DNA from: a bacterium
Lineage (GTDB): Bacteria > UBA8248
DNA: 64,000 bases
Direction: 5' to 3'
NCBI GenBank assembly: GCA_965213625.1
Contig: CBDBZU010000004.1
Location: 1,248,001 to 1,312,000, forward strand
In this document: positions 1 through 64,000 of the stretch, one piece after another
Position numbering within the stretch: position 1 is the stretch's first letter
How the letters are laid out: each line of letters opens with the position of its first letter
Program-made: the position numbers and the translations under genes
Notes under the pieces: generated by a model
What the model saw: the letters and a program-made list of their open reading frames with translations, nothing else
Told to the model about the DNA's origin: nothing
The model's database searches: none

Positions 1-678
1 ATCATCGGGGCCACGACGATTACGGGATTGGGGCTCAAGTTCTCTTCAATCGTCGTTTCAGCCTCGGGGGGGAGTCTCTTCCTCGGGATCATTCTGGTCG
101 GGGTGGCCTCCTTCGTTCTGGGAATGGGACTACCGAGCAGTTCCGCTTACATCGTTCTGGCGGCCATGGCCGCCCCCGCTCTCATCGAGCTTGGCGGTAT
201 GAGCGCCGTCACCGCCCATATGATCATCTTCTGGTTCAGCCTGGATAGTTGTTACACGCCTCCTGTTTGCATCCCTGCATATACTGCCGCCGCCATCGCC
301 GAAGCGGATCCGATGAAGACAGGCTGGACTTCCTTCAGAGCGGCGAAGGGCCTCTATGTGATCCCGTTTCTTTTTGCCTATTCCCCCGCCATTTTATTGA
401 ACGGCAGTGTGGCTGAAATCATACTGGTTTCTCTGACAACCGGAATTGCGCTCGTCGCTGGAATGGCCGGCCTGAGTGGATATCTCCTCGGGAGAACGAC
501 CTGGGTCGAGAGAGGAGGCCTACTTCTGGGAGGATTCATGATGCTTTGGCCCACGCTTACATCCAAAAGCGCAGGATTCGTCTTGTTGACGATCCTCGTC
601 ATTTTCCAGGTCACGCGCCACGGTGCGTGGTTTTTGCGGGCGCACACGGCAGAGGAAAGTCTCCCGAAAAGTGGTTGA
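1..678 (+). CDS. TRAP transporter fused (4TM/12TM) permease, C-terminal part; 5' end lies outside the window
   Basis: Open frame from base 1; hydrophobic helices with LGMGLPSSSAYI and YTPPVCIPAYTAAAIA motifs typical of TRAP fused permeases. Confidence 0.85.
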   Translation: MIGATTITGLGLKFSSIVVSASGGSLFLGIILVGVASFVLGMGLPSSSAYIVLAAMAAPALIELGGMSAVTAHMIIFWFSLDSCYTPPVCIPAYTAAAIAEADPMKTGWTSFRAAKGLYVIPFLFAYSPAILLNGSVAEIILVSLTTGIALVAGMAGLSGYLLGRTTWVERGGLLLGGFMMLWPTLTSKSAGFVLLTILVIFQVTRHGAWFLRAHTAEESLPKSG

Positions 679-838
679 TGCAAAAGATTCATGAGGATTT
701 AGCGTTTCCATCTTCTGAGCGAACGATAAAGAGGAGAAGATGAAAACGTTTCGAACCGGATCTTGCTTTGGAATTTGTGTATTTTTTCTTATGCATCCGC
801 CAGAATGACGAAAACCCAGGCATCGTTTCTTCATTGAA

Positions 839-868
839 TGTAGGGACAGGTCGCGACCTGTCCCTACA
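839..868. repeat. GTAG-type REP-like perfect palindrome TGTAGGGACAGGTCGCGACCTGTCCCTACA
   Basis: 30-bp perfect palindrome; identical 28-bp core at 58588-58615; degenerate copies near 2541-2568 and 11266-11293. Confidence 0.85.
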
Positions 869-966
869 GGCTTTGCCACTGACATAAAACTTGAACCAAG
901 CCCGAAACGCGGTTAATCTGTTTCCGACTCGACAATCAGGCGCATTCGTACCGTAGGGAGACGTGT

Positions 967-2442
967 ATGAATTCGGGAGCGGAGCCGCTCGCCTCGGCGC
1001 AGGGCGAGGGGCCTTTTTCGGGATACGATCTCGATTCGCGATTTTACGACGAGATGTTCGACGCAAAGGGCGCGCCGCGCGAGGCGAGCGCGCGGCTGAA
1101 TACCGCGCTCGCCGAACTCACGCCTGGGGATCTCGAAAAACTCCAGGAGGGCGTCTACCGCCGCTTTCTCTACGAGGGCATCACCTTCACGGTGCTCGAC
1201 GCCGAGGAAGCCACCGAACGCATCATCCCCATCGACTGCGTGCCGCGCCTGCTCACGGCGGCGGAGTGGGACCACGTCGAACGCGGCTTGAAGCAGCGCC
1301 TGATGGCGCTCAACATGTTCCTGAAAGACGTCTACCACGAGGGCCGGTGCCTGCGCGACGGGGTCGTGCCCGTCGACGTCGTGCTCGGCTGTCCGCAATA
1401 CCGCATGGAGATGCGCGGGCTGAAAGTGCCCCACGACGTCTACGTCGCCGTGTGCGGGACCGACATCGTCCGCACCCACGAGGGGTTCGCCGTCCTGGAG
1501 GACAACCTGCGCGTCCCCTCGGGCGTCTCCTACATGCTTGCCTGCCGGGGCGCCATCAAGGACGTGCTCCCAAGGCTCTACCGCGAGCACCGGGTGCGCG
1601 AGGTGGCCGATTACGCCGAGCATCTCTATTCCACGCTCGTCTCTCTGGGCCACTCGCCGAGGGAGCCGAACGTGGCCGTGCTTACGCCCGGCATGTATAA
1701 CTCCGCATATTACGAGCACGCCTTTCTCGCCGGCGAGATGGGCGTCGACCTGGTCGAGGGCCAGGACTTGCTTGTGCGCGACGCGGCCCTTTACGCGCGC
1801 ACGACGTCGGGTCTTCACCGCATCGACGTGCTCTACCGCCGCGTGGACGATGATTTTCTCGACCCGCTGACGTTCCGGGGCGATTCGTTCCTGGGCGCGG
1901 CGGGGCTGTTCCACGCCTATCGCGCGGGGAACTTGGTGCTCGCCAACGCGCCCGGCACCGGCGTGGCGGACGACAAGAGCGTCTACGCCTACGTTCCTGC
2001 GATCATCCGCTATTTCCTCGGTGAGGAGCCGATACTCGCCAACGTCGAGACGCACCTTTGCCGCGAACCCGAGGGGCTGGCCTACACGCTGGAGCATCTG
2101 GGCGAACTGGTGGTGAAAGAAGTAGGCGGCTCGGGCGGCTACGGGATGCTGGTCGGCCCTCATTCTTCGGCGGCCGAGCGCGCGGAATTCGCCGAGCGGC
2201 TGCGTGAGGATCCGGCGAACTTCATCGCGCAGCCCACGCTCGCGCTCTCGCGCTCGCCTTGTTTTGTCGAGGGGGGCATCGAGCCGCGCCATGTGGATAT
2301 TCGCCCCTTCGTGCTCCAGGGGCGCGAGGAGCAGCACGTGGTTCCGGGCGGGCTGTGCCGCGTCGCGCTCAGGCGCGGCAGCCTCGTCGTGAACTCGAGC
2401 CAGGGCGGGGGCTGCAAGGACATCTGGGTGCTGGAGTCGTAG
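967..2442 (+). CDS. Circularly permuted type 2 ATP-grasp protein (DUF404/407 type)
   Basis: Motifs VLEDNLRVPSGVSY, YNSAYYEH, IDVLYRRVDDDFLDPL, NAPGTGVADDK, SLVVNSSQGGG. Confidence 0.92.
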   Translation: MNSGAEPLASAQGEGPFSGYDLDSRFYDEMFDAKGAPREASARLNTALAELTPGDLEKLQEGVYRRFLYEGITFTVLDAEEATERIIPIDCVPRLLTAAEWDHVERGLKQRLMALNMFLKDVYHEGRCLRDGVVPVDVVLGCPQYRMEMRGLKVPHDVYVAVCGTDIVRTHEGFAVLEDNLRVPSGVSYMLACRGAIKDVLPRLYREHRVREVADYAEHLYSTLVSLGHSPREPNVAVLTPGMYNSAYYEHAFLAGEMGVDLVEGQDLLVRDAALYARTTSGLHRIDVLYRRVDDDFLDPLTFRGDSFLGAAGLFHAYRAGNLVLANAPGTGVADDKSVYAYVPAIIRYFLGEEPILANVETHLCREPEGLAYTLEHLGELVVKEVGGSGGYGMLVGPHSSAAERAEFAERLREDPANFIAQPTLALSRSPCFVEGGIEPRHVDIRPFVLQGREEQHVVPGGLCRVALRRGSLVVNSSQGGGCKDIWVLES

Positions 2443-2811
2443 GGGTCGATTCTGACTGATGAAGGAGGTTGATTCCGACCGGGGAGGGAGAAATCGTCCC
2501 GTGGCCTCCCCCGCATGTTATTTTGATTGTCAATCCGGGTGTAGGTTGGACATATCTGCGACCCCTACGGTCGAACGGCTCGGTTGACCCGCGATGCCGT
2601 TATTCAGGCATACTCCGGAATGGCGTCCAAAACGGAAAACGGTAATCCACGGTTCAATCCCTGCCCGTTCGGCCGGGATTGACCGCTACGGAAAAAATCT
2701 GGTTTCGGCAAAGGCGGTTGTTATAAAATGAGGTCGGGGCCCCCGCGGCCTCACGCCGCTTCTCATGTGTTCTCCCCTGCGGGAATCACTGGATGATGAA
2801 GGAGAGAGATC

Positions 2812-3786
2812 ATGCTGGCACGCGTCGCCGCAGATTTCTACTGGATGGGCCGCTACGTCGAGCGCGTCGAGCAGACCGCGCGTCTTCTCGAATACCAGCT
2901 CAACCGCCTCGTCGATCGCCCCGCCGATGAACTGGCCGTCGGTTGGGCGGCGATATACCGGGCGCTGGGCCAGCCCCCGCCCGGCGCGGCGTCGGGCGCC
3001 GAGGAGGCCGAGGCGTACCTCATTCCCGACGCCTACACCCTGGCGGGCAGCCTCGTGGAGGAGGGCGCGCACCCCGATTCCATACTCTCGTGCTGGCGCC
3101 TGGCGCGCGAGAACGCCCAGCGCGTGCGTGCGCAGCTTCCGCTTGCGATTTGGACGCGCCTGAACCAGGGCTATCTCTGGATGCGCGAGGTGAATTTCGC
3201 CAGGGAGTGGGAGCAGGCGCCTGCGCGGCTCGCGCTCGATATCATCGACCGCATGCGGCTGTTCGCCGGCGTGGTGCACTCGACGATGCCGCGCGACGAC
3301 GCCTGGCGCTTTCTGGAACTGGGCCGATTCATCGAGCGGGCGCAGCACCAGGCCGCGCTCTTGGGGGCTTGGGTCGAATTCGCGCATCCGAGAGGGGGCG
3401 TCGCCGCGCTTTCGTGGGCGGATTTGCTTCATATATGCCGCGCGTATGAAATCTATTGCCGCCGCCACTCGATGAAGATTCTCGAGGAAGAAGTGCTCGG
3501 CTTCCTCACGCGCAACCCCGAGCTTCCCCGCTCGCTCCGTTTCTCGCTGCAGCGCATCGAGGAGATGCTCACCGGCATCGACCCGCTGGGCGCGCGCTAT
3601 CCGCTCGAGCCGCCGCACCGGATGGCGCTTCGGCTCACGGCGGCCATCGAAATGGATACGGCGGATTCCGGCGAGGTGGATGCGGGCGCGTTCTTCCGCG
3701 CGATAGGGGGCGACGTCCGCGAACTCCACGAAATGGCGATGGCGGCTTACGTCCACCGCTCACTGGCCGAGGAGATACCGGCGTGA
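2812..3786 (+). CDS. Alpha-E domain protein (DUF403)
   Basis: N-terminus MLARVAADFYWMGRYVERVE, ARENA and LGRFIERA (ER motifs); SD GAAGGAG upstream. Confidence 0.92.
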   Translation: MLARVAADFYWMGRYVERVEQTARLLEYQLNRLVDRPADELAVGWAAIYRALGQPPPGAASGAEEAEAYLIPDAYTLAGSLVEEGAHPDSILSCWRLARENAQRVRAQLPLAIWTRLNQGYLWMREVNFAREWEQAPARLALDIIDRMRLFAGVVHSTMPRDDAWRFLELGRFIERAQHQAALLGAWVEFAHPRGGVAALSWADLLHICRAYEIYCRRHSMKILEEEVLGFLTRNPELPRSLRFSLQRIEEMLTGIDPLGARYPLEPPHRMALRLTAAIEMDTADSGEVDAGAFFRAIGGDVRELHEMAMAAYVHRSLAEEIPA

Positions 3787-4646
3787 TAGTGAGCTACACG
3801 GTCGAGCACGCCATGCGCTTCGATTACGAGACGCCCGTACAGGCCTCGGTGATGACGCTTTTCCTGTCCCCCCTCCGGGAACGCGCCCAGACCGTACATG
3901 AGTTCTCGCTGCGCACCGACCCCGAAGGCCGTCTCTTCGAGTTCACCGACCCGTTCGGCAACACCGGACATTTTCTGGATCGCCCCCGTCCGCATGCGCG
4001 CTTCGAGGTGCGCTCGCGCTCGCGCGTGGAGGTGGGGCCGCTGGGAACAGCCCCCGAGAGGCTCGAACCCGGCGCGTCGGAGGCGCTTCGCGACGCGGTC
4101 CGCACGCCGGAACTCTGGCCGCTGACGCACCCGAGCCTTTTCGCTCGCCCGAGTCCCGCGCTCGAGAAGTTCGTGGCGGCGCACGGCATCGCTCCGGGGG
4201 ACGACCTCCTCGTGAGCGCGCGCGAGCTTTGCGCCAAACTCCACGACGTTTTCGAGTACATTCCGGGCCACACCCAGGTGGATTCCCCCATTGAGGACAT
4301 TATCGAGACCGGGCGGGGCGTCTGCCAGGACTACGCCCACGTGATGGCCACCATCGTGCGCGGCTGGGGGGTTCCGTGCCGCTACGTGTCGGGCTATCTC
4401 GGGCCCGAAGCCGAAGGCGCCGCCACGGGTGAGAGCCACGCCTGGGTGGAGTGCTGGTTTCCGGGCGTGGGGTGGACGGGCTTCGACCCGACGAACAACA
4501 TCGAGGGAGACGAGCGCCACATCCGCGTGGCGGTGGGCCGCGATTATGCGGACGTGCCCCCGAGCCGGGGCGTGTTCCGCGGAAACGGCGGCTCGGAGCT
4601 CACCTCCGAGGTGAAGATAGAGCGCCATACGGAAATTGCGGCTTGA
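3783..4646 (+). CDS. Transglutaminase-like protein with N-terminal domain (GTG start at 3783 or 3789)
   Basis: Catalytic motifs GVCQDYAH, RYVSGYL, SHAWVE, FDPTN, GRDYADVPP; overlaps the alpha-E stop (GTGA). Confidence 0.92.
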   Translation: MIVSYTVEHAMRFDYETPVQASVMTLFLSPLRERAQTVHEFSLRTDPEGRLFEFTDPFGNTGHFLDRPRPHARFEVRSRSRVEVGPLGTAPERLEPGASEALRDAVRTPELWPLTHPSLFARPSPALEKFVAAHGIAPGDDLLVSARELCAKLHDVFEYIPGHTQVDSPIEDIIETGRGVCQDYAHVMATIVRGWGVPCRYVSGYLGPEAEGAATGESHAWVECWFPGVGWTGFDPTNNIEGDERHIRVAVGRDYADVPPSRGVFRGNGGSELTSEVKIERHTEIAA

Positions 4647-4754
4647 AATCGTTGCGCTTGGGACGGCTCTTGACGCGCTCAGACCACCGGGCTATGGAGT
4701 CGTTCATCACGAGGATCTGCACGAATCATCCAACATCGAGCAGGAGAGGACGAA

Positions 4755-5633
4755 ATGAGAGCATCATGGAAGAAACTGGCTGTCATCACGGCCGCGTTGG
4801 CTGTATGCGCCGTTCTGGGCGCGGCGGGAGTGAGCGACGCCCAGGAGGCGAAGCCCACCGGCTGGTACGTGGGGGCGAGCGTCGGGTTCAACAAGGTTTC
4901 GACCGCCGAGCAGGCGGGCCATAACCGGGACAACATCTGCTACCCTGAAGACGACTGCAGCCACCTCGCCGGCGGCGCGCCCGAGGGCTACCGTTGGTAC
5001 TACGACCTGGATGCGGACGACGGCGCTACCTTCGAGATTTCCGTCGGCCGCACCTTCGGCGATTTTCGCATGGAACTGGGGCTGGCCCAGCGGAAAAATG
5101 ACGTCGAGCAGAAATACACTGACATCACCTATCTGGACGGCTCGCGCATCATGGCCCGCCCGGTGAGCAACTACGTGAGCAGAACTTCGGGCGGCGTCGA
5201 CGATCTGACGACGCGTACCCTCTCGCTGAACGCCTATTATGATTTCTCCATTGCGAACAGCCGCTTCACGCCCTACGTGGGCGCGGGCGTGGGCGTTTCC
5301 TTCGTCGAGCTATCCGGCGTGTATTTCGAGTCTTGGTACTCGTGCAAGGACCCTACGATGGACTGCGACATGCCGGAGCAGTACAACGGCCGCCAGAACG
5401 AGAACCTGACCGATACCGTCTTGTCCGCGCATCTGCACGCAGGTCTTGATTACCGCATGAGCGATAAGATGCTCGTGGGCCTCAAGCTCACCTACTCCAT
5501 GGTGGGCGACATGGAGGACGTCAAAGGCGGCTACGACTTCCACCCGGTCCCCGGTCTCTCCAACTTCACCACGATCAGCGGCATGAACCACTTCTCCGTG
5601 ATGTTCGGCGTGAAATACTTCTTCGGCGAGTGA
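4755..5633 (+). CDS. Outer-membrane beta-barrel protein (opacity/OmpA-like 8-strand family) with signal peptide
   Basis: Signal peptide, GWYVGASVG first strand, LNAYYDF, FTPYVGAGVG, C-terminal FGVKYFF. Confidence 0.8.
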   Translation: MRASWKKLAVITAALAVCAVLGAAGVSDAQEAKPTGWYVGASVGFNKVSTAEQAGHNRDNICYPEDDCSHLAGGAPEGYRWYYDLDADDGATFEISVGRTFGDFRMELGLAQRKNDVEQKYTDITYLDGSRIMARPVSNYVSRTSGGVDDLTTRTLSLNAYYDFSIANSRFTPYVGAGVGVSFVELSGVYFESWYSCKDPTMDCDMPEQYNGRQNENLTDTVLSAHLHAGLDYRMSDKMLVGLKLTYSMVGDMEDVKGGYDFHPVPGLSNFTTISGMNHFSVMFGVKYFFGE

Positions 5634-5695
5634 TGGCGGGGGTAGATGTCGTTTCTTGCGGGAAGAGGAGGATGCGAATGGAGGAAAAAGAGGGA

Positions 5696-6613
5696 ATGGC
5701 GTCTCTAGAGTTGGGCAAGCTGGAAAGTGTGGATGTCCGGAGAGCATGGTCCCATGAGGCGCATGATTTTACACCGTGGCTCTCGCAAAATCTGGACCGA
5801 TTGTCCTCTGTGTTGGGCGTCGAATTGGAGCTGGTGGACACGGAGTTGCATGTCGGCGCGTATAGGGCTGACATTGTGGCCCGCGTCGTATCAGACGATG
5901 ACCTCGGGCAGATAAACAATATGGTGGTTATCGAAAATCAGTTGGCTGGCGCCGACCTGCAACACTTGGGGCAGATACTCGCTTATTTGTCCGGTCTCAA
6001 GGCTCGAATCGCGGTGTGGATTGCAGTGAAATTCGGGGAGGAGCACCTTTCTGCGATTCGCTGGCTGAACGAGCATACGACGGATCCGTTTGCATTCTTT
6101 GCGGTGAAGGTGGATGTTGTCCGCATCGGGAATTCACAGCTCGCACCCGTTTTTAACGTATTGGAGCGTCCAAACGAGTGGAATCGCCAGGTGGAGAGAG
6201 CCGCCGGGTTGAGCGAACTCGGTGAATTTCGTCGCGATTTCTGGGCGCACTTCGCCGCACGGCATCCTGATGCGCTTGGGTTGCGGCCAGGGTACGCGAA
6301 CAGCAATGTCTGGCACAGGGACGAGAGAAACAATATCTGGGTAACCCAGTTTTTGGCTCAGGATCGCGTCGGAGTGTACATTATTGGCAATCATCATGAG
6401 ATGAAAGAACAAATCTGGACTCGGCTCGAACCGCATCTGGATGCGCTTCAAGAAGCGATGAATGGCGAACATTTCTTCCACTCGGAGAAACATTGCTGTA
6501 TTACGGAATTGAAAATCAATTCACGAGACCGGGACAACTGGGACGAAATGGTGGACTGGCTCGAAGACCGGCGGAAGACGTATGAGCAGGTTTTTCAGAG
6601 TGGTTCCGCCTAG
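5696..6613 (+). CDS. DUF4268-type / NucS-like PD-(D/E)XK nuclease-domain protein
   Basis: WSHEAHDFTPWL, RADIVA, VVIENQL, HLGQILAY motifs; visibly less GC-biased than its neighbours; start uncertain (5678 or 5696). Confidence 0.75.
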   Translation: MASLELGKLESVDVRRAWSHEAHDFTPWLSQNLDRLSSVLGVELELVDTELHVGAYRADIVARVVSDDDLGQINNMVVIENQLAGADLQHLGQILAYLSGLKARIAVWIAVKFGEEHLSAIRWLNEHTTDPFAFFAVKVDVVRIGNSQLAPVFNVLERPNEWNRQVERAAGLSELGEFRRDFWAHFAARHPDALGLRPGYANSNVWHRDERNNIWVTQFLAQDRVGVYIIGNHHEMKEQIWTRLEPHLDALQEAMNGEHFFHSEKHCCITELKINSRDRDNWDEMVDWLEDRRKTYEQVFQSGSA

Positions 6614-6646
6614 GCGGATTCGACGCCCCCACACCCCAACCCCGCG

Positions 6647-6675
6647 TTGACATCACCCTTTTCAGCCTACAGAAT
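6647..6675 (+). promoter_or_regulatory. Putative sigma70 promoter of mqnE
   Basis: TTGACA-17 nt-CAGAAT about 60 bp upstream of the ATG. Confidence 0.5.
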
Positions 6676-6736
6676 GCGGTCGTGCGTCACTGGCTGAATC
6701 GATTCTCCGATGAGACGAAAAAGTAGAAGGTGAACC

Positions 6737-7876
6737 ATGAACCGCGACTTCATGCGCTCGCGCGTCTCGAAAGGCCCTCTGGGCGATATCCTCGAAAAGG
6801 TCGAAGCGGGCCTGCGCCTCTCCTTCGAGGAGGGCGTGCGCCTCTACGAAGCCGAGGACATCAACGCCGTCGGCTTCCTGGCGAACGTCGTGCGCGAGCG
6901 CCTGCACGGCGACCGCACCTATTACAACGTGAACAGCCACATCAACTACTCGAACATCTGCGTGCTGTGGAAGGCGTGCAAGTTCTGCGCGTTCGGCAAG
7001 AAGGAAGGCCAGCAGGACGCCTATGCGTATTCGCTGGAGGAAATCTTCAAGATGGCGGAGACGCTGGGCCGGGGTCGCACCGAGTTCCACATGGTGGGCG
7101 GCCTGCATCCTGACCTCCCCTTCGACTACTACCTGGAGATGATCCAGGGCATCAAGGAAATCCACCCGCAACTGCACTTGAAAGTCTTCACGGCGACGGA
7201 GATTCGCTGGCTCGCCGACCACGTAGCGAAGATGAGCGTGGAGGAGACGCTGGATCACCTGGTGCGATCGGGGCTCGGTTCGCTCACGGGCGGCGGGGCG
7301 GAGATTTTCGCCGAACCCACGCGTTCTAAAATCTGCAAGGGTAAGCACTCGGGCGAGGACTGGCTCGAAATTCACCGCATCGCCCACAACAAGGGCATCC
7401 GCAGCACGTGCACCATGCTCTACGGCCACGTCGAATCGAACGAGGACCGCGTGGACCACATGCTCAAGCTCCGGGATTTGCAGGACGAAACCGGCGGGTT
7501 CACCACCTTCATCCCGCTCGCGTTCCATCCCGAGAACACACAGATGGACGACATCCCCTCCACGGGCGGGATGCTCGACATCAGGAACTACGCCGTCGGG
7601 CGGCTTCTGCTCGACAACATTCCCCACATCAAGGCGTACTGGATCATGGTTGGGCAGCCCATCGCGCAAATCTCGCAGCGCTTCGGCGTGGACGATCTGG
7701 ACGGCACCGTCGTCCAGGAGAAGATCTACCACATGGCGGGCGCGAAGACGCCGCACGAACTCACCGTGAACGACATCCGCCGCCTCATCCGCGAGGTGGG
7801 GCGCGAGCCCATCGAGCGCGACACGCTCTACCGGGAAGTCACGCGCCAGGGAGATCAATGGGCAGTTCACGCCTGA
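6737..7876 (+). CDS. mqnE: Aminofutalosine synthase (radical SAM)
   Basis: NYSNICVLWKACKFCAF, HMVGGLHPDL, GGGAEIF, TMLYGHVE, FIPLAFHPENT, IPHIKAYW; located in an mqn cluster. Confidence 0.9.
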   Translation: MNRDFMRSRVSKGPLGDILEKVEAGLRLSFEEGVRLYEAEDINAVGFLANVVRERLHGDRTYYNVNSHINYSNICVLWKACKFCAFGKKEGQQDAYAYSLEEIFKMAETLGRGRTEFHMVGGLHPDLPFDYYLEMIQGIKEIHPQLHLKVFTATEIRWLADHVAKMSVEETLDHLVRSGLGSLTGGGAEIFAEPTRSKICKGKHSGEDWLEIHRIAHNKGIRSTCTMLYGHVESNEDRVDHMLKLRDLQDETGGFTTFIPLAFHPENTQMDDIPSTGGMLDIRNYAVGRLLLDNIPHIKAYWIMVGQPIAQISQRFGVDDLDGTVVQEKIYHMAGAKTPHELTVNDIRRLIREVGREPIERDTLYREVTRQGDQWAVHA

Positions 7877-7884
7877 GCACCACC

Positions 7885-8712
7885 ATGAAACTCGGCACCG
7901 TTCCCTTCCTGAATGCCAGACCCCTTACGATTGCGCTGGAGGGAAACCCGGCGGTGGAACTCATCGTCGAACCCCCATCGAAGCTGGCAGAAATGCTTGA
8001 GAGTGGCGAACTGGACGGCGCGCTCGTCTCCTCGTTCGCTCTTTTCGGGATGCGCGGCGCGCGCTTTGCGCCCGGCGTGGGCATCGCGAGCAAAGGCCCC
8101 GTGGAGAGTATCCGCCTCTATTGCCGGAGGCCTGCCGATTCACTGCGCCGCGTGGGGCTGGACAGCTGGTCGCTCGCTGCGACGAACATGGCGCGCGTCT
8201 ATCTGAAACACCGCTGGGGTGTGGAGCCCGAGTTCGTCGCAATCGACCCCTTGAGGCCGCCGCGTGAGGACGAGTCGCTGGACGCCTTTTTGCTCATCGG
8301 AGACAACGCGCTCAGGGAGCCGCCGGGCGATCACTACGTACTCGACTTAGGCGAAGAGTGGCAGAATTATGTCGGGCTGCCCTTCGTCTATGCGCTCTGG
8401 GTGTTCCGTCAGGGAGCGGGAGACGCGGAAGCCGCAACGCTTTTGCAGAACGCGAAAAAAGAGGGCGTCGGGCGGATTGAGGAAATCGTGAACGGCGCGC
8501 TTCCCCCCCGCGTCGACAGGAACACGGCGTGGTGTTATCTCACCGAGTGCATCCGCTACGACGTGGGCGATGAGGAAATCGAAGGCTTGAGGCGTTATTA
8601 TGATCTTCTCGTCGAGGACGGCTTGGCGTCTGAAGGCTGGGAGCCCCGCTTTGTCGATGAGCCGGTAGCCCGCGCCGAGGTGGTGGAAAACTCAGCCGCT
8701 AAGGAGGACGAC
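7885..8712 (+). CDS. mqnA: Chorismate dehydratase (futalosine pathway); no stop codon, reads in frame into the following amidase
   Basis: LGTVPFLNARPL, GPVESI, LLIGDNAL, DLGEEW, GLPFVYALW motifs. Confidence 0.88.
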
Positions 8713-10134
8713 ATGAGCGACGACCTTTGCTTCACGAGCATTTACGACCTGGCGGGGATGATCCGCAAAAAGGAAATCTCCCCCGTCGAGGTGACGGAAG
8801 CGCACTTGCGGCGTATCGAAGCAGTGAACCCCAAGCTGTTCGCCTATCAGACGGTGACGGCCGAACGCGCCATGGAGGCGGCGAAGGCCGCTGAGGCCGA
8901 GATAGCCGGTGGCCAGTGGCGCGGCCCCATGCACGGTATTCCTTACGGGGCCAAGGACATCGTCGAGACGGCGGGCGTGCTCACAACGCATGGCTCTTCC
9001 TTTCACCGGGACAACGTGCCGCGTGAGGACGCGGAGATTATCAGGCGTCTCAAGAACGCGGGCGCCGTCATGCTCGGCAAGACGGTCACGCACGAGTTCG
9101 CCGCCGCGGCGGTGAGCATCAACCCGCACTACGGCACGGTGCGAAACCCCTGGGATACGGAGCGCATCGTCGGTGGCTCGAGCGGCGGTTCGGGCGCGGC
9201 GTGTGCGGCGGGGCTTGCGCCTGCCGCCATCGGTACGGATACGGGCGGCTCCATCAGAAACCCCGCCTCCCTGTGCGGGGGCGTGGGCTTCAAGGCGACC
9301 CACGGGCGGGTGAGTATCCGGGGCATCTGCCCAAACGCTCTGAGTCTCGACCATGCGGGGCCCATGACGCGCACGGCGCGCGATGCGGGCCTCATGCTTC
9401 AGGCGGTGGCCGGCTATGACGCCCGGGATTCGAAGACCCAGAACATTCCCGTTCCCGACTACACCGCCAGCATCGAGGACGGCGTGCGCGGCAGCCGCAT
9501 TCTCGTGTGTCCTGATTTTCACGGGCATGCCGAGGTGGATTCGGAGGTCACGGCGGCGTTCGAGGCGGCGGTGGAGGTGTTCCGCGCCCTGGGTGCTGTG
9601 GTGGAAGAGGTATCCTTCGCGCACCACCAGAGGCTCATGGATTTCTTCCCCCTCATCTCGGGCCCTGAGTTCAGCGAGTTCCACAGGCCGTTTTTCGAAG
9701 AGAATCCGGATGGCTATGGCGAGGACGTGCGCGAGCGCATTGAGTGGTCGTTCCAGATCGCGCCGGATGATTACGTGCGCGCGATGAGAGAACGCGTTCT
9801 CGCGCAGCGCGAGGTCGCCGCGTTCTTCGAGGGCGCGGACGCCCTCATCCAGCCCGCCATGCCCTGCGTCGCCCCGCGGATCGAGACGCTCACCGTCCGC
9901 ATGAACGGGCGGGACGTATCCTACAAGAACATCCACAGGCCGTTTCTGGCGCCGCACAACGCCACGGGCTTCCCGGCGCTCGTCACGCCGATGGGCCGGA
10001 ATTCGGAGGGCATGCCGACCTCTCTCCAGATCGCGAGCGGCCCCTGGCGCGAGACCGACGTCCTGCGCGTGGCCCACGCCTATGAAGAAGCGACGCCCGA
10101 ACTCAGGAACGAACGGCCCCCCGTGGGGGCGTGA
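8713..10134 (+). CDS. Amidase-signature family enzyme (GatA-like)
   Basis: GPMHGIPYGAKD, GGSSGGS, IGTDTGGSIRNPA; own SD AAGGAGG before ATG 8713. Confidence 0.9.
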   Translation: MSDDLCFTSIYDLAGMIRKKEISPVEVTEAHLRRIEAVNPKLFAYQTVTAERAMEAAKAAEAEIAGGQWRGPMHGIPYGAKDIVETAGVLTTHGSSFHRDNVPREDAEIIRRLKNAGAVMLGKTVTHEFAAAAVSINPHYGTVRNPWDTERIVGGSSGGSGAACAAGLAPAAIGTDTGGSIRNPASLCGGVGFKATHGRVSIRGICPNALSLDHAGPMTRTARDAGLMLQAVAGYDARDSKTQNIPVPDYTASIEDGVRGSRILVCPDFHGHAEVDSEVTAAFEAAVEVFRALGAVVEEVSFAHHQRLMDFFPLISGPEFSEFHRPFFEENPDGYGEDVRERIEWSFQIAPDDYVRAMRERVLAQREVAAFFEGADALIQPAMPCVAPRIETLTVRMNGRDVSYKNIHRPFLAPHNATGFPALVTPMGRNSEGMPTSLQIASGPWRETDVLRVAHAYEEATPELRNERPPVGA

Positions 10135-10204
10135 ACTTTTCATCGTCTAAAGAACTACAGAGTCGGGCAAAAGGCCAATTTGGCGAAACGAAAGGAGAAC
10201 GACC

Positions 10205-10996
10205 TTGCCGAAAGCGCGCGTGAACGGAATCGACATATATTACATCGAACGAGGCGAGGGAACGCCGCTGCTTGCGGTGCACGGGTTCCAGAACTCGCAT
10301 TTCTCCTTCACGCCGCTCATGGACTGGCTCTCCGAACGCTTCCATGTGTACGCGCTCGATTTGCGCGGCCACGGCGATTCGGACAAGCCGCACGGCCCCT
10401 ACACCATCCAGAACTTCGCCGATGACGTCGTGGGCTTTCTGGACGCCCTCGGCATCGAGCGCACGGATTACCTGGGCCACAGCATGGGCGGGCGCACGGG
10501 CACCATGGTGGGTATTCAGCATTCCGAGCGCCTGTGCCGCCTCATGCTCTCCGCCTCATCCGCAGGCCCGCCTTCGGGCGCGTACCGGCAGATGTTCGAA
10601 GAACACTTGAAGATGGCCGAAACCGAAGGGATGGAGACGCTGCACGAATTCAAGTTGCGGCGGGATGAAGTTCCCGAGGGCCTGCGCGAAGGCCCCCTGG
10701 CAGAGGAGTACAGGGAGAATTTCCTCAAGAACACGCCGCAGACCTTCGCCGATACCGCGAACGCGCTGTTCACGATGCCGGTTTTACGGGACGAGCTGCA
10801 CAAAATCTCCGTCCCCACCTGGGTGTGCCACGGGGAGAACGACGCGGGCCCCATTGATTTCAGCGAGGTGTATGCGAAGCACGTGCCCGATTGCACGACT
10901 TCCATCATCCCCGATGCGGGCCACAGCTCCTTCTGGGATCAGCCCGAAGCCTTCATCGCGCAGATGGAGAAATTCCTGGAGAAAAACCCCCTCTGA
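10205..10996 (+). CDS. Alpha/beta hydrolase
   Basis: HGF oxyanion motif, DLRGHGDS, GHSMGG nucleophile, GEND, DAGH; SD AAGGAG, TTG start. Confidence 0.9.
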   Translation: MPKARVNGIDIYYIERGEGTPLLAVHGFQNSHFSFTPLMDWLSERFHVYALDLRGHGDSDKPHGPYTIQNFADDVVGFLDALGIERTDYLGHSMGGRTGTMVGIQHSERLCRLMLSASSAGPPSGAYRQMFEEHLKMAETEGMETLHEFKLRRDEVPEGLREGPLAEEYRENFLKNTPQTFADTANALFTMPVLRDELHKISVPTWVCHGENDAGPIDFSEVYAKHVPDCTTSIIPDAGHSSFWDQPEAFIAQMEKFLEKNPL

Positions 10997-11060
10997 ATCG
11001 TCTGCTCGGGTTGCGCCGCCGCCGGGAATCTTCGCTATGCCGGGGTGCGGGGGCCGATTC

Positions 11061-11358
11061 GGGGTCGTTGAAAAAGTCCACCTCGCTCGGAATTGGCCAG
11101 CGCCGTCATTCCGGCGAAAGCCGGAATCCATTGTAAAGCAGAATGACAATACGCCGGTTTTTCATCTCCTCGCCATTGACGTAAATCAATCAGAAAATAA
11201 AAAACAAAAGCAAAACAAATGGATTCCGGCTTTCGCCGGAATGACGATCAAAACCACATCGCCTTGTTGGGATAGGTCGCGACCTTTCCTATCGGACCCT
11301 CTCTCCCCGGTAGGCACCATCCGCCGAATCACGTAATCAGGACTTCTTTAACATCCCC
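11061..11358. mobile_element. MITE-like element (298 bp) with IS1182-like ends and 4-bp duplication ATTC
   Basis: Ends GGGGTCGTTGAAAAAGTCC / GGACTTCTTTAACATCCCC (15/19 inverted match); ATTC at 11057-11060 and 11359-11362; empty site forms a GCGGGG...CCCCGC hairpin. Confidence 0.7.
11104..11246. repeat. Inverted pair of palindromic repeats CGTCATTCCGGCGAAAGCCGGAATCCA with AT-rich spacer
   Basis: Unit at 11104-11130 and its reverse complement at 11220-11246. Confidence 0.85.
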
Positions 11359-11442
11359 ATTCTCCCCGCCGGTTCCATCTGTTGACCTGATTGCGGCTCT
11401 CCCGCATTATTCCCAGGGCTTGAGCGAACCTTGAGGAAATCC

Positions 11443-12522
11443 ATGACCACGGCGACGACGGCGTTCTACGAGGCGATTGAAAAGGCGGCGGCGGGCGAGC
11501 GCCTCTCTTATGAGGAAGGCCTCGCCCTGCTCGAAGGCGACGATCTCGTCGCCCTGGGCGCCGCGGCGGACGACGTGCGCGCGCGGCTGCACCCCGAGGG
11601 CTACGCCACCTATTGCGTGGACAGGAACATCAATTACACGAACGTGTGCGACGTCTACTGCACCTTCTGCGCGTTCTACCGTCCACCGGGCGATCACCCC
11701 GAAGCCTACATCCGCACGCGCGATGAGATTCGGCAGAAACTCGAAGAACTCTACGCCGTGGGAGGCCGCCAGATCCTGCTCCAGGGCGGGCACCATCCGG
11801 ACCTCCGAATCGAATGGTACGAGGAGCTCTTCTCCTGGATGAAGGGGGAATTCCCCGATCTCCACCTCCATGGTTTAAGTCCGCCCGAGATTCACCACAT
11901 CGCCCGGCTGGAGGACATGCCGTATGAAGTGGTGCTCACGCGCCTGAATGCTGCGGGCTTGGATTCCGTGCCCGGCGGCGGCGGCGAGATTCTCGTCGAC
12001 CGCGTGCGGGAGAAGATTTCGCGGCTCAAAGTCGATACGGAGGGCTGGCTCGAGGTCATGCGCGTCGCCCACAACCTGGGCATCCGCTCCAGCGCCACGA
12101 TGATGTTCGGCCACGTGGAAACCGATGCCGAGCGGGTCGAACACTTACACCGCCTGCGCGAGCTTCAGGACGAGACGGGCGGCTTCACGGCCTACATCTG
12201 CTGGACGTTCCAGAACGACGGCGCCGCGCCGCTCAAGGCGCAGACGGTGGGCAGCAGCGAATATCTCAGGATGCTGGCCATCAGCCGCCTGTATCTGGAC
12301 AACATCGCGAACTTCCAGTCCTCCTGGGTGACGCAGGGGATGAAGATAGGCGAGATATCCCTGCACTACGGCTGCAACGACATGGGTTCCACCATGCTGG
12401 AGGAAAACGTGGTGAGCGCCGCCGGCACCACCTACGCCCTGAACGAGGACGACCTCCACCGCATGGCGCGAAACGCCGGCTTCACGCCCAGGCGGCGCAA
12501 TTTCTTCTACAAATTGATCTAG
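11443..12522 (+). CDS. mqnC: Cyclic dehypoxanthinyl futalosine synthase (radical SAM)
   Basis: DRNINYTNVCDVYCTFCAF, ILLQGGHHP, SPPEI, PGGGGEIL, QSSWVTQG, GSTMLEENVVSAAG. Confidence 0.92.
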   Translation: MTTATTAFYEAIEKAAAGERLSYEEGLALLEGDDLVALGAAADDVRARLHPEGYATYCVDRNINYTNVCDVYCTFCAFYRPPGDHPEAYIRTRDEIRQKLEELYAVGGRQILLQGGHHPDLRIEWYEELFSWMKGEFPDLHLHGLSPPEIHHIARLEDMPYEVVLTRLNAAGLDSVPGGGGEILVDRVREKISRLKVDTEGWLEVMRVAHNLGIRSSATMMFGHVETDAERVEHLHRLRELQDETGGFTAYICWTFQNDGAAPLKAQTVGSSEYLRMLAISRLYLDNIANFQSSWVTQGMKIGEISLHYGCNDMGSTMLEENVVSAAGTTYALNEDDLHRMARNAGFTPRRRNFFYKLI

Positions 12523-12535
12523 TAACGCCTCTCCC

Positions 12536-13819
12536 GTGACGATGGAATCGCCCCGAACGCCCCAAAAGCAGAAGATGGAGCTCTGGCTGGCGGACCTGGT
12601 CTGTCCGGTGGATGGGCCGCCCATCCGGCGCGGCGCTATCCTGACGTCCTCGGGCCGCGTTCTGGCGGTGGGGGAGGAGGCCTTCGTGCGCCCCGCCGAA
12701 CCCGTGGCCGAGGAGCGCGACTTCGGGCGCGCTATACTGATTCCCGGCCTCGTCAACGCGCACACGCACCTGGAACTCTCGGGCCTCAAGCGAAAGCCCG
12801 GCCCGATGGAGGATTGGATAGTCTCTCTCGTGCGCGAGATGAGGGGCTGGCCCGCGCATCTGTTTCTGGCCTCGGCGCAGATCGGCGCCGCCGCGAGTCT
12901 GGCGGCGGGCGTCACCTGCGTGGGCGACGTTTCGATCTCTGGCGAGAGCGCCACGGCGATAGCGGGCTCAGGGATGCGCGGCGTGGTGTTCCACGAGGTG
13001 CTGGGGCTGGATCCGGCGCGGGCCGATGAGGTTCTGGCGGAAAAAATGAAGGCCTGCGACCTGTTCCCGGAATACAAAGGCCTCATATCGAACGCCGTTA
13101 GGCACGGCCTGAGCCCCCATGCGCCCTATAGCGCCTCGCTCGCTCTTTACCGCGCGGTGCGCGATGAAGCGCAAGCGAGAGGCTGGCCCGTGGCGACGCA
13201 CCTGGGCGAGAGCGCGCACGAGGTCGAATTCTTACAAGACGGCGGCGGCGCGCTCGCGAGAGTCCACCATGAGCTGAACGGTAAGCTTCACGGCTACAAA
13301 CCCTCGGGCCTGCGCCCCGTCGCCCATCTCGACCTCACCGGCGCGCTCGAAGGCTTAACCCTTGCCGTACACGCGAACCAGACCAACGCGGAAGACTGGG
13401 TGCACCTCAGGAAGAACGGGGTGCGTGTTTGCCTTTGCCCGCGCTCGGCGCATTTTTTCGGCCACCCCTTCGCCGATGCGGCGCGCATGCGCGAGGCGGG
13501 CGTGGAACTTTGCCTCGGAACCGACAGCCTGGCGAGCAGCCCCTCCCTCTCGCTTCTGGACGAGGCCTGCGCCCTTCGCGAGGCGGACGTGGAGATAAGC
13601 GATAGCGAACTGCTCGATTTGTGCACGCGCGCGGGCGCCGAGGCGCTCGGCTTCGACAACCTGGGGGTTCTCAAACCCGGCGGCGCGGCGGATTTCTGCG
13701 TCGTCTGTCCGCCTCGCGGCGCGGGTGGTTTGCATCTGGGCGACGTGTTCGATGAGGGTGCGTTCGTCGTCTGCACCGTCACGAACGGGGAAGTCCGCTA
13801 TGAGGCGCCGAGCGGTTGA
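12536..13819 (+). CDS. Metal-dependent amidohydrolase, probable aminodeoxyfutalosine deaminase (start uncertain, 12536-12575)
   Basis: PGLVNAHTHLELS, SPHAPYS, THLGES, LGTDSLAS; directly after mqnC. Confidence 0.75.
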   Translation: MTMESPRTPQKQKMELWLADLVCPVDGPPIRRGAILTSSGRVLAVGEEAFVRPAEPVAEERDFGRAILIPGLVNAHTHLELSGLKRKPGPMEDWIVSLVREMRGWPAHLFLASAQIGAAASLAAGVTCVGDVSISGESATAIAGSGMRGVVFHEVLGLDPARADEVLAEKMKACDLFPEYKGLISNAVRHGLSPHAPYSASLALYRAVRDEAQARGWPVATHLGESAHEVEFLQDGGGALARVHHELNGKLHGYKPSGLRPVAHLDLTGALEGLTLAVHANQTNAEDWVHLRKNGVRVCLCPRSAHFFGHPFADAARMREAGVELCLGTDSLASSPSLSLLDEACALREADVEISDSELLDLCTRAGAEALGFDNLGVLKPGGAADFCVVCPPRGAGGLHLGDVFDEGAFVVCTVTNGEVRYEAPSG

Positions 13820-13953
13820 TGCTGTTTCGCAGCATTCGCGCACGGACGCGGAATGCGCGCCGGCATCCTGTGTGGTATAAACCCGAAAAATTTTGTGCTC
13901 AACGCATCTTTTCACATACGAGCCGAGAGGCCTCTCAGGGAGAATGAGTATCC

Positions 13954-14559
13954 ATGGCGAAAAAATTACCGAATTTCGATAATTCCAACTGGAAGACCCG
14001 CAAGGCCCGCTACGACGTGGCCGAGGCGAGCATCGGCCGCGTCCTGACCGTCCGCATGGCGCCGGGGGACGATCTGTTCGGCACGACGCTCAAGATATGC
14101 CAGGAGAAGAATGTGAAGGCGGGCGTCATCCTGAGCGTGGCGGCGAGCCTGCAGAAGGCGGTGCTCAGAAACGTCTGGCAGTTCCCCGACCCGTTCCCGA
14201 TCAACGACGAGTGCCGCATCTTCACGCCCATAGGCGGCCCGCTCGAACTCCTGCAGATGAGCGGCAACATCACGCAGACCGAGGCGGGCGAGCCCTACCT
14301 CCACGCCCACGTCACCATCTCGATGGGCCGGCCCGAGGCGACGTGCTTCGGCGGCCACCTGGTGGAGGGTTGCACCATTTTCAGCACGTGCGAGATGGTC
14401 ATCGCCGAGTTGGCGGACATCTCCTTCATGCGTCTCATGGACAAGCACACCCGCGTGGGCGAGGTCTTCGGCATCGAGACGAACGGGAAATCGGACGCCG
14501 CGATCAAACAGGCAATGGCGAAGCGCAAGGCGCGCCCCAAGCCCAAGGGCGTGCGGTAG
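13954..14559 (+). CDS. PPC/DUF296 domain protein
   Basis: VRMAPGDDL, ELLQMSGNI, YLHAHVTIS, FGGHLVEG. Confidence 0.85.
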   Translation: MAKKLPNFDNSNWKTRKARYDVAEASIGRVLTVRMAPGDDLFGTTLKICQEKNVKAGVILSVAASLQKAVLRNVWQFPDPFPINDECRIFTPIGGPLELLQMSGNITQTEAGEPYLHAHVTISMGRPEATCFGGHLVEGCTIFSTCEMVIAELADISFMRLMDKHTRVGEVFGIETNGKSDAAIKQAMAKRKARPKPKGVR

Positions 14560-14590
14560 ATTGTAAGAGAATCACTTTGAAGCAAGTTTC

Positions 14591-14627
14591 AAGGGGCCGC
14601 TCCTGCGGGGGCGGCCTCTTTGCTTTT
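14591..14627 (+). terminator. Rho-independent terminator
   Basis: GC hairpin AAGGGGCCGC...GCGGCCTCTT followed by TGCTTTT after the DUF296 gene. Confidence 0.6.
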
Positions 14628-14646
14628 GGAGTGAGCCGCACTGGAG

Positions 14647-14852
14647 GAGGTTGTTGAAAAAGCCTTTGTCGGGGGACATCGCCTCTAGCGGGAAGGCCGC
14701 TTCCGCACGAACCTCCGACTCTCCTCGTCAGAAGCAACCCCCCCTTGTCAGGGGTCAATTCCGACCGAGGAGGGAGGAATTGCAAACCGATGCGTTTCCC
14801 GCCAATGGCTTATGCAAACGCTCGTTCCTCACTCGCGTTTGACCCCTGACAA
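14647..14852. repeat. Repeat mosaic: IS1182-like end GAGGTTGTTGAAAAAG plus an inverted pair of CCCCTTGTCAGGGG hairpins
   Basis: CCCCCCCTTGTCAGGGGTCAA (14738-14758) and TTGACCCCTGACAA (14839-14852); sub-modules recur near 16628 and 20725. Confidence 0.7.
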
Positions 14853-14925
14853 GGGGCTGTTAAAAAACCCCCTGGAAGCGATTTTGAGTTTCGCGGATGC
14901 TTTTGAATTTCACTCCCCCCTTGAG

Positions 14926-16445
14926 GGGCCTGTTGAAAAACCCCCGGTATTATGATTGGGTGTAAGGACACTATCTCGCCCGAGATGGGAGTTCCCTCGA
15001 TGATAGGCAGGAAGAGGCGCGAGCAGATGGATTTGTTCGTGGCCGGTTCGCTGGATCGGCTGATCCCCGAGGATCACGTTCTGTACCGCGTGCATGAGGT
15101 GCTGGATTTGAGTTGGCTTCGGGAGGAGGTGGCGGATTGCTATTGCGCGGACAACGGTCGTCCGGGTATCGACCCGGAGGTGGCGGTTCGCCTGATGCTG
15201 GCGGGTCTTCTGCTGGGCTACGTTCACGACCGTCGCCTGCTTCGTGAAGCGAAGGCGCATCTGGCGATCCGGTGGTTCATCGGATACGGGCTGCACGAGG
15301 AGTTGCCGGACCATTCGAGCCTGACGCGGATTCGTCAGCGTTGGGGGGAGGCTCGGTTCCGGGCGATATTCCGCCGGACGGTGCAGGCGTGCCTGGAGGC
15401 GAATGTGGCGAAGGGGGAGGTGGTTCACGTGGACGCCTCGTTGATACGCGCGGACGTGAGCTGGGATAGTCTGGCGGCGCATCATGCGGAGAAGGTGATT
15501 CGGGAGAACCCCGTGGAGGAGAAGAGCGGGAAGAAGGGCGGAGGCCGCGGCGGCGGGGGACCGGTGAGCCGGACAGACCCCGACGCGCGGCTCGCGCGCA
15601 AGAGCGCGCGGGCGAGGTTCGAGCCGAGCTACAAGCACCACGCGGCGGTGGACGATGAGCGGGGCGTGGTTCTCGACGTGACGGTGACGGAGGGGACGTT
15701 GAACGAGCGTGAGATGATGGCGTCCCATATAGAGGCGGTAAGCGAGTTGTCGGGCCGCGCGCCCTCGGTGGTGACGGCGGATTCGGGGTATGCGTACTCG
15801 AAGGTCTACGCGGCGTTGGAGCCTCTGGGCGTGGCGGGGGTGATACCGGCGAAGAAAGAACCCACGCAGAGCCGTGTTCCGTTGCGGCTGTTCCGCTACG
15901 ACGCGCGCCACGACTTGGTGAAGTGTCCGCGCGGCAAGAAGCTTCGCCCCCGGCGGAGCGAGGAGCGGGGGCGCTACTATGGTTCGAGGACGCGTGATTG
16001 CGCGGGCTGCGCGCTCCGGGCGGATTGTCTGCCGCAGGCGCGGTCGAGCAAGGAGGTTTTGATTCCCAACGCGTATCTGGCGCTGTTGCGCGCGCGCCGG
16101 CGGCATGCGCGTTGGGGGGAGGAGGAGCGCCGGCTGTGGCGCCGGCACATGGGGCGCTCGGAGGGTTATCACGGGGAAGCGAAGAGTTGGCACGGACTGG
16201 GGCGGGCGGTGCGTCGGGGCCTTGCGAACATGAAGATTCAGTCCTACCTGACGGCGACTGCGGTGAACCTCAAGCGGCTGGCCGCCGCTTTTGCGGCGCG
16301 TATATTCGCCCTCTGGAGGGCCTACGCCGCCCGGAGACGCCGTCTGCGCGTTCATCGCGCCCTCGCGCGCTGATTGGGATCCCTCCCCGCCGCCGCGTGA
16401 ACCGCCAGAACACCCGCTTCAAAAAAGGGGTTTTTCAACAGACCC
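14926..16445 (+). mobile_element. IS1182-family insertion sequence, copy 1 (1520 bp), 5-bp duplication TTGAG
   Basis: TIRs GGGCCTGTTGAAAAACCCC / GGGGTTTTTCAACAGACCC; TTGAG at 14921-14925 and 16446-16450. Confidence 0.92.
15000..16373 (+). CDS. IS1182-family DDE transposase
   Basis: LIPEDHVL, GRPGIDP, PDHSSLTRIRQR, VDASLIRA, ADSGY, Cys-rich insertion, SEGYHGEAK; alternative start 14952. Confidence 0.93.
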   Translation: MIGRKRREQMDLFVAGSLDRLIPEDHVLYRVHEVLDLSWLREEVADCYCADNGRPGIDPEVAVRLMLAGLLLGYVHDRRLLREAKAHLAIRWFIGYGLHEELPDHSSLTRIRQRWGEARFRAIFRRTVQACLEANVAKGEVVHVDASLIRADVSWDSLAAHHAEKVIRENPVEEKSGKKGGGRGGGGPVSRTDPDARLARKSARARFEPSYKHHAAVDDERGVVLDVTVTEGTLNEREMMASHIEAVSELSGRAPSVVTADSGYAYSKVYAALEPLGVAGVIPAKKEPTQSRVPLRLFRYDARHDLVKCPRGKKLRPRRSEERGRYYGSRTRDCAGCALRADCLPQARSSKEVLIPNAYLALLRARRRHARWGEEERRLWRRHMGRSEGYHGEAKSWHGLGRAVRRGLANMKIQSYLTATAVNLKRLAAAFAARIFALWRAYAARRRRLRVHRALAR

Positions 16446-16712
16446 TTGAGGGGGAGTCAGTGAACTGAGGGCGCAAGCCCGAAAGTGAACAGGTGGGGGG
16501 TATAATTCGGAATGGCAATAAAACGCATTTTACCCCCCACCGAATCGGCCTTCGCACAAACCGCTCGGCCTCTTCGACTCCCCCTCAAGGGGGGAGTGAA
16601 TTGCTCTCTCGTTAGTTGGAAAAACCTGCAAACGCTCGCTCCTCACTCGCGGTTGACCCTCAAGAGGGGAGTGAAATTCAGCGCTCCTTCTGTAGGCTAT
16701 TTCAGCAACCCT
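16446..16712. repeat. Inverted pair of CTCCCCCCTTGAGGGGGAG hairpin units with spacer, plus degenerate MITE end
   Basis: Hairpins at 14911/16446 and 16577-16598; spacer is the reverse complement of 30225-30349; end GGCTATTTCAGCAACCCT. Confidence 0.8.
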
Positions 16713-16718
16713 GCAACC

Positions 16719-17270
16719 CTACAACCAGCGGCGCACGCTCTGGCAGTATTCGCCGTAATCCTCGCCGAATTTTTCCGTGAGGTAATCCTCCTCGCGCGTG
16801 ATAATCACGGCCTGGATCGTGGCGAGGAGCGGCGCGCCCAGAACGAATATCCACAAGTTGTTGAGGAAAACTCCGAGTCCGAGATACAGGCACATGTAGC
16901 CGAGATAGATAGGATTCCGCGAGAAGCGGTAGGGGCCCTCCGTGATGAGGACGTGCGCGGGCTTGTTCGTCTCATGGTTCGTGCGGGCGTTCCTGTAGCA
17001 GACGAGGGAGGTCGAATTCAGGACGGCGCCGATGAACACCATCCCCGCCCCGAGCGTGAAGCGGACGCCTTCGGGGAAGACGTTCGTGGGGAACAGGGTG
17101 TCGAAGCCCACGCCCATGATGAAGTACATCGCGAAATACCAGCCCGGCTTGATGGGGATTTCGGGGCGGTCCTCAGGCTCCTCCCCCTGGGGTTCGGGGC
17201 TCTTGTCCTTCCAGGGCATGAGCTTGTTCGGGTCGTCGAAATCCGTGAATCGCTTGAACCAGTCTTTCAT
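16719..17270 (-). CDS. Isoprenylcysteine carboxylmethyltransferase / PEMT family membrane protein
   Basis: LITEGPYRFSRNPIYLG, REEDYL..KFGEDY..YC..VRRW. Confidence 0.9.
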   Translation of the reverse strand: MKDWFKRFTDFDDPNKLMPWKDKSPEPQGEEPEDRPEIPIKPGWYFAMYFIMGVGFDTLFPTNVFPEGVRFTLGAGMVFIGAVLNSTSLVCYRNARTNHETNKPAHVLITEGPYRFSRNPIYLGYMCLYLGLGVFLNNLWIFVLGAPLLATIQAVIITREEDYLTEKFGEDYGEYCQSVRRWL

Positions 17271-17281
17271 GCGCTAAGTCT

Positions 17282-17554
17282 CTAGGAGTCGCTCTTGTTG
17301 CGGGAAGCCTTGTAGCGCTGGTTCATGCTCTGGGCGACTCCCGCCATGACGGCGGCGGTCAGGTCGAATGCGGCATCGAGCGTCTCTTCGGTGAGGCCCG
17401 CTTTCCCGGCGTCCGCCAGGCGGCGGTCCACTCACGGCTGGCAGTTGCGCACGATGGCGATGGCCAGACCCATCAGGATTTTCTCGCGGTCGGTGAGCAG
17501 GTCCACTTTATGGGCGTCGCGGTAGAACTGGCGAAAATCGGCGCGCTCCGTCAT
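17282..17554 (-). CDS. Carboxymuconolactone decarboxylase/AhpD-like selenoprotein (90 aa, CxxU, TGA at 17432-17434)
   Basis: Hand translation MTERADFRQFYRDAHKVDLLTDREKILMGLAIAIVRNCQP-U-VDRRLADAGKAGLTEETLDAAFDLTAAVMAGVAQSMNQRYKASRNKSDS; SD AGGAG; hairpin 3' of the UGA; absent from the ORF track. Confidence 0.8.
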
Positions 17555-17665
17555 TTTTTCTCCTCTCGGGTGGCGAACGGTGGAATCGGTGGATTATAAG
17601 GGGGCGTATGCGCATTCTCAATCATTCGCGGGCTTCTGGCGCCTTTCATAATAAAGGATGAACAA

Positions 17666-18451
17666 ATGGATTTGGGACTTCACGGAAAAGCCGCCATCGT
17701 AACCGGCGGAAACTCTGGCCTCGGTCTCGCGGTCGCCAGGGAACTCGCGGGGGAAGGCTGCGACGTGTGCATCTGTGCGCGGAATGAGGAGCGTCTGGCG
17801 GCGGCCAAGCAGGAGATCCAGTCGGTCTCGGAAGGTGTGGTGAGCGCGGTGCGCTGCGACGTGAGCAAGGCGGAAGAAATCGCCGCCGTGGTGGAGGAGA
17901 CGGTCGCCCTTTTCGGCACCGTGCACATTCTCGTGAGCAACGCGGGCGTGAGCACCACCAAGGATTTCCTGGACGTGGAGCGCGCGGACTGGGATTACTC
18001 CATGAGCAGCATTCTCTTCGCGGCTTCGGAGTTCAGCCGCCTGGTGATCCCCTACATGCAGAAGCAGGAGTGGGGCCGCATCATCATGACGGGCTCCACG
18101 AGCAGCCGCCAGCCCCGGCCCCGCCGCGTGGTCTCGAACGCCTCCAAGGCGGCGCTCTTGAACTTCACGAAATCACTCGCGGGCGAATTTGTGCGCGACG
18201 GCATACTGGTGAACATCGTGAACCCGGGGCGCTTCAACACCCACTGGCCCGAGCGCGTCGCGAAGATGGCGGCGGAGAGCGGACGGACCGAAGAGGAAGT
18301 CTACGCCGAGATAACGAAGGACATCGCCATCGGCCGCCTGGGCGAGGCGGAGGAGTTCGCGGCGGCGGTGGCCTTCCTCGCCAGCGAGCGGGCGAGCTAC
18401 ATCACGGGTGCCGCGCTCCAGGTCGACGGGGGCGAGATGTTTTCGATCTGA
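17666..18451 (+). CDS. Short-chain dehydrogenase/reductase
   Basis: TGGNSGLG, VSNAG, SNASKAA (Ser in place of the YxxxK Tyr), FLASERASYITG, VDGG. Confidence 0.92.
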   Translation: MDLGLHGKAAIVTGGNSGLGLAVARELAGEGCDVCICARNEERLAAAKQEIQSVSEGVVSAVRCDVSKAEEIAAVVEETVALFGTVHILVSNAGVSTTKDFLDVERADWDYSMSSILFAASEFSRLVIPYMQKQEWGRIIMTGSTSSRQPRPRRVVSNASKAALLNFTKSLAGEFVRDGILVNIVNPGRFNTHWPERVAKMAAESGRTEEEVYAEITKDIAIGRLGEAEEFAAAVAFLASERASYITGAALQVDGGEMFSI

Positions 18452-18452
18452 T

Positions 18453-18684
18453 GGCTCGTGGATAAGATGTGGACAAGGTGTGAATTGATGACTCCCTCCA
18501 GGAAAAGCCAATCCACTCCCCCCTTGAGAGTTCTTGCTGTCCGACGAGAGAGCAATTCACTCCCCCCTTGAGGGGGAGTCGAAGAGATAAGGGCGCAAGC
18601 CCGCAAGCGAGTCGGTGGGGGGAGTGAACTTCAAAGGCGTTCGCGCAATGCAAATTCGCTTGCCGGAGGTTTTTCAACAACCCT
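18453..18684. repeat. MITE arm in reverse orientation with CTCCCCCCTTGAGGGGGAG hairpins
   Basis: Reverse complement matches 14853-14920 and 30126-30190, and the downstream GAATTGCTCTCTCG flank at 16598-16611. Confidence 0.75.
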
Positions 18685-18766
18685 GACAAGGAGGGGGTAG
18701 GGGGGTGCTTTCAAAAGGCTAGGGCGAAACCCGCCGCCGCCCTCATTCCGAGCAAGCATCTCGAAT

Positions 18767-18879
18767 CCTCATCCTGAGTAGGCGCGCAAGCGCCGTATCG
18801 AAGGATGGGGGCACATCTCTCCGGCGCGGCAGTAAACTTCGCCCTTCGATACGCGGCTTCGCCGCTACTCAGGGTGAGG
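18767..18879. repeat. Inverted pair of CCTCATCCTGAGTAG...GTATCGAAGG palindromic repeats
   Basis: Units at 18767-18806 and 18841-18879; third unit at 22552-22589. Confidence 0.8.
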
Positions 18880-18940
18880 CGGAGTGGCGGTCTACCCGAC
18901 CAAAAGATGAGGAGACCTCGCCGGGGAAGTTTGAGATTCG

Positions 18941-19315
18941 TTACGTCAACGCCGCGGCGAACTGAAACCCCGCCCAGACGGCGAGTAGACACCCTATAAC
19001 CGAGAGCGCCACGTAGAGTCCCGCCAGGAGCCAGTCGCCCTCCTGGAACATGAGGAGGGTTTCGAGGCTGAAGGCGGAGAACGTGGTGAACCCGCCCAGC
19101 AGTCCGATCATCGTGAACAGGCGGACTTCTTCGCTGAACAATTCCTTGGCGACGAGCAACTCGTAGGTGCACCCGATGACGAACGAGCCGAAAATGTTGG
19201 CCGCCAGGGTGCCGAAGGGCCAGCCTGCGCCCAGCGATCGTTGCACGAAGAGCGCCAGTCCGTAGCGCAGCGCGCTGCCGATTGCGCCGCCTCCCGCCAC
19301 CAAAAGCCAGTTCAA
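18941..19315 (-). CDS. crcB: Fluoride efflux channel
   Basis: GGAIGSALRY, WPFGTLAANIFGSF, GLLGGFTTFSAFSLE; SD AAGGAG before TTG. Confidence 0.93.
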   Translation of the reverse strand: MNWLLVAGGGAIGSALRYGLALFVQRSLGAGWPFGTLAANIFGSFVIGCTYELLVAKELFSEEVRLFTMIGLLGGFTTFSAFSLETLLMFQEGDWLLAGLYVALSVIGCLLAVWAGFQFAAALT

Positions 19316-19446
19316 CAGAAGCTCCTTTCCGCCGGGTTGAATCTGCACCACCAAAGTCTCCCGAAAAATGACACCATTGCGCATACGGCGCAAGAGTTTC
19401 TCCGTCCCCGCTTTTCGGGTGCGCGCTCGTTCTCTAAAATGAACGT

Positions 19447-20682
19447 ATGGATGAGACGAGCGAAAAACCCAAGCCGAACGACTGGAAAGCGCAAATCGAG
19501 CAAGAGTTGCGCGAACTCACGGAAGCCAACCTGCGCCGGGGTCTTCGCACCGTCGAGGGGATGCAGGGCCCCACAATGCGCCACGGGGGCAGGACCCTCA
19601 TCAACCTCTCGAGCAACAACTATCTGGGCCTCGCCAATTATTCCGCCATCATCGAGGCGTCCGTGGAGGCGGCAAGGGCCGCAGGCGCGAGCGGGGCCGC
19701 CTCCCCGCTCATCTCGGGCCACATGGCCGCCCACGAGGAGTTGGCGCGCGCATTGGCCGCCTTCAAGCGAAAGGACGCCGCGCTCGTTTTCGGTTCGGGG
19801 TTTCTGGCGAACGTGGGATTGATCACCGCCCTGGCCGGTGAGGGAGACGCCGTTTTCAGCGACGCGCTCAACCACGCAAGCATCGTGGACGGCTGCCGGC
19901 TGTCGAGGGCGCGTGTCCACGTTTACCCCCACGCGAATCTCAACCGCCTGGAAGACGCCTTGAGAAATGATTCCCGGGCGCGCCGCAAGCTCATCGTGAC
20001 GGACGGCGTCTTCAGCATGGACGGCGATCTGGCGCCGCTGTCCGGAATCTGCGACCTCGCGGATAAATATGGCGCGATTCTCGTGGTGGACGACGCGCAC
20101 GGCACGGGCGTCATCGGGGAGGGCGGCAGGGGGAGCGGCGCTTATTTCGGTGTGGAGGAGTGCGTTTCGGTCTCCATGGGCACGCTGGGCAAGGCACTGG
20201 CCTCTTACGGCGCGTTCGCGTGTGCGGATACCGAAGTAATCGATTACCTCGTCAACAAGGCGCGGCCCTATATCTACTCGACGAGTTTGCCGCCCGCCGT
20301 GGCCGCCGCCTCCCGCGCCGCCGTCCGGGTCGTGGAAAGCGACGAGGGTGAGCGCCGCCGGGAGAATCTGGCGAACCTGTGCGCGCGCTTTCGCGCCGGG
20401 CTTCGCTACATTGGGGTGCGCGTGAGTGAGCCACCGCCGGGGGCAGAGATTCCGATTTTCCCCATCATCATCAAGGATACGGAAAAAACGCTCGCGCTCG
20501 CGGAGTATCTGATGGAGGCGGGCGTCTACCTGCTCGCCATCCGCCCGCCCACGGTGCCCGAGGGCACCAGCAGGCTCAGGGCCACCCTCATGGCGACGCA
20601 CACCGAAGCGCAGATCGACCGGACGCTCGACGCCCTGGTATCGGGACTCAAGAAGCTCGCTATCCTCCCCGGCCCCGACTGA
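19447..20682 (+). CDS. bioF: 8-amino-7-oxononanoate synthase
   Basis: SSNNYLGLA, SGFLANVG, LNHASIVDG, DGVFSMDGD, DDAHG, GTLGKA, AIRPPTVPEG. Confidence 0.9.
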   Translation: MDETSEKPKPNDWKAQIEQELRELTEANLRRGLRTVEGMQGPTMRHGGRTLINLSSNNYLGLANYSAIIEASVEAARAAGASGAASPLISGHMAAHEELARALAAFKRKDAALVFGSGFLANVGLITALAGEGDAVFSDALNHASIVDGCRLSRARVHVYPHANLNRLEDALRNDSRARRKLIVTDGVFSMDGDLAPLSGICDLADKYGAILVVDDAHGTGVIGEGGRGSGAYFGVEECVSVSMGTLGKALASYGAFACADTEVIDYLVNKARPYIYSTSLPPAVAAASRAAVRVVESDEGERRRENLANLCARFRAGLRYIGVRVSEPPPGAEIPIFPIIIKDTEKTLALAEYLMEAGVYLLAIRPPTVPEGTSRLRATLMATHTEAQIDRTLDALVSGLKKLAILPGPD

Positions 20683-20923
20683 CGGAGCCGTTGAAAAATC
20701 CGGTTTCGGGAATAGGCGCCTTTGAGGCAATTCCTCCATTCTTAGTCGGAACTAACCTCATCGGTCGCGTCAAACCCTCGTCCCGTCTGGCGGCGGATTT
20801 CCCCCAACACCCCTCCTCGACTGGAAAAGCAACCCCCCCTACCCCCCCTTGTCAGGGGGGCAAGAAAAAGCAAAGCTCCCTCTGCCCGGCGGGGGCGCAT
20901 CGCCTTTTTTACCCCCCTGACAA

Positions 20924-22443
20924 GGGTCTGTTGAAAAACCCGGTGTTGGAAGCGGGCGTTTTGGCGGCTCACGCGGCGGCGGAGAGGCAGCCCAATCGGC
21001 GCGTGAGGGCGCCATGTGTGCGCAGACGGCGTCTCCAGGCGGCACAGACCCTCCAGAGGGCGAATAAACGCGCCGCAAAAGCGGCGGCCAGCCGCTTGAG
21101 GTTCACCGCTATCGCCGTCAGGTAGGACTGGATCCTCATGTTCGCAAGGCCCCGGCGCACCGCCCGCCCCAGTCCGTGCCAACTCTTCGCTTCGCCGTGG
21201 TAGCCCTCCGAGCGCCAACGGTGGCGGTCGTAGAGCCGCTTCTCCTCCTCCCCCCATCGCAAATGGCGACGACGCGCGCGCAACAGCGCCGGATACGCGT
21301 TGGGAATCAACACCGCCTTGCTCGTTTGCGACTTCGACAGACAATCGGACCTGAGCGCGCAGCCCGCGCAATCCCGCGTCTTCGATACATAGGAGCGCCC
21401 CCGCTCCGTCGCCTGCCGGGGACGCAGCGTCTTGCCTCCCGGACACTTCACCACCTCGTTGCGCGCATCGTAGTGGAACAACTGCAGCGGAACACGGCTC
21501 TGGCTGGGTTCCTTCTTCGCTGGTATCAGCGCTTCCACGCCCCGCCGCTCCAATTCGCCATAAACCTTCGAGTACGCGTAGCCCGAATCCGCCGTCACCA
21601 TCTCCGGCGCGCGGCCCGACAACTCGCTTACCGCCTCTATATGGGACGCCATCATCTCACGCTCGTTCCGCGTCCCCTCCGTCACCGACACGTCGAGAAC
21701 AACACCCCGCTCATCGTCCACCGCCGCGTGCTGCTTGTAGCTCGGCTCGAACCCCGCCCGCGCGCTCTTGCGCGCAAGCCGCGCGTCCGGGTCCGTCCGG
21801 CTCACCCGACCCCCGCCACCGCGGCCTCCTCCCTTCTTCTCCCCCTCATCATCGACGGGATTCTCCCGAATCACCTTCTCCGCGTGGTGCGCCGCCAGAC
21901 TCTCCCAGCTCACGTCCGCGCGTATCAACGAGGCGTCCACGTGTACCACTTCCCCCTTCGCCACATTCGCCTCCAGGCAAGCCTGCACCGTGCGACGGAA
22001 TATCTCCTTGAACCGAGCCTCCCCCCACCGCTGACGAATCCGCGTCAGGCTCGAATGATGCGGCAAATCCTCGTGCAGCCCGTACCCGATGAACCACCGG
22101 ATCGCCAGGTGCGCACGCGCCTCGCGAAGCAGACGCCGGTCGTGTACGTAGCCCAGCAACATACCCGCCAGCATCAGGCGCAACGCCACCTCCGGGTCGA
22201 TCCCCGGTCGACCGTTATCCGCGCAATAGCAATCCGCCACCTCCGCGCGAAGCCAACTCAAATCCAGTACGCGGTCCACGCGCATCAGGACGTGATCCTC
22301 GGGGATCAACCGTTCCAGCGAACCGGCCACGAACAAATCCATCTGCTCGCGCCCCTTGCTGCCTATCATCTCGGGAACTCCCATCTCGGGCGAGATAGTG
22401 TCATTACACCCAATCACAATGCCGGGGGTTTTTCAACAGCCCC
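20924..22443 (-). mobile_element. IS1182-family insertion sequence, copy 2 (1520 bp), 5-bp duplication GACAA
   Basis: Ends GGGTCTGTTGAAAAACCC / GGGTTTTTCAACAGCCCC; GACAA at 20919-20923 and 22444-22448. Confidence 0.93.
20969..22369 (-). CDS. IS1182-family DDE transposase
   Basis: Paralog of 15000-16373; near-identical to 56971-58371. Confidence 0.93.
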   Translation of the reverse strand: MIGSKGREQMDLFVAGSLERLIPEDHVLMRVDRVLDLSWLRAEVADCYCADNGRPGIDPEVALRLMLAGMLLGYVHDRRLLREARAHLAIRWFIGYGLHEDLPHHSSLTRIRQRWGEARFKEIFRRTVQACLEANVAKGEVVHVDASLIRADVSWESLAAHHAEKVIRENPVDDEGEKKGGGRGGGGRVSRTDPDARLARKSARAGFEPSYKQHAAVDDERGVVLDVSVTEGTRNEREMMASHIEAVSELSGRAPEMVTADSGYAYSKVYGELERRGVEALIPAKKEPSQSRVPLQLFHYDARNEVVKCPGGKTLRPRQATERGRSYVSKTRDCAGCALRSDCLSKSQTSKAVLIPNAYPALLRARRRHLRWGEEEKRLYDRHRWRSEGYHGEAKSWHGLGRAVRRGLANMRIQSYLTAIAVNLKRLAAAFAARLFALWRVCAAWRRRLRTHGALTRRLGCLSAAA

Positions 22444-22628
22444 GACAAGGGGGGGTAGGGGGGGTTGACTTCATGGGGTTTTCTTTCAAAGGGGGTTGCC
22501 TTTACCCTCTCAGGGGTTTTTTTAACAAGCCCGCATTGGTCGCGATTGACACTCGATACGGCGCGCAAGCACGCCTACTCGGGATGAGGGAGGGGCGGGG
22601 GTTTTTCAACAACCCCCTGACTCCCGGC

Positions 22629-23633
22629 CTAGTCGATTTCCACGATCACGTTGCCCACCGCCTCACCCGCTTCCACGGCTTCGTGTGCGTTTGCGAGTTC
22701 ATCGAGCGGGAAACGCTCCGCGATATGGTGTGTAAGCGCGCCGTCATCAAGAGCGCGGGTGATGTCCCCCGCCGCGTGGAGCAAAGCCTCCGGCGGGCAG
22801 CAGTGGACCATAACGAGTCTGACGGTGATGTTGTTCAGCATGAGTTCGTAGTGGGGAAAGGGAGGGGTGCGGTCCCCCATCGAGGAATAAGAGGCGATGA
22901 CGCCGCCGACCTTCAGGATTTTGTAGTTCGTCTCCCAGTTCACCCCTAAATTCACGTCCACCACGCGGTCCACGCCCGCGCCGTCCGTGATCGCAAGTAC
23001 CCTTTCGGCAACGTCTTCTTCGAGGTAGTTGATGATGTGCTCAGCGGAAGACGCACGCTCCGCCTTGGCGTCCGAGCTCACCGTGGCGATCACGCGCGCT
23101 CCCGCCCACCTGGCCAGTTGCACGGCGTAGACGCCCACGCGGCCCGCGCCGCCCGTCACCAGCACCGCCTTGCCCGCAATGGGGCCGTCCGCGTACAGGC
23201 ATCGATGCGCCGTCATGGCGGGAATGCCGAGGCACGCCCCTTCTGCGAAGGTGGTTCCCTCCGGCAGGCGGACGAGAAACTTCTCGGGCAGGCAGACGTA
23301 TTGCGCCGAGGTGCCGAACGCGCGTTTGTAGCGCGCGTTGTAGACCCATACGCGGTCGCCGATTTCATGCCCGCTCGCGCCAGGGCCGAGTTTGTCCACG
23401 ACGCCCGCACCGTCGTTGTGGGGGATTGTCCTCGGGAAATCGGGAAAGTGCTCGAAATAGCCCCAGTCCTCGGACCCATGGCCGCCGCGGCGCTTGCAGT
23501 CCGTGGGATTCACGCCCGACGCGTGGAGCCGCACCCTGATTTCGCCTGCGCCGGGTTCGGGCGTCGCCATCTCGCCGGTTTCGATGACCTCGCGCGCCCC
23601 GCCCTTGCGCTCGTACCAGCCTGCCCGCATCAC
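22629..23633 (-). CDS. NADPH:quinone reductase (zeta-crystallin-like MDR)
   Basis: SGVNPTD, PHNDGAG, ACLGIPAMTAH, VTGGAGRVG. Confidence 0.9.
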   Translation of the reverse strand: MMRAGWYERKGGAREVIETGEMATPEPGAGEIRVRLHASGVNPTDCKRRGGHGSEDWGYFEHFPDFPRTIPHNDGAGVVDKLGPGASGHEIGDRVWVYNARYKRAFGTSAQYVCLPEKFLVRLPEGTTFAEGACLGIPAMTAHRCLYADGPIAGKAVLVTGGAGRVGVYAVQLARWAGARVIATVSSDAKAERASSAEHIINYLEEDVAERVLAITDGAGVDRVVDVNLGVNWETNYKILKVGGVIASYSSMGDRTPPFPHYELMLNNITVRLVMVHCCPPEALLHAAGDITRALDDGALTHHIAERFPLDELANAHEAVEAGEAVGNVIVEID

Positions 23634-23654
23634 TTGCGCTCTCCTTTGCCCGCC

Positions 23655-24083
23655 TTACCCGTGGGTGACCGAAACGCCCAGGTAGACGACGATGAGGGCG
23701 AGGATGAGGTTAATGAGGAGCCAGGTCTTGCGCTGCGCCTTCATGCCCCCGAAGCCCTTCGGGATGGTGAGCGCGACGCCTATGAAGATGATGACGAGCG
23801 CCAGGACGATCTTTACGATCAGCGACCCCGGAATGGCGAGGCCGCTCCGCACGAGGCGGGTGAGGTGGTGAAACCCCGTCAGTATCAGGATCAGGAACGA
23901 ACCGTGGAGAATCGGGATGAACCGTTTCTGGATTTTCGCCATGAACGGCCCCCGCTCCGCTTCGGGCAGGTCCGCCGCCGTGGGTATGACCACGAAACGG
24001 AGAAAGGCCACGCCGCCGACCGCCAGAATCGCGCTCAGCACATGAAGGGTCGTGATGATGATGTTTCCCGTGCTGTATCCCAT
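23655..24083 (-). CDS. Small 4-TM membrane protein (CopD-like)
   Basis: LHVLSAILAVGG, ILTG, KIVL helical pattern. Confidence 0.6.
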   Translation of the reverse strand: MGYSTGNIIITTLHVLSAILAVGGVAFLRFVVIPTAADLPEAERGPFMAKIQKRFIPILHGSFLILILTGFHHLTRLVRSGLAIPGSLIVKIVLALVIIFIGVALTIPKGFGGMKAQRKTWLLINLILALIVVYLGVSVTHG

Positions 24084-24119
24084 AAGACGCACTCCCGTGG
24101 ATGATGAGTAAATATTTGC

Positions 24120-25337
24120 TTAAGCCGTGTCCTCTCCCAGCAGAACGAGGACGCCGGAATACTGGTGGAGGTGATCGATTTTCCCGATGGGCGCGATCTC
24201 GGAACCTGTAAAAAACCCCGCGACGGGCAGACCGCGCATCTTCTCACGGATCGCCATGGCGTCCACCTCCATCTCCCCGTAGAGGGAACTGCCACGGCCC
24301 GCGCAGTTGAAATAAAGGCCGAAAGCGCGCGCGTCCACTTCTTCTGTGGCGGCGAAGCGCCGGGATCCTTTTTCCAGCATTGTGCGGAGGTCCTCACGCG
24401 CGCGCGACCCGTCCCGTTTGGCGAAGGTGATGGCCTGGCCGGTTTTGACCGGTGTCGGCAGCGCGATGATTCCCTTCTCTTCATCTGCGCCCACGATGGG
24501 CCGCACGATGTACTCGCCGTGGTCGAGCATCACCTTGTCCGGATCCCCCGGAATGCCGATGAACAGGTTCATGGCGGCGAACTGGATGTTCTCCATCCAC
24601 TCGGGACCCGCCGCCTCGGCGAAGGCGTCATACGCGCGTTCGCCCGAAATTTCCCAGACGACGTTCTCCTCCGCCCGGGTGATGAGCCTGGGCTCGCCCA
24701 CGGGCAGATAGGCCTGCGATATCCCGATGAACCGCCTGGGCGCGCCCGCGAATACGACGCCCGAGACGGCGTTTGTCTGCATCTGACCGTCCATGAACTG
24801 AAATGTTCTCCCCGCCGACCCGTCCTCCGCGGCGCCGCCGCCCACGATGATGGCCTCCTCACCCAACTCCTCGTGGATTCCCTCGAAAAGCGCGTCGGCC
24901 TGGAGGTGATAGCTGTCGGGCATGACGACGACCAGGGGTGGATTCTCGTGAGAGAGCGCGTCTCCCAGCTCTTTTTTCGCCGCCCGGCCGATGGCGCGTC
25001 CGCATTCCAGTGGCGCGTCGCCAAGGCCTTCGACCAGAAATGGCGCTGCGGGCGGGGCGTCGCCGACCACCAGAACCGAGATTCCCGGCGTCCGTTCGAT
25101 TTCGCCCTGCGCCGTCAAGACGCCGAAGCCCGTGCAGCCGACGACCCTTGCGCCGCTCGTCCCCTCGGCGACTGCGGCGACCACCTCGGGCCATCTGCTC
25201 AGGTGGCCCGGCGTCGTGAACAGGAAAATGAGGGAGGCGGCGTCGAGCTTCGCCTCCGCCATGGCCTCTTCTATCGCTTCGCGCGCGGCAACGGCGGAAT
25301 CGGGATTGGAGGAGAGGCCGCTCCCCGCGCGCGTCAT
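24120..25337 (-). CDS. FIST N/C-domain protein
   Basis: VVGCTGFGV, GGGAA, YIVRPIVG, LYFNCAGRG, GFFTGSEIAP. Confidence 0.9.
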   Translation of the reverse strand: MTRAGSGLSSNPDSAVAAREAIEEAMAEAKLDAASLIFLFTTPGHLSRWPEVVAAVAEGTSGARVVGCTGFGVLTAQGEIERTPGISVLVVGDAPPAAPFLVEGLGDAPLECGRAIGRAAKKELGDALSHENPPLVVVMPDSYHLQADALFEGIHEELGEEAIIVGGGAAEDGSAGRTFQFMDGQMQTNAVSGVVFAGAPRRFIGISQAYLPVGEPRLITRAEENVVWEISGERAYDAFAEAAGPEWMENIQFAAMNLFIGIPGDPDKVMLDHGEYIVRPIVGADEEKGIIALPTPVKTGQAITFAKRDGSRAREDLRTMLEKGSRRFAATEEVDARAFGLYFNCAGRGSSLYGEMEVDAMAIREKMRGLPVAGFFTGSEIAPIGKIDHLHQYSGVLVLLGEDTA

Positions 25338-26029
25338 GGAGTTTCCTCGCGCGTAAGGGCGCCCGGCGGCCCGTTCGTGAGGAGTCTCGGTTCGCTCACC
25401 GCCTGCACGTCATCGGCAGTGAGGCCTTCGGCCACTTCCCTGAGGAAGGGGCCTTCCGGCGTGAACTCGATGAACGCGATGTCGGTGAACAGCTTGGTGA
25501 CCACCCGCCGCGCGGTCAGGGGATAGGTGCAATCTTCCAGGAGCTTCAGGCCGCCGTCCTTCATGGTGTGGGTCATGATGGCGTAGACCTCGCGTGCGCC
25601 CGCCGCCAGGTCCATTGCGCCGCCGATGCCGCCTTTGCCCAGTCCCGGCACCGTCCAGTTGGCGAGGTCGCCCTGGGCCGAGACCTGCAGCGCGCCCATG
25701 ATGGCGATGTCGATGTGGCCGCCGCGTATCATGGCGAAGGCGTCGGCGTGTCCGAACACGGACGCCCCCGGTAGCGTGGTGATGGGTTCACGCGAAGCGT
25801 TGATGTAGTCCTTGTCCTCTTCGCCGGGCTCGGGCCTCGGGCCCGCGCCGATGATTCCGTTCTCGGCCATGAACAGCACGCCGCGCCCGGTTTCCACGTA
25901 ATTGCCTACCAGCGTGGGGATGCCGATGCCTAAGTTCACCACCGCGCCGTCGGGCAGTTCCGCCGCCACGCGCCGGGCGATGTCGACCGGCTTGAGGGCG
26001 CAGTTCTCAAGTTTCTGATCGGAGGCCAA
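25334..26029 (-). CDS. 3-oxoacid CoA-transferase subunit B
   Basis: VNLGIGIPT, AENG, FAMIRGGHID, GDLANW, GGAMDL. Confidence 0.93.
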   Translation of the reverse strand: MASDQKLENCALKPVDIARRVAAELPDGAVVNLGIGIPTLVGNYVETGRGVLFMAENGIIGAGPRPEPGEEDKDYINASREPITTLPGASVFGHADAFAMIRGGHIDIAIMGALQVSAQGDLANWTVPGLGKGGIGGAMDLAAGAREVYAIMTHTMKDGGLKLLEDCTYPLTARRVVTKLFTDIAFIEFTPEGPFLREVAEGLTADDVQAVSEPRLLTNGPPGALTREETP

Positions 26030-26696
26030 GGTCTTCTCCTCTTACGACTCTTTGCACGTATATCGAAGGCGTGTGTACGCTTTCGGGCGCGATGACGCCG
26101 GGGTCCACGATTTCCTCCACCTCGACGATGGTGAGCGGCGCCGCCGTCGCCATGACGGGGTTGAAGTTCGCCGCCGTGCCCCGGTAGGTGAGGTTTCCCG
26201 CGCTGTCGGCCCGATGCGCCTTGATGACGGCCACGTCGCCGGGTAGGGGATGTTCGAGCACGGTTTCGCGCCCGTTGATCGTGCGTGTCTCCTTGCCCTC
26301 GGCTGCCTGCGTGCCGACGCCGGTGGGCGTGTAGAAGGCGGCGATGCCTGCGCCCGCCGCCCGGATTCTCTCGGCCATAGTCCCCTGGGGGAGCTGTTCG
26401 AGTTCGATTTTTCCCTCGAGAAAGAGTTCTCTGAACACGAACGCGCTCCTGTGGAAGGCGTAGCTGCAGATGATTTTCCGCACCTTCCCCTGTCTGAGCA
26501 GAACGGCGAGGCCGCGCTCGCCGAAGCCCGCGTGGTTGGTGACGACGGTCAGATCACGCGCGGGATGATCCGCCATGGCGACCAGGAGATTTTCCGGGAT
26601 GCCCGCGCCGCCGAACCCGCCCAGCAGAATGGTGGCGCCGTCGGGAATATCGGCGATGGCGGCTTTGGATGATGGATACACCTTATCGGAGGTCAA
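26007..26696 (-). CDS. 3-oxoacid CoA-transferase subunit A
   Basis: LGGFGGAGIPENL, PQGTMAERIRAAGAGIAAFYTPTG, NFNPVMA. Confidence 0.93.
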   Translation of the reverse strand: MTSDKVYPSSKAAIADIPDGATILLGGFGGAGIPENLLVAMADHPARDLTVVTNHAGFGERGLAVLLRQGKVRKIICSYAFHRSAFVFRELFLEGKIELEQLPQGTMAERIRAAGAGIAAFYTPTGVGTQAAEGKETRTINGRETVLEHPLPGDVAVIKAHRADSAGNLTYRGTAANFNPVMATAAPLTIVEVEEIVDPGVIAPESVHTPSIYVQRVVRGEDLGLRSET

Positions 26697-26924
26697 TTCG
26701 TCGTTCTCTTTGTTGAGGGAAAATCCATACAGCTTGGTTCCGTGCGAATTTCAATCTATTTATGAGGCATCGACCCGAAAAAATCCAGGCGGACCCAAGG
26801 CTTGCCTCAGGCCTTTCAGTGCCATAGAGTGCGGATTCATTTTTGCAGGGCGCGTTTTCATTTTTTCGAGGAGTGCGTTGTGGCGAGGCAGCCCAGGCGA
26901 GTGCCGGAAACGGAAACGAAGAAC

Positions 26925-28460
26925 ATGGCGGGCCTCTATCTCTATTTCTCGGTCTTTCTCTCGGGCGGCTCGATTCTCGTTATGGAGATCGCGGCGGGGC
27001 GCGTGCTCGCCCCCCATTTCGGCAACACGCTCTACACGTGGACCTCGATGATCGGCATCATCCTGGCCGCGCTGAGCCTTGGTTATTCCATCGGTGGGCG
27101 GCTCGCGGACCGCAAGCCGTCTACGAAACTGTTCTTCCTGCTCATGCTGGGCGGCGCGGGCCTCGTTGCCCTGGTGCCGGCCCTGCGGGGGATTCTGCTG
27201 CCCACGATGGAAGAGAGCCTGGGCCTGCGCTCCGGGCCGGTGTTCGCCGGTCTTCTGCTCTTCGCCGCACCGGGTTGCGTGCTCGCCACGCTCACGCCCT
27301 TCGCGGTAAAGCTCGCGGCGCGGGGAGTGGGAAGCCTGGGAGCAGTGACGGGAAACCTCTTTACCTGGTCCACGGTCGGGAGCATCCTCGGCACGTTCGC
27401 GACGGGTTTCGTCTTCATTCCCTTTTTCGGGCTGAACGGCATCTTCCTGACGACGGCGGGGGCGCTGGCGCTGACGGCGCTCTTCGGGCTCTACCTCAGC
27501 GGCGACCTCGCCAGTTTGTTCTCGAAGCGAAACGCGCGGGCGAACCTGCTTCTCGGAGCGTTCGTGCTCGCCTCGATGGGGACGGGCGCCGCGTGGCTGG
27601 GCGTCATCCCCGGCGTGGATAAAGATACTATTTGGGTGCGCGAGAACATGTACCACATGATTCGCGTGTTCGAGAGGGCCGGGGACGACGGCGGGCGGGT
27701 GCGCGAGATGTACCTGGATCATCAGCCCGAGGGGGCGATGGTCCTGGGCGACGACAAAAAATTTTACTACGAATACACCCGCTTTCTGGAGTTGGGGCCG
27801 CTGTTCGCACCCCACATGAAGCGCGCGATCTTCATCGGCGGCGGCGCTTTCACGATGCCGAAGGCCCTGCAACTCATGAAGCCGGAGATGTCCATCGCCG
27901 TGGCCGAACTCGACGAGGAAGTCGTCGACGCGGGGAGTAAATTTTTCAGGCTGGCGAAATTCCCGAAGCTGAAGGCCCTGGTGGGAGACGGCAGGCGCAT
28001 TCTCCGCTCATCCGGTGAAAAATTCGATCTTATCGTAGGCGACGCATACCGGGGTTTAAGGAACATACCGCCGCATCTGGTCACGAAAGAGTTTTTCGAG
28101 GAAGCGCGCGAACGACTGGCGTCCGGCGGCGTGTTCATGCTGAACCTGATCGGCTACCGCGCGGGCGCCGGCGGCGCAATATACGCATCCGTCTACCGGA
28201 CGATGAAAAGCGTGTTTCCGGAAATATACATCTACAGTACCGACCCTGCGAATCCCTATGTAGCGCAGAACATCCTTATTTTCGGGTTCCGGGACGAGGA
28301 CGCAGGTCGTTTTCGTCGCGTAAGCGAGGCGATGCGCCGCGATTCCAAGTTCGAGTTCGCCGCGCGCGCGCGCGTGGCGCCCCCGGGCTCGCGCCTTTAC
28401 GGCCCGGTATTGACGGACGACTATAATCCTGTGGAATATCTCATCGAAAAAGGACTTTAA
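26925..28460 (+). CDS. Fused MFS-like membrane / spermidine-synthase-like methyltransferase
   Basis: EIAAGRVLAPHFGNT, TM helices, then IGGGAF, ELDEEV, GDGR, LTDDYNPVE. Confidence 0.88.
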   Translation: MAGLYLYFSVFLSGGSILVMEIAAGRVLAPHFGNTLYTWTSMIGIILAALSLGYSIGGRLADRKPSTKLFFLLMLGGAGLVALVPALRGILLPTMEESLGLRSGPVFAGLLLFAAPGCVLATLTPFAVKLAARGVGSLGAVTGNLFTWSTVGSILGTFATGFVFIPFFGLNGIFLTTAGALALTALFGLYLSGDLASLFSKRNARANLLLGAFVLASMGTGAAWLGVIPGVDKDTIWVRENMYHMIRVFERAGDDGGRVREMYLDHQPEGAMVLGDDKKFYYEYTRFLELGPLFAPHMKRAIFIGGGAFTMPKALQLMKPEMSIAVAELDEEVVDAGSKFFRLAKFPKLKALVGDGRRILRSSGEKFDLIVGDAYRGLRNIPPHLVTKEFFEEARERLASGGVFMLNLIGYRAGAGGAIYASVYRTMKSVFPEIYIYSTDPANPYVAQNILIFGFRDEDAGRFRRVSEAMRRDSKFEFAARARVAPPGSRLYGPVLTDDYNPVEYLIEKGL

Positions 28461-28521
28461 TTCTTCGCGGCGGGGATGAGCGTTACGTACCTGCCGCGCA
28501 CGGAGTCATGAAGGAGAAGCA

Positions 28522-29583
28522 ATGGCGAAGCACAGCATCGGTTTAATCCCCGCGGACGGCATCGGGCCCGAGGTCATCACACAGGCGGTGCGCGTCCTGC
28601 GGGCGCTGGCGAAGAGCGAGCGCGGCCTCGATTTTTCTTTCACGAAATACCCCTGGGGGAGCGATTTCTATCACGAGACGGGCCGTATGTGCCCCGAAAA
28701 TTTCCTGAACCGCGTAAGGAAGCACGACGCGATTCTGCTCGGCGCGGTGGGCAGGCCCGACATTCCCGATCACATCACCCTCAACCAGCTTCTGCTACCG
28801 CTGCGCCGGGGTTTCGATTTGTACGTCAACATGCGCCCCATCGTCTTGTACGAGGGGCTGGAATCGCCGCTGCGCGGTTACGAGCCGGGCGACATCGACA
28901 TGCTCTTCTTCCGCGAGAACACCGAGGGAGAATACAGCCCCATCGGCGGCAGGCACTACGAGGGACACCCGGGAGAGCTGGCCGCCCAGATCACGCTCTT
29001 CACGCGCATGGGCTGTGAGCGCATTATCGAAGCGGCGTTCGAGGCGGCGCTCAAGCGGAAAAAGCACGTGACCAATATCACCAAGTCGAACGCGCAGGGC
29101 CATACGCTGGTGATGTGGGATGAGATTTTCGAGGAAGTCGCCGCAAGACCCCGCTACAGGAAAGTCGAGACGGCGAAATATCTCGTAGACGCCGCCGCCT
29201 TGGAGTTCGTGCGAAGGCCCGAGCATTTCGACGTCGTGGTGTCCACGAACCTCTTCGGCGACATCCTGACGGACCTGGGCGCCGCCATCGTCGGTGGGCT
29301 GGGAGTCGCCGCGAGCGCGAACACGAATCCCAAGGGCGACGCGCCCGGCCTGTTCGAGCCCGTGCACGGCTCCGCGCCCGACATCATGGGCAAGGGGATC
29401 GCCAACCCGGTGGCCGCGCTTATCTCCGCTGCCTTGATGCTCGATTATCTGGGCGAGGAGCGCGCGGCGAAGCGGCTCGACGGCGCGGTTCGCGCGCATC
29501 TGGCCGGGGGCAACCGCACGGCGGACTTAGGCGGCACAGGGACGACGCGATCCGTCGCCACCGACGTCATCAAGAGACTCTAG
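28522..29583 (+). CDS. Tartrate/isopropylmalate-type decarboxylating dehydrogenase
   Basis: DGIGPEV, RENTEGEYS, TKSNA, NLFGDILTD, FEPVHGSAPDI. Confidence 0.9.
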   Translation: MAKHSIGLIPADGIGPEVITQAVRVLRALAKSERGLDFSFTKYPWGSDFYHETGRMCPENFLNRVRKHDAILLGAVGRPDIPDHITLNQLLLPLRRGFDLYVNMRPIVLYEGLESPLRGYEPGDIDMLFFRENTEGEYSPIGGRHYEGHPGELAAQITLFTRMGCERIIEAAFEAALKRKKHVTNITKSNAQGHTLVMWDEIFEEVAARPRYRKVETAKYLVDAAALEFVRRPEHFDVVVSTNLFGDILTDLGAAIVGGLGVAASANTNPKGDAPGLFEPVHGSAPDIMGKGIANPVAALISAALMLDYLGEERAAKRLDGAVRAHLAGGNRTADLGGTGTTRSVATDVIKRL

Positions 29584-29600
29584 CCTGAAGGAGCGGTTCG

Positions 29601-30125
29601 ATGTCCATCGTCACGCGAAGGGGAGACGATGGGAACACCGATTTATGGTTCGCGGACAGGGTTCCCAAGTATCATCCCCAGGTGCAGGCCTACGGCGCGC
29701 TCGACGAGGCGAAGGCCGCGCTCGGCCTCGCCCGCTCGACGGCGCCTGAATGGCTGAAGCCCGAAATCCTCAAAATCCAGAAAGACCTCTACCTCGTGAG
29801 CAGCGACCTGGCGACACTGCGGGGCAAACTCGGCAGGCTCAAGGAGCGCGTGGGTGCGGAGCAGGTCGCATGGGCCGACGCGCAGGTGGCGCGCTATGAA
29901 AAAGAGATCCAAATCACCGACTGGGTCATCTCGGGCGATTCGCCCTGCGGCGCCGCGCTGGATATGGCGCTCACCATCATCCGCCGGGGCGAGAGATGGT
30001 CGGTCAAGCTGCGGGACGAGGGCTACATCGACAACCCCGACCTGCTCGTCTACCTGAACCGCGTCTCGGACCTCCTCTTCCTCATGGCCCGCGCCGTGGA
30101 CCGGGGGGTGGAAGTGCCCGAGTAG
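29601..30125 (+). CDS. pduO: PduO-type ATP:cob(I)alamin adenosyltransferase
   Basis: IVTRRGDDG.T, YGALDE, RRGER, YLNRVSDLLF. Confidence 0.88.
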   Translation: MSIVTRRGDDGNTDLWFADRVPKYHPQVQAYGALDEAKAALGLARSTAPEWLKPEILKIQKDLYLVSSDLATLRGKLGRLKERVGAEQVAWADAQVARYEKEIQITDWVISGDSPCGAALDMALTIIRRGERWSVKLRDEGYIDNPDLLVYLNRVSDLLFLMARAVDRGVEVPE

Positions 30126-30467
30126 GGGGTTGTTGAAAAGACCCGTGGAGCGATTTTAATTGCGCGCACGCTTTTGAAGTTCACTCCCCCCTTGAGGGTC
30201 GGTCTCCCTCGGGGAAGACCGACGATGAAGCCGAGCGGTTTTTTCGAAGGCTGAATCGGTGGGGGGTAAAATGCGTTTTATTGCCATTCCGAATTATACC
30301 CCCCACCAGTTCACTTTCGGGCTTACGCCCTCAGTTCACTGACTCCCCCTCAAGGGGGGAGTGGTTCTCTTCTCTCTCGTTTGTTGGCGATGATGTTCAA
30401 GGGCGAAGTCCGCAACTGCACTGGCGGGGGGTAAATTCCGAGTTTGAAAAACTTTTTCAACAGCCCC
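30126..30467. mobile_element. MITE-like element (342 bp) with IS1182-like ends and paired C6-TTGA-G5 hairpins
   Basis: Ends GGGGTTGTTGAAAAG / CTTTTTCAACAGCCCC; flanks CCGAGTAG / CCGAGTGG; homologous to 14853-16620 minus the IS. Confidence 0.75.
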
Positions 30468-30512
30468 CCGAGTGGTGGTTCACGCCATTCGCCAGGAACG
30501 TCCAGGGAAAAC

Positions 30513-31558
30513 TTACGTCAGGTAGTAGTCTGATATGGCCTCGAGAGCCACTTTGATGGCCGCCGCGAGCGGCACGGCGAGCAGGATCCCCGCGAACCCC
30601 ATCAACTCCCCCCCTATCATGATGGAGGCGAGCACCACCACGGGATGAAGCCCGATGCGGTTGCCCAGGATGCGGGGAATGAGGGTCATGCCCGCTATGG
30701 GCGAGATGATCCCGAACACGGCCAGCGTCGCCAGCGGGTGGAGCCAGTCCTGATGGCCGAGTGCGGAGAGCAGCAGGGCGATCGGCAGGGCGATAATCCA
30801 TTCCACGTAGGGAAACATGCAGGCGATACCCGTAAAAATGCCCATCACCAACCACAGCGGCATGTCCACGATGAAGAAGCCCAGCACGTAAAAGGCGGAG
30901 AGGATGAGGGCGATCAGCAACTGCCCCTTGATGAACGAACCGAGCAGTTCGTCGAGCCGGAAGACCCTTTTCTCCACCTCAGAGCGGTAGTCGCGGTGCA
31001 CGTAGGCGAAAAACCCCTTCCATAGCTCTTTCCAGTCCCTCAGGACATAGAAGGTCATCACGGGGATGAGAATGAGATAGATCATGCCGATGGCGATGGA
31101 GAAAATGCCGCTGGTTGTTCTCAGCAGAAACCTGAGCGCGGTAACGGAAACTGGCTCAGCAAGGAAAGGTTTTCGGTGAAGTATTTCTGGAGTTCGGCCG
31201 TCTGGGGGAGGTCGAATTTATCGAGCATGGCGATGAGCCAGGATTGCGTGAGCTTAATGTAGTCGGGAAGCTTCTTGGCGAACGCCGTCACTTGCTCTCG
31301 CACCACGGGCGCGATGCTCGCCCACAAGATCAAAAGGACCAAGCCCAAACCCAGCAGGGGGATCAGGACGGCGAGGGGCCTCGGTATTTTCCATCTCTCC
31401 AGCTTATCGACCAGGGGCTGGAGCAGATAGGCGAGGATGAAGGAAGCCGCGAGGGGCACCAGAGCCGCGCGGGCGCTCACCAAAAGCCAGATGCCGGCGA
31501 TGAATATGAGAATGAGCCAGATTCGCTTCCACGTGAGGATTTGGGGTTGATTGTCCAT
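30513..31558 (-). pseudogene. AI-2E family transporter split by a 1-bp frameshift near 31145 (real mutation or sequencing error)
   Basis: N-half LAYLLQPLVDKLE and C-half GQLL, PRILG..IGLHP, GILLAVP are in different frames; one added base restores FPVTALRFLLRTTSG. Confidence 0.8.
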
Positions 31559-31574
31559 GTCGGTCAGCCTGGCC

Positions 31575-32180
31575 TCAGTTTCGCGCTGCTGGGGTTGATT
31601 TCTCCGCTTGGCCTTCGTCCGGTTTCTCGTAAATCATACGGGTGCCTACGAAGAAAAGATAATGAACCCCCGAGGCGAGCGTCAGCCCGCAGGTGATCAG
31701 GTAGGTGGACAACAGCACGATGTTCGTCTCTGCGCTCAGCGCCGCCGCCAGAAGAGCGGCCCCCGCGGTGACCATCTGGGCGGTCGTCGTGGTTTTTCCC
31801 AGCATGGAAGGAGACGGCGTCTGGAAGCCCACACTCATGAACAACATCAGGCAGCCGATGGACAGCAACAAATCCCGGCTCACCACGGAGACGGCCAGCC
31901 AGATCGGGATTTGTCCTGAAATCCCCATCATCATGTATGCGGTGAACATGAGCAGTTTGTCCGCAATCGGGTCGAGCATGGCGCCCAACTCCGTCATTTC
32001 GCCGCGCCGTCTCGCGATATAGCCGTCAACGCCGTCCGCCACGCCCGCGATGATGAAGACGGCCAGAGCGATTCCCGGCTTCTTGTAGGCGAGACACATC
32101 ACGAATACGGGGATTAGGAAAACCCGGACCAGCGTGATCTTGGTCGCCAGCGTCAATTTGTATGAAGCAGGTGCGCTCAT
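31575..32180 (-). CDS. CDP-alcohol phosphatidyltransferase (PgsA-like)
   Basis: DGVDGYIARR..MTELGAMLDPIADK signature. Confidence 0.92.
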   Translation of the reverse strand: MSAPASYKLTLATKITLVRVFLIPVFVMCLAYKKPGIALAVFIIAGVADGVDGYIARRRGEMTELGAMLDPIADKLLMFTAYMMMGISGQIPIWLAVSVVSRDLLLSIGCLMLFMSVGFQTPSPSMLGKTTTTAQMVTAGAALLAAALSAETNIVLLSTYLITCGLTLASGVHYLFFVGTRMIYEKPDEGQAEKSTPAARN

Positions 32181-32279
32181 CGTTTAAGCGGCCTTTTTAC
32201 TTTTCTCTCGCGTATTGACGCATCATAACACACGAACCCCGTGGTTTTCTTTGCCTGAATCGTCCATCAAGCGCCTGCA

Positions 32280-33149
32280 TCATGAGGAGCCGGTTTTCCC
32301 GGGTGCTTTCGTTTTCTGTTTTGCTGATTGTCCGCGCGGTGTTCGCTTCGGGTTCGCCCTGGCCTTGGCCCAGCCCACTCTGGATGGCGGACGCTTCGCC
32401 GCTTCGGTGCGGATATTCGTCATCAGTTTCAGTTTTTCGACCTCATCGTTGTTGAGGGTCCTCACTTTGGCGGCGGGAAGGCCCCTGGCCGTAACCCCCC
32501 CGTATGCGCGCCGGACGAGCTTTATGACAGGGTGCCCCACGGCCTCGCACATTTTCTTGACCTGGTGCTGCCTGCCCTCGTGGAGTTCGATTCTGAGCCA
32601 TGTGTTCTTCTCCGTCTTTGCGCGGATGGTCCGCACGAGCGCTTCCTGGGGTTTCCTGCCACGCCTGCGCATCCATGATCCGTCCGCCATCCGGGCGAGG
32701 GCGGCCTCGGTGGGCGCTCCCTTCACCTTCGCCTCATAGACGCGGGGTATCCCGTATCTCGGGTGGGCGAGTCGGTTCGCCATCTCGCCATCGTTGGTGA
32801 GGAGTAACACTCCTTCCACGTCGAAATCGAGTCTGCCCACGGGGAACACGCGTCTTAAGCCCTGGGGCAGCAGGTCTGCCACAGTAGGCCTGTCCTTGCC
32901 CTCCTCGTCCCGCATGGTGGTGAGCACGTTCTTCGGTTTGTTCAGCACCAGATAGATGGGAGCCTCCTTTTTCGTAATGAGCTTTCCGTTCACCTTGATG
33001 GAATCGGTCAGCGGGTCCGCCTTGGCGCCTAAGGTGACCACGCGCGCTCCATTCACCCGAACGCAGCCCTCCTCGATCAGGCGTTCCGCTTCACGGCGCG
33101 AGGCGAGGCCCGCCTGGGCGATAATTTTCTGAAGCCGGATAGCGGTCAT
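32280..33149 (-). CDS. rluB: rRNA pseudouridine synthase (RluB/RsuA family)
   Basis: S4 domain RLQKIIAQAGLASRREAE, NKP, PVGRLD, EGRQHQVKKM. Confidence 0.85.
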   Translation of the reverse strand: MTAIRLQKIIAQAGLASRREAERLIEEGCVRVNGARVVTLGAKADPLTDSIKVNGKLITKKEAPIYLVLNKPKNVLTTMRDEEGKDRPTVADLLPQGLRRVFPVGRLDFDVEGVLLLTNDGEMANRLAHPRYGIPRVYEAKVKGAPTEAALARMADGSWMRRRGRKPQEALVRTIRAKTEKNTWLRIELHEGRQHQVKKMCEAVGHPVIKLVRRAYGGVTARGLPAAKVRTLNNDEVEKLKLMTNIRTEAAKRPPSRVGWAKARANPKRTPRGQSAKQKTKAPGKTGSS

Positions 33150-33290
33150 CTCTGGTATTACTCCCTCGGGTTTCTCACAAAATTGCGAGACACGCGATTA
33201 TAGCCATTCGGGGCCGAACAGGGTAACCTGTCGCGCAAAGCTCATGAAGGACAGGGCGACATCTCATACTCTTTGCGAAGGAGGTACGTT

Positions 33291-34400
33291 TTGCCGTCTT
33301 CACAAACCATCATCAGCATGACGCCGGCGCACGTTTGCGTGCCGCTGGACCGGCCGCTCAAGGTGGCCACTTTCGAGGTGCATGCCGTCGACACCTGCTG
33401 CGTCACCCTCCGGACGAAAGAGGGCTTGAAGGGCCACGGCTGGTGCTTCGCCTTCGGACCCGAGCGCACCCGCGCGATGATAGCGATGGTGCGCGATCTG
33501 TTCGCCAACCTGCTCGGCAAGGACCCCGCCGACGCCGAGGCGAACTGGGAGGCCATGCGCAAGGCGGTGAGCTTCGTGGGCCGTGACGGCATCAGCGCCC
33601 TGGCGATGTCAGCACTCGATACCGCCTGCTGGGACCTGGCGGCCAAGGCGGCGGGCCAGCCGCTGTGGCGCTACCTCGGTGGCGAGAAGCGCGAGATTCC
33701 CTGCTACGCGAGCGAGGGCCTCTGGCTCAACCTCACGATAGACGAACTCATGGAGGAGGCTGCAGCGCTCAAGGCGCGCGGCTTCAAGGCCATGAAGCTC
33801 CGCGTGGGCGGCAGGGTGGATGACGACGTCGAGCGAATCCGCGCCGTGCGTGAGGCGATAGGCGGCGATGTTGCGCTCATGGTGGACGCCAACCAGGCCT
33901 GGGACGTGGAAACTGCGAAACAGGCGTGCAAGGCGTTCGAGCCGTTCGACCTCTACTGGGTGGAGGAACCTGTCGATCACGAAGACATCAGGGGGTGCGC
34001 CGAGGTAGCCAAGACCAGCAACATTCCCATCTGCACCGGGGAGACGAACTACAACCCGCGCGGGATGCGCCACCTGCTCGTCGCGGGCGCGGCCGATATT
34101 CTGATGCCCGATCTCGAGCGCTGCTCCGGCGTTACGGGCTGGCGCCGTGCGGCGGCGATCGCGAAAGAGTTCGGAAAGCCGGTGACACCGCACTTGTTCC
34201 ACGAGGTTTCGGCGCATCTTCTGAGTGCGGAGGAGCACGGCGTCTGGTGCGAGAACATGCCCTGGTGGGAGTGCATCATCGAGGAGCCGATGGAGTTCAG
34301 GGACGGGAATCTGGTTCTTACTGACAAACCCGGCCTCGGGCTGGAGTGGAAAGAAGAGGCGCTCCGGGAGTACGCGCCGCCCGCGGGAGGTTCTTTGTAA
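33291..34400 (+). CDS. Mandelate racemase/muconate lactonizing enzyme family protein
   Basis: ALDTACWDL, KAMKLR, MVDANQ, WVEEP, TGE, PH; SD AAGGAGG before TTG. Confidence 0.9.
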   Translation: MPSSQTIISMTPAHVCVPLDRPLKVATFEVHAVDTCCVTLRTKEGLKGHGWCFAFGPERTRAMIAMVRDLFANLLGKDPADAEANWEAMRKAVSFVGRDGISALAMSALDTACWDLAAKAAGQPLWRYLGGEKREIPCYASEGLWLNLTIDELMEEAAALKARGFKAMKLRVGGRVDDDVERIRAVREAIGGDVALMVDANQAWDVETAKQACKAFEPFDLYWVEEPVDHEDIRGCAEVAKTSNIPICTGETNYNPRGMRHLLVAGAADILMPDLERCSGVTGWRRAAAIAKEFGKPVTPHLFHEVSAHLLSAEEHGVWCENMPWWECIIEEPMEFRDGNLVLTDKPGLGLEWKEEALREYAPPAGGSL

Positions 34401-35734
34401 TGGGGAGGACGCTCCTGCGCGATAGCAGCATCCTCACGCTCGACCCCGTACTCGGCGAGGTCGAAGGCGGGGACCTGCTCATCGAGGACGATGAGATACG
34501 GGAACTCGGCCGGAACATTCATGCCCCCGAGGCCGAAAGCGTCGATGCGAGCGATTTCATCGTCATGCCCGGTTTCGTGAACACGCATCAGCATACCTGG
34601 CAGACGGGCATACGCGGTGTCGCGGGCGACTGGTCGCTGGTGGAGTACATCCGGCAGATGCACGAGGGTTTCGGGCCCGGGTTTCAGCCCGAAGATGTTT
34701 ATCTTGCGAATCTGGTGGGTGCGCTGAATCAACTCAACGGCGGCGTCACGACGCTCTTCGACTGGTGTCACAACAACCCCACGCCCGAGCACACCGACGC
34801 AGGCTTAGACGGCCTGGAGGAAGCGGGCATCCGCGCGGTCTTCGGTCACGGAACGCCCAAGCCCAAGATTGCAGAGGGCGAGACGCCGCTCAGCCACAGG
34901 CCGCATCCACCAGATGAGGTCAGGCGTTTGCGATCTGGGCGGCTGGCTTCGGACGGCGGGCTCATCAAACTGGCCCTGGCCACGAGAGGGCCCGATCTCT
35001 CCACGCTCGAAATGTGCGTGCACGACATCTGTCTGGCCCGTGAATACGACTTGCTCTGGAGCGCGCACATCGGCGGCGGGTTCTACCGGGTGACGCCCGA
35101 CGGCGTACGGGAACTGGCGCGCAAGGGACTTCTGGGGCCCGATTTCAACGCCGTGCACGCGAACCAGTTGAGCGAGGAGGAGTTGCGGATACTCGTCGAC
35201 TCGGGCTGCTCGGTCACCTCTTGTCCGGAGGTGGAGATGCAGATGGGCCACGGCGAGCCCGTCATCGGTCGCGTTCTGGCCCTGGGCGGCAGGCCGACGC
35301 TCGGGATCGACGTGGAATCGAACATCAGCGGCGACATGTTCACCATGATGCGGATGGGACTTCAGTTCGCGCGCGCGCAGGAAAACCAGAATATACTCAA
35401 CGGGCGAACCTCGCCGGCGCAGGTCGCGGTTCCCGCGAAGCGCGCGCTGGAGTGGGCGACGATAGACGGCGCCAACGCACTGGGGCTGGGATACAAGGCG
35501 GGCACGCTCAAGCCCGGCAAGCAGGCGGACCTCATCCTGATCAGAAAGACCGACCTGAACCTCTATCCCGTGAACGTCCCGCTGGAGACGGTTGTTTTCC
35601 AGGCGTCTTTCGCCAACGTGGATACGGTCTACGTAGCCGGAAAGGCCGTGAAGAAAAACGGAAAACTGCTCTACCCCCGCCTTAGAGAGAAGATGGAGGC
35701 GTTGGCGGAATCCGGCAGGAGATTGCTACACTAG
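34400..35734 (+). CDS. Amidohydrolase (deaminase/chlorohydrolase type)
   Basis: PGFVNTHQHTWQ, GVTT..DWCH, AVHAN, PEVEMQMGHG, LGID, GKQADL. Confidence 0.9.
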   Translation: MGRTLLRDSSILTLDPVLGEVEGGDLLIEDDEIRELGRNIHAPEAESVDASDFIVMPGFVNTHQHTWQTGIRGVAGDWSLVEYIRQMHEGFGPGFQPEDVYLANLVGALNQLNGGVTTLFDWCHNNPTPEHTDAGLDGLEEAGIRAVFGHGTPKPKIAEGETPLSHRPHPPDEVRRLRSGRLASDGGLIKLALATRGPDLSTLEMCVHDICLAREYDLLWSAHIGGGFYRVTPDGVRELARKGLLGPDFNAVHANQLSEEELRILVDSGCSVTSCPEVEMQMGHGEPVIGRVLALGGRPTLGIDVESNISGDMFTMMRMGLQFARAQENQNILNGRTSPAQVAVPAKRALEWATIDGANALGLGYKAGTLKPGKQADLILIRKTDLNLYPVNVPLETVVFQASFANVDTVYVAGKAVKKNGKLLYPRLREKMEALAESGRRLLH

Positions 35735-35789
35735 CGAGTTCATCGGCATATACAGATATTCATACATTATCAATTATGGAGATTGAGAA

Positions 35790-36530
35790 ATGAGACTCGC
35801 GCTTTATTCCGACATTCATGCCCAACTCGCACCTCTGGACGCCGTTCTGGCGGAAGTAGACAAGCACGACGTCCACTGGGAGATAGTGCCCGGAGATCAC
35901 GTCATGGGCGGGCCGGAGCCGGGCGAAGTGGTCGATCGCCTGCGTTCCAGGAAAAACTGCCTGCCCATACTGGGGAATTTCGATCGCTGGGTCATCGACC
36001 ATGTCGACGAGGGGGAAAACGATTTTCCCGCGCGAAATGATAGTTCCCGCCTGACGCGCGAGCACCTGAGCGAAGATCAACTCGACTGGCTCCGTGGGCT
36101 GCCCCGCGAAATGACGCTTACGCCCGAACCCGGCCACGACCTCCGCATTTTTCATGGTTCGCCGGGAAACGACGAAGGCGCGCTCCCGCTCAGGCTTACC
36201 GACGACGAGATACTCGAACGCCTCGCGGGCGAGAAGTCAGAAGTTGTGGCCTTCGGGCAGTGTCACGGCCCTTATATCCGCCAGGTAGGGGACCAGACCC
36301 TCGTGTGCGCCGCGTCAGCCGCCGTGAGCTGGGACGGGGACAACCGCCCCGCCTACGTCCTGCTCGAATACCATGGAGGCGGGAAATGGGAAGGGGAAAT
36401 CCACCGCGTCGAGTATGATTTCGAGGAACAGGCGCGAAAGAACGAGGATAGTTGGGACCCGGGCGGGGATAAACAAGCCCACACGATTCGCACGGGCGAG
36501 TTCTGGAACCCCGCCCACATGCCCCACTAA
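35790..36530 (+). CDS. Calcineurin-like metallophosphoesterase
   Basis: SDIHA, GDHV, GNFD, HGSP, GQCH, RVEYD. Confidence 0.85.
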   Translation: MRLALYSDIHAQLAPLDAVLAEVDKHDVHWEIVPGDHVMGGPEPGEVVDRLRSRKNCLPILGNFDRWVIDHVDEGENDFPARNDSSRLTREHLSEDQLDWLRGLPREMTLTPEPGHDLRIFHGSPGNDEGALPLRLTDDEILERLAGEKSEVVAFGQCHGPYIRQVGDQTLVCAASAAVSWDGDNRPAYVLLEYHGGGKWEGEIHRVEYDFEEQARKNEDSWDPGGDKQAHTIRTGEFWNPAHMPH

Positions 36531-36539
36531 GAGGTTGCA

Positions 36540-36585
36540 ACCCCGCCTCTACGACGATCGCCGCGAGGCGGGGTATTGTTTTTTG
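36540..36585 (+). terminator. Probable Rho-independent terminator
   Basis: ACCCCGCCTC...GAGGCGGGGT stem followed by a T-rich tract. Confidence 0.5.
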
Positions 36586-36790
36586 AAGAATCCGGGTTTT
36601 GGAAGGCGAATTTTTCGTGTCGCAAGCCGACCCGGTCGATAATTACTTGATATATGGCCGATACATGCTAGCATAATACTGATACAGGCATGGCGAATCG
36701 TGAAAAATAGAACTAAATTGAATTTTGGAAGAAAAGAGAACCGACGAGGAACGAATCGAATACAGACGTCAAGCGCAGGAGGGCCAGAAA

Positions 36791-38203
36791 ATGAACGCAT
36801 CTTCTTCAGAAAATCCCGCTGAGACGGGGACGGCGAAAACCCAAAACGGCAGCCCGAACGGCCAGAATCTGTTGTCTATCGATCCGCCGCGCTACAAACC
36901 GATTGTGGTTCAGCAGATAGACAAAGTTCCCGAGTTGCAGAGCCTGCCCGACGATATCCGCTTCAGCATGAAGGTGGTGGGGCATGTGCTGCCTTTCCGC
37001 ACGAATCGCTACATGGTGGAGAATCTCATCGATTGGGACAACGTGCCTGAAGACCCCTTGTTCCAGCTCTCCTTTCCCCAGGAGGGAATGATCTCGAAAG
37101 AGGATTTTGATTCCGTGGCGGACCTGCTGAGGCGCGAAGCGCCCAAGGAGCAGCTCAATGCCGCCATCCACGAGATCAGGGCCGGCCTGAACCCCCACCC
37201 CGCCGGGCAGCAGACGCTGAACGTGCCCACCATCGACGATGAGCATGTGGAAGGCATGCAGCACAAATACCACGAAACGGTGCTCTTCTTCCCGGGACAG
37301 GGACAGACCTGCCACGCCTACTGCACCTTCTGTTTCCGCTGGGCGCAGTTCGTGGGGGACAAGGAGCTTCGCTTCATCTCCACGGACGCGGACATCCTGC
37401 ACAGGTATCTCGCCGATCATAAAGAGGTGACGGACGTCCTCTTCACCGGCGGCGATCCCTTGATCATGAAGACCAAGGCGCTCCAAGGCTACATGGAGCC
37501 CCTGCTGGATGATTCGCGTTTCGCGCACATCCGCGACATCCGCATCGGCTCGAAGGCGCTGACTTTCTGGCCGTATCGCTTCACCACGGACGCCGATGCG
37601 GACGATCTGATGCGTCTATTCGAGAAGATGGTGGAAGGCGGCAAGCACATCGCTATCATGGCGCACTTCAACCACGAGCGTGAGGTCCAGACCCCGATGG
37701 CGCGCGAAGCCATCAGAAGGGTGCGGGATACGGGCGCCGTCATCAGGACGCAGGCGCCGCTTCTCAAGCATATCAACGACGACGCGGACATGTGGGCGCG
37801 CATGTGGAAAGAGCAGGTGCGGCTCGGGCTGATACCCTATTACATGTTCGTGGAAAGGGACACGGGCGCCAAGCGCTATTTCGAACTGCCCCTGGTGGAG
37901 GCGCATGCGATCTACAGGAAAGCGTACTCCCAGGTGTCCGGTCTGGCGCGCACCGCGCGGGGTCCCTCGATGAGCGCGGCCCCCGGCAAGGTGCAGGTGT
38001 TGGGCATCGAAGAGGTTCGCGGCGAGCGCATCATCGCGCTTCAGTTCCTTCAGGCGAGAAACCCCGAGTGGCTGGGCCGCGTCTTCTTCGCCGAATACGA
38101 CGAGAACGCCACCTGGCTCACCGGCCTCAAGCCGGCCTTCGGAGAGAAGGAGTTCTTCTACGAGGCGGACTTCGAGGCGATGAAACAGCGCCTGGCGAGC
38201 TAG
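36791..38203 (+). CDS. KamA-family radical SAM aminomutase-like protein
   Basis: QHKY.ETVL, CHAYCTFCFR, FTGGDPL, IRIGSK, HFNH, QAPLL..IND, PYYMF. Confidence 0.88.
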   Translation: MNASSSENPAETGTAKTQNGSPNGQNLLSIDPPRYKPIVVQQIDKVPELQSLPDDIRFSMKVVGHVLPFRTNRYMVENLIDWDNVPEDPLFQLSFPQEGMISKEDFDSVADLLRREAPKEQLNAAIHEIRAGLNPHPAGQQTLNVPTIDDEHVEGMQHKYHETVLFFPGQGQTCHAYCTFCFRWAQFVGDKELRFISTDADILHRYLADHKEVTDVLFTGGDPLIMKTKALQGYMEPLLDDSRFAHIRDIRIGSKALTFWPYRFTTDADADDLMRLFEKMVEGGKHIAIMAHFNHEREVQTPMAREAIRRVRDTGAVIRTQAPLLKHINDDADMWARMWKEQVRLGLIPYYMFVERDTGAKRYFELPLVEAHAIYRKAYSQVSGLARTARGPSMSAAPGKVQVLGIEEVRGERIIALQFLQARNPEWLGRVFFAEYDENATWLTGLKPAFGEKEFFYEADFEAMKQRLAS

Positions 38204-38231
38204 GGGACGCTTAAGCTGCGCGCGGCGAAGA

Positions 38232-38699
38232 TCACTTCTTCGCCATTCGCAGCACCTCGTCGTATTCCTTTTTGGTCACGGGCTGTACGCTCAGGCGCTG
38301 CCCTTTCTGGGTGACGCGCATCTCCGCCAGCTTGGGATTTTCCTTGAGTTCGCTCAGCGAGACGGGCCGGGGGAGCTTTTCCGTCGCCTGCAAATCCACC
38401 ATCTGCCAGCGCGGGGCGTCGGCAGGGGCCTTCGGGTCGTAGTATTTGGATTTCTTGTCGTATTGGGTATGATCGGGATACGACTCCCGCGCCACCCGCG
38501 CAGTTCCCGCCACGTGGGGCGGTTTCGCGTTCGAATGGTAGAAGAGAACGAGGTCGCCCACCTTCATCTCCATCATGAAATTTCTGGCCTGATAGTTTCG
38601 AATGCCGTCCCAGCAGGCGGTCTGCTCGGGTTCGGCCATCAGGTCGTCGAACGAGTATGCGTCCGGTTCGCTCTTCATGAGCCAGTATTTTCGGGCCAT
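38232..38699 (-). CDS. EVE domain protein
   Basis: YWLMKSEP, WDGIRNYQARN, FYHS, RLSVQPV. Confidence 0.93.
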   Translation of the reverse strand: MARKYWLMKSEPDAYSFDDLMAEPEQTACWDGIRNYQARNFMMEMKVGDLVLFYHSNAKPPHVAGTARVARESYPDHTQYDKKSKYYDPKAPADAPRWQMVDLQATEKLPRPVSLSELKENPKLAEMRVTQKGQRLSVQPVTKKEYDEVLRMAKK

Positions 38700-38795
38700 C
38701 GAAAGCGTATCTCCGTTAGTCGGCGTGAATGAGATTAGGGTTCCGGGAAGATTACCACGTCGTTAATAGCGAGAAAATATGAACGAGTGATGCGC

Positions 38796-39743
38796 TTATG
38801 ATTGAGGCTTTACCTCACCCGCGATTTGAAGGTCGGCGAGTTTCAGGGTGCGCGAGATGAAATCGTTGCACGGCGTCTCGACGCCCACCTCCGCCCCGAT
38901 GCGAGAGACCGCGCCACACAAGGCGTCTATCTCGAGGCGCCTGCCGGCTTCCAGGTCATGACACAGGCTGCCCTTGCTGGCCGGGTTTTGCTCGTCGATG
39001 AAGCGATAGCGGCCCTCATCCGCGCCGTCGGGGAGGTTCACGCCCTTCGCCCGGCCCACCTGAAATACCTCGCGCATCGTCTCGCGCATCATGTTTCGCG
39101 TACCCTCATAGGCCATGTTCTCGCCGATGGTGGAGCGCGTGAGCGCCGTCATGCCGCCGACCGCGCAGATGAAAATGAACTTCGTCCAAAGCTCCGCCTC
39201 GATGTCTTCCGAGTATTCCGCGTTTATCTCTGCATCTTTCAGTTCGCTCAGTATCTCATGGCCCCGCTCGCTTTCGCCGCCGCCAAATTCGCCGAAAACC
39301 ATTCGCCTCGGGCCCCCGATTTGGCGGATGAGGCCCGGCCCTGCGATGGAGGTGAATATGTAGGCGGCGCCTCCCATCACCCGCGCAGCACCATAGACGG
39401 CCGCCAGTTTCTCCTCATTGTCCACGCCGTTTTGCAGGTTGATGATTACGGTGTCCGGGCCGACCATGGGCGCGATGGCGGGAATGGCGACGGAGTTTGC
39501 GGTCGTTTTCACGCAGTAGAGAATGACGTCGCAAACGCCCGCCTCCGCAGGCGAATCCGTAAACATTCCTTCTCGCACGCTGAATGCCCCAGGCAAGACG
39601 CTCTCCACGCGAAGACCGTCTTTTCGTATGGCTTCCAGGTGCGCGCCGCGCGCGATGAAGGCGACGTCCTTTCCGCCCCTCGCCAGCATGGCGCCGAAAT
39701 ACCCGCCCACGCCTCCCGTCGCCATGATTCCAAAGCGCATCAT
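38796..39743 (-). CDS. panE: 2-dehydropantoate 2-reductase family protein
   Basis: GGVGGYFG, ARGAHL, LQNG, WTKF, SL.HDL..GRRLEID. Confidence 0.85.
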   Translation of the reverse strand: MMRFGIMATGGVGGYFGAMLARGGKDVAFIARGAHLEAIRKDGLRVESVLPGAFSVREGMFTDSPAEAGVCDVILYCVKTTANSVAIPAIAPMVGPDTVIINLQNGVDNEEKLAAVYGAARVMGGAAYIFTSIAGPGLIRQIGGPRRMVFGEFGGGESERGHEILSELKDAEINAEYSEDIEAELWTKFIFICAVGGMTALTRSTIGENMAYEGTRNMMRETMREVFQVGRAKGVNLPDGADEGRYRFIDEQNPASKGSLCHDLEAGRRLEIDALCGAVSRIGAEVGVETPCNDFISRTLKLADLQIAGEVKPQS

Positions 39744-39788
39744 AAATCCCTGTCAAAGAGGCTCGGCTTGCGCCGCGCAAGGCAAATG

Positions 39789-39820
39789 AAAAGGAGGAAA
39801 GCCTGGGCCTTCCTCCTTTT
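39789..39820. terminator. Hairpin terminator downstream of scpB
   Basis: AAAAGGAGGAA...TTCCTCCTTTT. Confidence 0.6.
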
Positions 39821-39868
39821 GGTTGTAGCAGAGTTTAGGGTATTTCGTCAGGAAGAGGTCTCCGTATT

Positions 39869-40894
39869 CTATTCGAGGTCATTATCCGCCTGGCCGTTTA
39901 CATGGCCGTTCGACGGCGATGCCTCCGCTTGCGTCGGAGCGTCATCCTGCTTGGCGTCCTCGTCCGCATGGCCGTTTGCGTGGCCATTGGTGTGACCATT
40001 CGTATGTCCGTTCGAATGGCCGTTTGCATGACCGTTCGATGGCGGCGTCTCGGCCTCGGCTTCGAGCGCCACTATCTCTTCTTGGCCTTCCGCCGGGCCT
40101 AAGTCGAGCTTCTCGGTCATTTCGAATTCCTCGGGTTTCGGCATATCCGAAAGGTTCTTGAAGCCGAAATGCTCCAGGAACAGGGGCGTGGTGCCATAGA
40201 CGATGGGCCGGCCCACGACGTCCCGACGCCCGAGAATGCGGGTGAGGCCGCGCTCGAGCAGGGTGTGCAGCACGCCGCCGCAATCCACCCGCCGAATCTC
40301 CTCGATCTCCGCTTTGGTGATGGGCTGCTTGTAGGCCAGGATGGCCAGTGTTTCGAGCGCCGCCTGGGACAGTTTGGTTTTTTTCTCCGTTTTGGAGAAC
40401 CGCTTCACCCAGGGAGAGAACTCCGCCCGCGTGCACAGGCGGAAACCCTCGGCCACTTCGATGATCTGCAGGGTTTTGTCCCCGTATTCCTCGACAAGTT
40501 CGCCCAGGAATTTTCGGACGACCTTGACGTCCACGTTGGAAACGCCTTTGAACAGAAAAGATATGTCCCGCGGCCTGAGCGGCTCGCTCGCGACGAATAG
40601 AATGGATTCCACGATCTTTTTCGCCTCGCCCAGGTCCATGATGAGGGGCGCGTCCTTGTCGACCTCTCCGGCTTCCTCTTCATCGGGCGCATCTTCGGCC
40701 ATCTCCATATGTTCCTGCGCCTCATCGATCTCGAAGAGCGTCTCCTCGCGAGGTTCCTCCATGGCCTCCATCTGATGCTCCGCCAGAGCCTTGGCCGCGG
40801 CGTCGGGGGCCGATATTTCATCTTCTGCGAGTTCGAAGGGAGTTTCCGGTTCCATGCGCTCTGTTTTCTCTTTTTCTGGTTGGGGGTTATTCAT
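39869..40894 (-). CDS. scpB: SMC-ScpAB complex subunit ScpB with acidic N-tail and NGH-repeat C-tail
   Basis: VESILFVASEPL, LSQAALETLAILAYKQPITKAEIEEIR, GRPIVYGTT..FL..FG; start uncertain. Confidence 0.92.
   Translation of the reverse strand: MNNPQPEKEKTERMEPETPFELAEDEISAPDAAAKALAEHQMEAMEEPREETLFEIDEAQEHMEMAEDAPDEEEAGEVDKDAPLIMDLGEAKKIVESILFVASEPLRPRDISFLFKGVSNVDVKVVRKFLGELVEEYGDKTLQIIEVAEGFRLCTRAEFSPWVKRFSKTEKKTKLSQAALETLAILAYKQPITKAEIEEIRRVDCGGVLHTLLERGLTRILGRRDVVGRPIVYGTTPLFLEHFGFKNLSDMPKPEEFEMTEKLDLGPAEGQEEIVALEAEAETPPSNGHANGHSNGHTNGHTNGHANGHADEDAKQDDAPTQAEASPSNGHVNGQADNDLE
39965..40039 (-). repeat. 12-bp degenerate tandem repeat encoding (x-N-G-H)6 in scpB
   Basis: Translates SNGHANGHSNGHTNGHTNGHANGH. 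Confidence 0.85.
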
Positions 40895-41816
40895 CACGCA
40901 CCGCCTTTGAAATTCGGATTTCACCGAAATTGGACGCCTGTTGCGCCACGACGAGATTTCCCTTGATGAGTTCCAGGAGCGCCAGGAATATCGCCACCAC
41001 TTCCAGCGCGCGCTTCGTCTGGAACAATGAGTGGAAAAAGACGCCCTCTTTGCCTGCGTCTTCGAGAGTGTCCAGCAGTCTGGTTCTCATGTCGGCAACT
41101 TCGAGCTCATCGATGTCCACGAGGTGGATACCCTCTTCCCCGATGGATTCGATGAGGTGTTGCATGGCGCTGATGAGGTCAAATACCGTCACTTGCAGCT
41201 TCGGCGCTTCTTCTTCCTCTTCATCTTCCAGCAGGAGGGGGTCGGCCCCCCGCGTATAGAGCCAGGATTGCTCCTCCTCCGCATGGCGGAACACCTGGCT
41301 GATTTTCTTGAATTTCTGGTATTCGATGAGCTGGCGCTGGAGTTCCTGGCGCAGGATTTCGGGGTCTTCCTCTTCCGCGTCGTCCTCGGTCCGGGGCAGA
41401 AGGGTTCTGCTCTTGAGGTAGACCAGATAAGAGGCCATGACGAGATATTCCGACGCCAGGTTGATGTTCAGTTTATTGAGCAGTTCCACGTATTTGAGGT
41501 ATTGATCCGTAATAAAAGCGACCGGAATGTCGTGGATGTCCAGCTTGTGCTCGCGCACCAGATGGAGCAGGAGTTCGAGCGGGCCTTCGAAGACGTCGAT
41601 TTTTATGTTGAATCGCTCGGAAACATCCGAAGCTTCAGAGGCGGTCTCTTGGCCCTCGGGGTGACCCGCATCGGGCGCAGCCACAGTCTCCAGGACCTCC
41701 CAGTTCTCGGGGTTTCCCGCGGACTTATCGCTGCCCCAGGGCAGATTGGCGAAGTCCGTCGCCTCTGAAGGCGCAGCCGCACCCTCTGTATTCGGCGTAT
41801 CTTGCTGGGGATTCAT
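40887..41816 (-). CDS. scpA: Segregation/condensation protein A (kleisin)
   Basis: FEGPLELLLHLV, ITDQYL, EYLVMA..L..LKSR.LLP, FLALLEL; start uncertain. Confidence 0.92.
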   Translation of the reverse strand: MNPQQDTPNTEGAAAPSEATDFANLPWGSDKSAGNPENWEVLETVAAPDAGHPEGQETASEASDVSERFNIKIDVFEGPLELLLHLVREHKLDIHDIPVAFITDQYLKYVELLNKLNINLASEYLVMASYLVYLKSRTLLPRTEDDAEEEDPEILRQELQRQLIEYQKFKKISQVFRHAEEEQSWLYTRGADPLLLEDEEEEEAPKLQVTVFDLISAMQHLIESIGEEGIHLVDIDELEVADMRTRLLDTLEDAGKEGVFFHSLFQTKRALEVVAIFLALLELIKGNLVVAQQASNFGEIRISKAVRDE

Positions 41817-42074
41817 GCTCACCCCGGATGGGCGGACTGAGCGGTCTTTACCGGGCAATTTCACGAGCCCACAGGCGGGGAGGCTCTAAATCACCCTGGA
41901 ACTACTATCAAGCCTAGGAAAGATAGGTGTTCTTGTCAAATGGAAAAAATTGGGTTTTTCAAGAGATTCAACCCCTTATACTTGAACTTCACGGCTTATC
42001 GGCACGTCCGCCTTGAGGGGCGCGCGCCACTGGGGGATAATCGGAGAAGTGTTCATCTCGATGAGGAGAAATCG

Positions 42075-42917
42075 ATGGCAGGCAAGCTGATGTCCCTCAC
42101 GCAAGCGGCGGCCCTCGTGCAGGATGGGGATATGCTCGCCATGGGCGGAAACTCGCTCACGAGAATTCCCGCCGCCTACGTCCGCGAAATCGCCCGCCAA
42201 GGGCGGGAAAGTTTGCGTCTCGTGAAGACGGCCGGCGCCTACGACGTCGATTTGCTATGCGCGGCGGGGGCCGTGACGCAGACGCAGACGGGCTACGTGG
42301 GTTTCGAGAACCTCTTCGGCCTGGCGCCCTCCTACCGCCGCAGCGTGGAGGAAGGCCGTGTGCAAGCGGTCGAACACGCCTGCTCCACGGTCATCGCAGG
42401 TCTCAGGGCCTCCGCGTATGGTCTTCCGAGCCAGCCCGTGGCGGGTCTGGACGGGAGCGACGTGGCGGCGATTACGGGTTTCCGGCAGGTGAAAGACCCC
42501 TACACGGGCGAGTCGACCTACATGGTTCCCCGGATCAGGCCCCGGTTCGCCGTACTCCACGTGACGTACGCAGATTCCGAGGGAAACGCGCGGATAGATG
42601 GCGGCGCGTTCGAGGACGTGCTGATGTCCCGTGCGGCCGAGTCGGTGATTCTCACGGCGGAGCGCATCGAGGAGACTGCGTTTTTCGTCGAAAAACCAGA
42701 CAGAACGGCGGTTCCCGCCTTCATGGTGCAGGCGGTCGTGCACGCGCCGGGAGGCGCGCGGCCCGGGGGATGCCATCCGTTCTACGATATCGACGAGGAC
42801 GCCGTGGGCGCGTATCTCGATTCGGCATCCGGTGTGGAATCCCTGCGCGCTCATCTGGATTCATGGGAGGAGCGCGACCATGCGGGCAGCGCGGCGGCCT
42901 CGGGGAGCGTTGCATGA
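42075..42917 (+). CDS. CoA-transferase subunit A (glutaconate/CatI-like)
   Basis: VQDGDMLAMGG, DLLCAAG, VKDPYTGE, ADSEGN, GGARPGGC. Confidence 0.85.
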   Translation: MAGKLMSLTQAAALVQDGDMLAMGGNSLTRIPAAYVREIARQGRESLRLVKTAGAYDVDLLCAAGAVTQTQTGYVGFENLFGLAPSYRRSVEEGRVQAVEHACSTVIAGLRASAYGLPSQPVAGLDGSDVAAITGFRQVKDPYTGESTYMVPRIRPRFAVLHVTYADSEGNARIDGGAFEDVLMSRAAESVILTAERIEETAFFVEKPDRTAVPAFMVQAVVHAPGGARPGGCHPFYDIDEDAVGAYLDSASGVESLRAHLDSWEERDHAGSAAASGSVA

Positions 42918-43666
42918 GCGTCGCCTTGCGCGAAGGCGTGTCCGAAGAAGTACGTGCCGCCGCGGACAGGATGGCGGTTTTCCTTTCGAGGTTCATTCGC
43001 GATGGGGAACTCGTGTTCCACGGGGTGGCCTCGCCGCTGCCGATGGCGGCGATCGTCATGGCGCGGAATACCCATGCGCCGAACCTGACCTATCTGAACA
43101 TTCCAGGCGGCGTGGACCCCCGGCCTTCCTATCTTCCCGGTTCCACGGTTGCAAGACAGCTCATGGAGGGGGCGCTTTCGTATTTCACCCTCACGGAAAT
43201 TTTCGATCTCTCCGCACGCGGCAAGCTCGACCTGGCGTTTCTGGGCGGCGCGCAAATCGACGCGCACGGTGACATGAACCTCTCCTTCATCGGGGACCCG
43301 GCGGCGCCCAAGGTGCGCCTTCCGGGCGGCGCGGGCAGCGCGCATATTCTGCCCACGGCGGTGCGCACCGTGCTCTGGCGGACGGTTCACGACGCGAGGA
43401 GCTTTCCTGAGCGTTGCGACTTCATAACCGCATCGGGCAACGTGGAAGCGGTAGTGACCCCTCTTTGCATTTTTGAAAAGGTGGATGGTCGCCTGAGAGT
43501 CAAGTCGATTCACCAGGGGGTGACGGCGGACGTATTGCGCGCCGCCACGGGGTTCGACCTGGGCGATCTGGAATCTCTGCCCACCACACCTGAACCTACG
43601 GATGCCGAACGCGCCGCACTCGCCGCCGCAGACCCCGAAGGTGTTCGCCTGCGCGAATTCATCTGA
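42914..43666 (+). CDS. CoA-transferase subunit B (glutaconate/CatJ-like)
   Basis: FHGVASPLP, AFLGGAQID..G..N, VRLPGGAG, CDFIT; ATGA overlap with subunit A. Confidence 0.85.
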   Translation: MSVALREGVSEEVRAAADRMAVFLSRFIRDGELVFHGVASPLPMAAIVMARNTHAPNLTYLNIPGGVDPRPSYLPGSTVARQLMEGALSYFTLTEIFDLSARGKLDLAFLGGAQIDAHGDMNLSFIGDPAAPKVRLPGGAGSAHILPTAVRTVLWRTVHDARSFPERCDFITASGNVEAVVTPLCIFEKVDGRLRVKSIHQGVTADVLRAATGFDLGDLESLPTTPEPTDAERAALAAADPEGVRLREFI

Positions 43667-43683
43667 AGCGGAAATCTCCTTTC

Positions 43684-44619
43684 ATGACGCAGAAAAAATT
43701 CGACGCCGTGGGAATCGGCCTGAACTCGGCCGATCAGTTCTGCGTGGTGCGTGGATACCCGAAAGTGAACACCAAGAGCGGGGTTCTGGAGACGGTGCGT
43801 GCGGGCGGCGGTCAGGCGGCGACGGCCATGGCGGCGCTGGCGCGCCTGGGCATGCGCACGGCCTATATCGGCGCGGTGGGCGACGACGAGGCGGGCGCGT
43901 TTTCTCTTGCGAGTCTGGAGGCCGAGGGCGTGAACGTGGAAGGCGTCGTTACGCAGAAAGGACGCGCGAGCCAGTTCGCCCTCATCATCGTGCAGCAGGA
44001 AGGCGACGGGGAGGAGAAAGGCTCGCGGACGATTCTGTGGCGGCGCGAGGTCTCCCTGGCTCCTGAAGACGTGCGCGAGGATATCGTTCGCGCGGGCAGC
44101 ACGCTGCATCTCGATGGCCATCACGTCGAGGCGGAAATCGCAGCCGCCCGGTGGGCGTGCGAGGAGGGCGCGCCCGTGTTTCTGGATGCCGAGCGTGCGC
44201 CCGAGGGCATCGAGGATCTCATCGGACTCACGGATTACCTGATCGCGGCGGAGGATTTTCCCGCTCTGCTCACCGGCGTTTCCGATCACCGCGATGCTTT
44301 GCGCCTGCTTCACGCGATGGGGCCCAAGGTGGCGGGCGTCACCCTGGGCGCGCGTGGCGCGCTCGCATACGACGGGGCGCGGTTTTATGAATCACCCGGC
44401 TTTCAGGTGGACGTTCTCGACACCACGGGCGCGGGCGATGCGTTTCATGGCGCGTTCTTGTACGGCGTATTGCGAAAGATGGGCCTTGAGGATACGTTGC
44501 GCTTCGCAAACGCGGTCGCCGCGATGAACTGCACCGCCCTCGGAGGAAGGGCCGCACTTCCTCGGCTGAGCGAGGTGGAAGCATTTCTGCAGGCGAATTC
44601 ACCACGGGAAAACCCATGA
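43684..44619 (+). CDS. PfkB family carbohydrate kinase
   Basis: GGGQAATA, GAVGDD, VTLGARG, DTTGAGDAFHG. Confidence 0.92.
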   Translation: MTQKKFDAVGIGLNSADQFCVVRGYPKVNTKSGVLETVRAGGGQAATAMAALARLGMRTAYIGAVGDDEAGAFSLASLEAEGVNVEGVVTQKGRASQFALIIVQQEGDGEEKGSRTILWRREVSLAPEDVREDIVRAGSTLHLDGHHVEAEIAAARWACEEGAPVFLDAERAPEGIEDLIGLTDYLIAAEDFPALLTGVSDHRDALRLLHAMGPKVAGVTLGARGALAYDGARFYESPGFQVDVLDTTGAGDAFHGAFLYGVLRKMGLEDTLRFANAVAAMNCTALGGRAALPRLSEVEAFLQANSPRENP

Positions 44620-45845
44620 AGCGCATATCCAAAAATACTTGCTCCGCTCTCACGTCGATTTGTCTCTCCTTGATTCTGGGCGGTTGCGATCTCCTGCCCG
44701 AGCTCGGCCCGCCGGAAGAATCCGTCTCGGGCACCATTCGGATGAGCGGGAAGCTGCCCGTAAAGGCATGGCGCACGCGCACGCTCTTCATCATCCTGGA
44801 GCGCGAGGGAGGCGGTCCGCCGCTGGCCGTGCAGCGCCTGGTGGAGACGCGGTTTCCTTACCAATACGTAATCACGAAAGACGACATGATGATTCGCGGG
44901 CGGAAATTCTCAGGCCGCGTCCGCGTGCGCGCCCGCCTGGATTCGGACGGCGTTCCGGGGCCGCTGGTCCAGGGCGATTACGAGGGGCGGGCCTCAGGCC
45001 TGGTTGCCGTGGGCGCGAAGAACGTAGACGTGGTGATCGATCGAATCGGCACGGCTCCTCCCCCGAAAGTGGTGAAAAAATCTCCCCGAAAACCCGCTCC
45101 ACCTCCAAAGGCAGCGCCACCGGCGGGAGTAGGGAAAACGATTCGCGGCGTGGTTCGCGTCGCCCCCAAACTTAAGGAAAAGGCGAAGGGTAAGGCGGCG
45201 ATTTTCATCATCGCGCGCGGGAAGCAACCCGGCCCGCCCCTGGCGGTCATGCGGATTCTGAGTCCCACCTTTCCCCTCGAATTCACGATGAGCGAGCAAA
45301 ACGTGATGCTCCAGGGGGCGGCGTTCGCAGGCGAGGTCAGCCTCATCGCCAAACTCGATGGGGACGGAAAGGTCGGGACGCAGCCGGGCGATATTTTCGG
45401 CGGCGCTCGCGGGCCGGTCCAGGTGGGTGCGCAAGGCGTGGAGATCGTTCTCTCACAAGAGGCAAAAGGCGCAGCCGCGTCACAGCCCGCACAGAAGCAA
45501 GAGGCGGGAGAGGTGATTTCGGGCACAATCGAGGTTGTCCCTGCGTTACGGACAATGGCCGAAGGAAAGCCCGTCTTGTTCCTGATCGCGCGCAAGGGCG
45601 GAGGAGGTCCCCCGCTGGCTGTCGTGCGGGTGGCGAACCCCCGATTCCCCCTCAAGTTCGAGATATCGAAACGAAACGTGATGATCCCCGGCGTGCCGTT
45701 CGAGGGAATGGTTTCGCTCTCGGCGCGCCTCGACGCGGACGGCTCGGCGGGACCCGCTGGTGCAGGCGATCTCGAGGGCCGTACGGCGCGCCCCGTTCGG
45801 GTGGGGGAGAAGAACGTGCGCATCGTGATCGACAAGGCGTTTTAA
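44616..45845 (+). CDS. Predicted lipoprotein with three tandem CcmI/CycH C-terminal-like beta domains
   Basis: Lipobox LILGGC; three repeats of FII..GPPLAV.R...FP....M..G..F.G.V...A(R/K)LD.DG. Confidence 0.7.
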   Translation: MKRISKNTCSALTSICLSLILGGCDLLPELGPPEESVSGTIRMSGKLPVKAWRTRTLFIILEREGGGPPLAVQRLVETRFPYQYVITKDDMMIRGRKFSGRVRVRARLDSDGVPGPLVQGDYEGRASGLVAVGAKNVDVVIDRIGTAPPPKVVKKSPRKPAPPPKAAPPAGVGKTIRGVVRVAPKLKEKAKGKAAIFIIARGKQPGPPLAVMRILSPTFPLEFTMSEQNVMLQGAAFAGEVSLIAKLDGDGKVGTQPGDIFGGARGPVQVGAQGVEIVLSQEAKGAAASQPAQKQEAGEVISGTIEVVPALRTMAEGKPVLFLIARKGGGGPPLAVVRVANPRFPLKFEISKRNVMIPGVPFEGMVSLSARLDADGSAGPAGAGDLEGRTARPVRVGEKNVRIVIDKAF

Positions 45846-46041
45846 AACGGCGCGGCCGGAACGCAGACGCTGACCGGCATGCGCGTCGTCTCGATTGCGC
45901 TGCGCAACAATCGAGTCATGACCCCGCGCTCTGGCGCGGCGGCGGCAAAGTGTGCATAATCGGCCCTCGAAAAATCCAAGAATCTATTTCTGAGCGAAAT
46001 TAGGTTTATCCTCATTCACGTACCGATAAGGAGAAGTCCAG

Positions 46042-47058
46042 GTGATCATCGACCCTCATGCCCACATCGCTCCCGAGAGTTTCATCGAAGACGTACGCCA
46101 GGGCCGTTTCGGCGACGCCGTCACCATCGAAGCGGGCGACCCGTGGGAACTGCTCGTCACGAAAAACACCGTTCTCGGCGAGGAGCGGATTCACAAGAAC
46201 CCGTTGCCGAAAGAAACCTATGACGTCGAGATGCGCCTGAGCGACATGGACAACAACCAGAACGTGGACATACAGATACTCTCCGTCGTTCCGCCGATGA
46301 CGCACTACGCGCTCGACGCAGGCCTGAACAGGGAACTCTCCGTATCGCTGAACGATGCGCTGACCGCGCTCACGAAAGAACACCCCGAGCGCTTCCTGTG
46401 CATGGCGCAGATTCCGCTCCAGGACCCCGAAGCCGCGGCGGCCGAACTCGACCGCGCGGTGAAAAACGGCCACCTGGGTTGTCAGATCGGCTCGAACATC
46501 GCGGGGAAAAACCTGGACGACCCCGCACTCGACGTCGTCTGGGCCAAGGCCTGCGAGCACGACGTGCCGATCTTCATCCATCCGGTGGACGTCATGGGCA
46601 TCAATGACAGGCTCAAGGACTATTACCTGAGAAACTTCATCGGCAACCCGCTTGACACGACGATATCCATCGCCTGCCTTATCTTCGGCGGCGTGTTCGA
46701 CCGCTTCCCGAACATCAAGTTCCTGGTCTCGCACGTGGGCGGCTTCGTGCCCTGGATCCGGGGCCGCTGGCAGCACGGCTACGGCGAGCGCAGAGAGCCC
46801 AAGGTGCACGGAGCGAAAGATCCCGAACAGTATTTCGGCAAAATTTACTACGACACCATCATCCACAACGCGGATTCGTTCGAGTTCGCCGTGAAAACGC
46901 TCGGCGTGGACAAGATTCTCTACGGCACGGACTATCCCTTCGACATGGGCTATCTGGCCGGGGCGAAGGAGATTCCCGGGCTTTCGCGCTTCTCGGCGGA
47001 TGAGCAGGAACAGATGCTCTACGGGAACGTGAAGAAACTCTACAAGCTGGACGTGTAG
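46042..47058 (+). CDS. Amidohydrolase-2 (ACMSD-like decarboxylase/hydrolase), paralog 1
   Basis: IDPHAH, PLQDP, FIHP, GNPLDTT, GGVFDRFP, HVGG, YGTDYPFDMG. Confidence 0.9.
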   Translation: MIIDPHAHIAPESFIEDVRQGRFGDAVTIEAGDPWELLVTKNTVLGEERIHKNPLPKETYDVEMRLSDMDNNQNVDIQILSVVPPMTHYALDAGLNRELSVSLNDALTALTKEHPERFLCMAQIPLQDPEAAAAELDRAVKNGHLGCQIGSNIAGKNLDDPALDVVWAKACEHDVPIFIHPVDVMGINDRLKDYYLRNFIGNPLDTTISIACLIFGGVFDRFPNIKFLVSHVGGFVPWIRGRWQHGYGERREPKVHGAKDPEQYFGKIYYDTIIHNADSFEFAVKTLGVDKILYGTDYPFDMGYLAGAKEIPGLSRFSADEQEQMLYGNVKKLYKLDV

Positions 47059-47142
47059 AACCAGCGACGGAGAATACGACTCGACACACTTGCGGTGAGG
47101 GGTCCCCGGAAGGGCCTCCTCCCTTCATAGATAGAGAAAAAG

Positions 47143-48159
47143 ATGACGGCGATCGATCCACATACCCATATCTATCCCGGGCAGTTCATTGCGGACGTGC
47201 GCGCAGGCCGCTTCGGCCGCACGGCGTCGATTGAGACCGACGAACACGGCGAGTGGCTCATCACGCGCGGAAAGGTCTTGGGGCGCGATTCGGAACTCAG
47301 GAACAAGCTCACGCCCCTTTATTATGAACTCGAGCCGCGCTTCGCCGACATGGAGCGGATGGGCGTCGCGCATCAGGTGCTCTCCATCGGCCCCGCCATG
47401 ACGCTCTACACACTGGAGGCGGAGGCGAACAAGGAGTTGGCCGCCTCGCTGAACGACGGCCTGAGCGCGCTGGCGAGGGAGTACCCCGATAAGTTCTCCT
47501 GCATGGCCACGGCGCCCCTCCAGGACCCGGAAGCGGCGGCGGCGGAACTCGAGCGGGCGGGCGCGAACGGTCACCTCGGCGTGATGATCGCCTCGAACGT
47601 GGCGGGGAGGAATCTCGACGATCCGGGGCTGGACGTATTCTGGGCCAAGGCCCAAGCGCTGGATATGCCCGTGTTCGTGCACCCCACGAACGTGCTGGGC
47701 GGCGGTGATCGTCTCCAGGATTTCTACTTGAGAAACTTCATCGGAAACCCGCTCGATACCACCATAGCGGTGGCGTGCCTCATCTTCGGCGGCGTGATGG
47801 ACAGGTTCCCGGAACTGAAATTCTATCTTTCCCACGTGGGCGGTTTCACGCCCTGGATCAGAGGCCGCTGGCAGCACGGCTACGGCGAGCGCAGGGAACC
47901 CAAGGTGCACGGAGCGAAGGACCCCGAGGAGTATTTCGGTCGTTTCTACTACGACACCATCATCCACAACGCGGATTGCTTCGAATTCGCTGCGAAGACG
48001 CTGGGTGCGGAGCGGATTCTCTACGGCACGGATTATCCGGCGGACATGGGCTATCACCAGCCCGCGCGGGATATTCCGGGTCTGAACCGCCTTTCGGAAG
48101 CGGAGCAGGAGATGATTCTCACGACCAATGCCAGACGTGTCTACGGACTTAATATATAG
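47143..48159 (+). CDS. Amidohydrolase-2 (ACMSD-like), paralog 2
   Basis: Same motifs; identical stretch WIRGRWQHGYGERREPKVHGAKDPE shared with paralog 1. Confidence 0.9.
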   Translation: MTAIDPHTHIYPGQFIADVRAGRFGRTASIETDEHGEWLITRGKVLGRDSELRNKLTPLYYELEPRFADMERMGVAHQVLSIGPAMTLYTLEAEANKELAASLNDGLSALAREYPDKFSCMATAPLQDPEAAAAELERAGANGHLGVMIASNVAGRNLDDPGLDVFWAKAQALDMPVFVHPTNVLGGGDRLQDFYLRNFIGNPLDTTIAVACLIFGGVMDRFPELKFYLSHVGGFTPWIRGRWQHGYGERREPKVHGAKDPEEYFGRFYYDTIIHNADCFEFAAKTLGAERILYGTDYPADMGYHQPARDIPGLNRLSEAEQEMILTTNARRVYGLNI

Positions 48160-48242
48160 GGACTGGACAAAGCGTCTTTGCGGTGTAAAATTCAGATAAG
48201 TATTTCAGATCAAGTCGATTCAACTGCATAGGGGAAGTTCCG

Positions 48243-48530
48243 ATGGAGGAAACCACCTTCCGCGTGGGCGACAGGGTGCGCATCAAGGAGATGTACCCCG
48301 ACGGCCACCACCGGACGACGTATTTCGTGAAGGGTAAGACGGGCGTCGTCAACCGTTATTTCGGCAAATACAAAAACCCGGAAAACCTCGCCTACGGCGG
48401 CGACGGCCTGCCGCTCAGGGAACTCTACTGGGTGGAGTTCGAAATCAACGATCTCTGGGATCACGAGGCGGGGAAAAAACAGGACAAACTCTATATCGAG
48501 ATTTATGAACATTGGCTGGAGCCGGTCTAG
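48243..48530 (+). CDS. Nitrile hydratase beta C-terminal SH3-like subunit (thiocyanate hydrolase ScnA-like)
   Basis: FRVGDRVRI, GHHRT.Y.VKGKTG, NPE.LAYG, LY.VEF...DLW, IYEHWLEP. Confidence 0.88.
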   Translation: MEETTFRVGDRVRIKEMYPDGHHRTTYFVKGKTGVVNRYFGKYKNPENLAYGGDGLPLRELYWVEFEINDLWDHEAGKKQDKLYIEIYEHWLEPV

Positions 48531-48568
48531 GCGAATCCACCGGCTCCCCCGTGAGCGAGGAGCACACC

Positions 48569-49333
48569 ATGGCGCACTCACACGATCACCACAACGGCGG
48601 ACATGTTCACCACCACGGCGACCATCCCCACACGTACAGCCAGGACCCCGGGGCGCACAACGCGCGTATGCAGTCCGACGACGCCTACCGCGAAGGAGCC
48701 GTGACCCAGGTCGAACACGATCTGGACTACTACCAGGTGCGGATGATGGCGCTGATGAACGTCCTCAGAGAGAAGGGCCTTCTCACGACCGACGAGATGA
48801 GGCGCGCGGTGGAGGAGATTTACGGCCAGAGCCCCGCCATCGGTTCGCGCATCATCGCGCGCGCCTGGGTGGATGAGGGCTTCAAGGAAAGGCTCCTCAC
48901 GGACGCGGACGCCGCCTGCGGCGAAATGGGGGTTGACACCACGGGCATCAACCGCGTGGTGGCCCTCGAGAATACCGACACGACCCGCTACATGGTGGTG
49001 TGCACGCTGTGTTCGTGCTACCCGAGGCAAATCCTCGGTCAGCCCCCCACCTGGTACAAGAGTTTCCCCTATCGCTCGAAGGCCGTGTCGGACCCGAGGG
49101 GAACCTTGAAGGACATGGGCTTCGATGCGCCCGATGACGTGGAGCTCATCGTCATCGACTCGAATGCGGATTGCCGCTATCTCATCATCCCCCAGCGTCC
49201 GGCGGGAACCGAGGACTGGAACGAAGCGCAACTCTTCCAGCTCGTGACGCGCGATTCGATGATCGGCGTGGGCGATCCCCTGACGCCGGAGCAACTCGAA
49301 GAAGCGATGCAGGCGTCGGAGCAGGCCACCTGA
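48569..49333 (+). CDS. Cobalt-type nitrile hydratase alpha / thiocyanate hydrolase gamma-like subunit with His-rich N-terminus
   Basis: ARAWVDEGFK, VVCTLCSCYP, PP.WYKS..YRS, P.RPAGTE, LVTRDSMIG. Confidence 0.9.
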   Translation: MAHSHDHHNGGHVHHHGDHPHTYSQDPGAHNARMQSDDAYREGAVTQVEHDLDYYQVRMMALMNVLREKGLLTTDEMRRAVEEIYGQSPAIGSRIIARAWVDEGFKERLLTDADAACGEMGVDTTGINRVVALENTDTTRYMVVCTLCSCYPRQILGQPPTWYKSFPYRSKAVSDPRGTLKDMGFDAPDDVELIVIDSNADCRYLIIPQRPAGTEDWNEAQLFQLVTRDSMIGVGDPLTPEQLEEAMQASEQAT

Positions 49334-49354
49334 TCTTAGTTTCGATCTTTACAT

Positions 49355-49387
49355 GCGGCGGGGGCGGAAACCCCCGCCGCTTTTTTT
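49355..49387 (+). terminator. Rho-independent terminator
   Basis: GCGGCGGGGG-CGGAAA-CCCCCGCCGC-TTTTTTT. Confidence 0.85.
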
Positions 49388-49401
49388 CGGGATGAGAAAG
49401 A

Positions 49402-50895
49402 ATGCCGACGCCCCGCGTAATAGCGATTCAGTTCGATGGTCTTCGCGCGGACGCCCTGAGTGCGGAGAGAACACCGAATCTCCTCGCCGCGGCGGAGCGA
49501 GGCGCGTGGTTCCAGAATCACCGCAGCACGTTTCCCACCTCGACGAGGGTTTGCGTATCGAGCCTCGCCACCGGCGTCTATCCCCGAATGCACGGCCTGC
49601 CGGGGAATTCACTCTTCTCACCCGAGTTGGGCGAATCCATCACCACGGGCCGCTACGAGCACCTCCTCGCCTGGGAGCGGGCCATGGGCGGGCGTCTGCT
49701 CTTGCAGGACACCTTTTTCGAGCGGGCGGGAGGCGGCGTCATCATCAGCGCCGCGTCGAGCGGCTCGGCCTGGATCTGGAACGCGGGACGGCCTGCGTGC
49801 CTGATTCATCCAGAGGCGACGCATCCCGCTGAAGATATTGGAAGAATCGAGGAGACGGGAAAAATCCCCGCGGCAGGGGAACCGGATCTTGCGCGCTGCG
49901 CGTGGGCGCTCGACGTGACGCTCGATTACGTGATCCCCGAACTCGAACCCGCCGTGCTCGTGGTACATCTGAGTGAGCCGGACAGCACGCAACACTACCG
50001 GGGCGCCGCAGGTGCAGTCCATCGTCAGGCGCTCGAAGGGGTGGATCGACTGTTCGGCGCGTTCTGGGAAAGGTTTCGAGCGGCACACGATGATTGGGCG
50101 CAGACGAACCTTCTCCTGTTCTCCGACCACGGCGTCGTTGCGACGGCGGGCATGATCGACCTGGAAGCGGAACTCAATGATATCCCGGGTCGCGGGGAGA
50201 GGTGGGAGGTGGCGCACAGCGAGGGCGCGGCGCTTTTCTATGCGCAGTCGGAAAAAACACTTTTGGAGCTTTTAGAGCTTTTGCGGACGAAAGACTGGGC
50301 GGGGCCGCTCTTTTCAAAAGACGGGGATGGCGCCGAGGGAAGTTTGCCGGGAACGATGTCCTTGAGCCTGGCGGGTTGCGGCGGACCACGCGCGCCCGAT
50401 TTGCTCATGGGCTTTCAGTGGGGCGATGGATTCTTGCAGGGCGCACAAAGCGCGGGCGCGCTCCCCGGCTGGGGGTATTCATCGGTCAACAACAAGGGAA
50501 GCGGGGGAACGCACGGCTCGTGCAGCCCGTATGAGTTAGGCAATTTCCTGATTGCGCAAGGCCCCGCTTTTCCGGCGGGTGTGCGGGTGGATGCGCCGAC
50601 GGGAAACATCGACCTGGCCCCCACCATACTTTCCTTAGCTGGGCAGGAGACGCCCGGCGGTCTCGATGGGGAGACGCTTACGAACGCTTCCAGAGCGAGA
50701 GGAGAAAAGCGGGTCTACCGGGTGGAGTCCAAAGATTTCGCGCAGACGCTCTCGCGCACGGAGGTGAACGGGCGGTTTTATCTCAATTACGCAAGGTTGG
50801 AGAAAGGGCAATTTTTCTTCGATGGTGGGCTAGGGCACACCGTGCGCTCGCCTAACGCTCGGCGTCCGTATACGCGGCGCGTTCCTCGTCCTTGA
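49402..50895 (+). CDS. Alkaline phosphatase superfamily enzyme (nucleotide pyrophosphatase/phosphodiesterase type); 3' end uncertain
   Basis: FDGLRAD, FPTSTR, ATGVYP..HG, EPDSTQH, SDHG, GTHG, DLAPTI. Confidence 0.88.
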   Translation: MPTPRVIAIQFDGLRADALSAERTPNLLAAAERGAWFQNHRSTFPTSTRVCVSSLATGVYPRMHGLPGNSLFSPELGESITTGRYEHLLAWERAMGGRLLLQDTFFERAGGGVIISAASSGSAWIWNAGRPACLIHPEATHPAEDIGRIEETGKIPAAGEPDLARCAWALDVTLDYVIPELEPAVLVVHLSEPDSTQHYRGAAGAVHRQALEGVDRLFGAFWERFRAAHDDWAQTNLLLFSDHGVVATAGMIDLEAELNDIPGRGERWEVAHSEGAALFYAQSEKTLLELLELLRTKDWAGPLFSKDGDGAEGSLPGTMSLSLAGCGGPRAPDLLMGFQWGDGFLQGAQSAGALPGWGYSSVNNKGSGGTHGSCSPYELGNFLIAQGPAFPAGVRVDAPTGNIDLAPTILSLAGQETPGGLDGETLTNASRARGEKRVYRVESKDFAQTLSRTEVNGRFYLNYARLEKGQFFFDGGLGHTVRSPNARRPYTRRVPRP

Positions 50896-51763
50896 AGTCA
50901 TCCAGCAGATTGTGACCGCCCTCTTTGGCCTGCCGGACGGTGAAGATGGGCGGCGGCACGTCCGGACGCCATTTGGTGGTTTCCGGCGGTTCGGGCCACT
51001 CATACGGCAGGTGCCGATAGGCGTTGGGCGCTTGCGCTTCTTCCAGCAGCGCCGCCATGTCCTCGCAAATTTTGCGCTGTCCCTCGTAATCGCCCGCGAC
51101 GCCCAGTTGCCGCCCGAAGGGGTACTGGACGAACACCGCCCTGGGTACGCAGACTCGCTCGGTGGTCTCGGGCACGTTGGAGATGATGACGGTGGCGATC
51201 CCCGCCTTTTCGATTTCGCGCTGAAGCAGTCCGCCGGACCGGTTGCACAAGGGTCAGACCGGATAGAGGAAGGCCGCATCCACGCCCTCCGCTTTCATCT
51301 TCTCGATCATCAGGGGCGCGGTGCGCTTCACCAGCGGGTTGAAGTTCGGGATGTAGCCCATGATGGAATAGAGCGTATCGGCCAGCGCGCCGATTCTTCC
51401 CTCCTGCTCGAAATCCGTGAAGATATCGACCGGCCAGGACACGTTTCTGTCCTCGGCCATGAAGGAGGTATCGACGTGTAAGTGCGAATACGCCACGTCG
51501 TCCTGGCCCGCCGTCTTGGGAATCTCCCGGTGGGTGGGGTCGCCCCACGTGCCCTCGCGGCGCTCTCTTTCATAATCGAAAGAAACGTCGTTCTTCATGA
51601 AGATGCCGGCCGTAGATACCAGGGTGACCTTGCACTCTGCCAGTGGTTTTTCCAGCGGCGTCCAGGGCGTTTTGGCCGGGTCCGCGTGGCGCTGCGCCAG
51701 GACGCGATCGCGCGAGGTGGGGTGAAAATAAAATCCATCGACTTTTTCGATCGGCATGTTCAT
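50852..51763 (-). CDS. Glycine/betaine/proline reductase selenoprotein-B-like protein (303 aa, UxxC, TGA at 51254-51256)
   Basis: ORFs 51254-51763 and 50852-51250 are one frame: PWTPLEKPLAECKVTLVSTAG, GDPTHREIP, DRNVSWP, DAAFLYPV-U-PLCNRSGGLLQREIEKAGIATV, VPRA, PFGRQLG; hairpin 3' of the UGA. Confidence 0.88.
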
Positions 51764-51786
51764 CCTCGAATTCCGGGTTTCATGAT

Positions 51787-53055
51787 TCAGGCTGGAGACG
51801 CTCCTCTCTTATCTCTTTTCGTCCAGCCGAGCAACACGACAAAGAAGCCGCAGAGAAAAAACATGAGCGCGAAGGCCGAAAGTCCCCAAAGGTAGGAGCC
51901 GTGCAGGTCGAAGAGGAAGCCCGTGGTCCATGGCCCTGCCGAACCCCAGAGGGCGAAGCCCATCATCGCTACGCCGTTCACGCGCCCGAAGCCGGGGCCT
52001 TCGAAATAATCCGCCAGGATGGCTGAGCCGGTAGGCCGCATGAGCCCCAGGGCTAGACCATTGGCGATCGTGCCCAGGTAGAAGCGGATTTGGGGGTCGC
52101 CCTTCTCGTAGTTCGCCAGAACGAGGACGGAGGCGATCCCGAGCGCCACGCCGATGAGGAACGTCGGCACCCGGCCCAGGCGGTCCGAGACCGGGCTGAT
52201 AAGGTTCGCTCCCACCTGGCATAAGCCCCAGATGGCGAACAGAACGCTCGCGGTTTCGAGCGAGAAGCCCTGGTCGGTGGCGTGAGGCACCAGATGAACA
52301 AGCATGCCCGCGAAGGTGTACGCCATGGGCAGAAACGAACCCATGAAGAAGAAAAACGGCAGATTTAATAAGGAGACGCGCTTATCATCGGATGATGAAG
52401 GCGCTGGTTTCGGTGTTTGCTCCTCCGGCAGTTCCAGGATGAAAGGGGCGTCGGCGATGGTGCCTTTGTCGGATGGGTGGTCCCTGTGAAAAATGATGCA
52501 GACGGGGAGCACGATGAGCAGAGTCACTCCCGCAAGCGCCAAATAGCTCATTCGCCAGCCCAGGGCCGAGATGAGGTAGGGCGTCGCGATGTTCAGGCAG
52601 AAGGCCCCCCCCTGGCAGGTGTTGGAAATGCCCAGGGCGAGTCCTCTTTTTTTCACGAACCAGTTCGAGAGCGTGGGCACCTGGGCAATCCAAGTGCTCG
52701 CGGCGAAGCCTGCGCACAGGCCGATGTACATCAGATAAAAATGCCAGAGCGAGGAGATTTGGCTTCCGATGAGAAGCGAGAGGCCGAATACCACGACCCC
52801 CGCCGACATCGACGCCCGTATGCTCCAGCGATCGGAAAAGATGCCCGCCAGCGGCGAGATGATCGCCTGGGCCACCATGCCGATGGAAAAAGCCGCCGCC
52901 GTCGCCCCCCGGCTCCAGCCCAGCTCGCCCGAGATTTCCTTGAAGAAGGGCCCGATGGTGGCGCGAATGGCGATGAGCGAAATCATGACGAGAAAGACCA
53001 CGGCCAGAACCACCCAGCCGTACCAGAGGCGCGATTCGTCCCGCATGACGTTCAT
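51787..53055 (-). CDS. MFS transporter
   Basis: WYGWVV, ELGWSRG, NWFVKKRGLALG, GWR, SDRLGR; multi-TM pattern. Confidence 0.92.
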   Translation of the reverse strand: MNVMRDESRLWYGWVVLAVVFLVMISLIAIRATIGPFFKEISGELGWSRGATAAAFSIGMVAQAIISPLAGIFSDRWSIRASMSAGVVVFGLSLLIGSQISSLWHFYLMYIGLCAGFAASTWIAQVPTLSNWFVKKRGLALGISNTCQGGAFCLNIATPYLISALGWRMSYLALAGVTLLIVLPVCIIFHRDHPSDKGTIADAPFILELPEEQTPKPAPSSSDDKRVSLLNLPFFFFMGSFLPMAYTFAGMLVHLVPHATDQGFSLETASVLFAIWGLCQVGANLISPVSDRLGRVPTFLIGVALGIASVLVLANYEKGDPQIRFYLGTIANGLALGLMRPTGSAILADYFEGPGFGRVNGVAMMGFALWGSAGPWTTGFLFDLHGSYLWGLSAFALMFFLCGFFVVLLGWTKRDKRGASPA

Positions 53056-53059
53056 GGTC

Positions 53060-54328
53060 CTAAGCGCGCTCTTCGCGCGGCATGCCAGAGAGGCTCACGA
53101 CGAAAACCGCGCCAACGATGAACATGCAGCCCACGAGGAGAAAACCCGAGTAGTAGTTCCCGCTGGCGTCGAAGAGCATGCCCGTCACGAGCGGGCCGAG
53201 CGCGCCAATGAGGGAGAAGACCATCATTGCGCATCCGTTTACGAGACCGAACCCCGGCCCCGCGAAATGGTCCGCCAATAGAGAGGACGCCGTGGGCCGG
53301 ACGAAGCCCAGTGCGAAGCCCACTCCCATCGCGCCCGCGTATATCAGCCACTCGGGCGATGCGCGCGTGAAGGCGGCCAGGAGATAACTCGCGGCCACGC
53401 CGCACACCACGCCCACCATGTAGGTGGGGAGCCTCCCGATGCGATCCGAAATCGCGCTCAACCCGTTTCCTACGACGAGGGCCGCCCCATACAGGGCGAA
53501 GAGCGCGGCGCCCCCCGAGGGAGAGAAGCCCTGGTCCGTCGCGTGGGGTATCAGGTGCACCAGAACGGCGGTGAAGACATACGCGATGCTGCCGTAAATG
53601 CCTCCGATCAGCATGAACCTGCGGGTGAAGAAAAAAGTAAAGGATACAGTTTCCGATTCCTTATCCGCAGGAATGATGACGGCGGCCCTGGCGCGGGCGC
53701 GGGAGAACTCCTCAGACGTGAGAAAAGGCGCGTCGGGAGCGGTTCGTTTCTCTCTGGGGTGGTCGCGCAGCGTCGTCACGGCGAAGGGCAGCACGAGTAG
53801 GAGTACGATTCCCGCCAGTGCGAGATAGCTACCCCGCCAGCCGAGTGCCGCGATGAGCAGAGGCGTGAAGATGTTCACGATGGGCGCGAAGCCCTGGGCT
53901 GCGTGCGAGAAACCCATGGCGAGGCCGCGCTTCAAGACGAACCAGTTCGAGAGCAGTTGCACCTGCGGCAGGTTGGCCGTGAAGGCGAAGCCGACCGATA
54001 GCAGAAAATACATGGCGTAGAATTGCCAGAGCGCACCGATGTAGGCGCCGATGATGAGCGCCGCTCCGTTTACGAGGATGCCTGCGCCAATCACCCAGCG
54101 CATGTTGAAGCGCTCGAGCACCCAGCCCGCGAAGGGGGCGACCATCGCCTGGCCGAGCATGCCCATGGTGAAGGCGGCGGCTGTCTCTGCGCGGTTCCAG
54201 CCGAATTCGCCGGAAATGTCCTTGAAGAAAACGCCGATAGAATTTCTGATGCCGATGGTCACCGTCAGGATCATGAAGACACTGAGGAGGATCACCCACC
54301 CGTACCACAGGCGCAGTTCTTTGCTCAT
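53060..54328 (-). CDS. MFS transporter (paralog of the adjacent gene)
   Basis: WYGWVI, EFGWNRA, NWFVLKRGLAMG, SDRIGR. Confidence 0.92.
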   Translation of the reverse strand: MSKELRLWYGWVILLSVFMILTVTIGIRNSIGVFFKDISGEFGWNRAETAAAFTMGMLGQAMVAPFAGWVLERFNMRWVIGAGILVNGAALIIGAYIGALWQFYAMYFLLSVGFAFTANLPQVQLLSNWFVLKRGLAMGFSHAAQGFAPIVNIFTPLLIAALGWRGSYLALAGIVLLLVLPFAVTTLRDHPREKRTAPDAPFLTSEEFSRARARAAVIIPADKESETVSFTFFFTRRFMLIGGIYGSIAYVFTAVLVHLIPHATDQGFSPSGGAALFALYGAALVVGNGLSAISDRIGRLPTYMVGVVCGVAASYLLAAFTRASPEWLIYAGAMGVGFALGFVRPTASSLLADHFAGPGFGLVNGCAMMVFSLIGALGPLVTGMLFDASGNYYSGFLLVGCMFIVGAVFVVSLSGMPREERA

Positions 54329-54345
54329 CTGGTAACGCGATGCGA

Positions 54346-54684
54346 TCAAGACGATGATTGGTCTTTGAGCGGTTGCCCCACCCAAAACGAATAGCCGGAG
54401 TAGAATTTCTCCACCCGTTTGATGGCGTGATCCGAGATGCGGACGCCCTCGACCGCGACGTCCGTAACGCCGGGGTGCTGCATCAGCTTCTGGCGCACGC
54501 CCAGGGCGTAGGTGACGCTCTTGAGCATGCAGCCGCGGCACGCGCCCTCGAAGCGCAGCGATACTTCGCCTTTTTCGCTCACTTTATCGAGCGAGATGCC
54601 GCCGCCGTGAATCTTGAGAAGCGGGCGAATCTGCGTCTCGATGATGTCCTGGACGTCGGTGACGAGGGCTTCGTGCTCGTTCAT
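54346..54684 (-). CDS. NifU C-terminal-like (Nfu) Fe-S carrier domain protein
   Basis: IRPLLKIHGGGI, FEGACRGC; ATGA overlap with the upstream gene. Confidence 0.85.
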   Translation of the reverse strand: MNEHEALVTDVQDIIETQIRPLLKIHGGGISLDKVSEKGEVSLRFEGACRGCMLKSVTYALGVRQKLMQHPGVTDVAVEGVRISDHAIKRVEKFYSGYSFWVGQPLKDQSSS

Positions 54685-55709
54685 CGGGCTGCTCCGCTCC
54701 ATAACTCTTGTTTCTTGGCCTCCACGTCCACGCCGAAGATGCGCGCCTGGTTCAGGCCCAGGATGTTGCGCTTATCCTCTTCGGTGATCTGCGGATAGCC
54801 GTAGTCGTCCTGCATGGATTCCGGGATTTCCATCTCCCATATCCACTCGATAACGGGCTTTGCGTTTCCCAGAAGCGCCATCTCAGAACCCCAGAGCACT
54901 CTCTCGGAGCCCACGTCGCGCAACAATCTGCCCATCCACTCGGTGAAGGTTCTGGGCGCGACCATGGGCGTATGGCCGATGCCTGAGAGCACGAGAAAGA
55001 CGTTCTCGTAGCGGTTCGCCATCCAGACGACTTCCTCGAAGTAGGGCACCGCCAGGTGGTGGATGCCGAAGAGCAGATCGGGAAAATCAAGGGCCGCGCC
55101 CTCGATGTCGAGCGGTGAGAGGTCGCGCAGCTTCGCCCGTGTGATGGGGTTTCCCTTGTGGAACTGGAATACCTCGATGCCCAGTTCGCGCCCTTTTTCA
55201 TAGAGGGGGTAGGCGATTTCGGGGTCGTCGCACGCCCAGGATTTTCCGTCCACGTGGGCGTTGTAGATTTTCATGGATTTCGCCCCCCACTCCTTCACCT
55301 GGCGCTCCATCTCCTCACACGCTGCGGCCACGCTCGGATACATGGGGTCCACGGCCCCACAGAACAGGCAGCGCTCGGGAAACGCTTGAGCGAACGCATA
55401 CTGCGCCTTCACGGGCGCAAAGCCGTCTTTATACAGGTCGAACAAGGGCACGGCCTGGGCCATCGCCATGTCGGTGCCCGAATCCTCGAAAACGAGGCGG
55501 CCCATGTCCTCCACGCTCCAGCGGCGCTTGAAGCCCTCCACCGGGTGCCAGTTCGCGTAGACGTCGGTGGGCGCGGTTCGTCTACGGCGGAGCACCTTGC
55601 TCACGTGGTAGTGGCGGTCGTATTCGCTTTGCTCCGAGACGAGGTTCTCATCCGAGTAGTCGTACATGTGCACCACGTTGTCGAATACGAATACGTCGTC
55701 GCGAATCAT
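54681..55709 (-). CDS. Amidohydrolase-2 family metal-dependent hydrolase
   Basis: DNVVHMY, VDP, YPLYEK, FHKG, FPDL.F.IHH, VLWGSE, KRNILGLN. Confidence 0.85.
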   Translation of the reverse strand: MIRDDVFVFDNVVHMYDYSDENLVSEQSEYDRHYHVSKVLRRRRTAPTDVYANWHPVEGFKRRWSVEDMGRLVFEDSGTDMAMAQAVPLFDLYKDGFAPVKAQYAFAQAFPERCLFCGAVDPMYPSVAAACEEMERQVKEWGAKSMKIYNAHVDGKSWACDDPEIAYPLYEKGRELGIEVFQFHKGNPITRAKLRDLSPLDIEGAALDFPDLLFGIHHLAVPYFEEVVWMANRYENVFLVLSGIGHTPMVAPRTFTEWMGRLLRDVGSERVLWGSEMALLGNAKPVIEWIWEMEIPESMQDDYGYPQITEEDKRNILGLNQARIFGVDVEAKKQELWSGAAR

Positions 55710-55914
55710 GACGCCAATCTCCTGGTAGGGGATAGAATCACCATCGCCAGATTATACATACAGCGCGCGGTCATGTCAGACGGGAGAGAGATTTCAGGTT
55801 AGCTTTGGTTGGGCTTTTAGGCGCAAGAGTCGTGAAATACCGCCGCTATTGGACTTAGATATAAAGTGCGCGTAGAAAAGTCCCTGGTTTTTCCACGCGC
55901 CAAAGGAGCAGGAC

Positions 55915-56784
55915 ATGGACTGGGTGACGCTCGCCGTCATTGCGGCTCTCGCGCAGGTGCTCAGAAACGCGGCGATGAAATCCATCGGCCACAAGCTGGA
56001 CGAGTACATCAACGTGCTGGGGCGGTTCGCTTTCCTGCTCCCCTTCGCGGCCGTGGCGGTGTGGATGAGGGGGGTGCCCGAGATACAGCCCGGCTTCTGG
56101 TGGTTTTGCGTCCTCTTCGGCTTCCTGCAAACCTCGGCCACGCTCGCGCTCTCGAAGGCGCTCCTGTACGGCTCGATGGGCGTGGTGACCTCGCTGTGGA
56201 AGCTCGCGACCATCTGGCTGGTGGTGCTCGCTTTCATCACGCTGGGCGAGGCGCCCTCGGCCTGGGGGCTCGTGGGTATCTTTGTCACCCTGGCGGGCGT
56301 CTACGGGCTGAACGTCTCGCGCGCGCGAATCGGCTGGTTCGAGCCTGTCCGCGCCATATTCACCGACAAGGGAATGCGCTACACCGTGCTCGCCTCGCTT
56401 TTCTACGCGCCCTCGGTGATTACCTTCAAGCAGGCGGCGGTGCTCTCAGACGCCACTTTCGGCACGCTCATTACCTATGCGGCGGCATCGCTCGTCGTGT
56501 TGCCGCTGACCCTGTGGAAATCCGCCGAGCACTTCAAGAGCGCGCCCAGGCTCTGGAAAGGCTTCGTATCCCTGGGGCTTTTCGCTTTCATCACGAGCTT
56601 GGCCCAGGCGGAGGCCTACCGTCTCACGCTCACCTCATACGTGGAATCGGTGAAACAGGTGGAGATACTCCTGGCCATCGGCATCGGCTACGTCTTCTTC
56701 AAGGAGCGCGACCGCGTGCGCGAAACGCTGCTGGGAGGCGTGGTGATTCTGGCCGGAATCGTTCTTCTGATTTTGGCGGGGTGA
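55915..56784 (+). CDS. EamA/DMT family transporter
   Basis: Two EamA-like halves with hydrophobic helices, ITLGE, YVESVKQ, FFKE. Confidence 0.85.
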   Translation: MDWVTLAVIAALAQVLRNAAMKSIGHKLDEYINVLGRFAFLLPFAAVAVWMRGVPEIQPGFWWFCVLFGFLQTSATLALSKALLYGSMGVVTSLWKLATIWLVVLAFITLGEAPSAWGLVGIFVTLAGVYGLNVSRARIGWFEPVRAIFTDKGMRYTVLASLFYAPSVITFKQAAVLSDATFGTLITYAAASLVVLPLTLWKSAEHFKSAPRLWKGFVSLGLFAFITSLAQAEAYRLTLTSYVESVKQVEILLAIGIGYVFFKERDRVRETLLGGVVILAGIVLLILAG

Positions 56785-56925
56785 GATTCGAGCGAGAAGC
56801 GAGAATTTCCCGACTGAAGAAGGAGAAATTCAGCCTTCGTTCCAGGGACTCGGTTTCTGCGACAACTCCTCCTTCTTCAGTTGAAGTAGACCCTCAAGGG
56901 GTTGTTGAAAAAGCCCCCCCTTGTC

Positions 56926-58445
56926 GGGTCTGTTGAAAAACCCGGTGTTGGAAGCGGGCGTTTTGGCGGCTCACGCGGCGGCGGAGAGGCAGTCCAATCG
57001 GCGCGTGAGGGCGCCATGTGTGCGCAGACGGCGTCTCCAGGCGGCACAGGCCGTCCAGAGGGCGAATAAACGCGCCGCAAAAGCGGCGGCCAGCCGCTTG
57101 AGGTTCACCGCTATCGCCGTCAGGTAGGACTGGATCCTCATGTTCGCAAGGCCCCGGCGCACCGCCCGCCCCAGTCCGTGCCGGCTCTTCGCCTCGCCGT
57201 GGTAGCCCTCCGAGCGCCAACGGTGGCGGTCGTAGAGCCGCTTCTCCTCCTCCCCCCATCGCAAATGGCGACGACGCGCGCGCAACAGCGCCGGATACGC
57301 GTTGGGAATCAACACCGCCTTGCTCGTTTGCGACTTCGACAGACAATCGGACCTGAGCGCGCAGCCCGCGCAATCCCGCGTCTTCGATACATAGGAGCGC
57401 CCCCGCTCCGTCGCCTGCCGGGGACGCAGCGTCTTGCCTCCCGGACACTTCACCACCTCGTTGCGCGCATCGTAGTGGAACAACTGCAGCGGAACACGGC
57501 TCTGGCTGGGTTCCTTCTTCGCTGGTATCAGCGCTTCCACGCCCCGCCGCTCCAATTCGCCATAAACCTTCGAGTACGCGTAGCCCGAATCCGCCGTCAC
57601 CATCTCCGGCGCGCGGCCCGACAACTCGCTTACCGCCTCTATATGGGACGCCATCATCTCACGCTCGTTCCGCGTCCCCTCCGTCACCGACACGTCGAGA
57701 ACAACACCCCGCTCATCGTCCACCGCCGCGTGCTGCTTGTAGCTCGGCTCGAACCCCGCCCGCGCGCTCTTGCGCGCAAGCCGCGCGTCCGGGTCCGTCC
57801 GGCTCACCCGACCCCCGCCACCGCGGCCTCCTCCCTTCTTCTCCCCCTCATCATCGACGGGATTCTCCCGAATCACCTTCTCCGCGTGGTGCGCCGCCAG
57901 ACTCTCCCAGCTCACGTCCGCGCGTATCAACGAGGCGTCCACGTGCACCACTTCCCCCTTCGCCACATTCGCCTCCAGGCAAGCCTGCACCGTGCGACGG
58001 AATATCTCCTTGAACCGAGCCTCCCCCCACCGCTGACGAATCCGCGTCAGGCTCGAATGATGCGGCAAATCCTCGTGCAGCCCGTACCCGATGAACCACC
58101 GGATCGCCAGGTGCGCACGCGCCTCGCGAAGCAGACGCCGGTCGTGTACGTAGCCCAGCAACATACCCGCCAGCATCAGGCGCAACGCCACCTCCGGGTC
58201 GATCCCCGGTCGACCGTTATCCGCGCAATAGCAATCCGCCACCTCCGCGCGAAGCCAACTCAAATCCAGTACGTGGTCCACGCGCATCAGGACGTGATCC
58301 TCGGGGATCAACCGTTCCAGCGAACCGGCCACGAACAAATCCATCTGCTCGCGCCCCTTGCTGCCTATCATCGAGGGAACTCCCATCTCGGGCGAGATAG
58401 TGTCCTTACACCCAATCACAATGCCGGGGGTTTTTCAACAGCCCC
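56926..58445 (-). mobile_element. IS1182-family insertion sequence, copy 3 (1520 bp), 5-bp duplication TTGTC
   Basis: Same TIRs as copy 2; TTGTC at 56921-56925 and 58446-58450. Confidence 0.93.
56971..58371 (-). CDS. IS1182-family DDE transposase
   Basis: Near-identical to copy 2. Confidence 0.93.
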   Translation of the reverse strand: MIGSKGREQMDLFVAGSLERLIPEDHVLMRVDHVLDLSWLRAEVADCYCADNGRPGIDPEVALRLMLAGMLLGYVHDRRLLREARAHLAIRWFIGYGLHEDLPHHSSLTRIRQRWGEARFKEIFRRTVQACLEANVAKGEVVHVDASLIRADVSWESLAAHHAEKVIRENPVDDEGEKKGGGRGGGGRVSRTDPDARLARKSARAGFEPSYKQHAAVDDERGVVLDVSVTEGTRNEREMMASHIEAVSELSGRAPEMVTADSGYAYSKVYGELERRGVEALIPAKKEPSQSRVPLQLFHYDARNEVVKCPGGKTLRPRQATERGRSYVSKTRDCAGCALRSDCLSKSQTSKAVLIPNAYPALLRARRRHLRWGEEEKRLYDRHRWRSEGYHGEAKSRHGLGRAVRRGLANMRIQSYLTAIAVNLKRLAAAFAARLFALWTACAAWRRRLRTHGALTRRLDCLSAAA

Positions 58446-58587
58446 TTGTCAGGGGGGTAAAAGCGATTCGCCCCGCCGAGGAGGTTATTCAACAACCTCC
58501 AAGGGGGGAGTGATTTTGAGGCGGCGCTTTGGGTTTCCTTCCTCATTGGTCGGTTTTTCTGTTCTGCTTCCGGTGGGTGTGTTTCCC

Positions 58588-58615
58588 GTAGGGACAGGTC
58601 GCGACCTGTCCCTAC
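58588..58615. repeat. GTAG-type REP-like perfect palindrome
   Basis: GTAGGGACAGGTCGCGACCTGTCCCTAC, identical to 840-867. Confidence 0.85.
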
Positions 58616-58642
58616 AATCGGTTATTCCAATTGTGGAAATCC

Positions 58643-59035
58643 TCACAGAACCTCCTCGTCTTCCAACAGCACCTTTGCCTTCGCCTCGTCATCCGCAGTG
58701 AGGGCGACGTTCGCGTAGCCGGCGTGGCGGTTCAGGATGTGCATGCTCTGGATGTTCACGCCCGCGACCTTGAATTTCTCCGCCACCTTGGCGAGCGCGC
58801 CGGGTTCGTCGCGCAGCCTGATGATCGTCGCCTCGTCGCTGATGGCCCGGAAACCCGCGTTCATGAGTACGCGCAGGGCGCGGTCGGGCTCGTCGGTGGT
58901 CAGGATGACGACGCCCTTCTCGCCGGCGACCTCGGTGTTTATCGCCTCGATGTTGATGTCCTCATCGGCCAGCGCCTTGCTGATATCCGCGATGACGCCG
59001 ACCTCGTCGCGCACCGTGATGATGATTCGATTCAT
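58643..59035 (-). CDS. Tandem ACT domain protein
   Basis: RDEVGVIADIS..LA...INIEAI and RDEPGALAKVA......VNIQSM. Confidence 0.9.
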   Translation of the reverse strand: MNRIIITVRDEVGVIADISKALADEDINIEAINTEVAGEKGVVILTTDEPDRALRVLMNAGFRAISDEATIIRLRDEPGALAKVAEKFKVAGVNIQSMHILNRHAGYANVALTADDEAKAKVLLEDEEVL

Positions 59036-59047
59036 CCAGAATCCTCC

Positions 59048-60178
59048 TCAGGCCGTTTGCCTGTGTTTTTGCTTCACGCAGTCGTCGACGAACTCGTTCA
59101 CCATCTCGCGCGTGACGTGCGGCATGGTGATGATGTGGGCGATGTCTCCCAGCGGCGCGATTTGCCACTTGCGCATCACCTCGGCCGGGGGTCTCGGGAA
59201 GACGACCGTCACCGAGTTCTTGTGACGCCAGGCTGGAACCCCGAACTCGCCAAAGCGTTCGACCGCATATTCGGCGACCGCCAGCATCTCAGACACGAGT
59301 TCCCGGAACCCGTCCATCCCCAAGCGCTCGAAGGCGTACCACAGCATGAGCGGCGTCAGCCCGCTGCGCGAGCCGGGCAGGGTGGTGTCGAGCACGCCCA
59401 CGTATTCTATCGAGCGCGCGATGCGCGCCACGTAATCGCGCTTCGTCAGCACGACGCCGCAGGGCAGCGGACAGCCGATGAGCTTGTGGCCGCTGATGGA
59501 TACGCTGTCGAAACCGGCGTCGAACCCGTAGGGCTGCGGGTCGTCGACGAAGGGCAGGATCATGCCGCTTAAGGCGGCGTCCGCGTGTATGTAGGCGTTC
59601 GTGATAGCCAGATCGTCCAGGATGGCGCGCACCTTGCTCACGTCGTCAATGGCGCCTTTCATTGTGGAGCCGATGTTCGCCATGAAGATGACCGGCGCAT
59701 CGCGGTGGATGCGTATGGTTTCGCGGAGGTCCTCGTAGTCGATCTCCCCGTTATCGCTGCTCTTGATCATGATGTTGCGCACGTTCAGTACGCGCAGAAT
59801 CTTGAGGACGCTGTAGTGCGTGTCCTGAGAGAAGTACACCACCCCGTCCGGGAACAGTTCGCGCCCCATGTAGATGCCGTACATGTTGCCTTCGGTTCCG
59901 CCGGAGGTGACGTAGCCCCAGGCCTTTTCCTGCTCCAGATGCATCATAGAGGCGAACCGGGCGATAACCTCGCGCTCCATCTCGTGCGTGTTGCTGCGGA
60001 AATTGCTGTCGTGAAAGGGATCGCCGACGTTGTTTAAGCTGTATTCCATGAATGGCAGTAAATCCGAGTAGTCGTAATCCTGGTTGCAGGGATAGCCCAC
60101 CTGCCGCCTGCCCAGTTCTTCGAAGTCGCGTCTCAAGGCGTCGAGGTGCGCCTTGATGAGTGGATTCGGTTCATTCAT
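59048..60178 (-). CDS. hdcA: PLP-dependent histidine decarboxylase family enzyme
   Basis: GYPCN, NNVGDP, WGYVTSGGTEGN, SQDTHYS, HADAAL, SISGHK.IG, GSR; substrate inferred from family only. Confidence 0.8.
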   Translation of the reverse strand: MNEPNPLIKAHLDALRRDFEELGRRQVGYPCNQDYDYSDLLPFMEYSLNNVGDPFHDSNFRSNTHEMEREVIARFASMMHLEQEKAWGYVTSGGTEGNMYGIYMGRELFPDGVVYFSQDTHYSVLKILRVLNVRNIMIKSSDNGEIDYEDLRETIRIHRDAPVIFMANIGSTMKGAIDDVSKVRAILDDLAITNAYIHADAALSGMILPFVDDPQPYGFDAGFDSVSISGHKLIGCPLPCGVVLTKRDYVARIARSIEYVGVLDTTLPGSRSGLTPLMLWYAFERLGMDGFRELVSEMLAVAEYAVERFGEFGVPAWRHKNSVTVVFPRPPAEVMRKWQIAPLGDIAHIITMPHVTREMVNEFVDDCVKQKHRQTA

Positions 60179-60390
60179 GGCTCTAATCCTCATGCCCGCG
60201 CGCGGGAGGACGCCTCGGGTTATCGTTCAGGTGCGCCATTCTCCCGGGCGGATGATGGCGGCAAGATAAAATACCCTATTTTCGAGGGCGAGAAAACGCC
60301 AAAATGTTCGCGCGCGAGCAACAATATTGAATAGAGGTTGCATGGTGTTCGGGCCGGTCTTCGGATTATGGCGCATGGCGGTGGGAATTG

Positions 60391-60419
60391 TTGACACCAA
60401 GGGATGCCAGCCGTAAGAT
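60391..60419 (+). promoter_or_regulatory. Putative sigma70 promoter of the nuo operon
   Basis: TTGACA-17 nt-TAAGAT about 65 bp upstream of nuoA. Confidence 0.7.
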
Positions 60420-60485
60420 GCGCTCGATTTGATATCCCAAGTGGCATAAGAAAAAGTGCGTGTTCGAACGCCGTGGGGGCGGGAA

Positions 60486-60842
60486 ATGCCGGAAGAATAT
60501 ATACCCATATTGATTCTGATAGCGCTGGCGGTCGGGTTCGCCGTCGTGAACCTGGGCGTGACCTTCCTGCTGGGCAGGCGAAAGTCAACGGTGGAGAAGG
60601 ATTTCGCCTATGAGTGCGGCATCGTGCCCGAATCGAACGCGCGGGGACGCTTCAGCGTGAAATTCTTTCTGGTGGCGATATTGTTCATCGTTTTCGACGT
60701 GGAGACCATCTTCCTGTTTCCCTGGGCGGTGAACCTGAAAAGCCTGGGCGTATACGGGTTTCTCGCGATTCTGCCTTTCATGGCTTTGCTGGTGGCCAGT
60801 CTGATATACGAGTGGCGCCGGGGAGCGCTCGAATGGGACTAG
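60486..60842 (+). CDS. nuoA: NADH-quinone oxidoreductase subunit A
   Basis: [28 protein letters not shown]. Confidence 0.95.
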
Positions 60843-61330
60843 AACAGCAACTCGAAGGCCAGGTGGTGCTGGGCCGCGCGACCGACGTCATCAAATGGGC
60901 GCGTAAAAACAGCCTGTGGCCCGCGCTTTTCGGGCTGGCGTGCTGCGCCATTGAGATGATGTCGACCTCGGCGGCGAAATACGACATCTCGCGCTTCGGC
61001 GCCGAGGTGTTCCGCGCATCGCCGCGCCAGGCGGATTTGATGATCGTGGCGGGCCGGGTATCGCGCAAGATGGCACCCGTGCTCCGGCAGATATACGATC
61101 AGATGCCCGAGCCGAAATGGGTGATCTCCATGGGTGCGTGCGCGTCCACGGGCGGGATATTCAACAACTACGCGCTCGTGCAGGGCGTGGACGAGGTCGT
61201 GCCCGTCGATATCTACGTGCCGGGCTGTCCGCCGCGTCCCGAAACGCTCATCGACGGGATCATGAAGCTGCAGGCGAAGATTGCGGATGAAACGCTCTAC
61301 CGAGAGGATTCCGGCGTCACCTCGCTTTAG
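60833..61330 (+). CDS. nuoB: NADH-quinone oxidoreductase subunit B
   Basis: [37 protein letters not shown]. Confidence 0.96.
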
Positions 61331-61442
61331 ATGATGTGAGAAGGCTCCCCACGCCATGTGAGTAGTGATGGTCGACGCAGGGGCGGGGTGAGCGCTTTTT
61401 CGTGAAGTAAAACAAACCTTTGTGGAATGAGGGGTTGAGCCG

Positions 61443-62015
61443 TTGAGTGAAGAGGAGCGGGAGCAGGAGGAGGTCGAAGAGCCGGCCGAGGAGCCGATCG
61501 AGAAGAAAGACCCCGACCTCGTTTTGCTGCAGGCGAAAATCGGGGCCGGCTTTCTTGGAGCGACGGAACATCGCGGCCAGATTTCCGCGCAGGTCGCGCC
61601 GGACGCACTGCTCGATGCGGCGCGTTTTTTGCGTGATGAGAGAGGCTACAAGCTGCTGAGTTTCGTCTGCGGGGTGGATTGTCTGGAACTGCCGGTTTCC
61701 TACCGGTTCAAGGTGACGTATTCGCTCCTGAATCCCGAGAGACCGCGGCGTCTGCGCTTGGAAACCCCCTGCGCGGACGATCTCGAACCGGCGGTGCCCA
61801 GCGTCTGCGGGATTTGGCCGGGCGCGAGGCTCCATGAGAGCGAGGCGTACGACCTGTTGGGAATCACCTTCGAGGGGCACCCCGAGCTCGAACGCATTCT
61901 CACGCCCGAGGGCTTCGAGGGACACCCCCACCGCAAGGATTTCGATATATCTTCCGAGCCGGTGGCGTTCACGTTCAGGGATACGCCCGCCGGCAAGCCC
62001 AAGGCGGCGGAATAA
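61443..62015 (+). CDS. nuoC: NADH-quinone oxidoreductase subunit C
   Basis: E.EAYDLLGI.FEGHP.L.RIL, GHPHRKDF. Confidence 0.93.
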   Translation: MSEEEREQEEVEEPAEEPIEKKDPDLVLLQAKIGAGFLGATEHRGQISAQVAPDALLDAARFLRDERGYKLLSFVCGVDCLELPVSYRFKVTYSLLNPERPRRLRLETPCADDLEPAVPSVCGIWPGARLHESEAYDLLGITFEGHPELERILTPEGFEGHPHRKDFDISSEPVAFTFRDTPAGKPKAAE

Positions 62016-62033
62016 GGATCACGGGAGCCATTG

Positions 62034-63257
62034 ATGGCCACGCAAGCGCAAAGCACGGACCCACTCGACAGCGACATGCTCGGTCCCATCCAGACCGAGA
62101 CCATGACTCTCAACATGGGGCCGCAGCACCCGAGCACCCACGGTGTTCTGCGCGTTGTGCTCGAACTCGACGGCGAGACGGTGCTTTCGTGCAAGCCCAT
62201 CATCGGCTACCTGCATACCGGCATCGAGAAGAACATGGAGGGGAGAACCTACAACAAGGCCCTCCCCATGACCGACCGCATGGATTACCTGGCGCCCATG
62301 TCGAACAACTTGGGCTTCGTTCTGGCCGTGGAGAAGCTCCTGGATATGGAGGTTCCCCGCCGGTGCAAGTATCTGCGCGTGCTGCTTGCGGAGATGACGC
62401 GGCTGAACAGCCACCTGGTCTGGCTGGGTACCCACGCGCTCGACCTGGGCGCGATGACGGTCTTTCTCTATTGCTTCAGAGAGCGCGAGCAGCTCTTGAA
62501 GATTTTCGAGAAAGTCGCCGGCGTCCGCATGATGACAAGCTATTTCCGCGTGGGCGGCGTCGCGCGCGAGCCCTACCCGACGTTTTACGATGATTGTCGC
62601 AATTTCCTGGAACCCTTCTCAGACCGCGTGGACGAGTATGAGGAACTGCTCACGAACAACCCCATCTACAGGAGGCGCGCAGAGGGCGTTTGCGCCATGA
62701 CGGCCGATGAGGCCTATGCGCTCGGCATCACGGGGCCGCTGCTCAGAGCCTGCGGCGTTCCCTACGACATCCGAAAGAACGAGCCCTACTCGGGCTATGA
62801 GGAGTTCGACTTCGAGGTTCCCGTAGGCGAGCGGGGCGATATTCTGGACAGGTACCTGGTGCGGATAGCGGAGATGCGCGAGTCCCGGCGCATCGCCATG
62901 CAGGCGTGGGAAGGTATGCCCGAGGGGCCCCTCATGGCGGACAACCCCAAGGTGGTGCCGCCGCCCAAAGAGCAACTGGCCCACGACATGGAGGCGCTTA
63001 TCCACCACTTCAAGATATTCACCGAAGGCTACAGCGTGCCCGAGGGCGAGGTGTACCAGGCCATCGAGTCTCCCCGGGGAGAGCTTGGCTATTACATGAT
63101 CAGCGATGGCAGTCCGGGTCCTTATAAGGTAAAAGTGCGCGCGCCGAGTTTCGCGAACCTGCACTCGCTCGCCGAGATCACCCGCGGCGGGCTGATGGGC
63201 GACGTCGTTGCCGCCATCGGCAGCATCGACATCGTACTGGGCGAGATTGATCGCTAA
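62034..63257 (+). CDS. nuoD: NADH-quinone oxidoreductase subunit D
   Basis: NMGPQHPSTHGVLR, IGYLHTGIEK, DRMDY, ESPRGELG, DIVLGEIDR. Confidence 0.97.
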   Translation: MATQAQSTDPLDSDMLGPIQTETMTLNMGPQHPSTHGVLRVVLELDGETVLSCKPIIGYLHTGIEKNMEGRTYNKALPMTDRMDYLAPMSNNLGFVLAVEKLLDMEVPRRCKYLRVLLAEMTRLNSHLVWLGTHALDLGAMTVFLYCFREREQLLKIFEKVAGVRMMTSYFRVGGVAREPYPTFYDDCRNFLEPFSDRVDEYEELLTNNPIYRRRAEGVCAMTADEAYALGITGPLLRACGVPYDIRKNEPYSGYEEFDFEVPVGERGDILDRYLVRIAEMRESRRIAMQAWEGMPEGPLMADNPKVVPPPKEQLAHDMEALIHHFKIFTEGYSVPEGEVYQAIESPRGELGYYMISDGSPGPYKVKVRAPSFANLHSLAEITRGGLMGDVVAAIGSIDIVLGEIDR

Positions 63258-63281
63258 AGAGAAACAGAGGGCGGTATTGTT

Positions 63282-63890
63282 TTGGCGTTGATACGGTTTC
63301 CCCATTCCGAGCAGGAAGAACGCTTCGAGTTCTCGCCCGAGAACCGCGCGGAACTAGAGCGCATCATCGCCAAGTATCCGGTGAAGCGCTCGGCCCTCAT
63401 CCCCGCGCTCCAGCTGGCCCAGGAGCAGGAGGGCTTCATCACGAGCGCTGTGATGCAGCACGTGGCCGAGATTTTCGAGGTCTCCCCCATGGAGGTGTGG
63501 GGCGTGGTGAGCTTCTATACCATGCTCAAGACCCAGCCCATCGGCGAGTACCACGTACAGGTGTGCAACAACCTCTCGTGCGCCCTCATGGGAGCGGGCA
63601 GATTGTTGCGCGAGATCGAAAACCGCCTGGATTGCCGCACCGGACATACGCGCGAGGACGGGAAGTTCTCGATCGAGGCGGTCGAGTGCCTGGGCGCGTG
63701 CGGCGGCGCTCCGTGCGTGCAGGTGAATGAAGACTACTTCGAGCGCGTAACACCCGAGATTATGAACGACATCCTGAGCGCGCTGGAAAAAGGCGAGACA
63801 GTCTCGCCCATCGGGGCGGACGAGGTGGTATCGCCCGCTCTGGCAGGCGCCGAAGAAACAGATGGCGAAGGCCAGGGCCGAGGAGTCTGA
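63282..63890 (+). CDS. nuoE: NADH-quinone oxidoreductase subunit E
   Basis: YP.KRSALIP.L..AQ, VCNNLSC, ECLGAC. Confidence 0.93.
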   Translation: MALIRFPHSEQEERFEFSPENRAELERIIAKYPVKRSALIPALQLAQEQEGFITSAVMQHVAEIFEVSPMEVWGVVSFYTMLKTQPIGEYHVQVCNNLSCALMGAGRLLREIENRLDCRTGHTREDGKFSIEAVECLGACGGAPCVQVNEDYFERVTPEIMNDILSALEKGETVSPIGADEVVSPALAGAEETDGEGQGRGV

Positions 63891-63892
63891 AG

Positions 63893-64000
63893 ATGGCGTT
63901 GGTTCTGGAAAAAATCGTGACGAGCCGGTTCGACAACCCCGATGCGCCTCAAATCGCGGGTTATGAAGCCACGGGCGGCTATGAGGCGTTACGGAAGCTC
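63893..64000 (+). CDS. nuoF: NADH-quinone oxidoreductase subunit F, N-terminal fragment (runs off the window)
   Basis: MALVLEKIVTSRFDNPDAPQIAGYEATGGYEALRKL; position after nuoE and the GGY.AL motif. Confidence 0.8.
   Translation, partial: MALVLEKIVTSRFDNPDAPQIAGYEATGGYEALRKL

Follow-up and report, generated by a model that had tools for sequence, protein, structure and literature searches.

IS1272 and TnSha1 of staphylococci are members of the IS1182 family and insert into hairpins or palindromes (PMC4923244, PMC5678879). In pathway c of a proposed cruciform model, attack 5' of both loops would duplicate the loop alone (PMC5678879). A MITE of this family, MITEPye1, was described in Paracoccus yeei; it is short and non-coding, is present in 1-3 copies per chromosome, has 18-bp terminal inverted repeats (TIRs) like those of an IS1182-family IS of the same species and 4-bp direct repeats, and is presumed to be mobilised in trans (PMC11578231). 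The words "hairpin" and "target site" are absent from the available part of that description (PMC11578231). Other ISs, namely ISPpu9, ISPpu10, ISPa11, ISRm19, ISRm22 and ISPsy8, target REP sequences (PMC1525189).

The window analysed here, by which we mean the whole stretch of 64,000 nucleotides, contains three copies of an IS and several short non-coding elements. Two hairpin families are used as IS targets, H1 (ACTCCCCC-CTCAA-GGGGGAGT) and H2 (ACCCCCCC-TGACAA-GGGGGGGT). The features are as follows.

11061..11358, no strand: MITE-like element A of 298 bp, bounded by GGGGTCGTTGAAAAAGTCC and GGACTTCTTTAACATCCCC; its interior is a long palindrome, GTCATTCCGGC...GCCGGAATGAC; 4-bp duplication ATTC at 11057-11060 and 11359-11362.
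14853..16712, no strand: MITE-like pair, net 335 bp, holding an H1 hairpin doublet with the third window IS in the loop of its left hairpin; a further TIR-like end lies nearby at 14647-14661.
14926..16445, plus strand: IS1182-family IS of the 88% subfamily; ORF 14952-16373 (NF033551, 346.8 bits); target, the loop of CACTCCCCCC-TTGA-GGGGGAGTC; duplication CTTGAG.
18500..18684, minus strand: partial H1-bearing arm with a TIR at its end (18666-18684), adjoining a half H2 hairpin, GACAAGGAGGGGGTAGGGGGG.
20684..22616, no strand: MITE B with a nested IS; CTGAC at 20679-20683 and 22617-22621; interior with an H2 doublet plus, at 22518-22532, another TIR-like end.
20924..22443, minus strand: IS1182-family IS of the youngest subfamily; transposase ORF 20969-22417; target, the loop of ACCCCCC-TGACAA-GGGGGGGT; GACAA(G) duplicated at 20919-20923 and 22444-22448.
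30126..30467, no strand: MITE C, 342 bp, in the order TIR, arm, H1 hairpin doublet, arm, TIR; flanks CCGAGTAG (30118-30125) and CCGAGTGG (30468-30475).
56898..58499, no strand: mini-MITE D, 77 bp net, situated in an H1-type hairpin loop, GACCCTCAA|...|CAAGGGGGGAGTG; the H2 hairpin within the mini-MITE has itself been hit by an IS.
56926..58445, minus strand: IS1182-family IS; ORF 56971-58419; 99.3% identity to the copy at 20924; TTGTC duplicated at 56921-56925 and 58446-58450.

The first-pass annotation had listed elements A to D. All four are real. The list left out the pair at 14853-16712, which holds the third IS, and further ends (14647 and 18670).

The autonomous IS belongs to the IS1182 family, as the transposases of the three window copies score 346.8, 361.8 and 359.2 bits against NF033551 (cut-off 270). 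It is 1520 bp long, has the ends GGGTCTGTTGAAAAACCC and GGGGCTGTTGAAAAACCCC and encodes a single transposase ORF with the Pfam domains DUF772, DDE_Tnp_1 and DDE_Tnp_1_6. Full-length copies number 32, two of which are 99.9% identical to the copy at 20924. Word depth along the contig in four runs was about 1,400-6,700 in bins within this IS (20948-22495) and about 45-170 in the flanks.

The IS targets short hairpins consisting of a C5-6 stem, a loop of 4-6 nt and a G5-6 stem, and duplicates the loop on insertion. Duplications of 5-7 bp with both hairpin halves retained were found for 27 of the 32 copies, which does not agree with a stem-loop replacement of the IS1272 type. A 5-bp duplication resembles one of 5-7 bp because the element starts with GGG and ends with CCC. 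The reconstructed 35-nt targets had a mean folding energy of -8.1 kcal/mol, compared with -3.4 kcal/mol for 2000 random 35-mers, and 22/32 sites lay within a C5-N3-6-G5 hairpin; other palindrome families were the target of none of the 32 copies. According to the available text on IS1272, that element deletes or replaces the stem-loop with zero duplication and has no primary-sequence preference, whereas the present IS duplicates the loop and nearly all its targets have C-run/G-run stems. The outcome observed here is the one proposed for IS1272 as pathway c (PMC5678879). The target CCCC-N5-GGGG also resembles the element's own abutted ends, and every insertion recreates two weaker hairpins, one per junction, as read from the IS copy sequences.

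The paired degenerate GGGG(T/C) ends reported by the first-pass annotation are real. The motif GGGGYTGTTGAAAAA, with at most two mismatches, matched 17 times in the 64-kb window, against a mean of 0.14 in 100 shuffles, none of which reached 17. The contig-wide scan covered contig C4 (4.134 of 4.149 Mb, the remainder being three small contigs) and yielded 396 motifs, 65 in IS copies and 331 outside. The IS and the short elements have a common 19-bp TIR, GGGG(T/C)TGTTGAAAAA(G/C)(C/T)CC, and the IS right end is identical to the consensus of 160 ends across these 19 bp. At a PWM score of at least 12, there were 539 ends, against 41 in a reversed-sequence control. The ends pair convergently: of 102 adjacent +/- pairs, 74 were no more than 400 bp apart, compared with 6 of 102 -/+ pairs. 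The count came to 103 pairs and about 235 solo ends. An outer flank of CCCC plus 3-7 nt occurred at 73/475 non-IS ends, compared with 4.8% of control GGGG sites.

The short elements (about 80-540 bp; lengths of end pairs, 67-782 bp) are like the IS in the 19-bp terminus alone. Past this terminus, none of the 14 main arm families showed significant IS likeness (median z at most 1.4). Recurrent arm families have 6-31 members and are unrelated in sequence to the IS interior, with a further 200 arms being singletons. Whole elements form families of at most 11 members; in the family of 11 the arms differ and only one member has a duplication. Singletons account for 51 pairs. Short duplications were above chance: strict duplications of at least 4 bp occurred at 11/103 pairs (1.26 expected) and of at least 5 bp at 6/103 (0.64 expected), and 0/300 shuffles reached either count. 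At strict borders, 65/103 pairs had zero duplication. In the window, the duplications are 4 bp for A, 5 bp for B, 8 bp for C (imperfect) and 3 bp for D; the flanking repeat CAA noted at D is present but most plausibly represents a 5-bp CTCAA that has decayed. The interiors contain at least five palindrome families rather than the four first counted. REP-A (17/114), REP-B (9/37) and P5 (12/33) all occur inside pairs and lie mostly inward of ends (inward to outward, 69:25, 32:6 and 32:3, respectively). The cargo of the MITEs is therefore not specific to the target hairpins, all other palindrome families being carried too, and the MITE population is a heterogeneous mosaic.

The target hairpins (176, against 19 in a reversed control) are associated with the ends. 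Pairs make up 0.64% of the genome and contain 45 of the hairpins, and the end nearest to a hairpin faced inward in 157 cases and outward in 19. In some arm families the offset between hairpin and end is fixed, for example at about 61 nt in 11/21 arms, 45 nt in 7/13 and 43 nt in 6/7. An IS occupied 13/45 hairpins inside pairs and 9/131 outside (Fisher's exact test: p = 3.6e-4, odds ratio 5.5). The view that the elements hold IS target hairpins and that the IS lands there is supported, with 15/32 IS copies inside end pairs. Hairpin doublets also occur free of MITE ends, since 66/176 hairpins had no inward-facing end within 300 bp. Of the 11 pairs whose duplication is clean and 4 bp or longer, one held a strong hairpin, as did 31 of the 92 other pairs (Fisher's exact test: p = 0.17). 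Because pairs with clean duplications rarely hold hairpins, direct support for a hairpin-bearing MITE moving as one unit is confined to B and C.

Comparison with congeners agreed with the claim that the four elements are insertions, as relatives have empty sites for B, C and D; for A, an empty site is probable. At locus A, G015 is apparently empty with a single CTTC, and in G014 the borders seen here enclose a different TIR element. The element at locus B is absent from eight congeners, two of which (G004 and G008) keep a single CTGAT, while in the other six (G006, G010, G014, G017, G018 and G032) the bioF end is different. The same 312-bp MITE with CTGAC, but without the IS, is present in G003. 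Locus C is empty in G001, G004, G008 and G010, with a spacer of 27-47 bp, and the gene end in G004 shows homology to the right-hand duplication copy. As had been noted, ends of B and C abut stop codons, and both stops proved to lie inside duplications: the bioF stop is within CTGAC, and the PduO-type gene takes its TAG stop from the left duplication copy of MITE C. The genes were assigned by TIGR00858 (bioF, 445.5 bits, cut-off 426.45) and TIGR00636 (PduO-type adenosyltransferase, 132.5 bits, cut-off 108.45). At locus D, the hairpin CCCTCAAGGGGG is intact and unoccupied in G004, G006, G008, G011 and G032. The nesting three deep at 56.9-58.5 kb is therefore real. At both B and D, a MITE with a hairpin came first and the IS entered the hairpin later.

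Across the genus, the end motif and H1 hairpins occur together in the same 17/23 genomes and are both at 0-1 copies in the same other six, in which the transposase was not found either. This co-occurrence may reflect one ancestral gain, as the genomes are related. Orthologous sites can also show identical borders and duplications around unrelated interiors, as at A (G000 against G014) and at C (four interiors).

We consider that an IS1182-family IS and MITEs sharing its TIRs insert in the loops of G/C hairpins, many of which lie inside the MITEs, and that the nesting is a by-product and not a selected system; we put the probability of this reading at about 0.72. Judging from sequence, the DDE transposase would bind the 19-bp termini, in cis for the IS and in trans for the short elements. 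The element joins into a hairpin loop, with the loop duplication seen at the IS copies. The target hairpins themselves belong to the same repeat population and are positioned inward of the termini, at set distances in certain arm families. Later IS and MITE copies land in older MITEs and become nested, and a hairpin-bearing MITE brings a landing pad along on arrival, an order of events seen at loci B and D. Nesting would emerge from hairpin targeting together with palindrome-rich MITEs, and insertions would, as a side effect, be directed to non-coding DNA.

More tentatively, the IS, the MITEs and the G/C hairpins may form a self-reinforcing nesting community, in which the transposase prefers hairpins near its own termini, the target mimics the abutted ends and residents are turned over from within; we regard this as possible but rather improbable. 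A newcomer would land in the hairpin of a resident, and deletion between like termini or stem-loop replacement would then leave old borders with a new interior. Such turnover would explain the identical borders and duplications around unrelated interiors at loci A and C.

REPINs are inverted doublets of hairpins with a spacer, have a GTAG head and are associated with the transposase RAYT. H1 and H2 likewise form inverted doublets, about 139 bp apart, but have no GTAG head. It is unlikely that the hairpins are an independent host REP-like family that predates the IS and is mobilised by another agent, with the IS being just one more REP-targeting IS and the link to MITEs reflecting shared intergenic junk. 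Their REPIN-like doublets, the 66 hairpins without a nearby inward end and the H1 doublet without TIR arms at locus D of G008 agree with this, and other palindromes co-cluster with the ends as well. Co-clustering, however, leaves the 157:19 inward bias and the fixed arm-family offsets unexplained, and H1 hairpins likewise number 0-1 in the six congeners that lack the end motif. The only Y1_Tnp-like (RAYT-like) ORF found in the genome (22.3 bits, or 27.5 with in-frame neighbours; cut-off 23) is flanked by GTAG-type palindromes, GGACAGGC...GCCTGTCC and GGGTCGCATATATGCGACCC, and not by H1 or H2, which speaks against a REP/REPIN system with RAYT for these hairpins. REPs are known IS targets, and the ISs specialised on these repeated extragenic palindromes are similar to the present IS in that respect (PMC1525189). 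In the available account, however, REPs are host repeats without IS ends, while most target hairpins here lie within elements bearing the IS terminus.

Selection for hairpins carried by MITEs, whose own landing pads would provide safe sites and a higher copy number, appears very improbable. The order of events at B and D, the 15 IS copies inside pairs, the 5.5-fold odds for hairpins there, and the likeness of the target to abutted ends with its two weaker junction hairpins are all compatible with it. The cargo is unspecific, however, recently moved-looking MITEs are mostly without hairpins, and hairpin targeting would give the same outcome passively. The proposed "self-seeding" holds only in part: hairpins inside MITEs are hit, in the order seen at B and D, but the unspecific cargo and the single hairpin among the 11 clean-duplication pairs do not fit a dedicated function. 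That the TIR-like ends were left behind, here and there, by full-length ISs that have decayed, and are not short transposing units, as the solo ends, the many pairs without duplication, a partial IS of 1141 bp (C4:3441690) and a 128-bp piece consisting of two left ends of the IS (C4:298757-298884) might suggest, is very improbable given convergent pairs of 100-540 bp, only three short transposase fragments outside IS copies, arm families unrelated to the IS interior, duplications above chance, and whole-element presence or absence between species at B, C and D.

The short elements are like MITEPye1 in being non-coding with IS1182-type TIRs and, in some pairs, short direct repeats; compared with the available description of MITEPye1, the present genome stands out by its hundreds of ends and numerous arm families, and by hairpin targeting and deep nesting (PMC11578231). 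The first-pass suggestion of an undescribed system was not upheld, as the literature already contains both hairpin targeting by members of the IS1182 family and MITEs of the IS1182 type. The elements neatly exemplify a kind of selfish DNA that is already known, not a new class of system. With 32 IS insertions and hundreds of MITE ends, it provides a natural data set on target choice in the IS1182 family, including loop duplication instead of hairpin deletion, which for IS1272 was only drawn as a possible pathway. For annotation, the elements account for the mosaic intergenic repeats of the whole genus, and it is a warning that bioF and the PduO-type gene have their stop codons inside insertion duplications. 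A hairpin-seeking element with palindrome-rich offshoots can keep most insertions within its own debris, and such confinement may make dozens of active copies more tolerable for a symbiont-type genome of 4 Mb.

At two mismatches or fewer, the end motif GGGGYTGTTGAAAAA was found 17 times in the window (G000:C4:1248001-1312000, from a genome of 4.15 Mb with 59% G+C), against a mean of 0.14 expected, and none of 100 shuffles reached 17. Six of these matches were the termini of three 1520-bp elements (14926-16445, 20924-22443 and 56926-58445), each of which encodes one protein of 473-482 aa. The transposases of the three copies scored 347-362 bits against NCBIfam NF033551 (IS1182 family; cut-off 270) and contained the Pfam domains DUF772, DDE_Tnp_1 and DDE_Tnp_1_6, which places this insertion sequence (IS) in the IS1182 family. 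All genome-wide counts refer to contig C4 (4.134 Mb), to the exclusion of three small contigs with a combined length of 14.6 kb. A blastn search gave 32 copies of full length, a single partial one of 1141 bp and three short matches. Six copies belonged to an 88% subfamily and the remainder formed a group of 95-100% identity. A tblastn search of C4 for other IS1182-type genes returned, apart from the IS copies, no more than three short fragments. In the contigs of four public runs holding the genome, word depth was about 1,400-6,700 inside the IS (bins 20948-22495) and about 45-170 beside it, consistent with some thirty copies. All six copies of the 88% subfamily, including the one in the window, had a single TGA within the stretch matching the transposase (14952-16397 in the window copy). 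There, the 473-aa ORF stops at 16373 and the match extends eight codons beyond, to 16397. The TGA shortens the C-terminus and need not imply a dead gene.

Judging from their flanks, most of the 32 IS copies lay within one of two palindromes.

H1 hairpin: ACTCCCCC-CTCAA-GGGGGAGT
H2 hairpin: ACCCCCCC-TGACAA-GGGGGGGT

After in silico removal of the IS copies, a C5-N3-6-G5 hairpin was present at 22 of the 32 sites. The reconstructed 35-nt targets folded with a mean of -8.1 kcal/mol, compared with -3.4 kcal/mol for 2000 random 35-mers (5th percentile, -7.6). When a border shift of one base was allowed, 27 of the 32 copies were flanked by a direct duplication of 5-7 bp. The IS inserts into the hairpin loop and duplicates it. 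The length of the duplication is ambiguous, since the element reads GGG...CCC and the loop of the target is preceded by C and followed by G. A duplication of 5 bp is indicated by three IS insertions outside repeats (TGTAA, GCCTT and GACGA) and by the miniature element B (CTGAC). The five copies lacking a direct duplication were located at C4:589109, 957673, 2942654, 3560914 and 3600955. In four of these, the loop recurred in inverted orientation on the far side of the IS (CTCAA[IS]TTGAG or vice versa), an arrangement that recombination between IS copies would explain. Among the youngest five copies (at least 99.3% identical), three were in H2, one had half an H2 at its right flank and one was in non-repeat DNA, while nearly all copies of 95-98% and 88% identity were in H1. 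This difference may be due to chance or to a changed target preference.

The first-pass annotation had described four non-coding elements resembling miniature inverted-repeat transposable elements (MITEs) in the window, all of which we found in the sequence as described.

11061-11358: element A
20684-22616: element B
30126-30467: element C
56898-58499: element D

Outside the IS copies, C4 contained 331 matches to the motif. A consensus built from 160 ends, GGGG(T/C)TGTTGAAAAA(G/C)(C/T)CC, equals the right end of the IS across 19 bp (the terminal inverted repeat, TIR). It had been proposed that such ends bound discrete elements, and the genome-wide search for paired ends bore this out. Among neighbouring matches, 74 of 102 convergent (+/-) pairs were no more than 400 bp apart, compared with six of 102 -/+ pairs. 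With a weight matrix, 539 ends reached a score of at least 12, compared with 41 in the reversed sequence. When the ends were stack-paired, about 235 stayed solo and the others formed the 32 IS plus 120 further pairs, of which the 103 with net lengths of 60 bp or more were analysed. With strict borders, a duplication of at least 4 bp flanked 11 of the 103 pairs (1.26 expected) and one of at least 5 bp flanked six (0.64 expected), values as high as these appearing in none of 300 shuffles; 65 pairs had no duplication whatever. An outer flank of CCCC plus 3-7 nt, as for insertion into a hairpin loop, was found at 73 of 475 non-IS ends, compared with 4.8% of control GGGG sites.

These short elements are a mosaic population. 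The biggest family of whole elements had 11 members, and 51 pairs were singletons. Grouping of the arms, each taken as the terminus with about 80 further nt, gave families of 31, 23, 21, 18, 13, 11 and fewer; another 200 arms were singletons. By eye, several arm families seemed to resemble the left or right end of the IS past the TIR. A shuffle test did not bear out this likeness (median z of at most 1.4 in all 14 families), and the common ground between the arms and the IS is therefore the 19-bp terminus only. Blastn matches to the IS past the TIR were limited to three loci (C4:241528, 298757 and 298795-298884). The 128-bp piece at C4:298757-298884, enclosed in a larger pair and placed between half an H2 and half an H1 hairpin, consists of two oppositely oriented IS left ends that match the IS at 100% and 95.6% identity. 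It is either the product of a fresh rearrangement or a MITE in the making. No Rfam family reached its gathering score in window positions 10000-60000.

The first-pass annotation went further and suggested a self-seeding target system, in which nested MITEs mobilised by the IS1182 transposase spread landing hairpins for the autonomous IS. Several findings indicate that the short elements carry the target hairpins. In the IS-free genome, 176 C5-N3-6-G5 hairpins were counted (19 in the reversed control), and 45 of them lay inside the 103 pairs, which span 0.64% of the sequence. An inward-facing end was located within 300 bp of 110 of the 176 hairpins, compared with 2.6% of random positions, and the nearest end was inward-facing for 157 hairpins and outward-facing for 19. 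In several arm families the distance from hairpin to tip was fixed. Fifteen of the 32 IS copies were inside pairs, and hairpins were occupied by the IS more frequently inside pairs (13 of 45) than outside (9 of 131; p = 3.6e-4). However, the other palindrome families are also interior cargo, which counts against a special role of the target hairpins. The proportions within pairs were 29/94 for H1, 9/26 for H2, 17/114 for REP-A, 9/37 for REP-B and 12/33 for P5, and the ratios of inward to outward ends were 101:9, 30:1, 69:25, 32:6 and 32:3, respectively. Two further observations counted against such a role: among the 11 pairs whose duplication was clean, only one contained a strong hairpin, and H1 and H2 form inverted doublets about 139 bp apart, some of them without TIR arms. 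The proposal was partly supported: it stood as regards IS landing in MITE hairpins and the order of events at loci B and D, and was not supported as a dedicated or undescribed system.

The GTAG-type palindromes are ordinary REPs. The one RAYT-like Y1 transposase ORF found, of 177 aa (L124, 1453-1986, minus strand; about C4:1978566-1979099 in G000), showed a weak match to Pfam PF01797 and is flanked by the palindromes GGACAGGC...GCCTGTCC and GGGTCGCATATATGCGACCC of GTAG-type REP families, which also occupy many MITE interiors. One GTAG-type palindrome, GACCTGTCCCTAC, was found in only one of five searched genomes that lack the end motif (G007, nine matches), and is therefore a weak genus-wide control.

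When G000 was compared with 22 congeners, empty sites were found for loci B, C and D. At locus B, the element was absent from eight genomes. Two of these (G004 and G008) read ...CTGATTC(C/T)C(G/C)GCCTAATCG, with the duplication sequence present once as CTGAT, and in the other six the bioF end was divergent. G000 reads CTGAC[element]CTGACTCCCGGCCTAGTCG. The same 312-bp MITE, flanked by CTGAC at each end, is present in G003 with its H2 palindrome intact and free of the IS; the left part of this MITE is present in G005. The element-free sites and the IS-free MITE demonstrate that the MITE carried a hairpin to a hairpin-less site and that the IS, which is 99.9% identical to two other copies, inserted afterwards. 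Five other genomes had a different TIR element 18 bp upstream. The order was also shown at locus D, where the hairpin CCCTCAAGGGGG is intact and unoccupied in five genomes; in G000 a 77-bp mini-element occupies that hairpin's loop, and the mini-element's own H2 loop is the site of the IS. In contigs of the four runs over window positions 19400-31000, no joint skipping the IS or a MITE, as in an empty-site allele of the population, was found; the four joints listed had sides of only 20-24 letters in repeats. Since rare variants are lost from contigs, this speaks neither for nor against such alleles.

At locus C, four genomes have a spacer of 27-47 bp. In G000, the copy of CCGAGTGG on the right can be aligned to the gene end of G004, so the imperfect 8-bp duplication is real. 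A TIR directly follows the same stop codon in G003, G005, G017 and G018, and a TGA stop in G016; these five genomes hold three interiors, all unlike that of G000, making four in total. The insertions of 2.1-2.2 kb at this locus in G013, G012 and G002 (L051-L053, respectively) are not copies of this IS; they sit between direct repeats (75-165 bp) of the PduO-type gene's 3' end. At locus A, G014 has a TIR element with the same borders (CGATTC| ... |GTTCTCCCCG), and its right terminus has an odd AAGAAG in common with that of G000. The interior in G014 is unrelated and consists of an H1 doublet whose loop holds another, nested MITE. At loci A and C, the same borders and duplication enclose unrelated interiors across species (G000 versus G014, G003, G005, G016, G017 and G018; L067, L041, L042 and L056-L058). 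Such sites could have arisen by nesting and a later deletion between the like termini, by replacement of stem-loops, or by reuse of a hot spot. Around locus A (window 10996-11431), 13 of the 17 congeners examined have a membrane-protein gene downstream of an alpha/beta hydrolase gene. The membrane-protein gene is absent in G000, G014 and G015 and truncated in G008, and the MITE-bearing spacer of G000 coincides with its deletion.

The exact end motif occurred 31-413 times per genome in 17 of the 23 genomes and was missing from six. H1 was counted 17-193 times in the motif-bearing genomes and 0-1 times in the motif-free ones, and the two counts were correlated among the former (Spearman's rho 0.65). 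Searches for the transposase were positive in 14 of the 23 genomes, all of them motif-bearing. Owing to the kinship of the genomes, this co-occurrence may represent a single gain.

Some IS1182-family members target palindromes, as stated in PMC4923244 and PMC5678879, which cite a review. According to the same papers, IS1272 and TnSha1 insert into hairpins and delete them without a duplication, unlike the IS described here. A pathway that duplicates the loop only is drawn in PMC5678879, and the present IS behaves likewise. MITEPye1 is described as an IS1182-type MITE (PMC11578231), and REPs are reported to serve as IS targets (PMC1525189). A literature search on IS1182 MITEs, sponge-symbiont MITEs and nested bacterial MITE targets returned nothing on this genus and no MITEs reported to carry the target of their own IS. 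The short elements would be mobilised in trans. The transposase would recognise the hairpin, either as a structure or as a C-run/G-run sequence, and the seeding of landing pads would be a passive consequence. The case is that of an abundant, genus-wide and well-documented hairpin-seeking IS1182 element with mutually nesting MITEs.

Follow-up and report, generated by a model that had tools for sequence, protein, structure and literature searches.

An IS1182-family insertion sequence located at the centers of C-run/G-run palindromes in intergenic composite repeats

The window analyzed here, the whole stretch of bacterial DNA of 64,000 nucleotides, contains three copies of an insertion sequence (IS), each of which splits a palindrome consisting of a C-run, five central bases and a G-run. 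The question is what brings the element to this position, and whether the base sequence or the hairpin structure of the target is recognized. The answer that we consider probable is a target-selective IS1182-family element that inserts at the centers of such palindromes, makes a lineage-encoded, mainly sequence-based choice of target and accumulates between genes. The three insertions comprise the following features.

14911..14920: long arm CACTCCCCCC of REP-A, the main hairpin repeat, split by copy 1
14921..14925 (left) and 16446-16450 (right): TTGAG duplication flanking copy 1
14926..16445, + strand: IS copy 1 (type 1), 1520 bp, ends GGGCCTGTTGAAAAACCCCC ... GGGGTTTTTCAACAGACCC
14952..16373, + strand: transposase gene of copy 1, 473 aa; DUF772, DDE_Tnp_1 and DDE_Tnp_1_6; NCBIfam IS1182 347 bits (cut-off 270)
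20919..20923 (left) and 22444-22448 (right): GACAA duplication flanking copy 2
20924..22443, - strand: IS copy 2 (type 2), 1520 bp, 88% identity to copy 1
20969..22417, - strand: transposase gene of copy 2, 482 aa; NCBIfam IS1182 362 bits
56921..56925 (left) and 58446-58450 (right): TTGTC duplication flanking copy 3
56926..58445, - strand: IS copy 3 (type 2), 1520 bp
56971..58419, - strand: transposase gene of copy 3, 482 aa, frame open

These coordinates and duplications verify the earlier note, which had described three copies of 1520 bp with 5-bp duplications that split a C-run/5 bp/G-run palindrome and differ in their bases (TTGAG in copy 1, GACAA in copy 2, TTGTC in copy 3). Removal of the element and one duplicate rebuilds the empty sites CACTCCCCCC-TTGAG-GGGGAGTC for copy 1, TACCCCCCT-GACAA-GGGGGGGTA for copy 2 (whose hairpin is the right-hand one in a composite unit of REP-B, the second hairpin repeat) and CCCCCCC-TTGTC-AGGGGGGTA for copy 3, where the C-run to the left of TTGTC is common to the hairpin site and a solo IS-end-like motif. 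Copies 2 and 3, which have 11 differences over their 1520 positions, are opposite relative to the hairpin, as the same note stated: both elements have the same direction with respect to the + strand, and the hairpins are inverted.

Judging by profile, domain set and element layout, the element is an IS1182-family insertion sequence. The two transposase types score 346.8 and 361.8 bits with NCBIfam NF033551 (IS1182; cut-off 270), and the IS5, IS4, ISNCY and IS982 models all remain under their cut-offs. Both proteins match PF05598, PF01609 and PF13751 above the gathering thresholds, and these profile matches indicate the domain set of the IS1182 family, namely an N-terminal DUF772 and a DDE domain of the DDE_Tnp_1_6 type. 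Elements of this family carry one transposase gene and short terminal inverted repeats and are about 1.3-2 kb long; the layout here is one frame of 473-482 aa in 1520 bp, with imperfect terminal inverted repeats in the window copies (GGG[G/C/T]CTGTTGAAAAACCC, inverted at the opposite end).

The targeted hairpins are not free-standing REPs; they are terminal hairpins of composite repeats of about 165 bp, a warning for annotation that such "hairpin repeats" are pieces of larger units. The window contains the following repeats and related motifs.

14738..14754: unoccupied REP-B-like hairpin, C7 TTGTC A G4
14757..14781: unoccupied REP-D (fourth palindrome), AATTCC-GACC-GAGGA-GGGA-GGAATT
14815..14841: unoccupied REP-C (third palindrome), CAAACGC-TCGT-TCCTC-ACTC-GCGTTTG
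14853..14872, + strand: solo IS-end-like motif GGGGCTGTTAAAAAACCCCC, preceded by CCCC-TGACAA
16446..16598: remainder of the REP-A composite unit (about 165 bp), right of copy 1
16577-16597: second terminal hairpin of the REP-A unit of copy 1, unoccupied
18559..18579: unoccupied REP-A hairpin
20842..20860: unoccupied left-hand hairpin of the REP-B unit of copy 2, CCCCCCC TTGTC AGGGGGG
30342..30362: unoccupied REP-A hairpin
56898..56920, + strand: solo IS-end-like motif GGGGTTGTTGAAAAAGCCCCCCC, directly upstream of copy 3

To the right of copy 1, the REP-A unit continues with the duplicate TTGAG, the short arm GGGGAGTC, an internal segment with a central G6...C6 hairpin, and the second terminal hairpin. 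The five unoccupied hairpins listed in the earlier note are all present (starts 14738, 16580, 18562, 20842 and 30345), and in the genome about 81 REP-A hairpins are unoccupied, each with one copy of the 5-mer. REP- or palindrome-targeting insertion sequences are characterized by having most copies at the same place within a repeated palindrome, with empty sites present, and the present element conforms to this pattern. The IS also occurs in REP-A2, a variant of REP-A with a different hairpin in place of its second arm.

Genome-wide, there are 32 full-length copies at 32 distinct loci, with no flank matches of at least 150 bp between these loci. The transposase frame is open in all 32 copies and six of the 32, with the sequence of copy 1, are identical, which argues for recent activity. 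Exact 5-bp duplications flank 22 of the 32 copies; their absence from the other 10 is putatively attributed to IS-IS recombination and deletions between repeat arms. The examination of flanks across all genome copies that had been suggested along with the original observation yields C/G-run flanks far above chance: C>=4 directly to the left and G>=4 directly to the right of the 5 bp are found in 20 of the 32 copies, with 382 such positions available in the genome of 4,084,587 bp (binomial P = 5.9e-73, a value that, like the P value below, overstates the case because the sites belong to few repeat families and the 32 insertions are not independent samples). Far from lying mostly in unrelated sequence, 29 of the 32 copies have a C4+ or G4+ run adjoining the 5 bp. 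The recurring duplicated 5-mers are TTGAG/CTCAA and TTGTC/GACAA; within REP-A, the exact-duplication copies have TTGAG in 9 cases and CTCAA in 6, which indicates insertion in either orientation. Sites beyond the repeat families keep the C/G flanks (C5-TCGTC-G6, CC-TTACA-GG), and one exception in the studied genome (G000) is AAGGC.

The vast majority of the insertions lie between genes: reading frames spanning a site have a median length of 89 aa, compared with 373 aa at random positions. Copy 3, for example, lies between convergent genes, encoding an EamA transporter (55915-56784, + strand) and a PLP-dependent decarboxylase (59048-60193, - strand). The description of the repeats as intergenic "safe harbours" is thus a fair one for the outcome.

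The same flanks recur in related genomes, for which the tallies are samples with about 9 matches scored per genome. In five congeners, a C4+ or G4+ run adjoins the 5 bp in 34 of the 35 copies sampled, which extends the flank comparison beyond the studied genome, and 22 of the 35 have the 5-bp duplication with both arms retained; in G008, all seven copies read by eye have such a run, and one exception, ATGAT without C/G runs, occurs in G020. The sister IS lineage of G022, a sixth congener, behaves differently: judged by eye, about 28 of 30 IS left ends in this genome have an arm of the CAAACGC or CAATYCC type at a distance of 4-5 nt, and no more than one of the 30 adjoins a C-run. REP-C is the target type of this lineage and REP-D its second target type; REP-C is not used by any of the 32 copies of the studied genome. 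Given that G022 carries 93 REP-A (C/G) hairpins, the use of another palindrome shows that the choice of target is encoded by the IS lineage. Conversely, G020, G013 and G008 have 19, 22 and 14 intact REP-C sites, respectively, and none of the IS copies sampled there is in a REP-C site. Identity between the transposase of G022 and the others is 72-79%, compared with 76-92% among those others, and 21 substitutions are diagnostic of the lineage. In the more distant G032, the IS target is the palindrome CCTGCCG..CGGCAGG, with the 5 bp at its center.

The earlier note had proposed that the transposase recognizes the palindromic stem or its structure. The part of this claim that holds is that these palindromes are selected and entered at the same 5 bp; recognition of structure alone is contradicted by the distribution of insertions among hairpins. 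The genome contains 8,724 perfect hairpins with stems of at least 6 bp, of which 172 are of the C-run/G-run class, 36 are G-run/C-run and 8,516 are others. The empty site could be rebuilt for 22 copies; 16 of these sites are in such a hairpin, and all 16 belong to the C-run/G-run class, 2% of the total (P = 5.7e-28, with the overstatement noted above; 15 are counted among the 172 and one is in cccccct-TGTC-agggggg), with no insertions in the 36 G-run/C-run or the 8,516 other hairpins. The GTAG-type REP pattern, with 114 matches in the genome, is likewise absent from the IS flanks examined. Thus, the C-run/G-run sequence matters and generic hairpin recognition is rejected, a conclusion to which the remaining 6 of the 22 sites, which lack a stem of at least 6 bp, and the disregard of C/G hairpins by the G022 lineage also contribute.

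A more specific version, in which the substrate of the transposase is an extruded hairpin, a cruciform or a single-strand hairpin that is cut at its 5-nt loop, while lineage-specific stem or loop bases merely fine-tune the choice, appears rather unlikely. Sequence and structure are confounded here, the preferred sites being both C/G-rich and palindromic. The 5 bp form the center of three or four unrelated stems (C-run/G-run; CAAACGC..GCGTTTG; CAATTCC..GGAATTG; CCTGCCG..CGGCAGG in G032), and the predicted DNA folds (-9.0, -7.8 and -6.6 kcal/mol) place these 5 bp (or 4) in the apical loop in all lineages, so that a structural component is compatible with the data. Moreover, passages of PMC4923244 and PMC5678879 describe hairpin targeting with little primary-sequence conservation by IS1272, a member of the same family. 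Such a mechanism, however, is at odds with the lack of insertions in the 98% of perfect hairpins without C-run/G-run stems and in the GTAG-type REPs, with the six sites that lack a stem of at least 6 bp, and with the position of the TTGAG duplicated in REP-A, which is 1 nt off the symmetric loop CTTGA. Insertions show no orientation bias with respect to replication (17 in one direction, 15 in the other), a weak argument against a single-strand target on the lagging template.

Other readings concern the relationship between element and repeat. It is improbable, although less so than the two readings below, that the composite repeats are non-autonomous passengers of the transposase, or depend on it, and spread together with the IS. 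A survey of 23 genomes of the genus shows perfect co-occurrence: 17 have REP-A, all 17 with IS matches at E <= 1e-22, whereas in the six without REP-A (G001, G007, G009, G010, G015, G019) any IS match is at E about 1e-4 or worse. This pattern is equally expected if the IS persists only where its target exists, and the genomes are related rather than independent, with at least three of the six negatives being the most distant congeners (76-79%). The modules of the intergenic mosaics all start with GGGG and finish with CCCC, as the IS does, and 217 IS-end-like motifs occur genome-wide outside IS copies; the ends of the REP-A unit (CACTCCCCCCTTGAGGGGGAGTC), however, are unlike those of the IS, the 5-mers that flank REP-A units are inverted rather than direct, and G022 retains its REP-A hairpins even though its IS lineage does not use them. 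Random insertion with survival only in harmless intergenic repeats would account for the location of the sites between genes; it is hardly credible given that insertion into a 21-bp hairpin always hits one and the same 5-bp stretch while neutral intergenic positions are vastly more numerous, and that the six identical, hence young, copies already fit the pattern. Equally remote is a mobile unit longer than 1520 bp in which the hairpin arms travel with the IS. The ends of the element (GGG...CCC) do merge into the G/C runs, leaving the boundaries ambiguous by 1-3 bp at C/G sites; against this, the IS is found in REP-A, REP-A2, REP-B and unique sites, next to different 5-mers (TTGAG, GACAA, TCGTC, TTACA, AAGGC), the roughly 81 empty REP-A hairpins have a single 5-mer, and the corresponding locus of G011 carries an IS-free unit.

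Comparison with known systems shows partial similarities. In the parts of PMC4923244 and PMC5678879 that describe IS1272/TnSha1 of staphylococci, the element, from the same transposase family, targets inverted repeats (hairpins) that are often intergenic or terminators, in both orientations and with repeated hits in one hairpin, and PMC4923244 cites a 2015 review for palindrome targeting by some IS1182 members. According to these reports, IS1272 deletes or replaces some of the hairpin, makes no target duplication and shows little primary-sequence preference; in the IS studied here, the stems remain intact, 5 bp are duplicated and insertion is limited to particular repeat sequences. Given the retained arms and exact duplications (22/32 here, 22/35 in congeners), insertion of the "inverted-repeat-replacing" type does not apply. 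According to sections of Tobes & Pareja 2006 (PMC1525189), IS1397 and ISKpn1 of the IS3 family similarly insert in the loop of an enterobacterial REP/BIME palindrome, and the transposase is considered responsible for the specificity. The transposase family and the host repeats differ from those described here. PMC1525189 lists REP targeting for the IS3, IS110, IS4, IS256 and IS5 families and has 0 occurrences of IS1182; the earlier statement that REP targeting is described for some IS110 and IS3 elements is incomplete, given IS1272. All or nearly all copies of IS621, ISPpu9 and ISPpu10 (IS110 family) likewise lie in one REP family, as described in portions of PMC1525189, PMC12288879 and 10.64898/2026.03.19.712850; unlike the present element, with its DDE transposase and non-coding ends of just 26 bp and 26-72 bp, IS110-family elements use a DEDD recombinase guided by a bridge/seek RNA from a long non-coding region (portions of PMC12288879 and 10.64898/2026.03.19.712850). 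No lineage-specific sequence complementary to the target was found within the IS: the 7-9-nt words common to IS and targets fall within the transposase coding sequence, and ACGCTCGTT, the longest of them, is present in every lineage. Thus, RNA-guided targeting of the IS110/IS1111 type does not fit. IS3-family elements transpose by a copy-out/paste-in mechanism.

The targets resemble classical RAYT-mobilized REPs (GTAG/CGTC-tagged) in being short GC-rich intergenic palindromes with about 100 copies and composite units, but do not have the GTAG tag. The single RAYT-like gene of the genome is a 177-aa frame with a Y1_Tnp score of 22.3 bits (27.5 bits with neighbours); its flanks carry other palindromes, of the GTAG type (GTAGGGACAGG..CCTGTCCCTAC), not C/G hairpins, so that the targets do not qualify as classical RAYT-associated REPs. 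A search of the IS1182 literature did not find the pairing of an IS1182-family element with a C-run/G-run repeat in uncultured genomes. The palindrome-center habit is judged to be already known for the family, and the present case to be a large, clear example that includes a useful natural retargeting pair.

Under the preferred reading, the DDE transposase of an active IS would cut with a 5-bp stagger at the center of a C-run/5 bp/G-run palindrome, which leaves the five central bases duplicated and the element flanked by the two arms. A symmetric complex of transposase and IS ends could read two equivalent half-sites on duplex DNA, which would permit either orientation. The target would be chosen mainly by sequence, namely by a C-run on the 5' side of the cut and a G-run on its 3' side, with the hairpin-forming ability of the DNA being insufficient; the specificity resides in the IS lineage, with the transposase protein itself as the putative reader. 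As the target palindromes are terminal hairpins of larger composite repeats between genes, insertions seldom hit genes and copies accumulate. More tentatively, and against the odds, related IS1182 transposases (72-79% identical) might be natural protein-only retargetable integrases that read a 5-nt-center shape together with lineage-specific arms, with the code among the 21 substitutions and with IS and repeats co-evolving. If so, the repeats would persist by absorbing insertions and the IS would persist only where repeats exist, compatible with the 17-and-6 co-occurrence.

Insertion at palindrome centers, a property of IS1182 transposases that has received little study, is represented here by a large natural data set: 32 copies come from a single genome, dozens of others from sister species, and a differently targeted sister lineage contributes about 30 ends. 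With two lineages, different targets and genomes that hold both target types, the use of sequence, shape or both is directly testable. The same intergenic locus is a different mosaic in different species of this uncultured genus, and IS targeting explains these differences.

Each of the three insertion sequence (IS) copies in the window is 1520 bp long and is bounded by 5-bp direct repeats, as the earlier note had claimed. Reading of the junctions places them as follows.

14926-16445, + strand: IS copy 1, 1520 bp, 5-bp direct repeat TTGAG
20924-22443, - strand: IS copy 2, 1520 bp, 5-bp direct repeat GACAA
56926-58445, - strand: IS copy 3, 1520 bp, 5-bp direct repeat TTGTC

All three elements terminate in imperfect inverted repeats GGG[G/C/T]CTGTTGAAAAACCC and contain a single long reading frame (473 or 482 aa), in which the Pfam domains DUF772, DDE_Tnp_1 and DDE_Tnp_1_6 are recognized. 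A comparison with NCBIfam profiles yields 347 and 362 bits for the transposase frames on the IS1182 model (cut-off 270), and the scores on the remaining IS models are all under their cut-offs. Copies 1 and 2 are 88% identical, and 11 positions distinguish copy 2 from copy 3. Removal of the element together with one 5-mer restores a palindrome composed of a C-run, 5 bp and a G-run for 3 of 3 copies, and the five unoccupied hairpins listed in the earlier note are all present in the window.

A BLAST search of the 4.15-Mb assembly (G000), in which the window corresponds to contig C4:1248001-1312000, identifies 32 full-length copies, one 5'-truncated copy and a 129-bp derivative of two right ends. 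Six identical copies, including copy 1 of the window, make up type 1; the other 26 (type 2) are 95-100% identical to copy 2. The transposase frame is open in 32 of 32 full-length copies. No two IS loci have common flanking sequence 300-700 bp away, so that the copies occupy 32 separate places. The 5-bp duplication is exact at 22 of the 32; the flanking 5-mers are mutually reverse complementary at 4, are off by one base or shifted by 1 nt at 5, and the duplication is absent at 1. At a distance of 10 kb from each other, two type-2 copies in inverted orientation (G000:C4:842825-844344, +, and 854557-856076, -) share the same 30-bp outer flank (tcgccctcgtcttgccgactccccctcaaa), which could be a composite-transposon-like arrangement or the product of an inversion.

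The targeting of C-run/G-run palindromes by this IS in the genome is real and strong. Directly outside the 5 bp, 20 of the 32 copies have a left-hand run of four or more C together with a right-hand run of four or more G; 29 have one such run or more, and 26 have CC and GG or longer. The IS-free chromosome contains 382 C4-N5-G4 positions per 4,084,587 bp, which gives P = 5.9e-73 for 20/32, a value that overstates the case because the sites represent a few repeat families and not independent sequence samples. The observation of the earlier note holds genome-wide.

A catalogue of the perfect hairpins of the IS-free chromosome (stem of 6 bp or longer, loop of 3-8 nt) comprises 8,724, namely 172 with CCCC/GGGG at the loop, 36 of the opposite polarity and 8,516 others. 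Among the 22 rebuildable sites, 15 fall in the CCCC/GGGG class, one in cccccct-TGTC-agggggg, and none in the other hairpins of the catalogue (P = 5.7e-28); the remaining six lack such a stem (three C6-TTGAG-GG.., C5-TCGTC-G6, CC-TTACA-GG and C-AAGGC-GG). The same genome possesses a second, classical REP system, formed by GTAG-type palindromes (GTAGGGACAGG..CCTGTCCCTAC and GTAGG..CATATATG..) that flank a single RAYT-like (Y1_Tnp) gene of 177 aa (G000:C4:1978566-1979099, -; positions 1453-1986 of the extracted locus L031). The first GTAG-type pattern (GGACAGG..CCTGTCC) has 114 matches in the genome, around the RAYT-like gene, and is absent from all listed IS flanks of the genome. Given that the rebuilt sites avoid other hairpins, that 6 of 22 have no stem of this length and that the first GTAG-type pattern is absent from the listed flanks, the capacity to form a hairpin is insufficient and a long stem unnecessary, and it is the C-run and the G-run that matter. 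Accordingly, the proposal that the IS targets hairpin repeats stands, but recognition by structure alone does not. The targeted repeats lack the GTAG tag and do not flank the RAYT-like gene, and are therefore denoted here REP-like, the main one REP-A and the second one REP-B.

Alignment of all REP-A copies reveals inverted pairs 119-176 bp apart, so that the "repeat" represents one of the two hairpins that terminate a composite unit about 165 bp long. This unit consists of a long arm CACTCCCCCC, TTGAG, the interior, CTCAA and GGGGGGAGTG; the interior starts with GGGGAGTC, contains a central G6..C6 hairpin and ends with GACTCCCC. The interior is conserved (GGGGAGTCGA..GGTGGGGGG..CCCCCCACC..TCGACTCCCC), and the unit is present in dozens of copies, the window example being 14911-14925 plus 16446-16598. 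A search of the window against Rfam detects no family at the gathering score, the composite unit included. In the REP-A unit that contains copy 1, the left hairpin is interrupted by the IS and the right hairpin (16577-16597) is empty; about 14 REP-A units have an IS in one terminal hairpin, with a hairpin spacing of 1645-1690 bp. Exact duplications in this main repeat comprise 9 TTGAG vs 6 CTCAA sites, that is, both orientations are used. REP-B likewise terminates a composite unit, and in the window unit the left hairpin (20842-20860) is empty and the right one holds copy 2. The 129-bp derivative (G000:C4:298757-298884) consists of two inverted type-2 right ends, with a left arm of REP-B on one side and a G-run on the other; its flanking 5-mers are unequal. 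An inverted REP-A pair 1.5 kb apart (C4:3726324/3727857) was considered as a source of an autonomous partner of the REP-A unit and rejected: neither of the two open frames that it encloses is transposase-like. These frames presumably encode MsrB-like and glyoxalase-type proteins.

The IS sites are intergenic. The frame that spans an insertion site has a median length of 89 aa vs 373 aa at 2,000 random positions, and frames of 150 aa or more span 6 of 32 sites vs 87% of random positions; the longest site-spanning frame, at copy 3 of the window, is spurious, given the position of this copy between two convergent genes (EamA and decarboxylase). Two copies are located outside any repeat, G000:C4:3222773-3224292 (AAGGC) and 1356409-1357928 (TTACA), and the former, where a 248-aa frame spans the site, may interrupt a gene.

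Recombination between IS copies would be the simplest explanation for the 10 copies that lack an exact duplication. Overall, the flanking 5-mers are nearly balanced when near-matches are counted (CTCAA, 13 on the left and 11 on the right; TTGAG, 11 and 13). No unoccupied perfect palindrome CCCCTTGAGCTCAAGGGG or CCCCTCAATTGAGGGG, which would account for inverted flanking 5-mers, was found. Some other cases would reflect loss of the DNA between directly repeated arms of one unit, such as the copy at 3600955, which retains both long arms but lacks the internal segment. At four type-1 junctions and in one small element, the long arm runs into TCAA (on the other side, it is preceded by TTGA) where TTGAG/CTCAA would be expected, a form never seen in the unoccupied hairpins of the genome.

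G000:C4:589095, 2942640, 2944174, 3560900, 3063654: TCAA form (four junctions of type-1 copies, one small element)

Our best guess for the origin of this form is such a deletion between directly repeated arms. Inversion of the loop in place does not fit the base counts at the four junctions; arm deletion combined with IS-IS recombination is a candidate explanation that fits better.

Related elements with 79-94% DNA identity are present in 18 of the 22 other genomes of the genus, with about 9 matches scored per genome, so that the tallies for these relatives are samples. In five congeneric genomes, a C4+ or G4+ run adjoins the 5 bp in 34 of the 35 copies for which both ends were found, the lone exception being an ATGAT site in G020; both runs are present in 24 of the sampled copies and the duplication is exact in 22. 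C/G-run flanks, judged by eye, accompany 7 of 7 copies read in G008, and one copy in G002 has CCTTG, which mirrors the register of the usual TTGAG. The lineage found in G022, with the ends GGGGTTGTTGAAAAACCCCT..TTATTCAACAACCCC, encodes a protein that has 72-79% identity to the others, whose mutual identity is 76-92%. Lineage-diagnostic substitutions number 21, most of them in N- and C-terminal segments of the protein. This lineage targets two distinct palindromes, REP-C (CAAACGC-N4-[5 bp]-N4-GCGTTTG) and REP-D (CAATTCC-N4-[5 bp]-N4-GGAATTG), with exact duplications that include GATGA, GAAGA, GATCA, TCCTC and TTTTC. Among 30 left ends classified by eye, 18 adjoin a CAAAC-type arm, 9 a CAAT[CT]CC-type arm, 1 an intermediate and 2 other sequences, and a C-run adjoins at most 1 of the 30. 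Genome G022 contains 93 REP-A hairpins; conversely, intact REP-C sites are available in G020 (19), G013 (22), G008 (14) and G000 (11-16), and none is occupied among the copies read in these four genomes. Since the G022 lineage passes over 93 REP-A hairpins and the others pass over REP-C, target choice follows the IS lineage and not the supply of the genome. It is this lineage-specific switch of target inside one genus that deserves follow-up. Among more distant relatives, an ATGAT duplication is present in G030 (a different family within the same class, protein identity 60-70%), and the copy in G032 has palindromic flanks CCTGCCG..CGGCAGG.

These observations are best explained by a symmetric complex of transposase and IS ends that would contact two equivalent half-sites and cut at the palindrome centre with a 5-bp stagger, with a half-site preference that would be set by the protein and varies by lineage. 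A structural contribution to targeting is possible, given that the predicted apical loop coincides with the duplicated bases in every lineage. The notion that the target mimics an end-to-end IS junction (CCC-N5-GGG, from the GGG..CCC ends) is not a general rule because the G022 lineage, with the same GGGG..CCCC ends, uses targets without C/G runs. A guide RNA or DNA inside the IS was also rejected: the element offers no space for a guide RNA, and it lacks any lineage-specific complementarity with the target. Targeting of single-stranded DNA on the lagging template is not favored by the orientation of the transposase relative to replication (17 vs 15, P = 0.86), a comparison that constitutes weak evidence, with the direction of replication inferred from GC skew.

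Insertion at palindrome centres by an IS1182 element belongs to a known kind of behavior. The literature describes targeting of hairpins by IS1272/TnSha1 of the IS1182 family (PMC4923244; PMC5678879) and, in a 2015 review as cited in PMC4923244, palindromic targets for some IS1182 members. Unlike the elements analyzed here, IS1272/TnSha1 is described there as deleting part of the hairpin and making no duplication (PMC4923244; PMC5678879). PMC1525189 documents REP targeting for the IS3, IS110, IS4, IS256 and IS5 families, with IS1182 unmentioned. Our searches for literature on IS1182 yielded no paper on an IS1182 element that duplicates the loop of a REP-like repeat.

Across 23 genomes of the genus, REP-A and the IS (significant matches) are both present in 17 and both missing in 6, a perfect co-occurrence that is suggestive only, as the genomes are related and it may be a single clade effect. 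At the locus of copy 1 (window 14660-16725, compared with the extracted loci L067-L071), the set of repeat modules in the intergenic region is different for every one of five sister species, and G006 has no repeat modules between the same two conserved genes. As for orthologous empty sites, the region differs in each of the species compared, and among these an IS-free REP-A unit is found at this locus in G011 only. The intergenic mosaics turn over quickly. Public reads from four runs, considered as a source of empty alleles, give short contigs that end at repeats and one joint across the IS (run X1); with 27 other letters, a 26-letter side and a depth of 3.6, this joint represents another repeat locus. 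The small shares seen in sponge and reef metagenome runs carry no information on habitat.

The IS-end motif GGGG[CT]TGTTGAAAAA occurs 217 times in the genome outside IS copies, including the following sites in the window.

14853-14872: IS-end motif
22597-22616: IS-end motif
30126-30140: IS-end motif
30452-30467: IS-end motif
56898-56920: IS-end motif

Within 700 bp, inward-facing pairs of the motif (30, spaced 120-420 bp) outnumber outward-facing ones (3), and a 5-bp duplication is missing from most pairs. Sorted by flank, a C-run adjoins 37 of the 217 motifs, a REP-C half 19, a REP-D half 9, and other sequence 144. These solo ends are probably old miniature elements that derive from several lineages of the IS.
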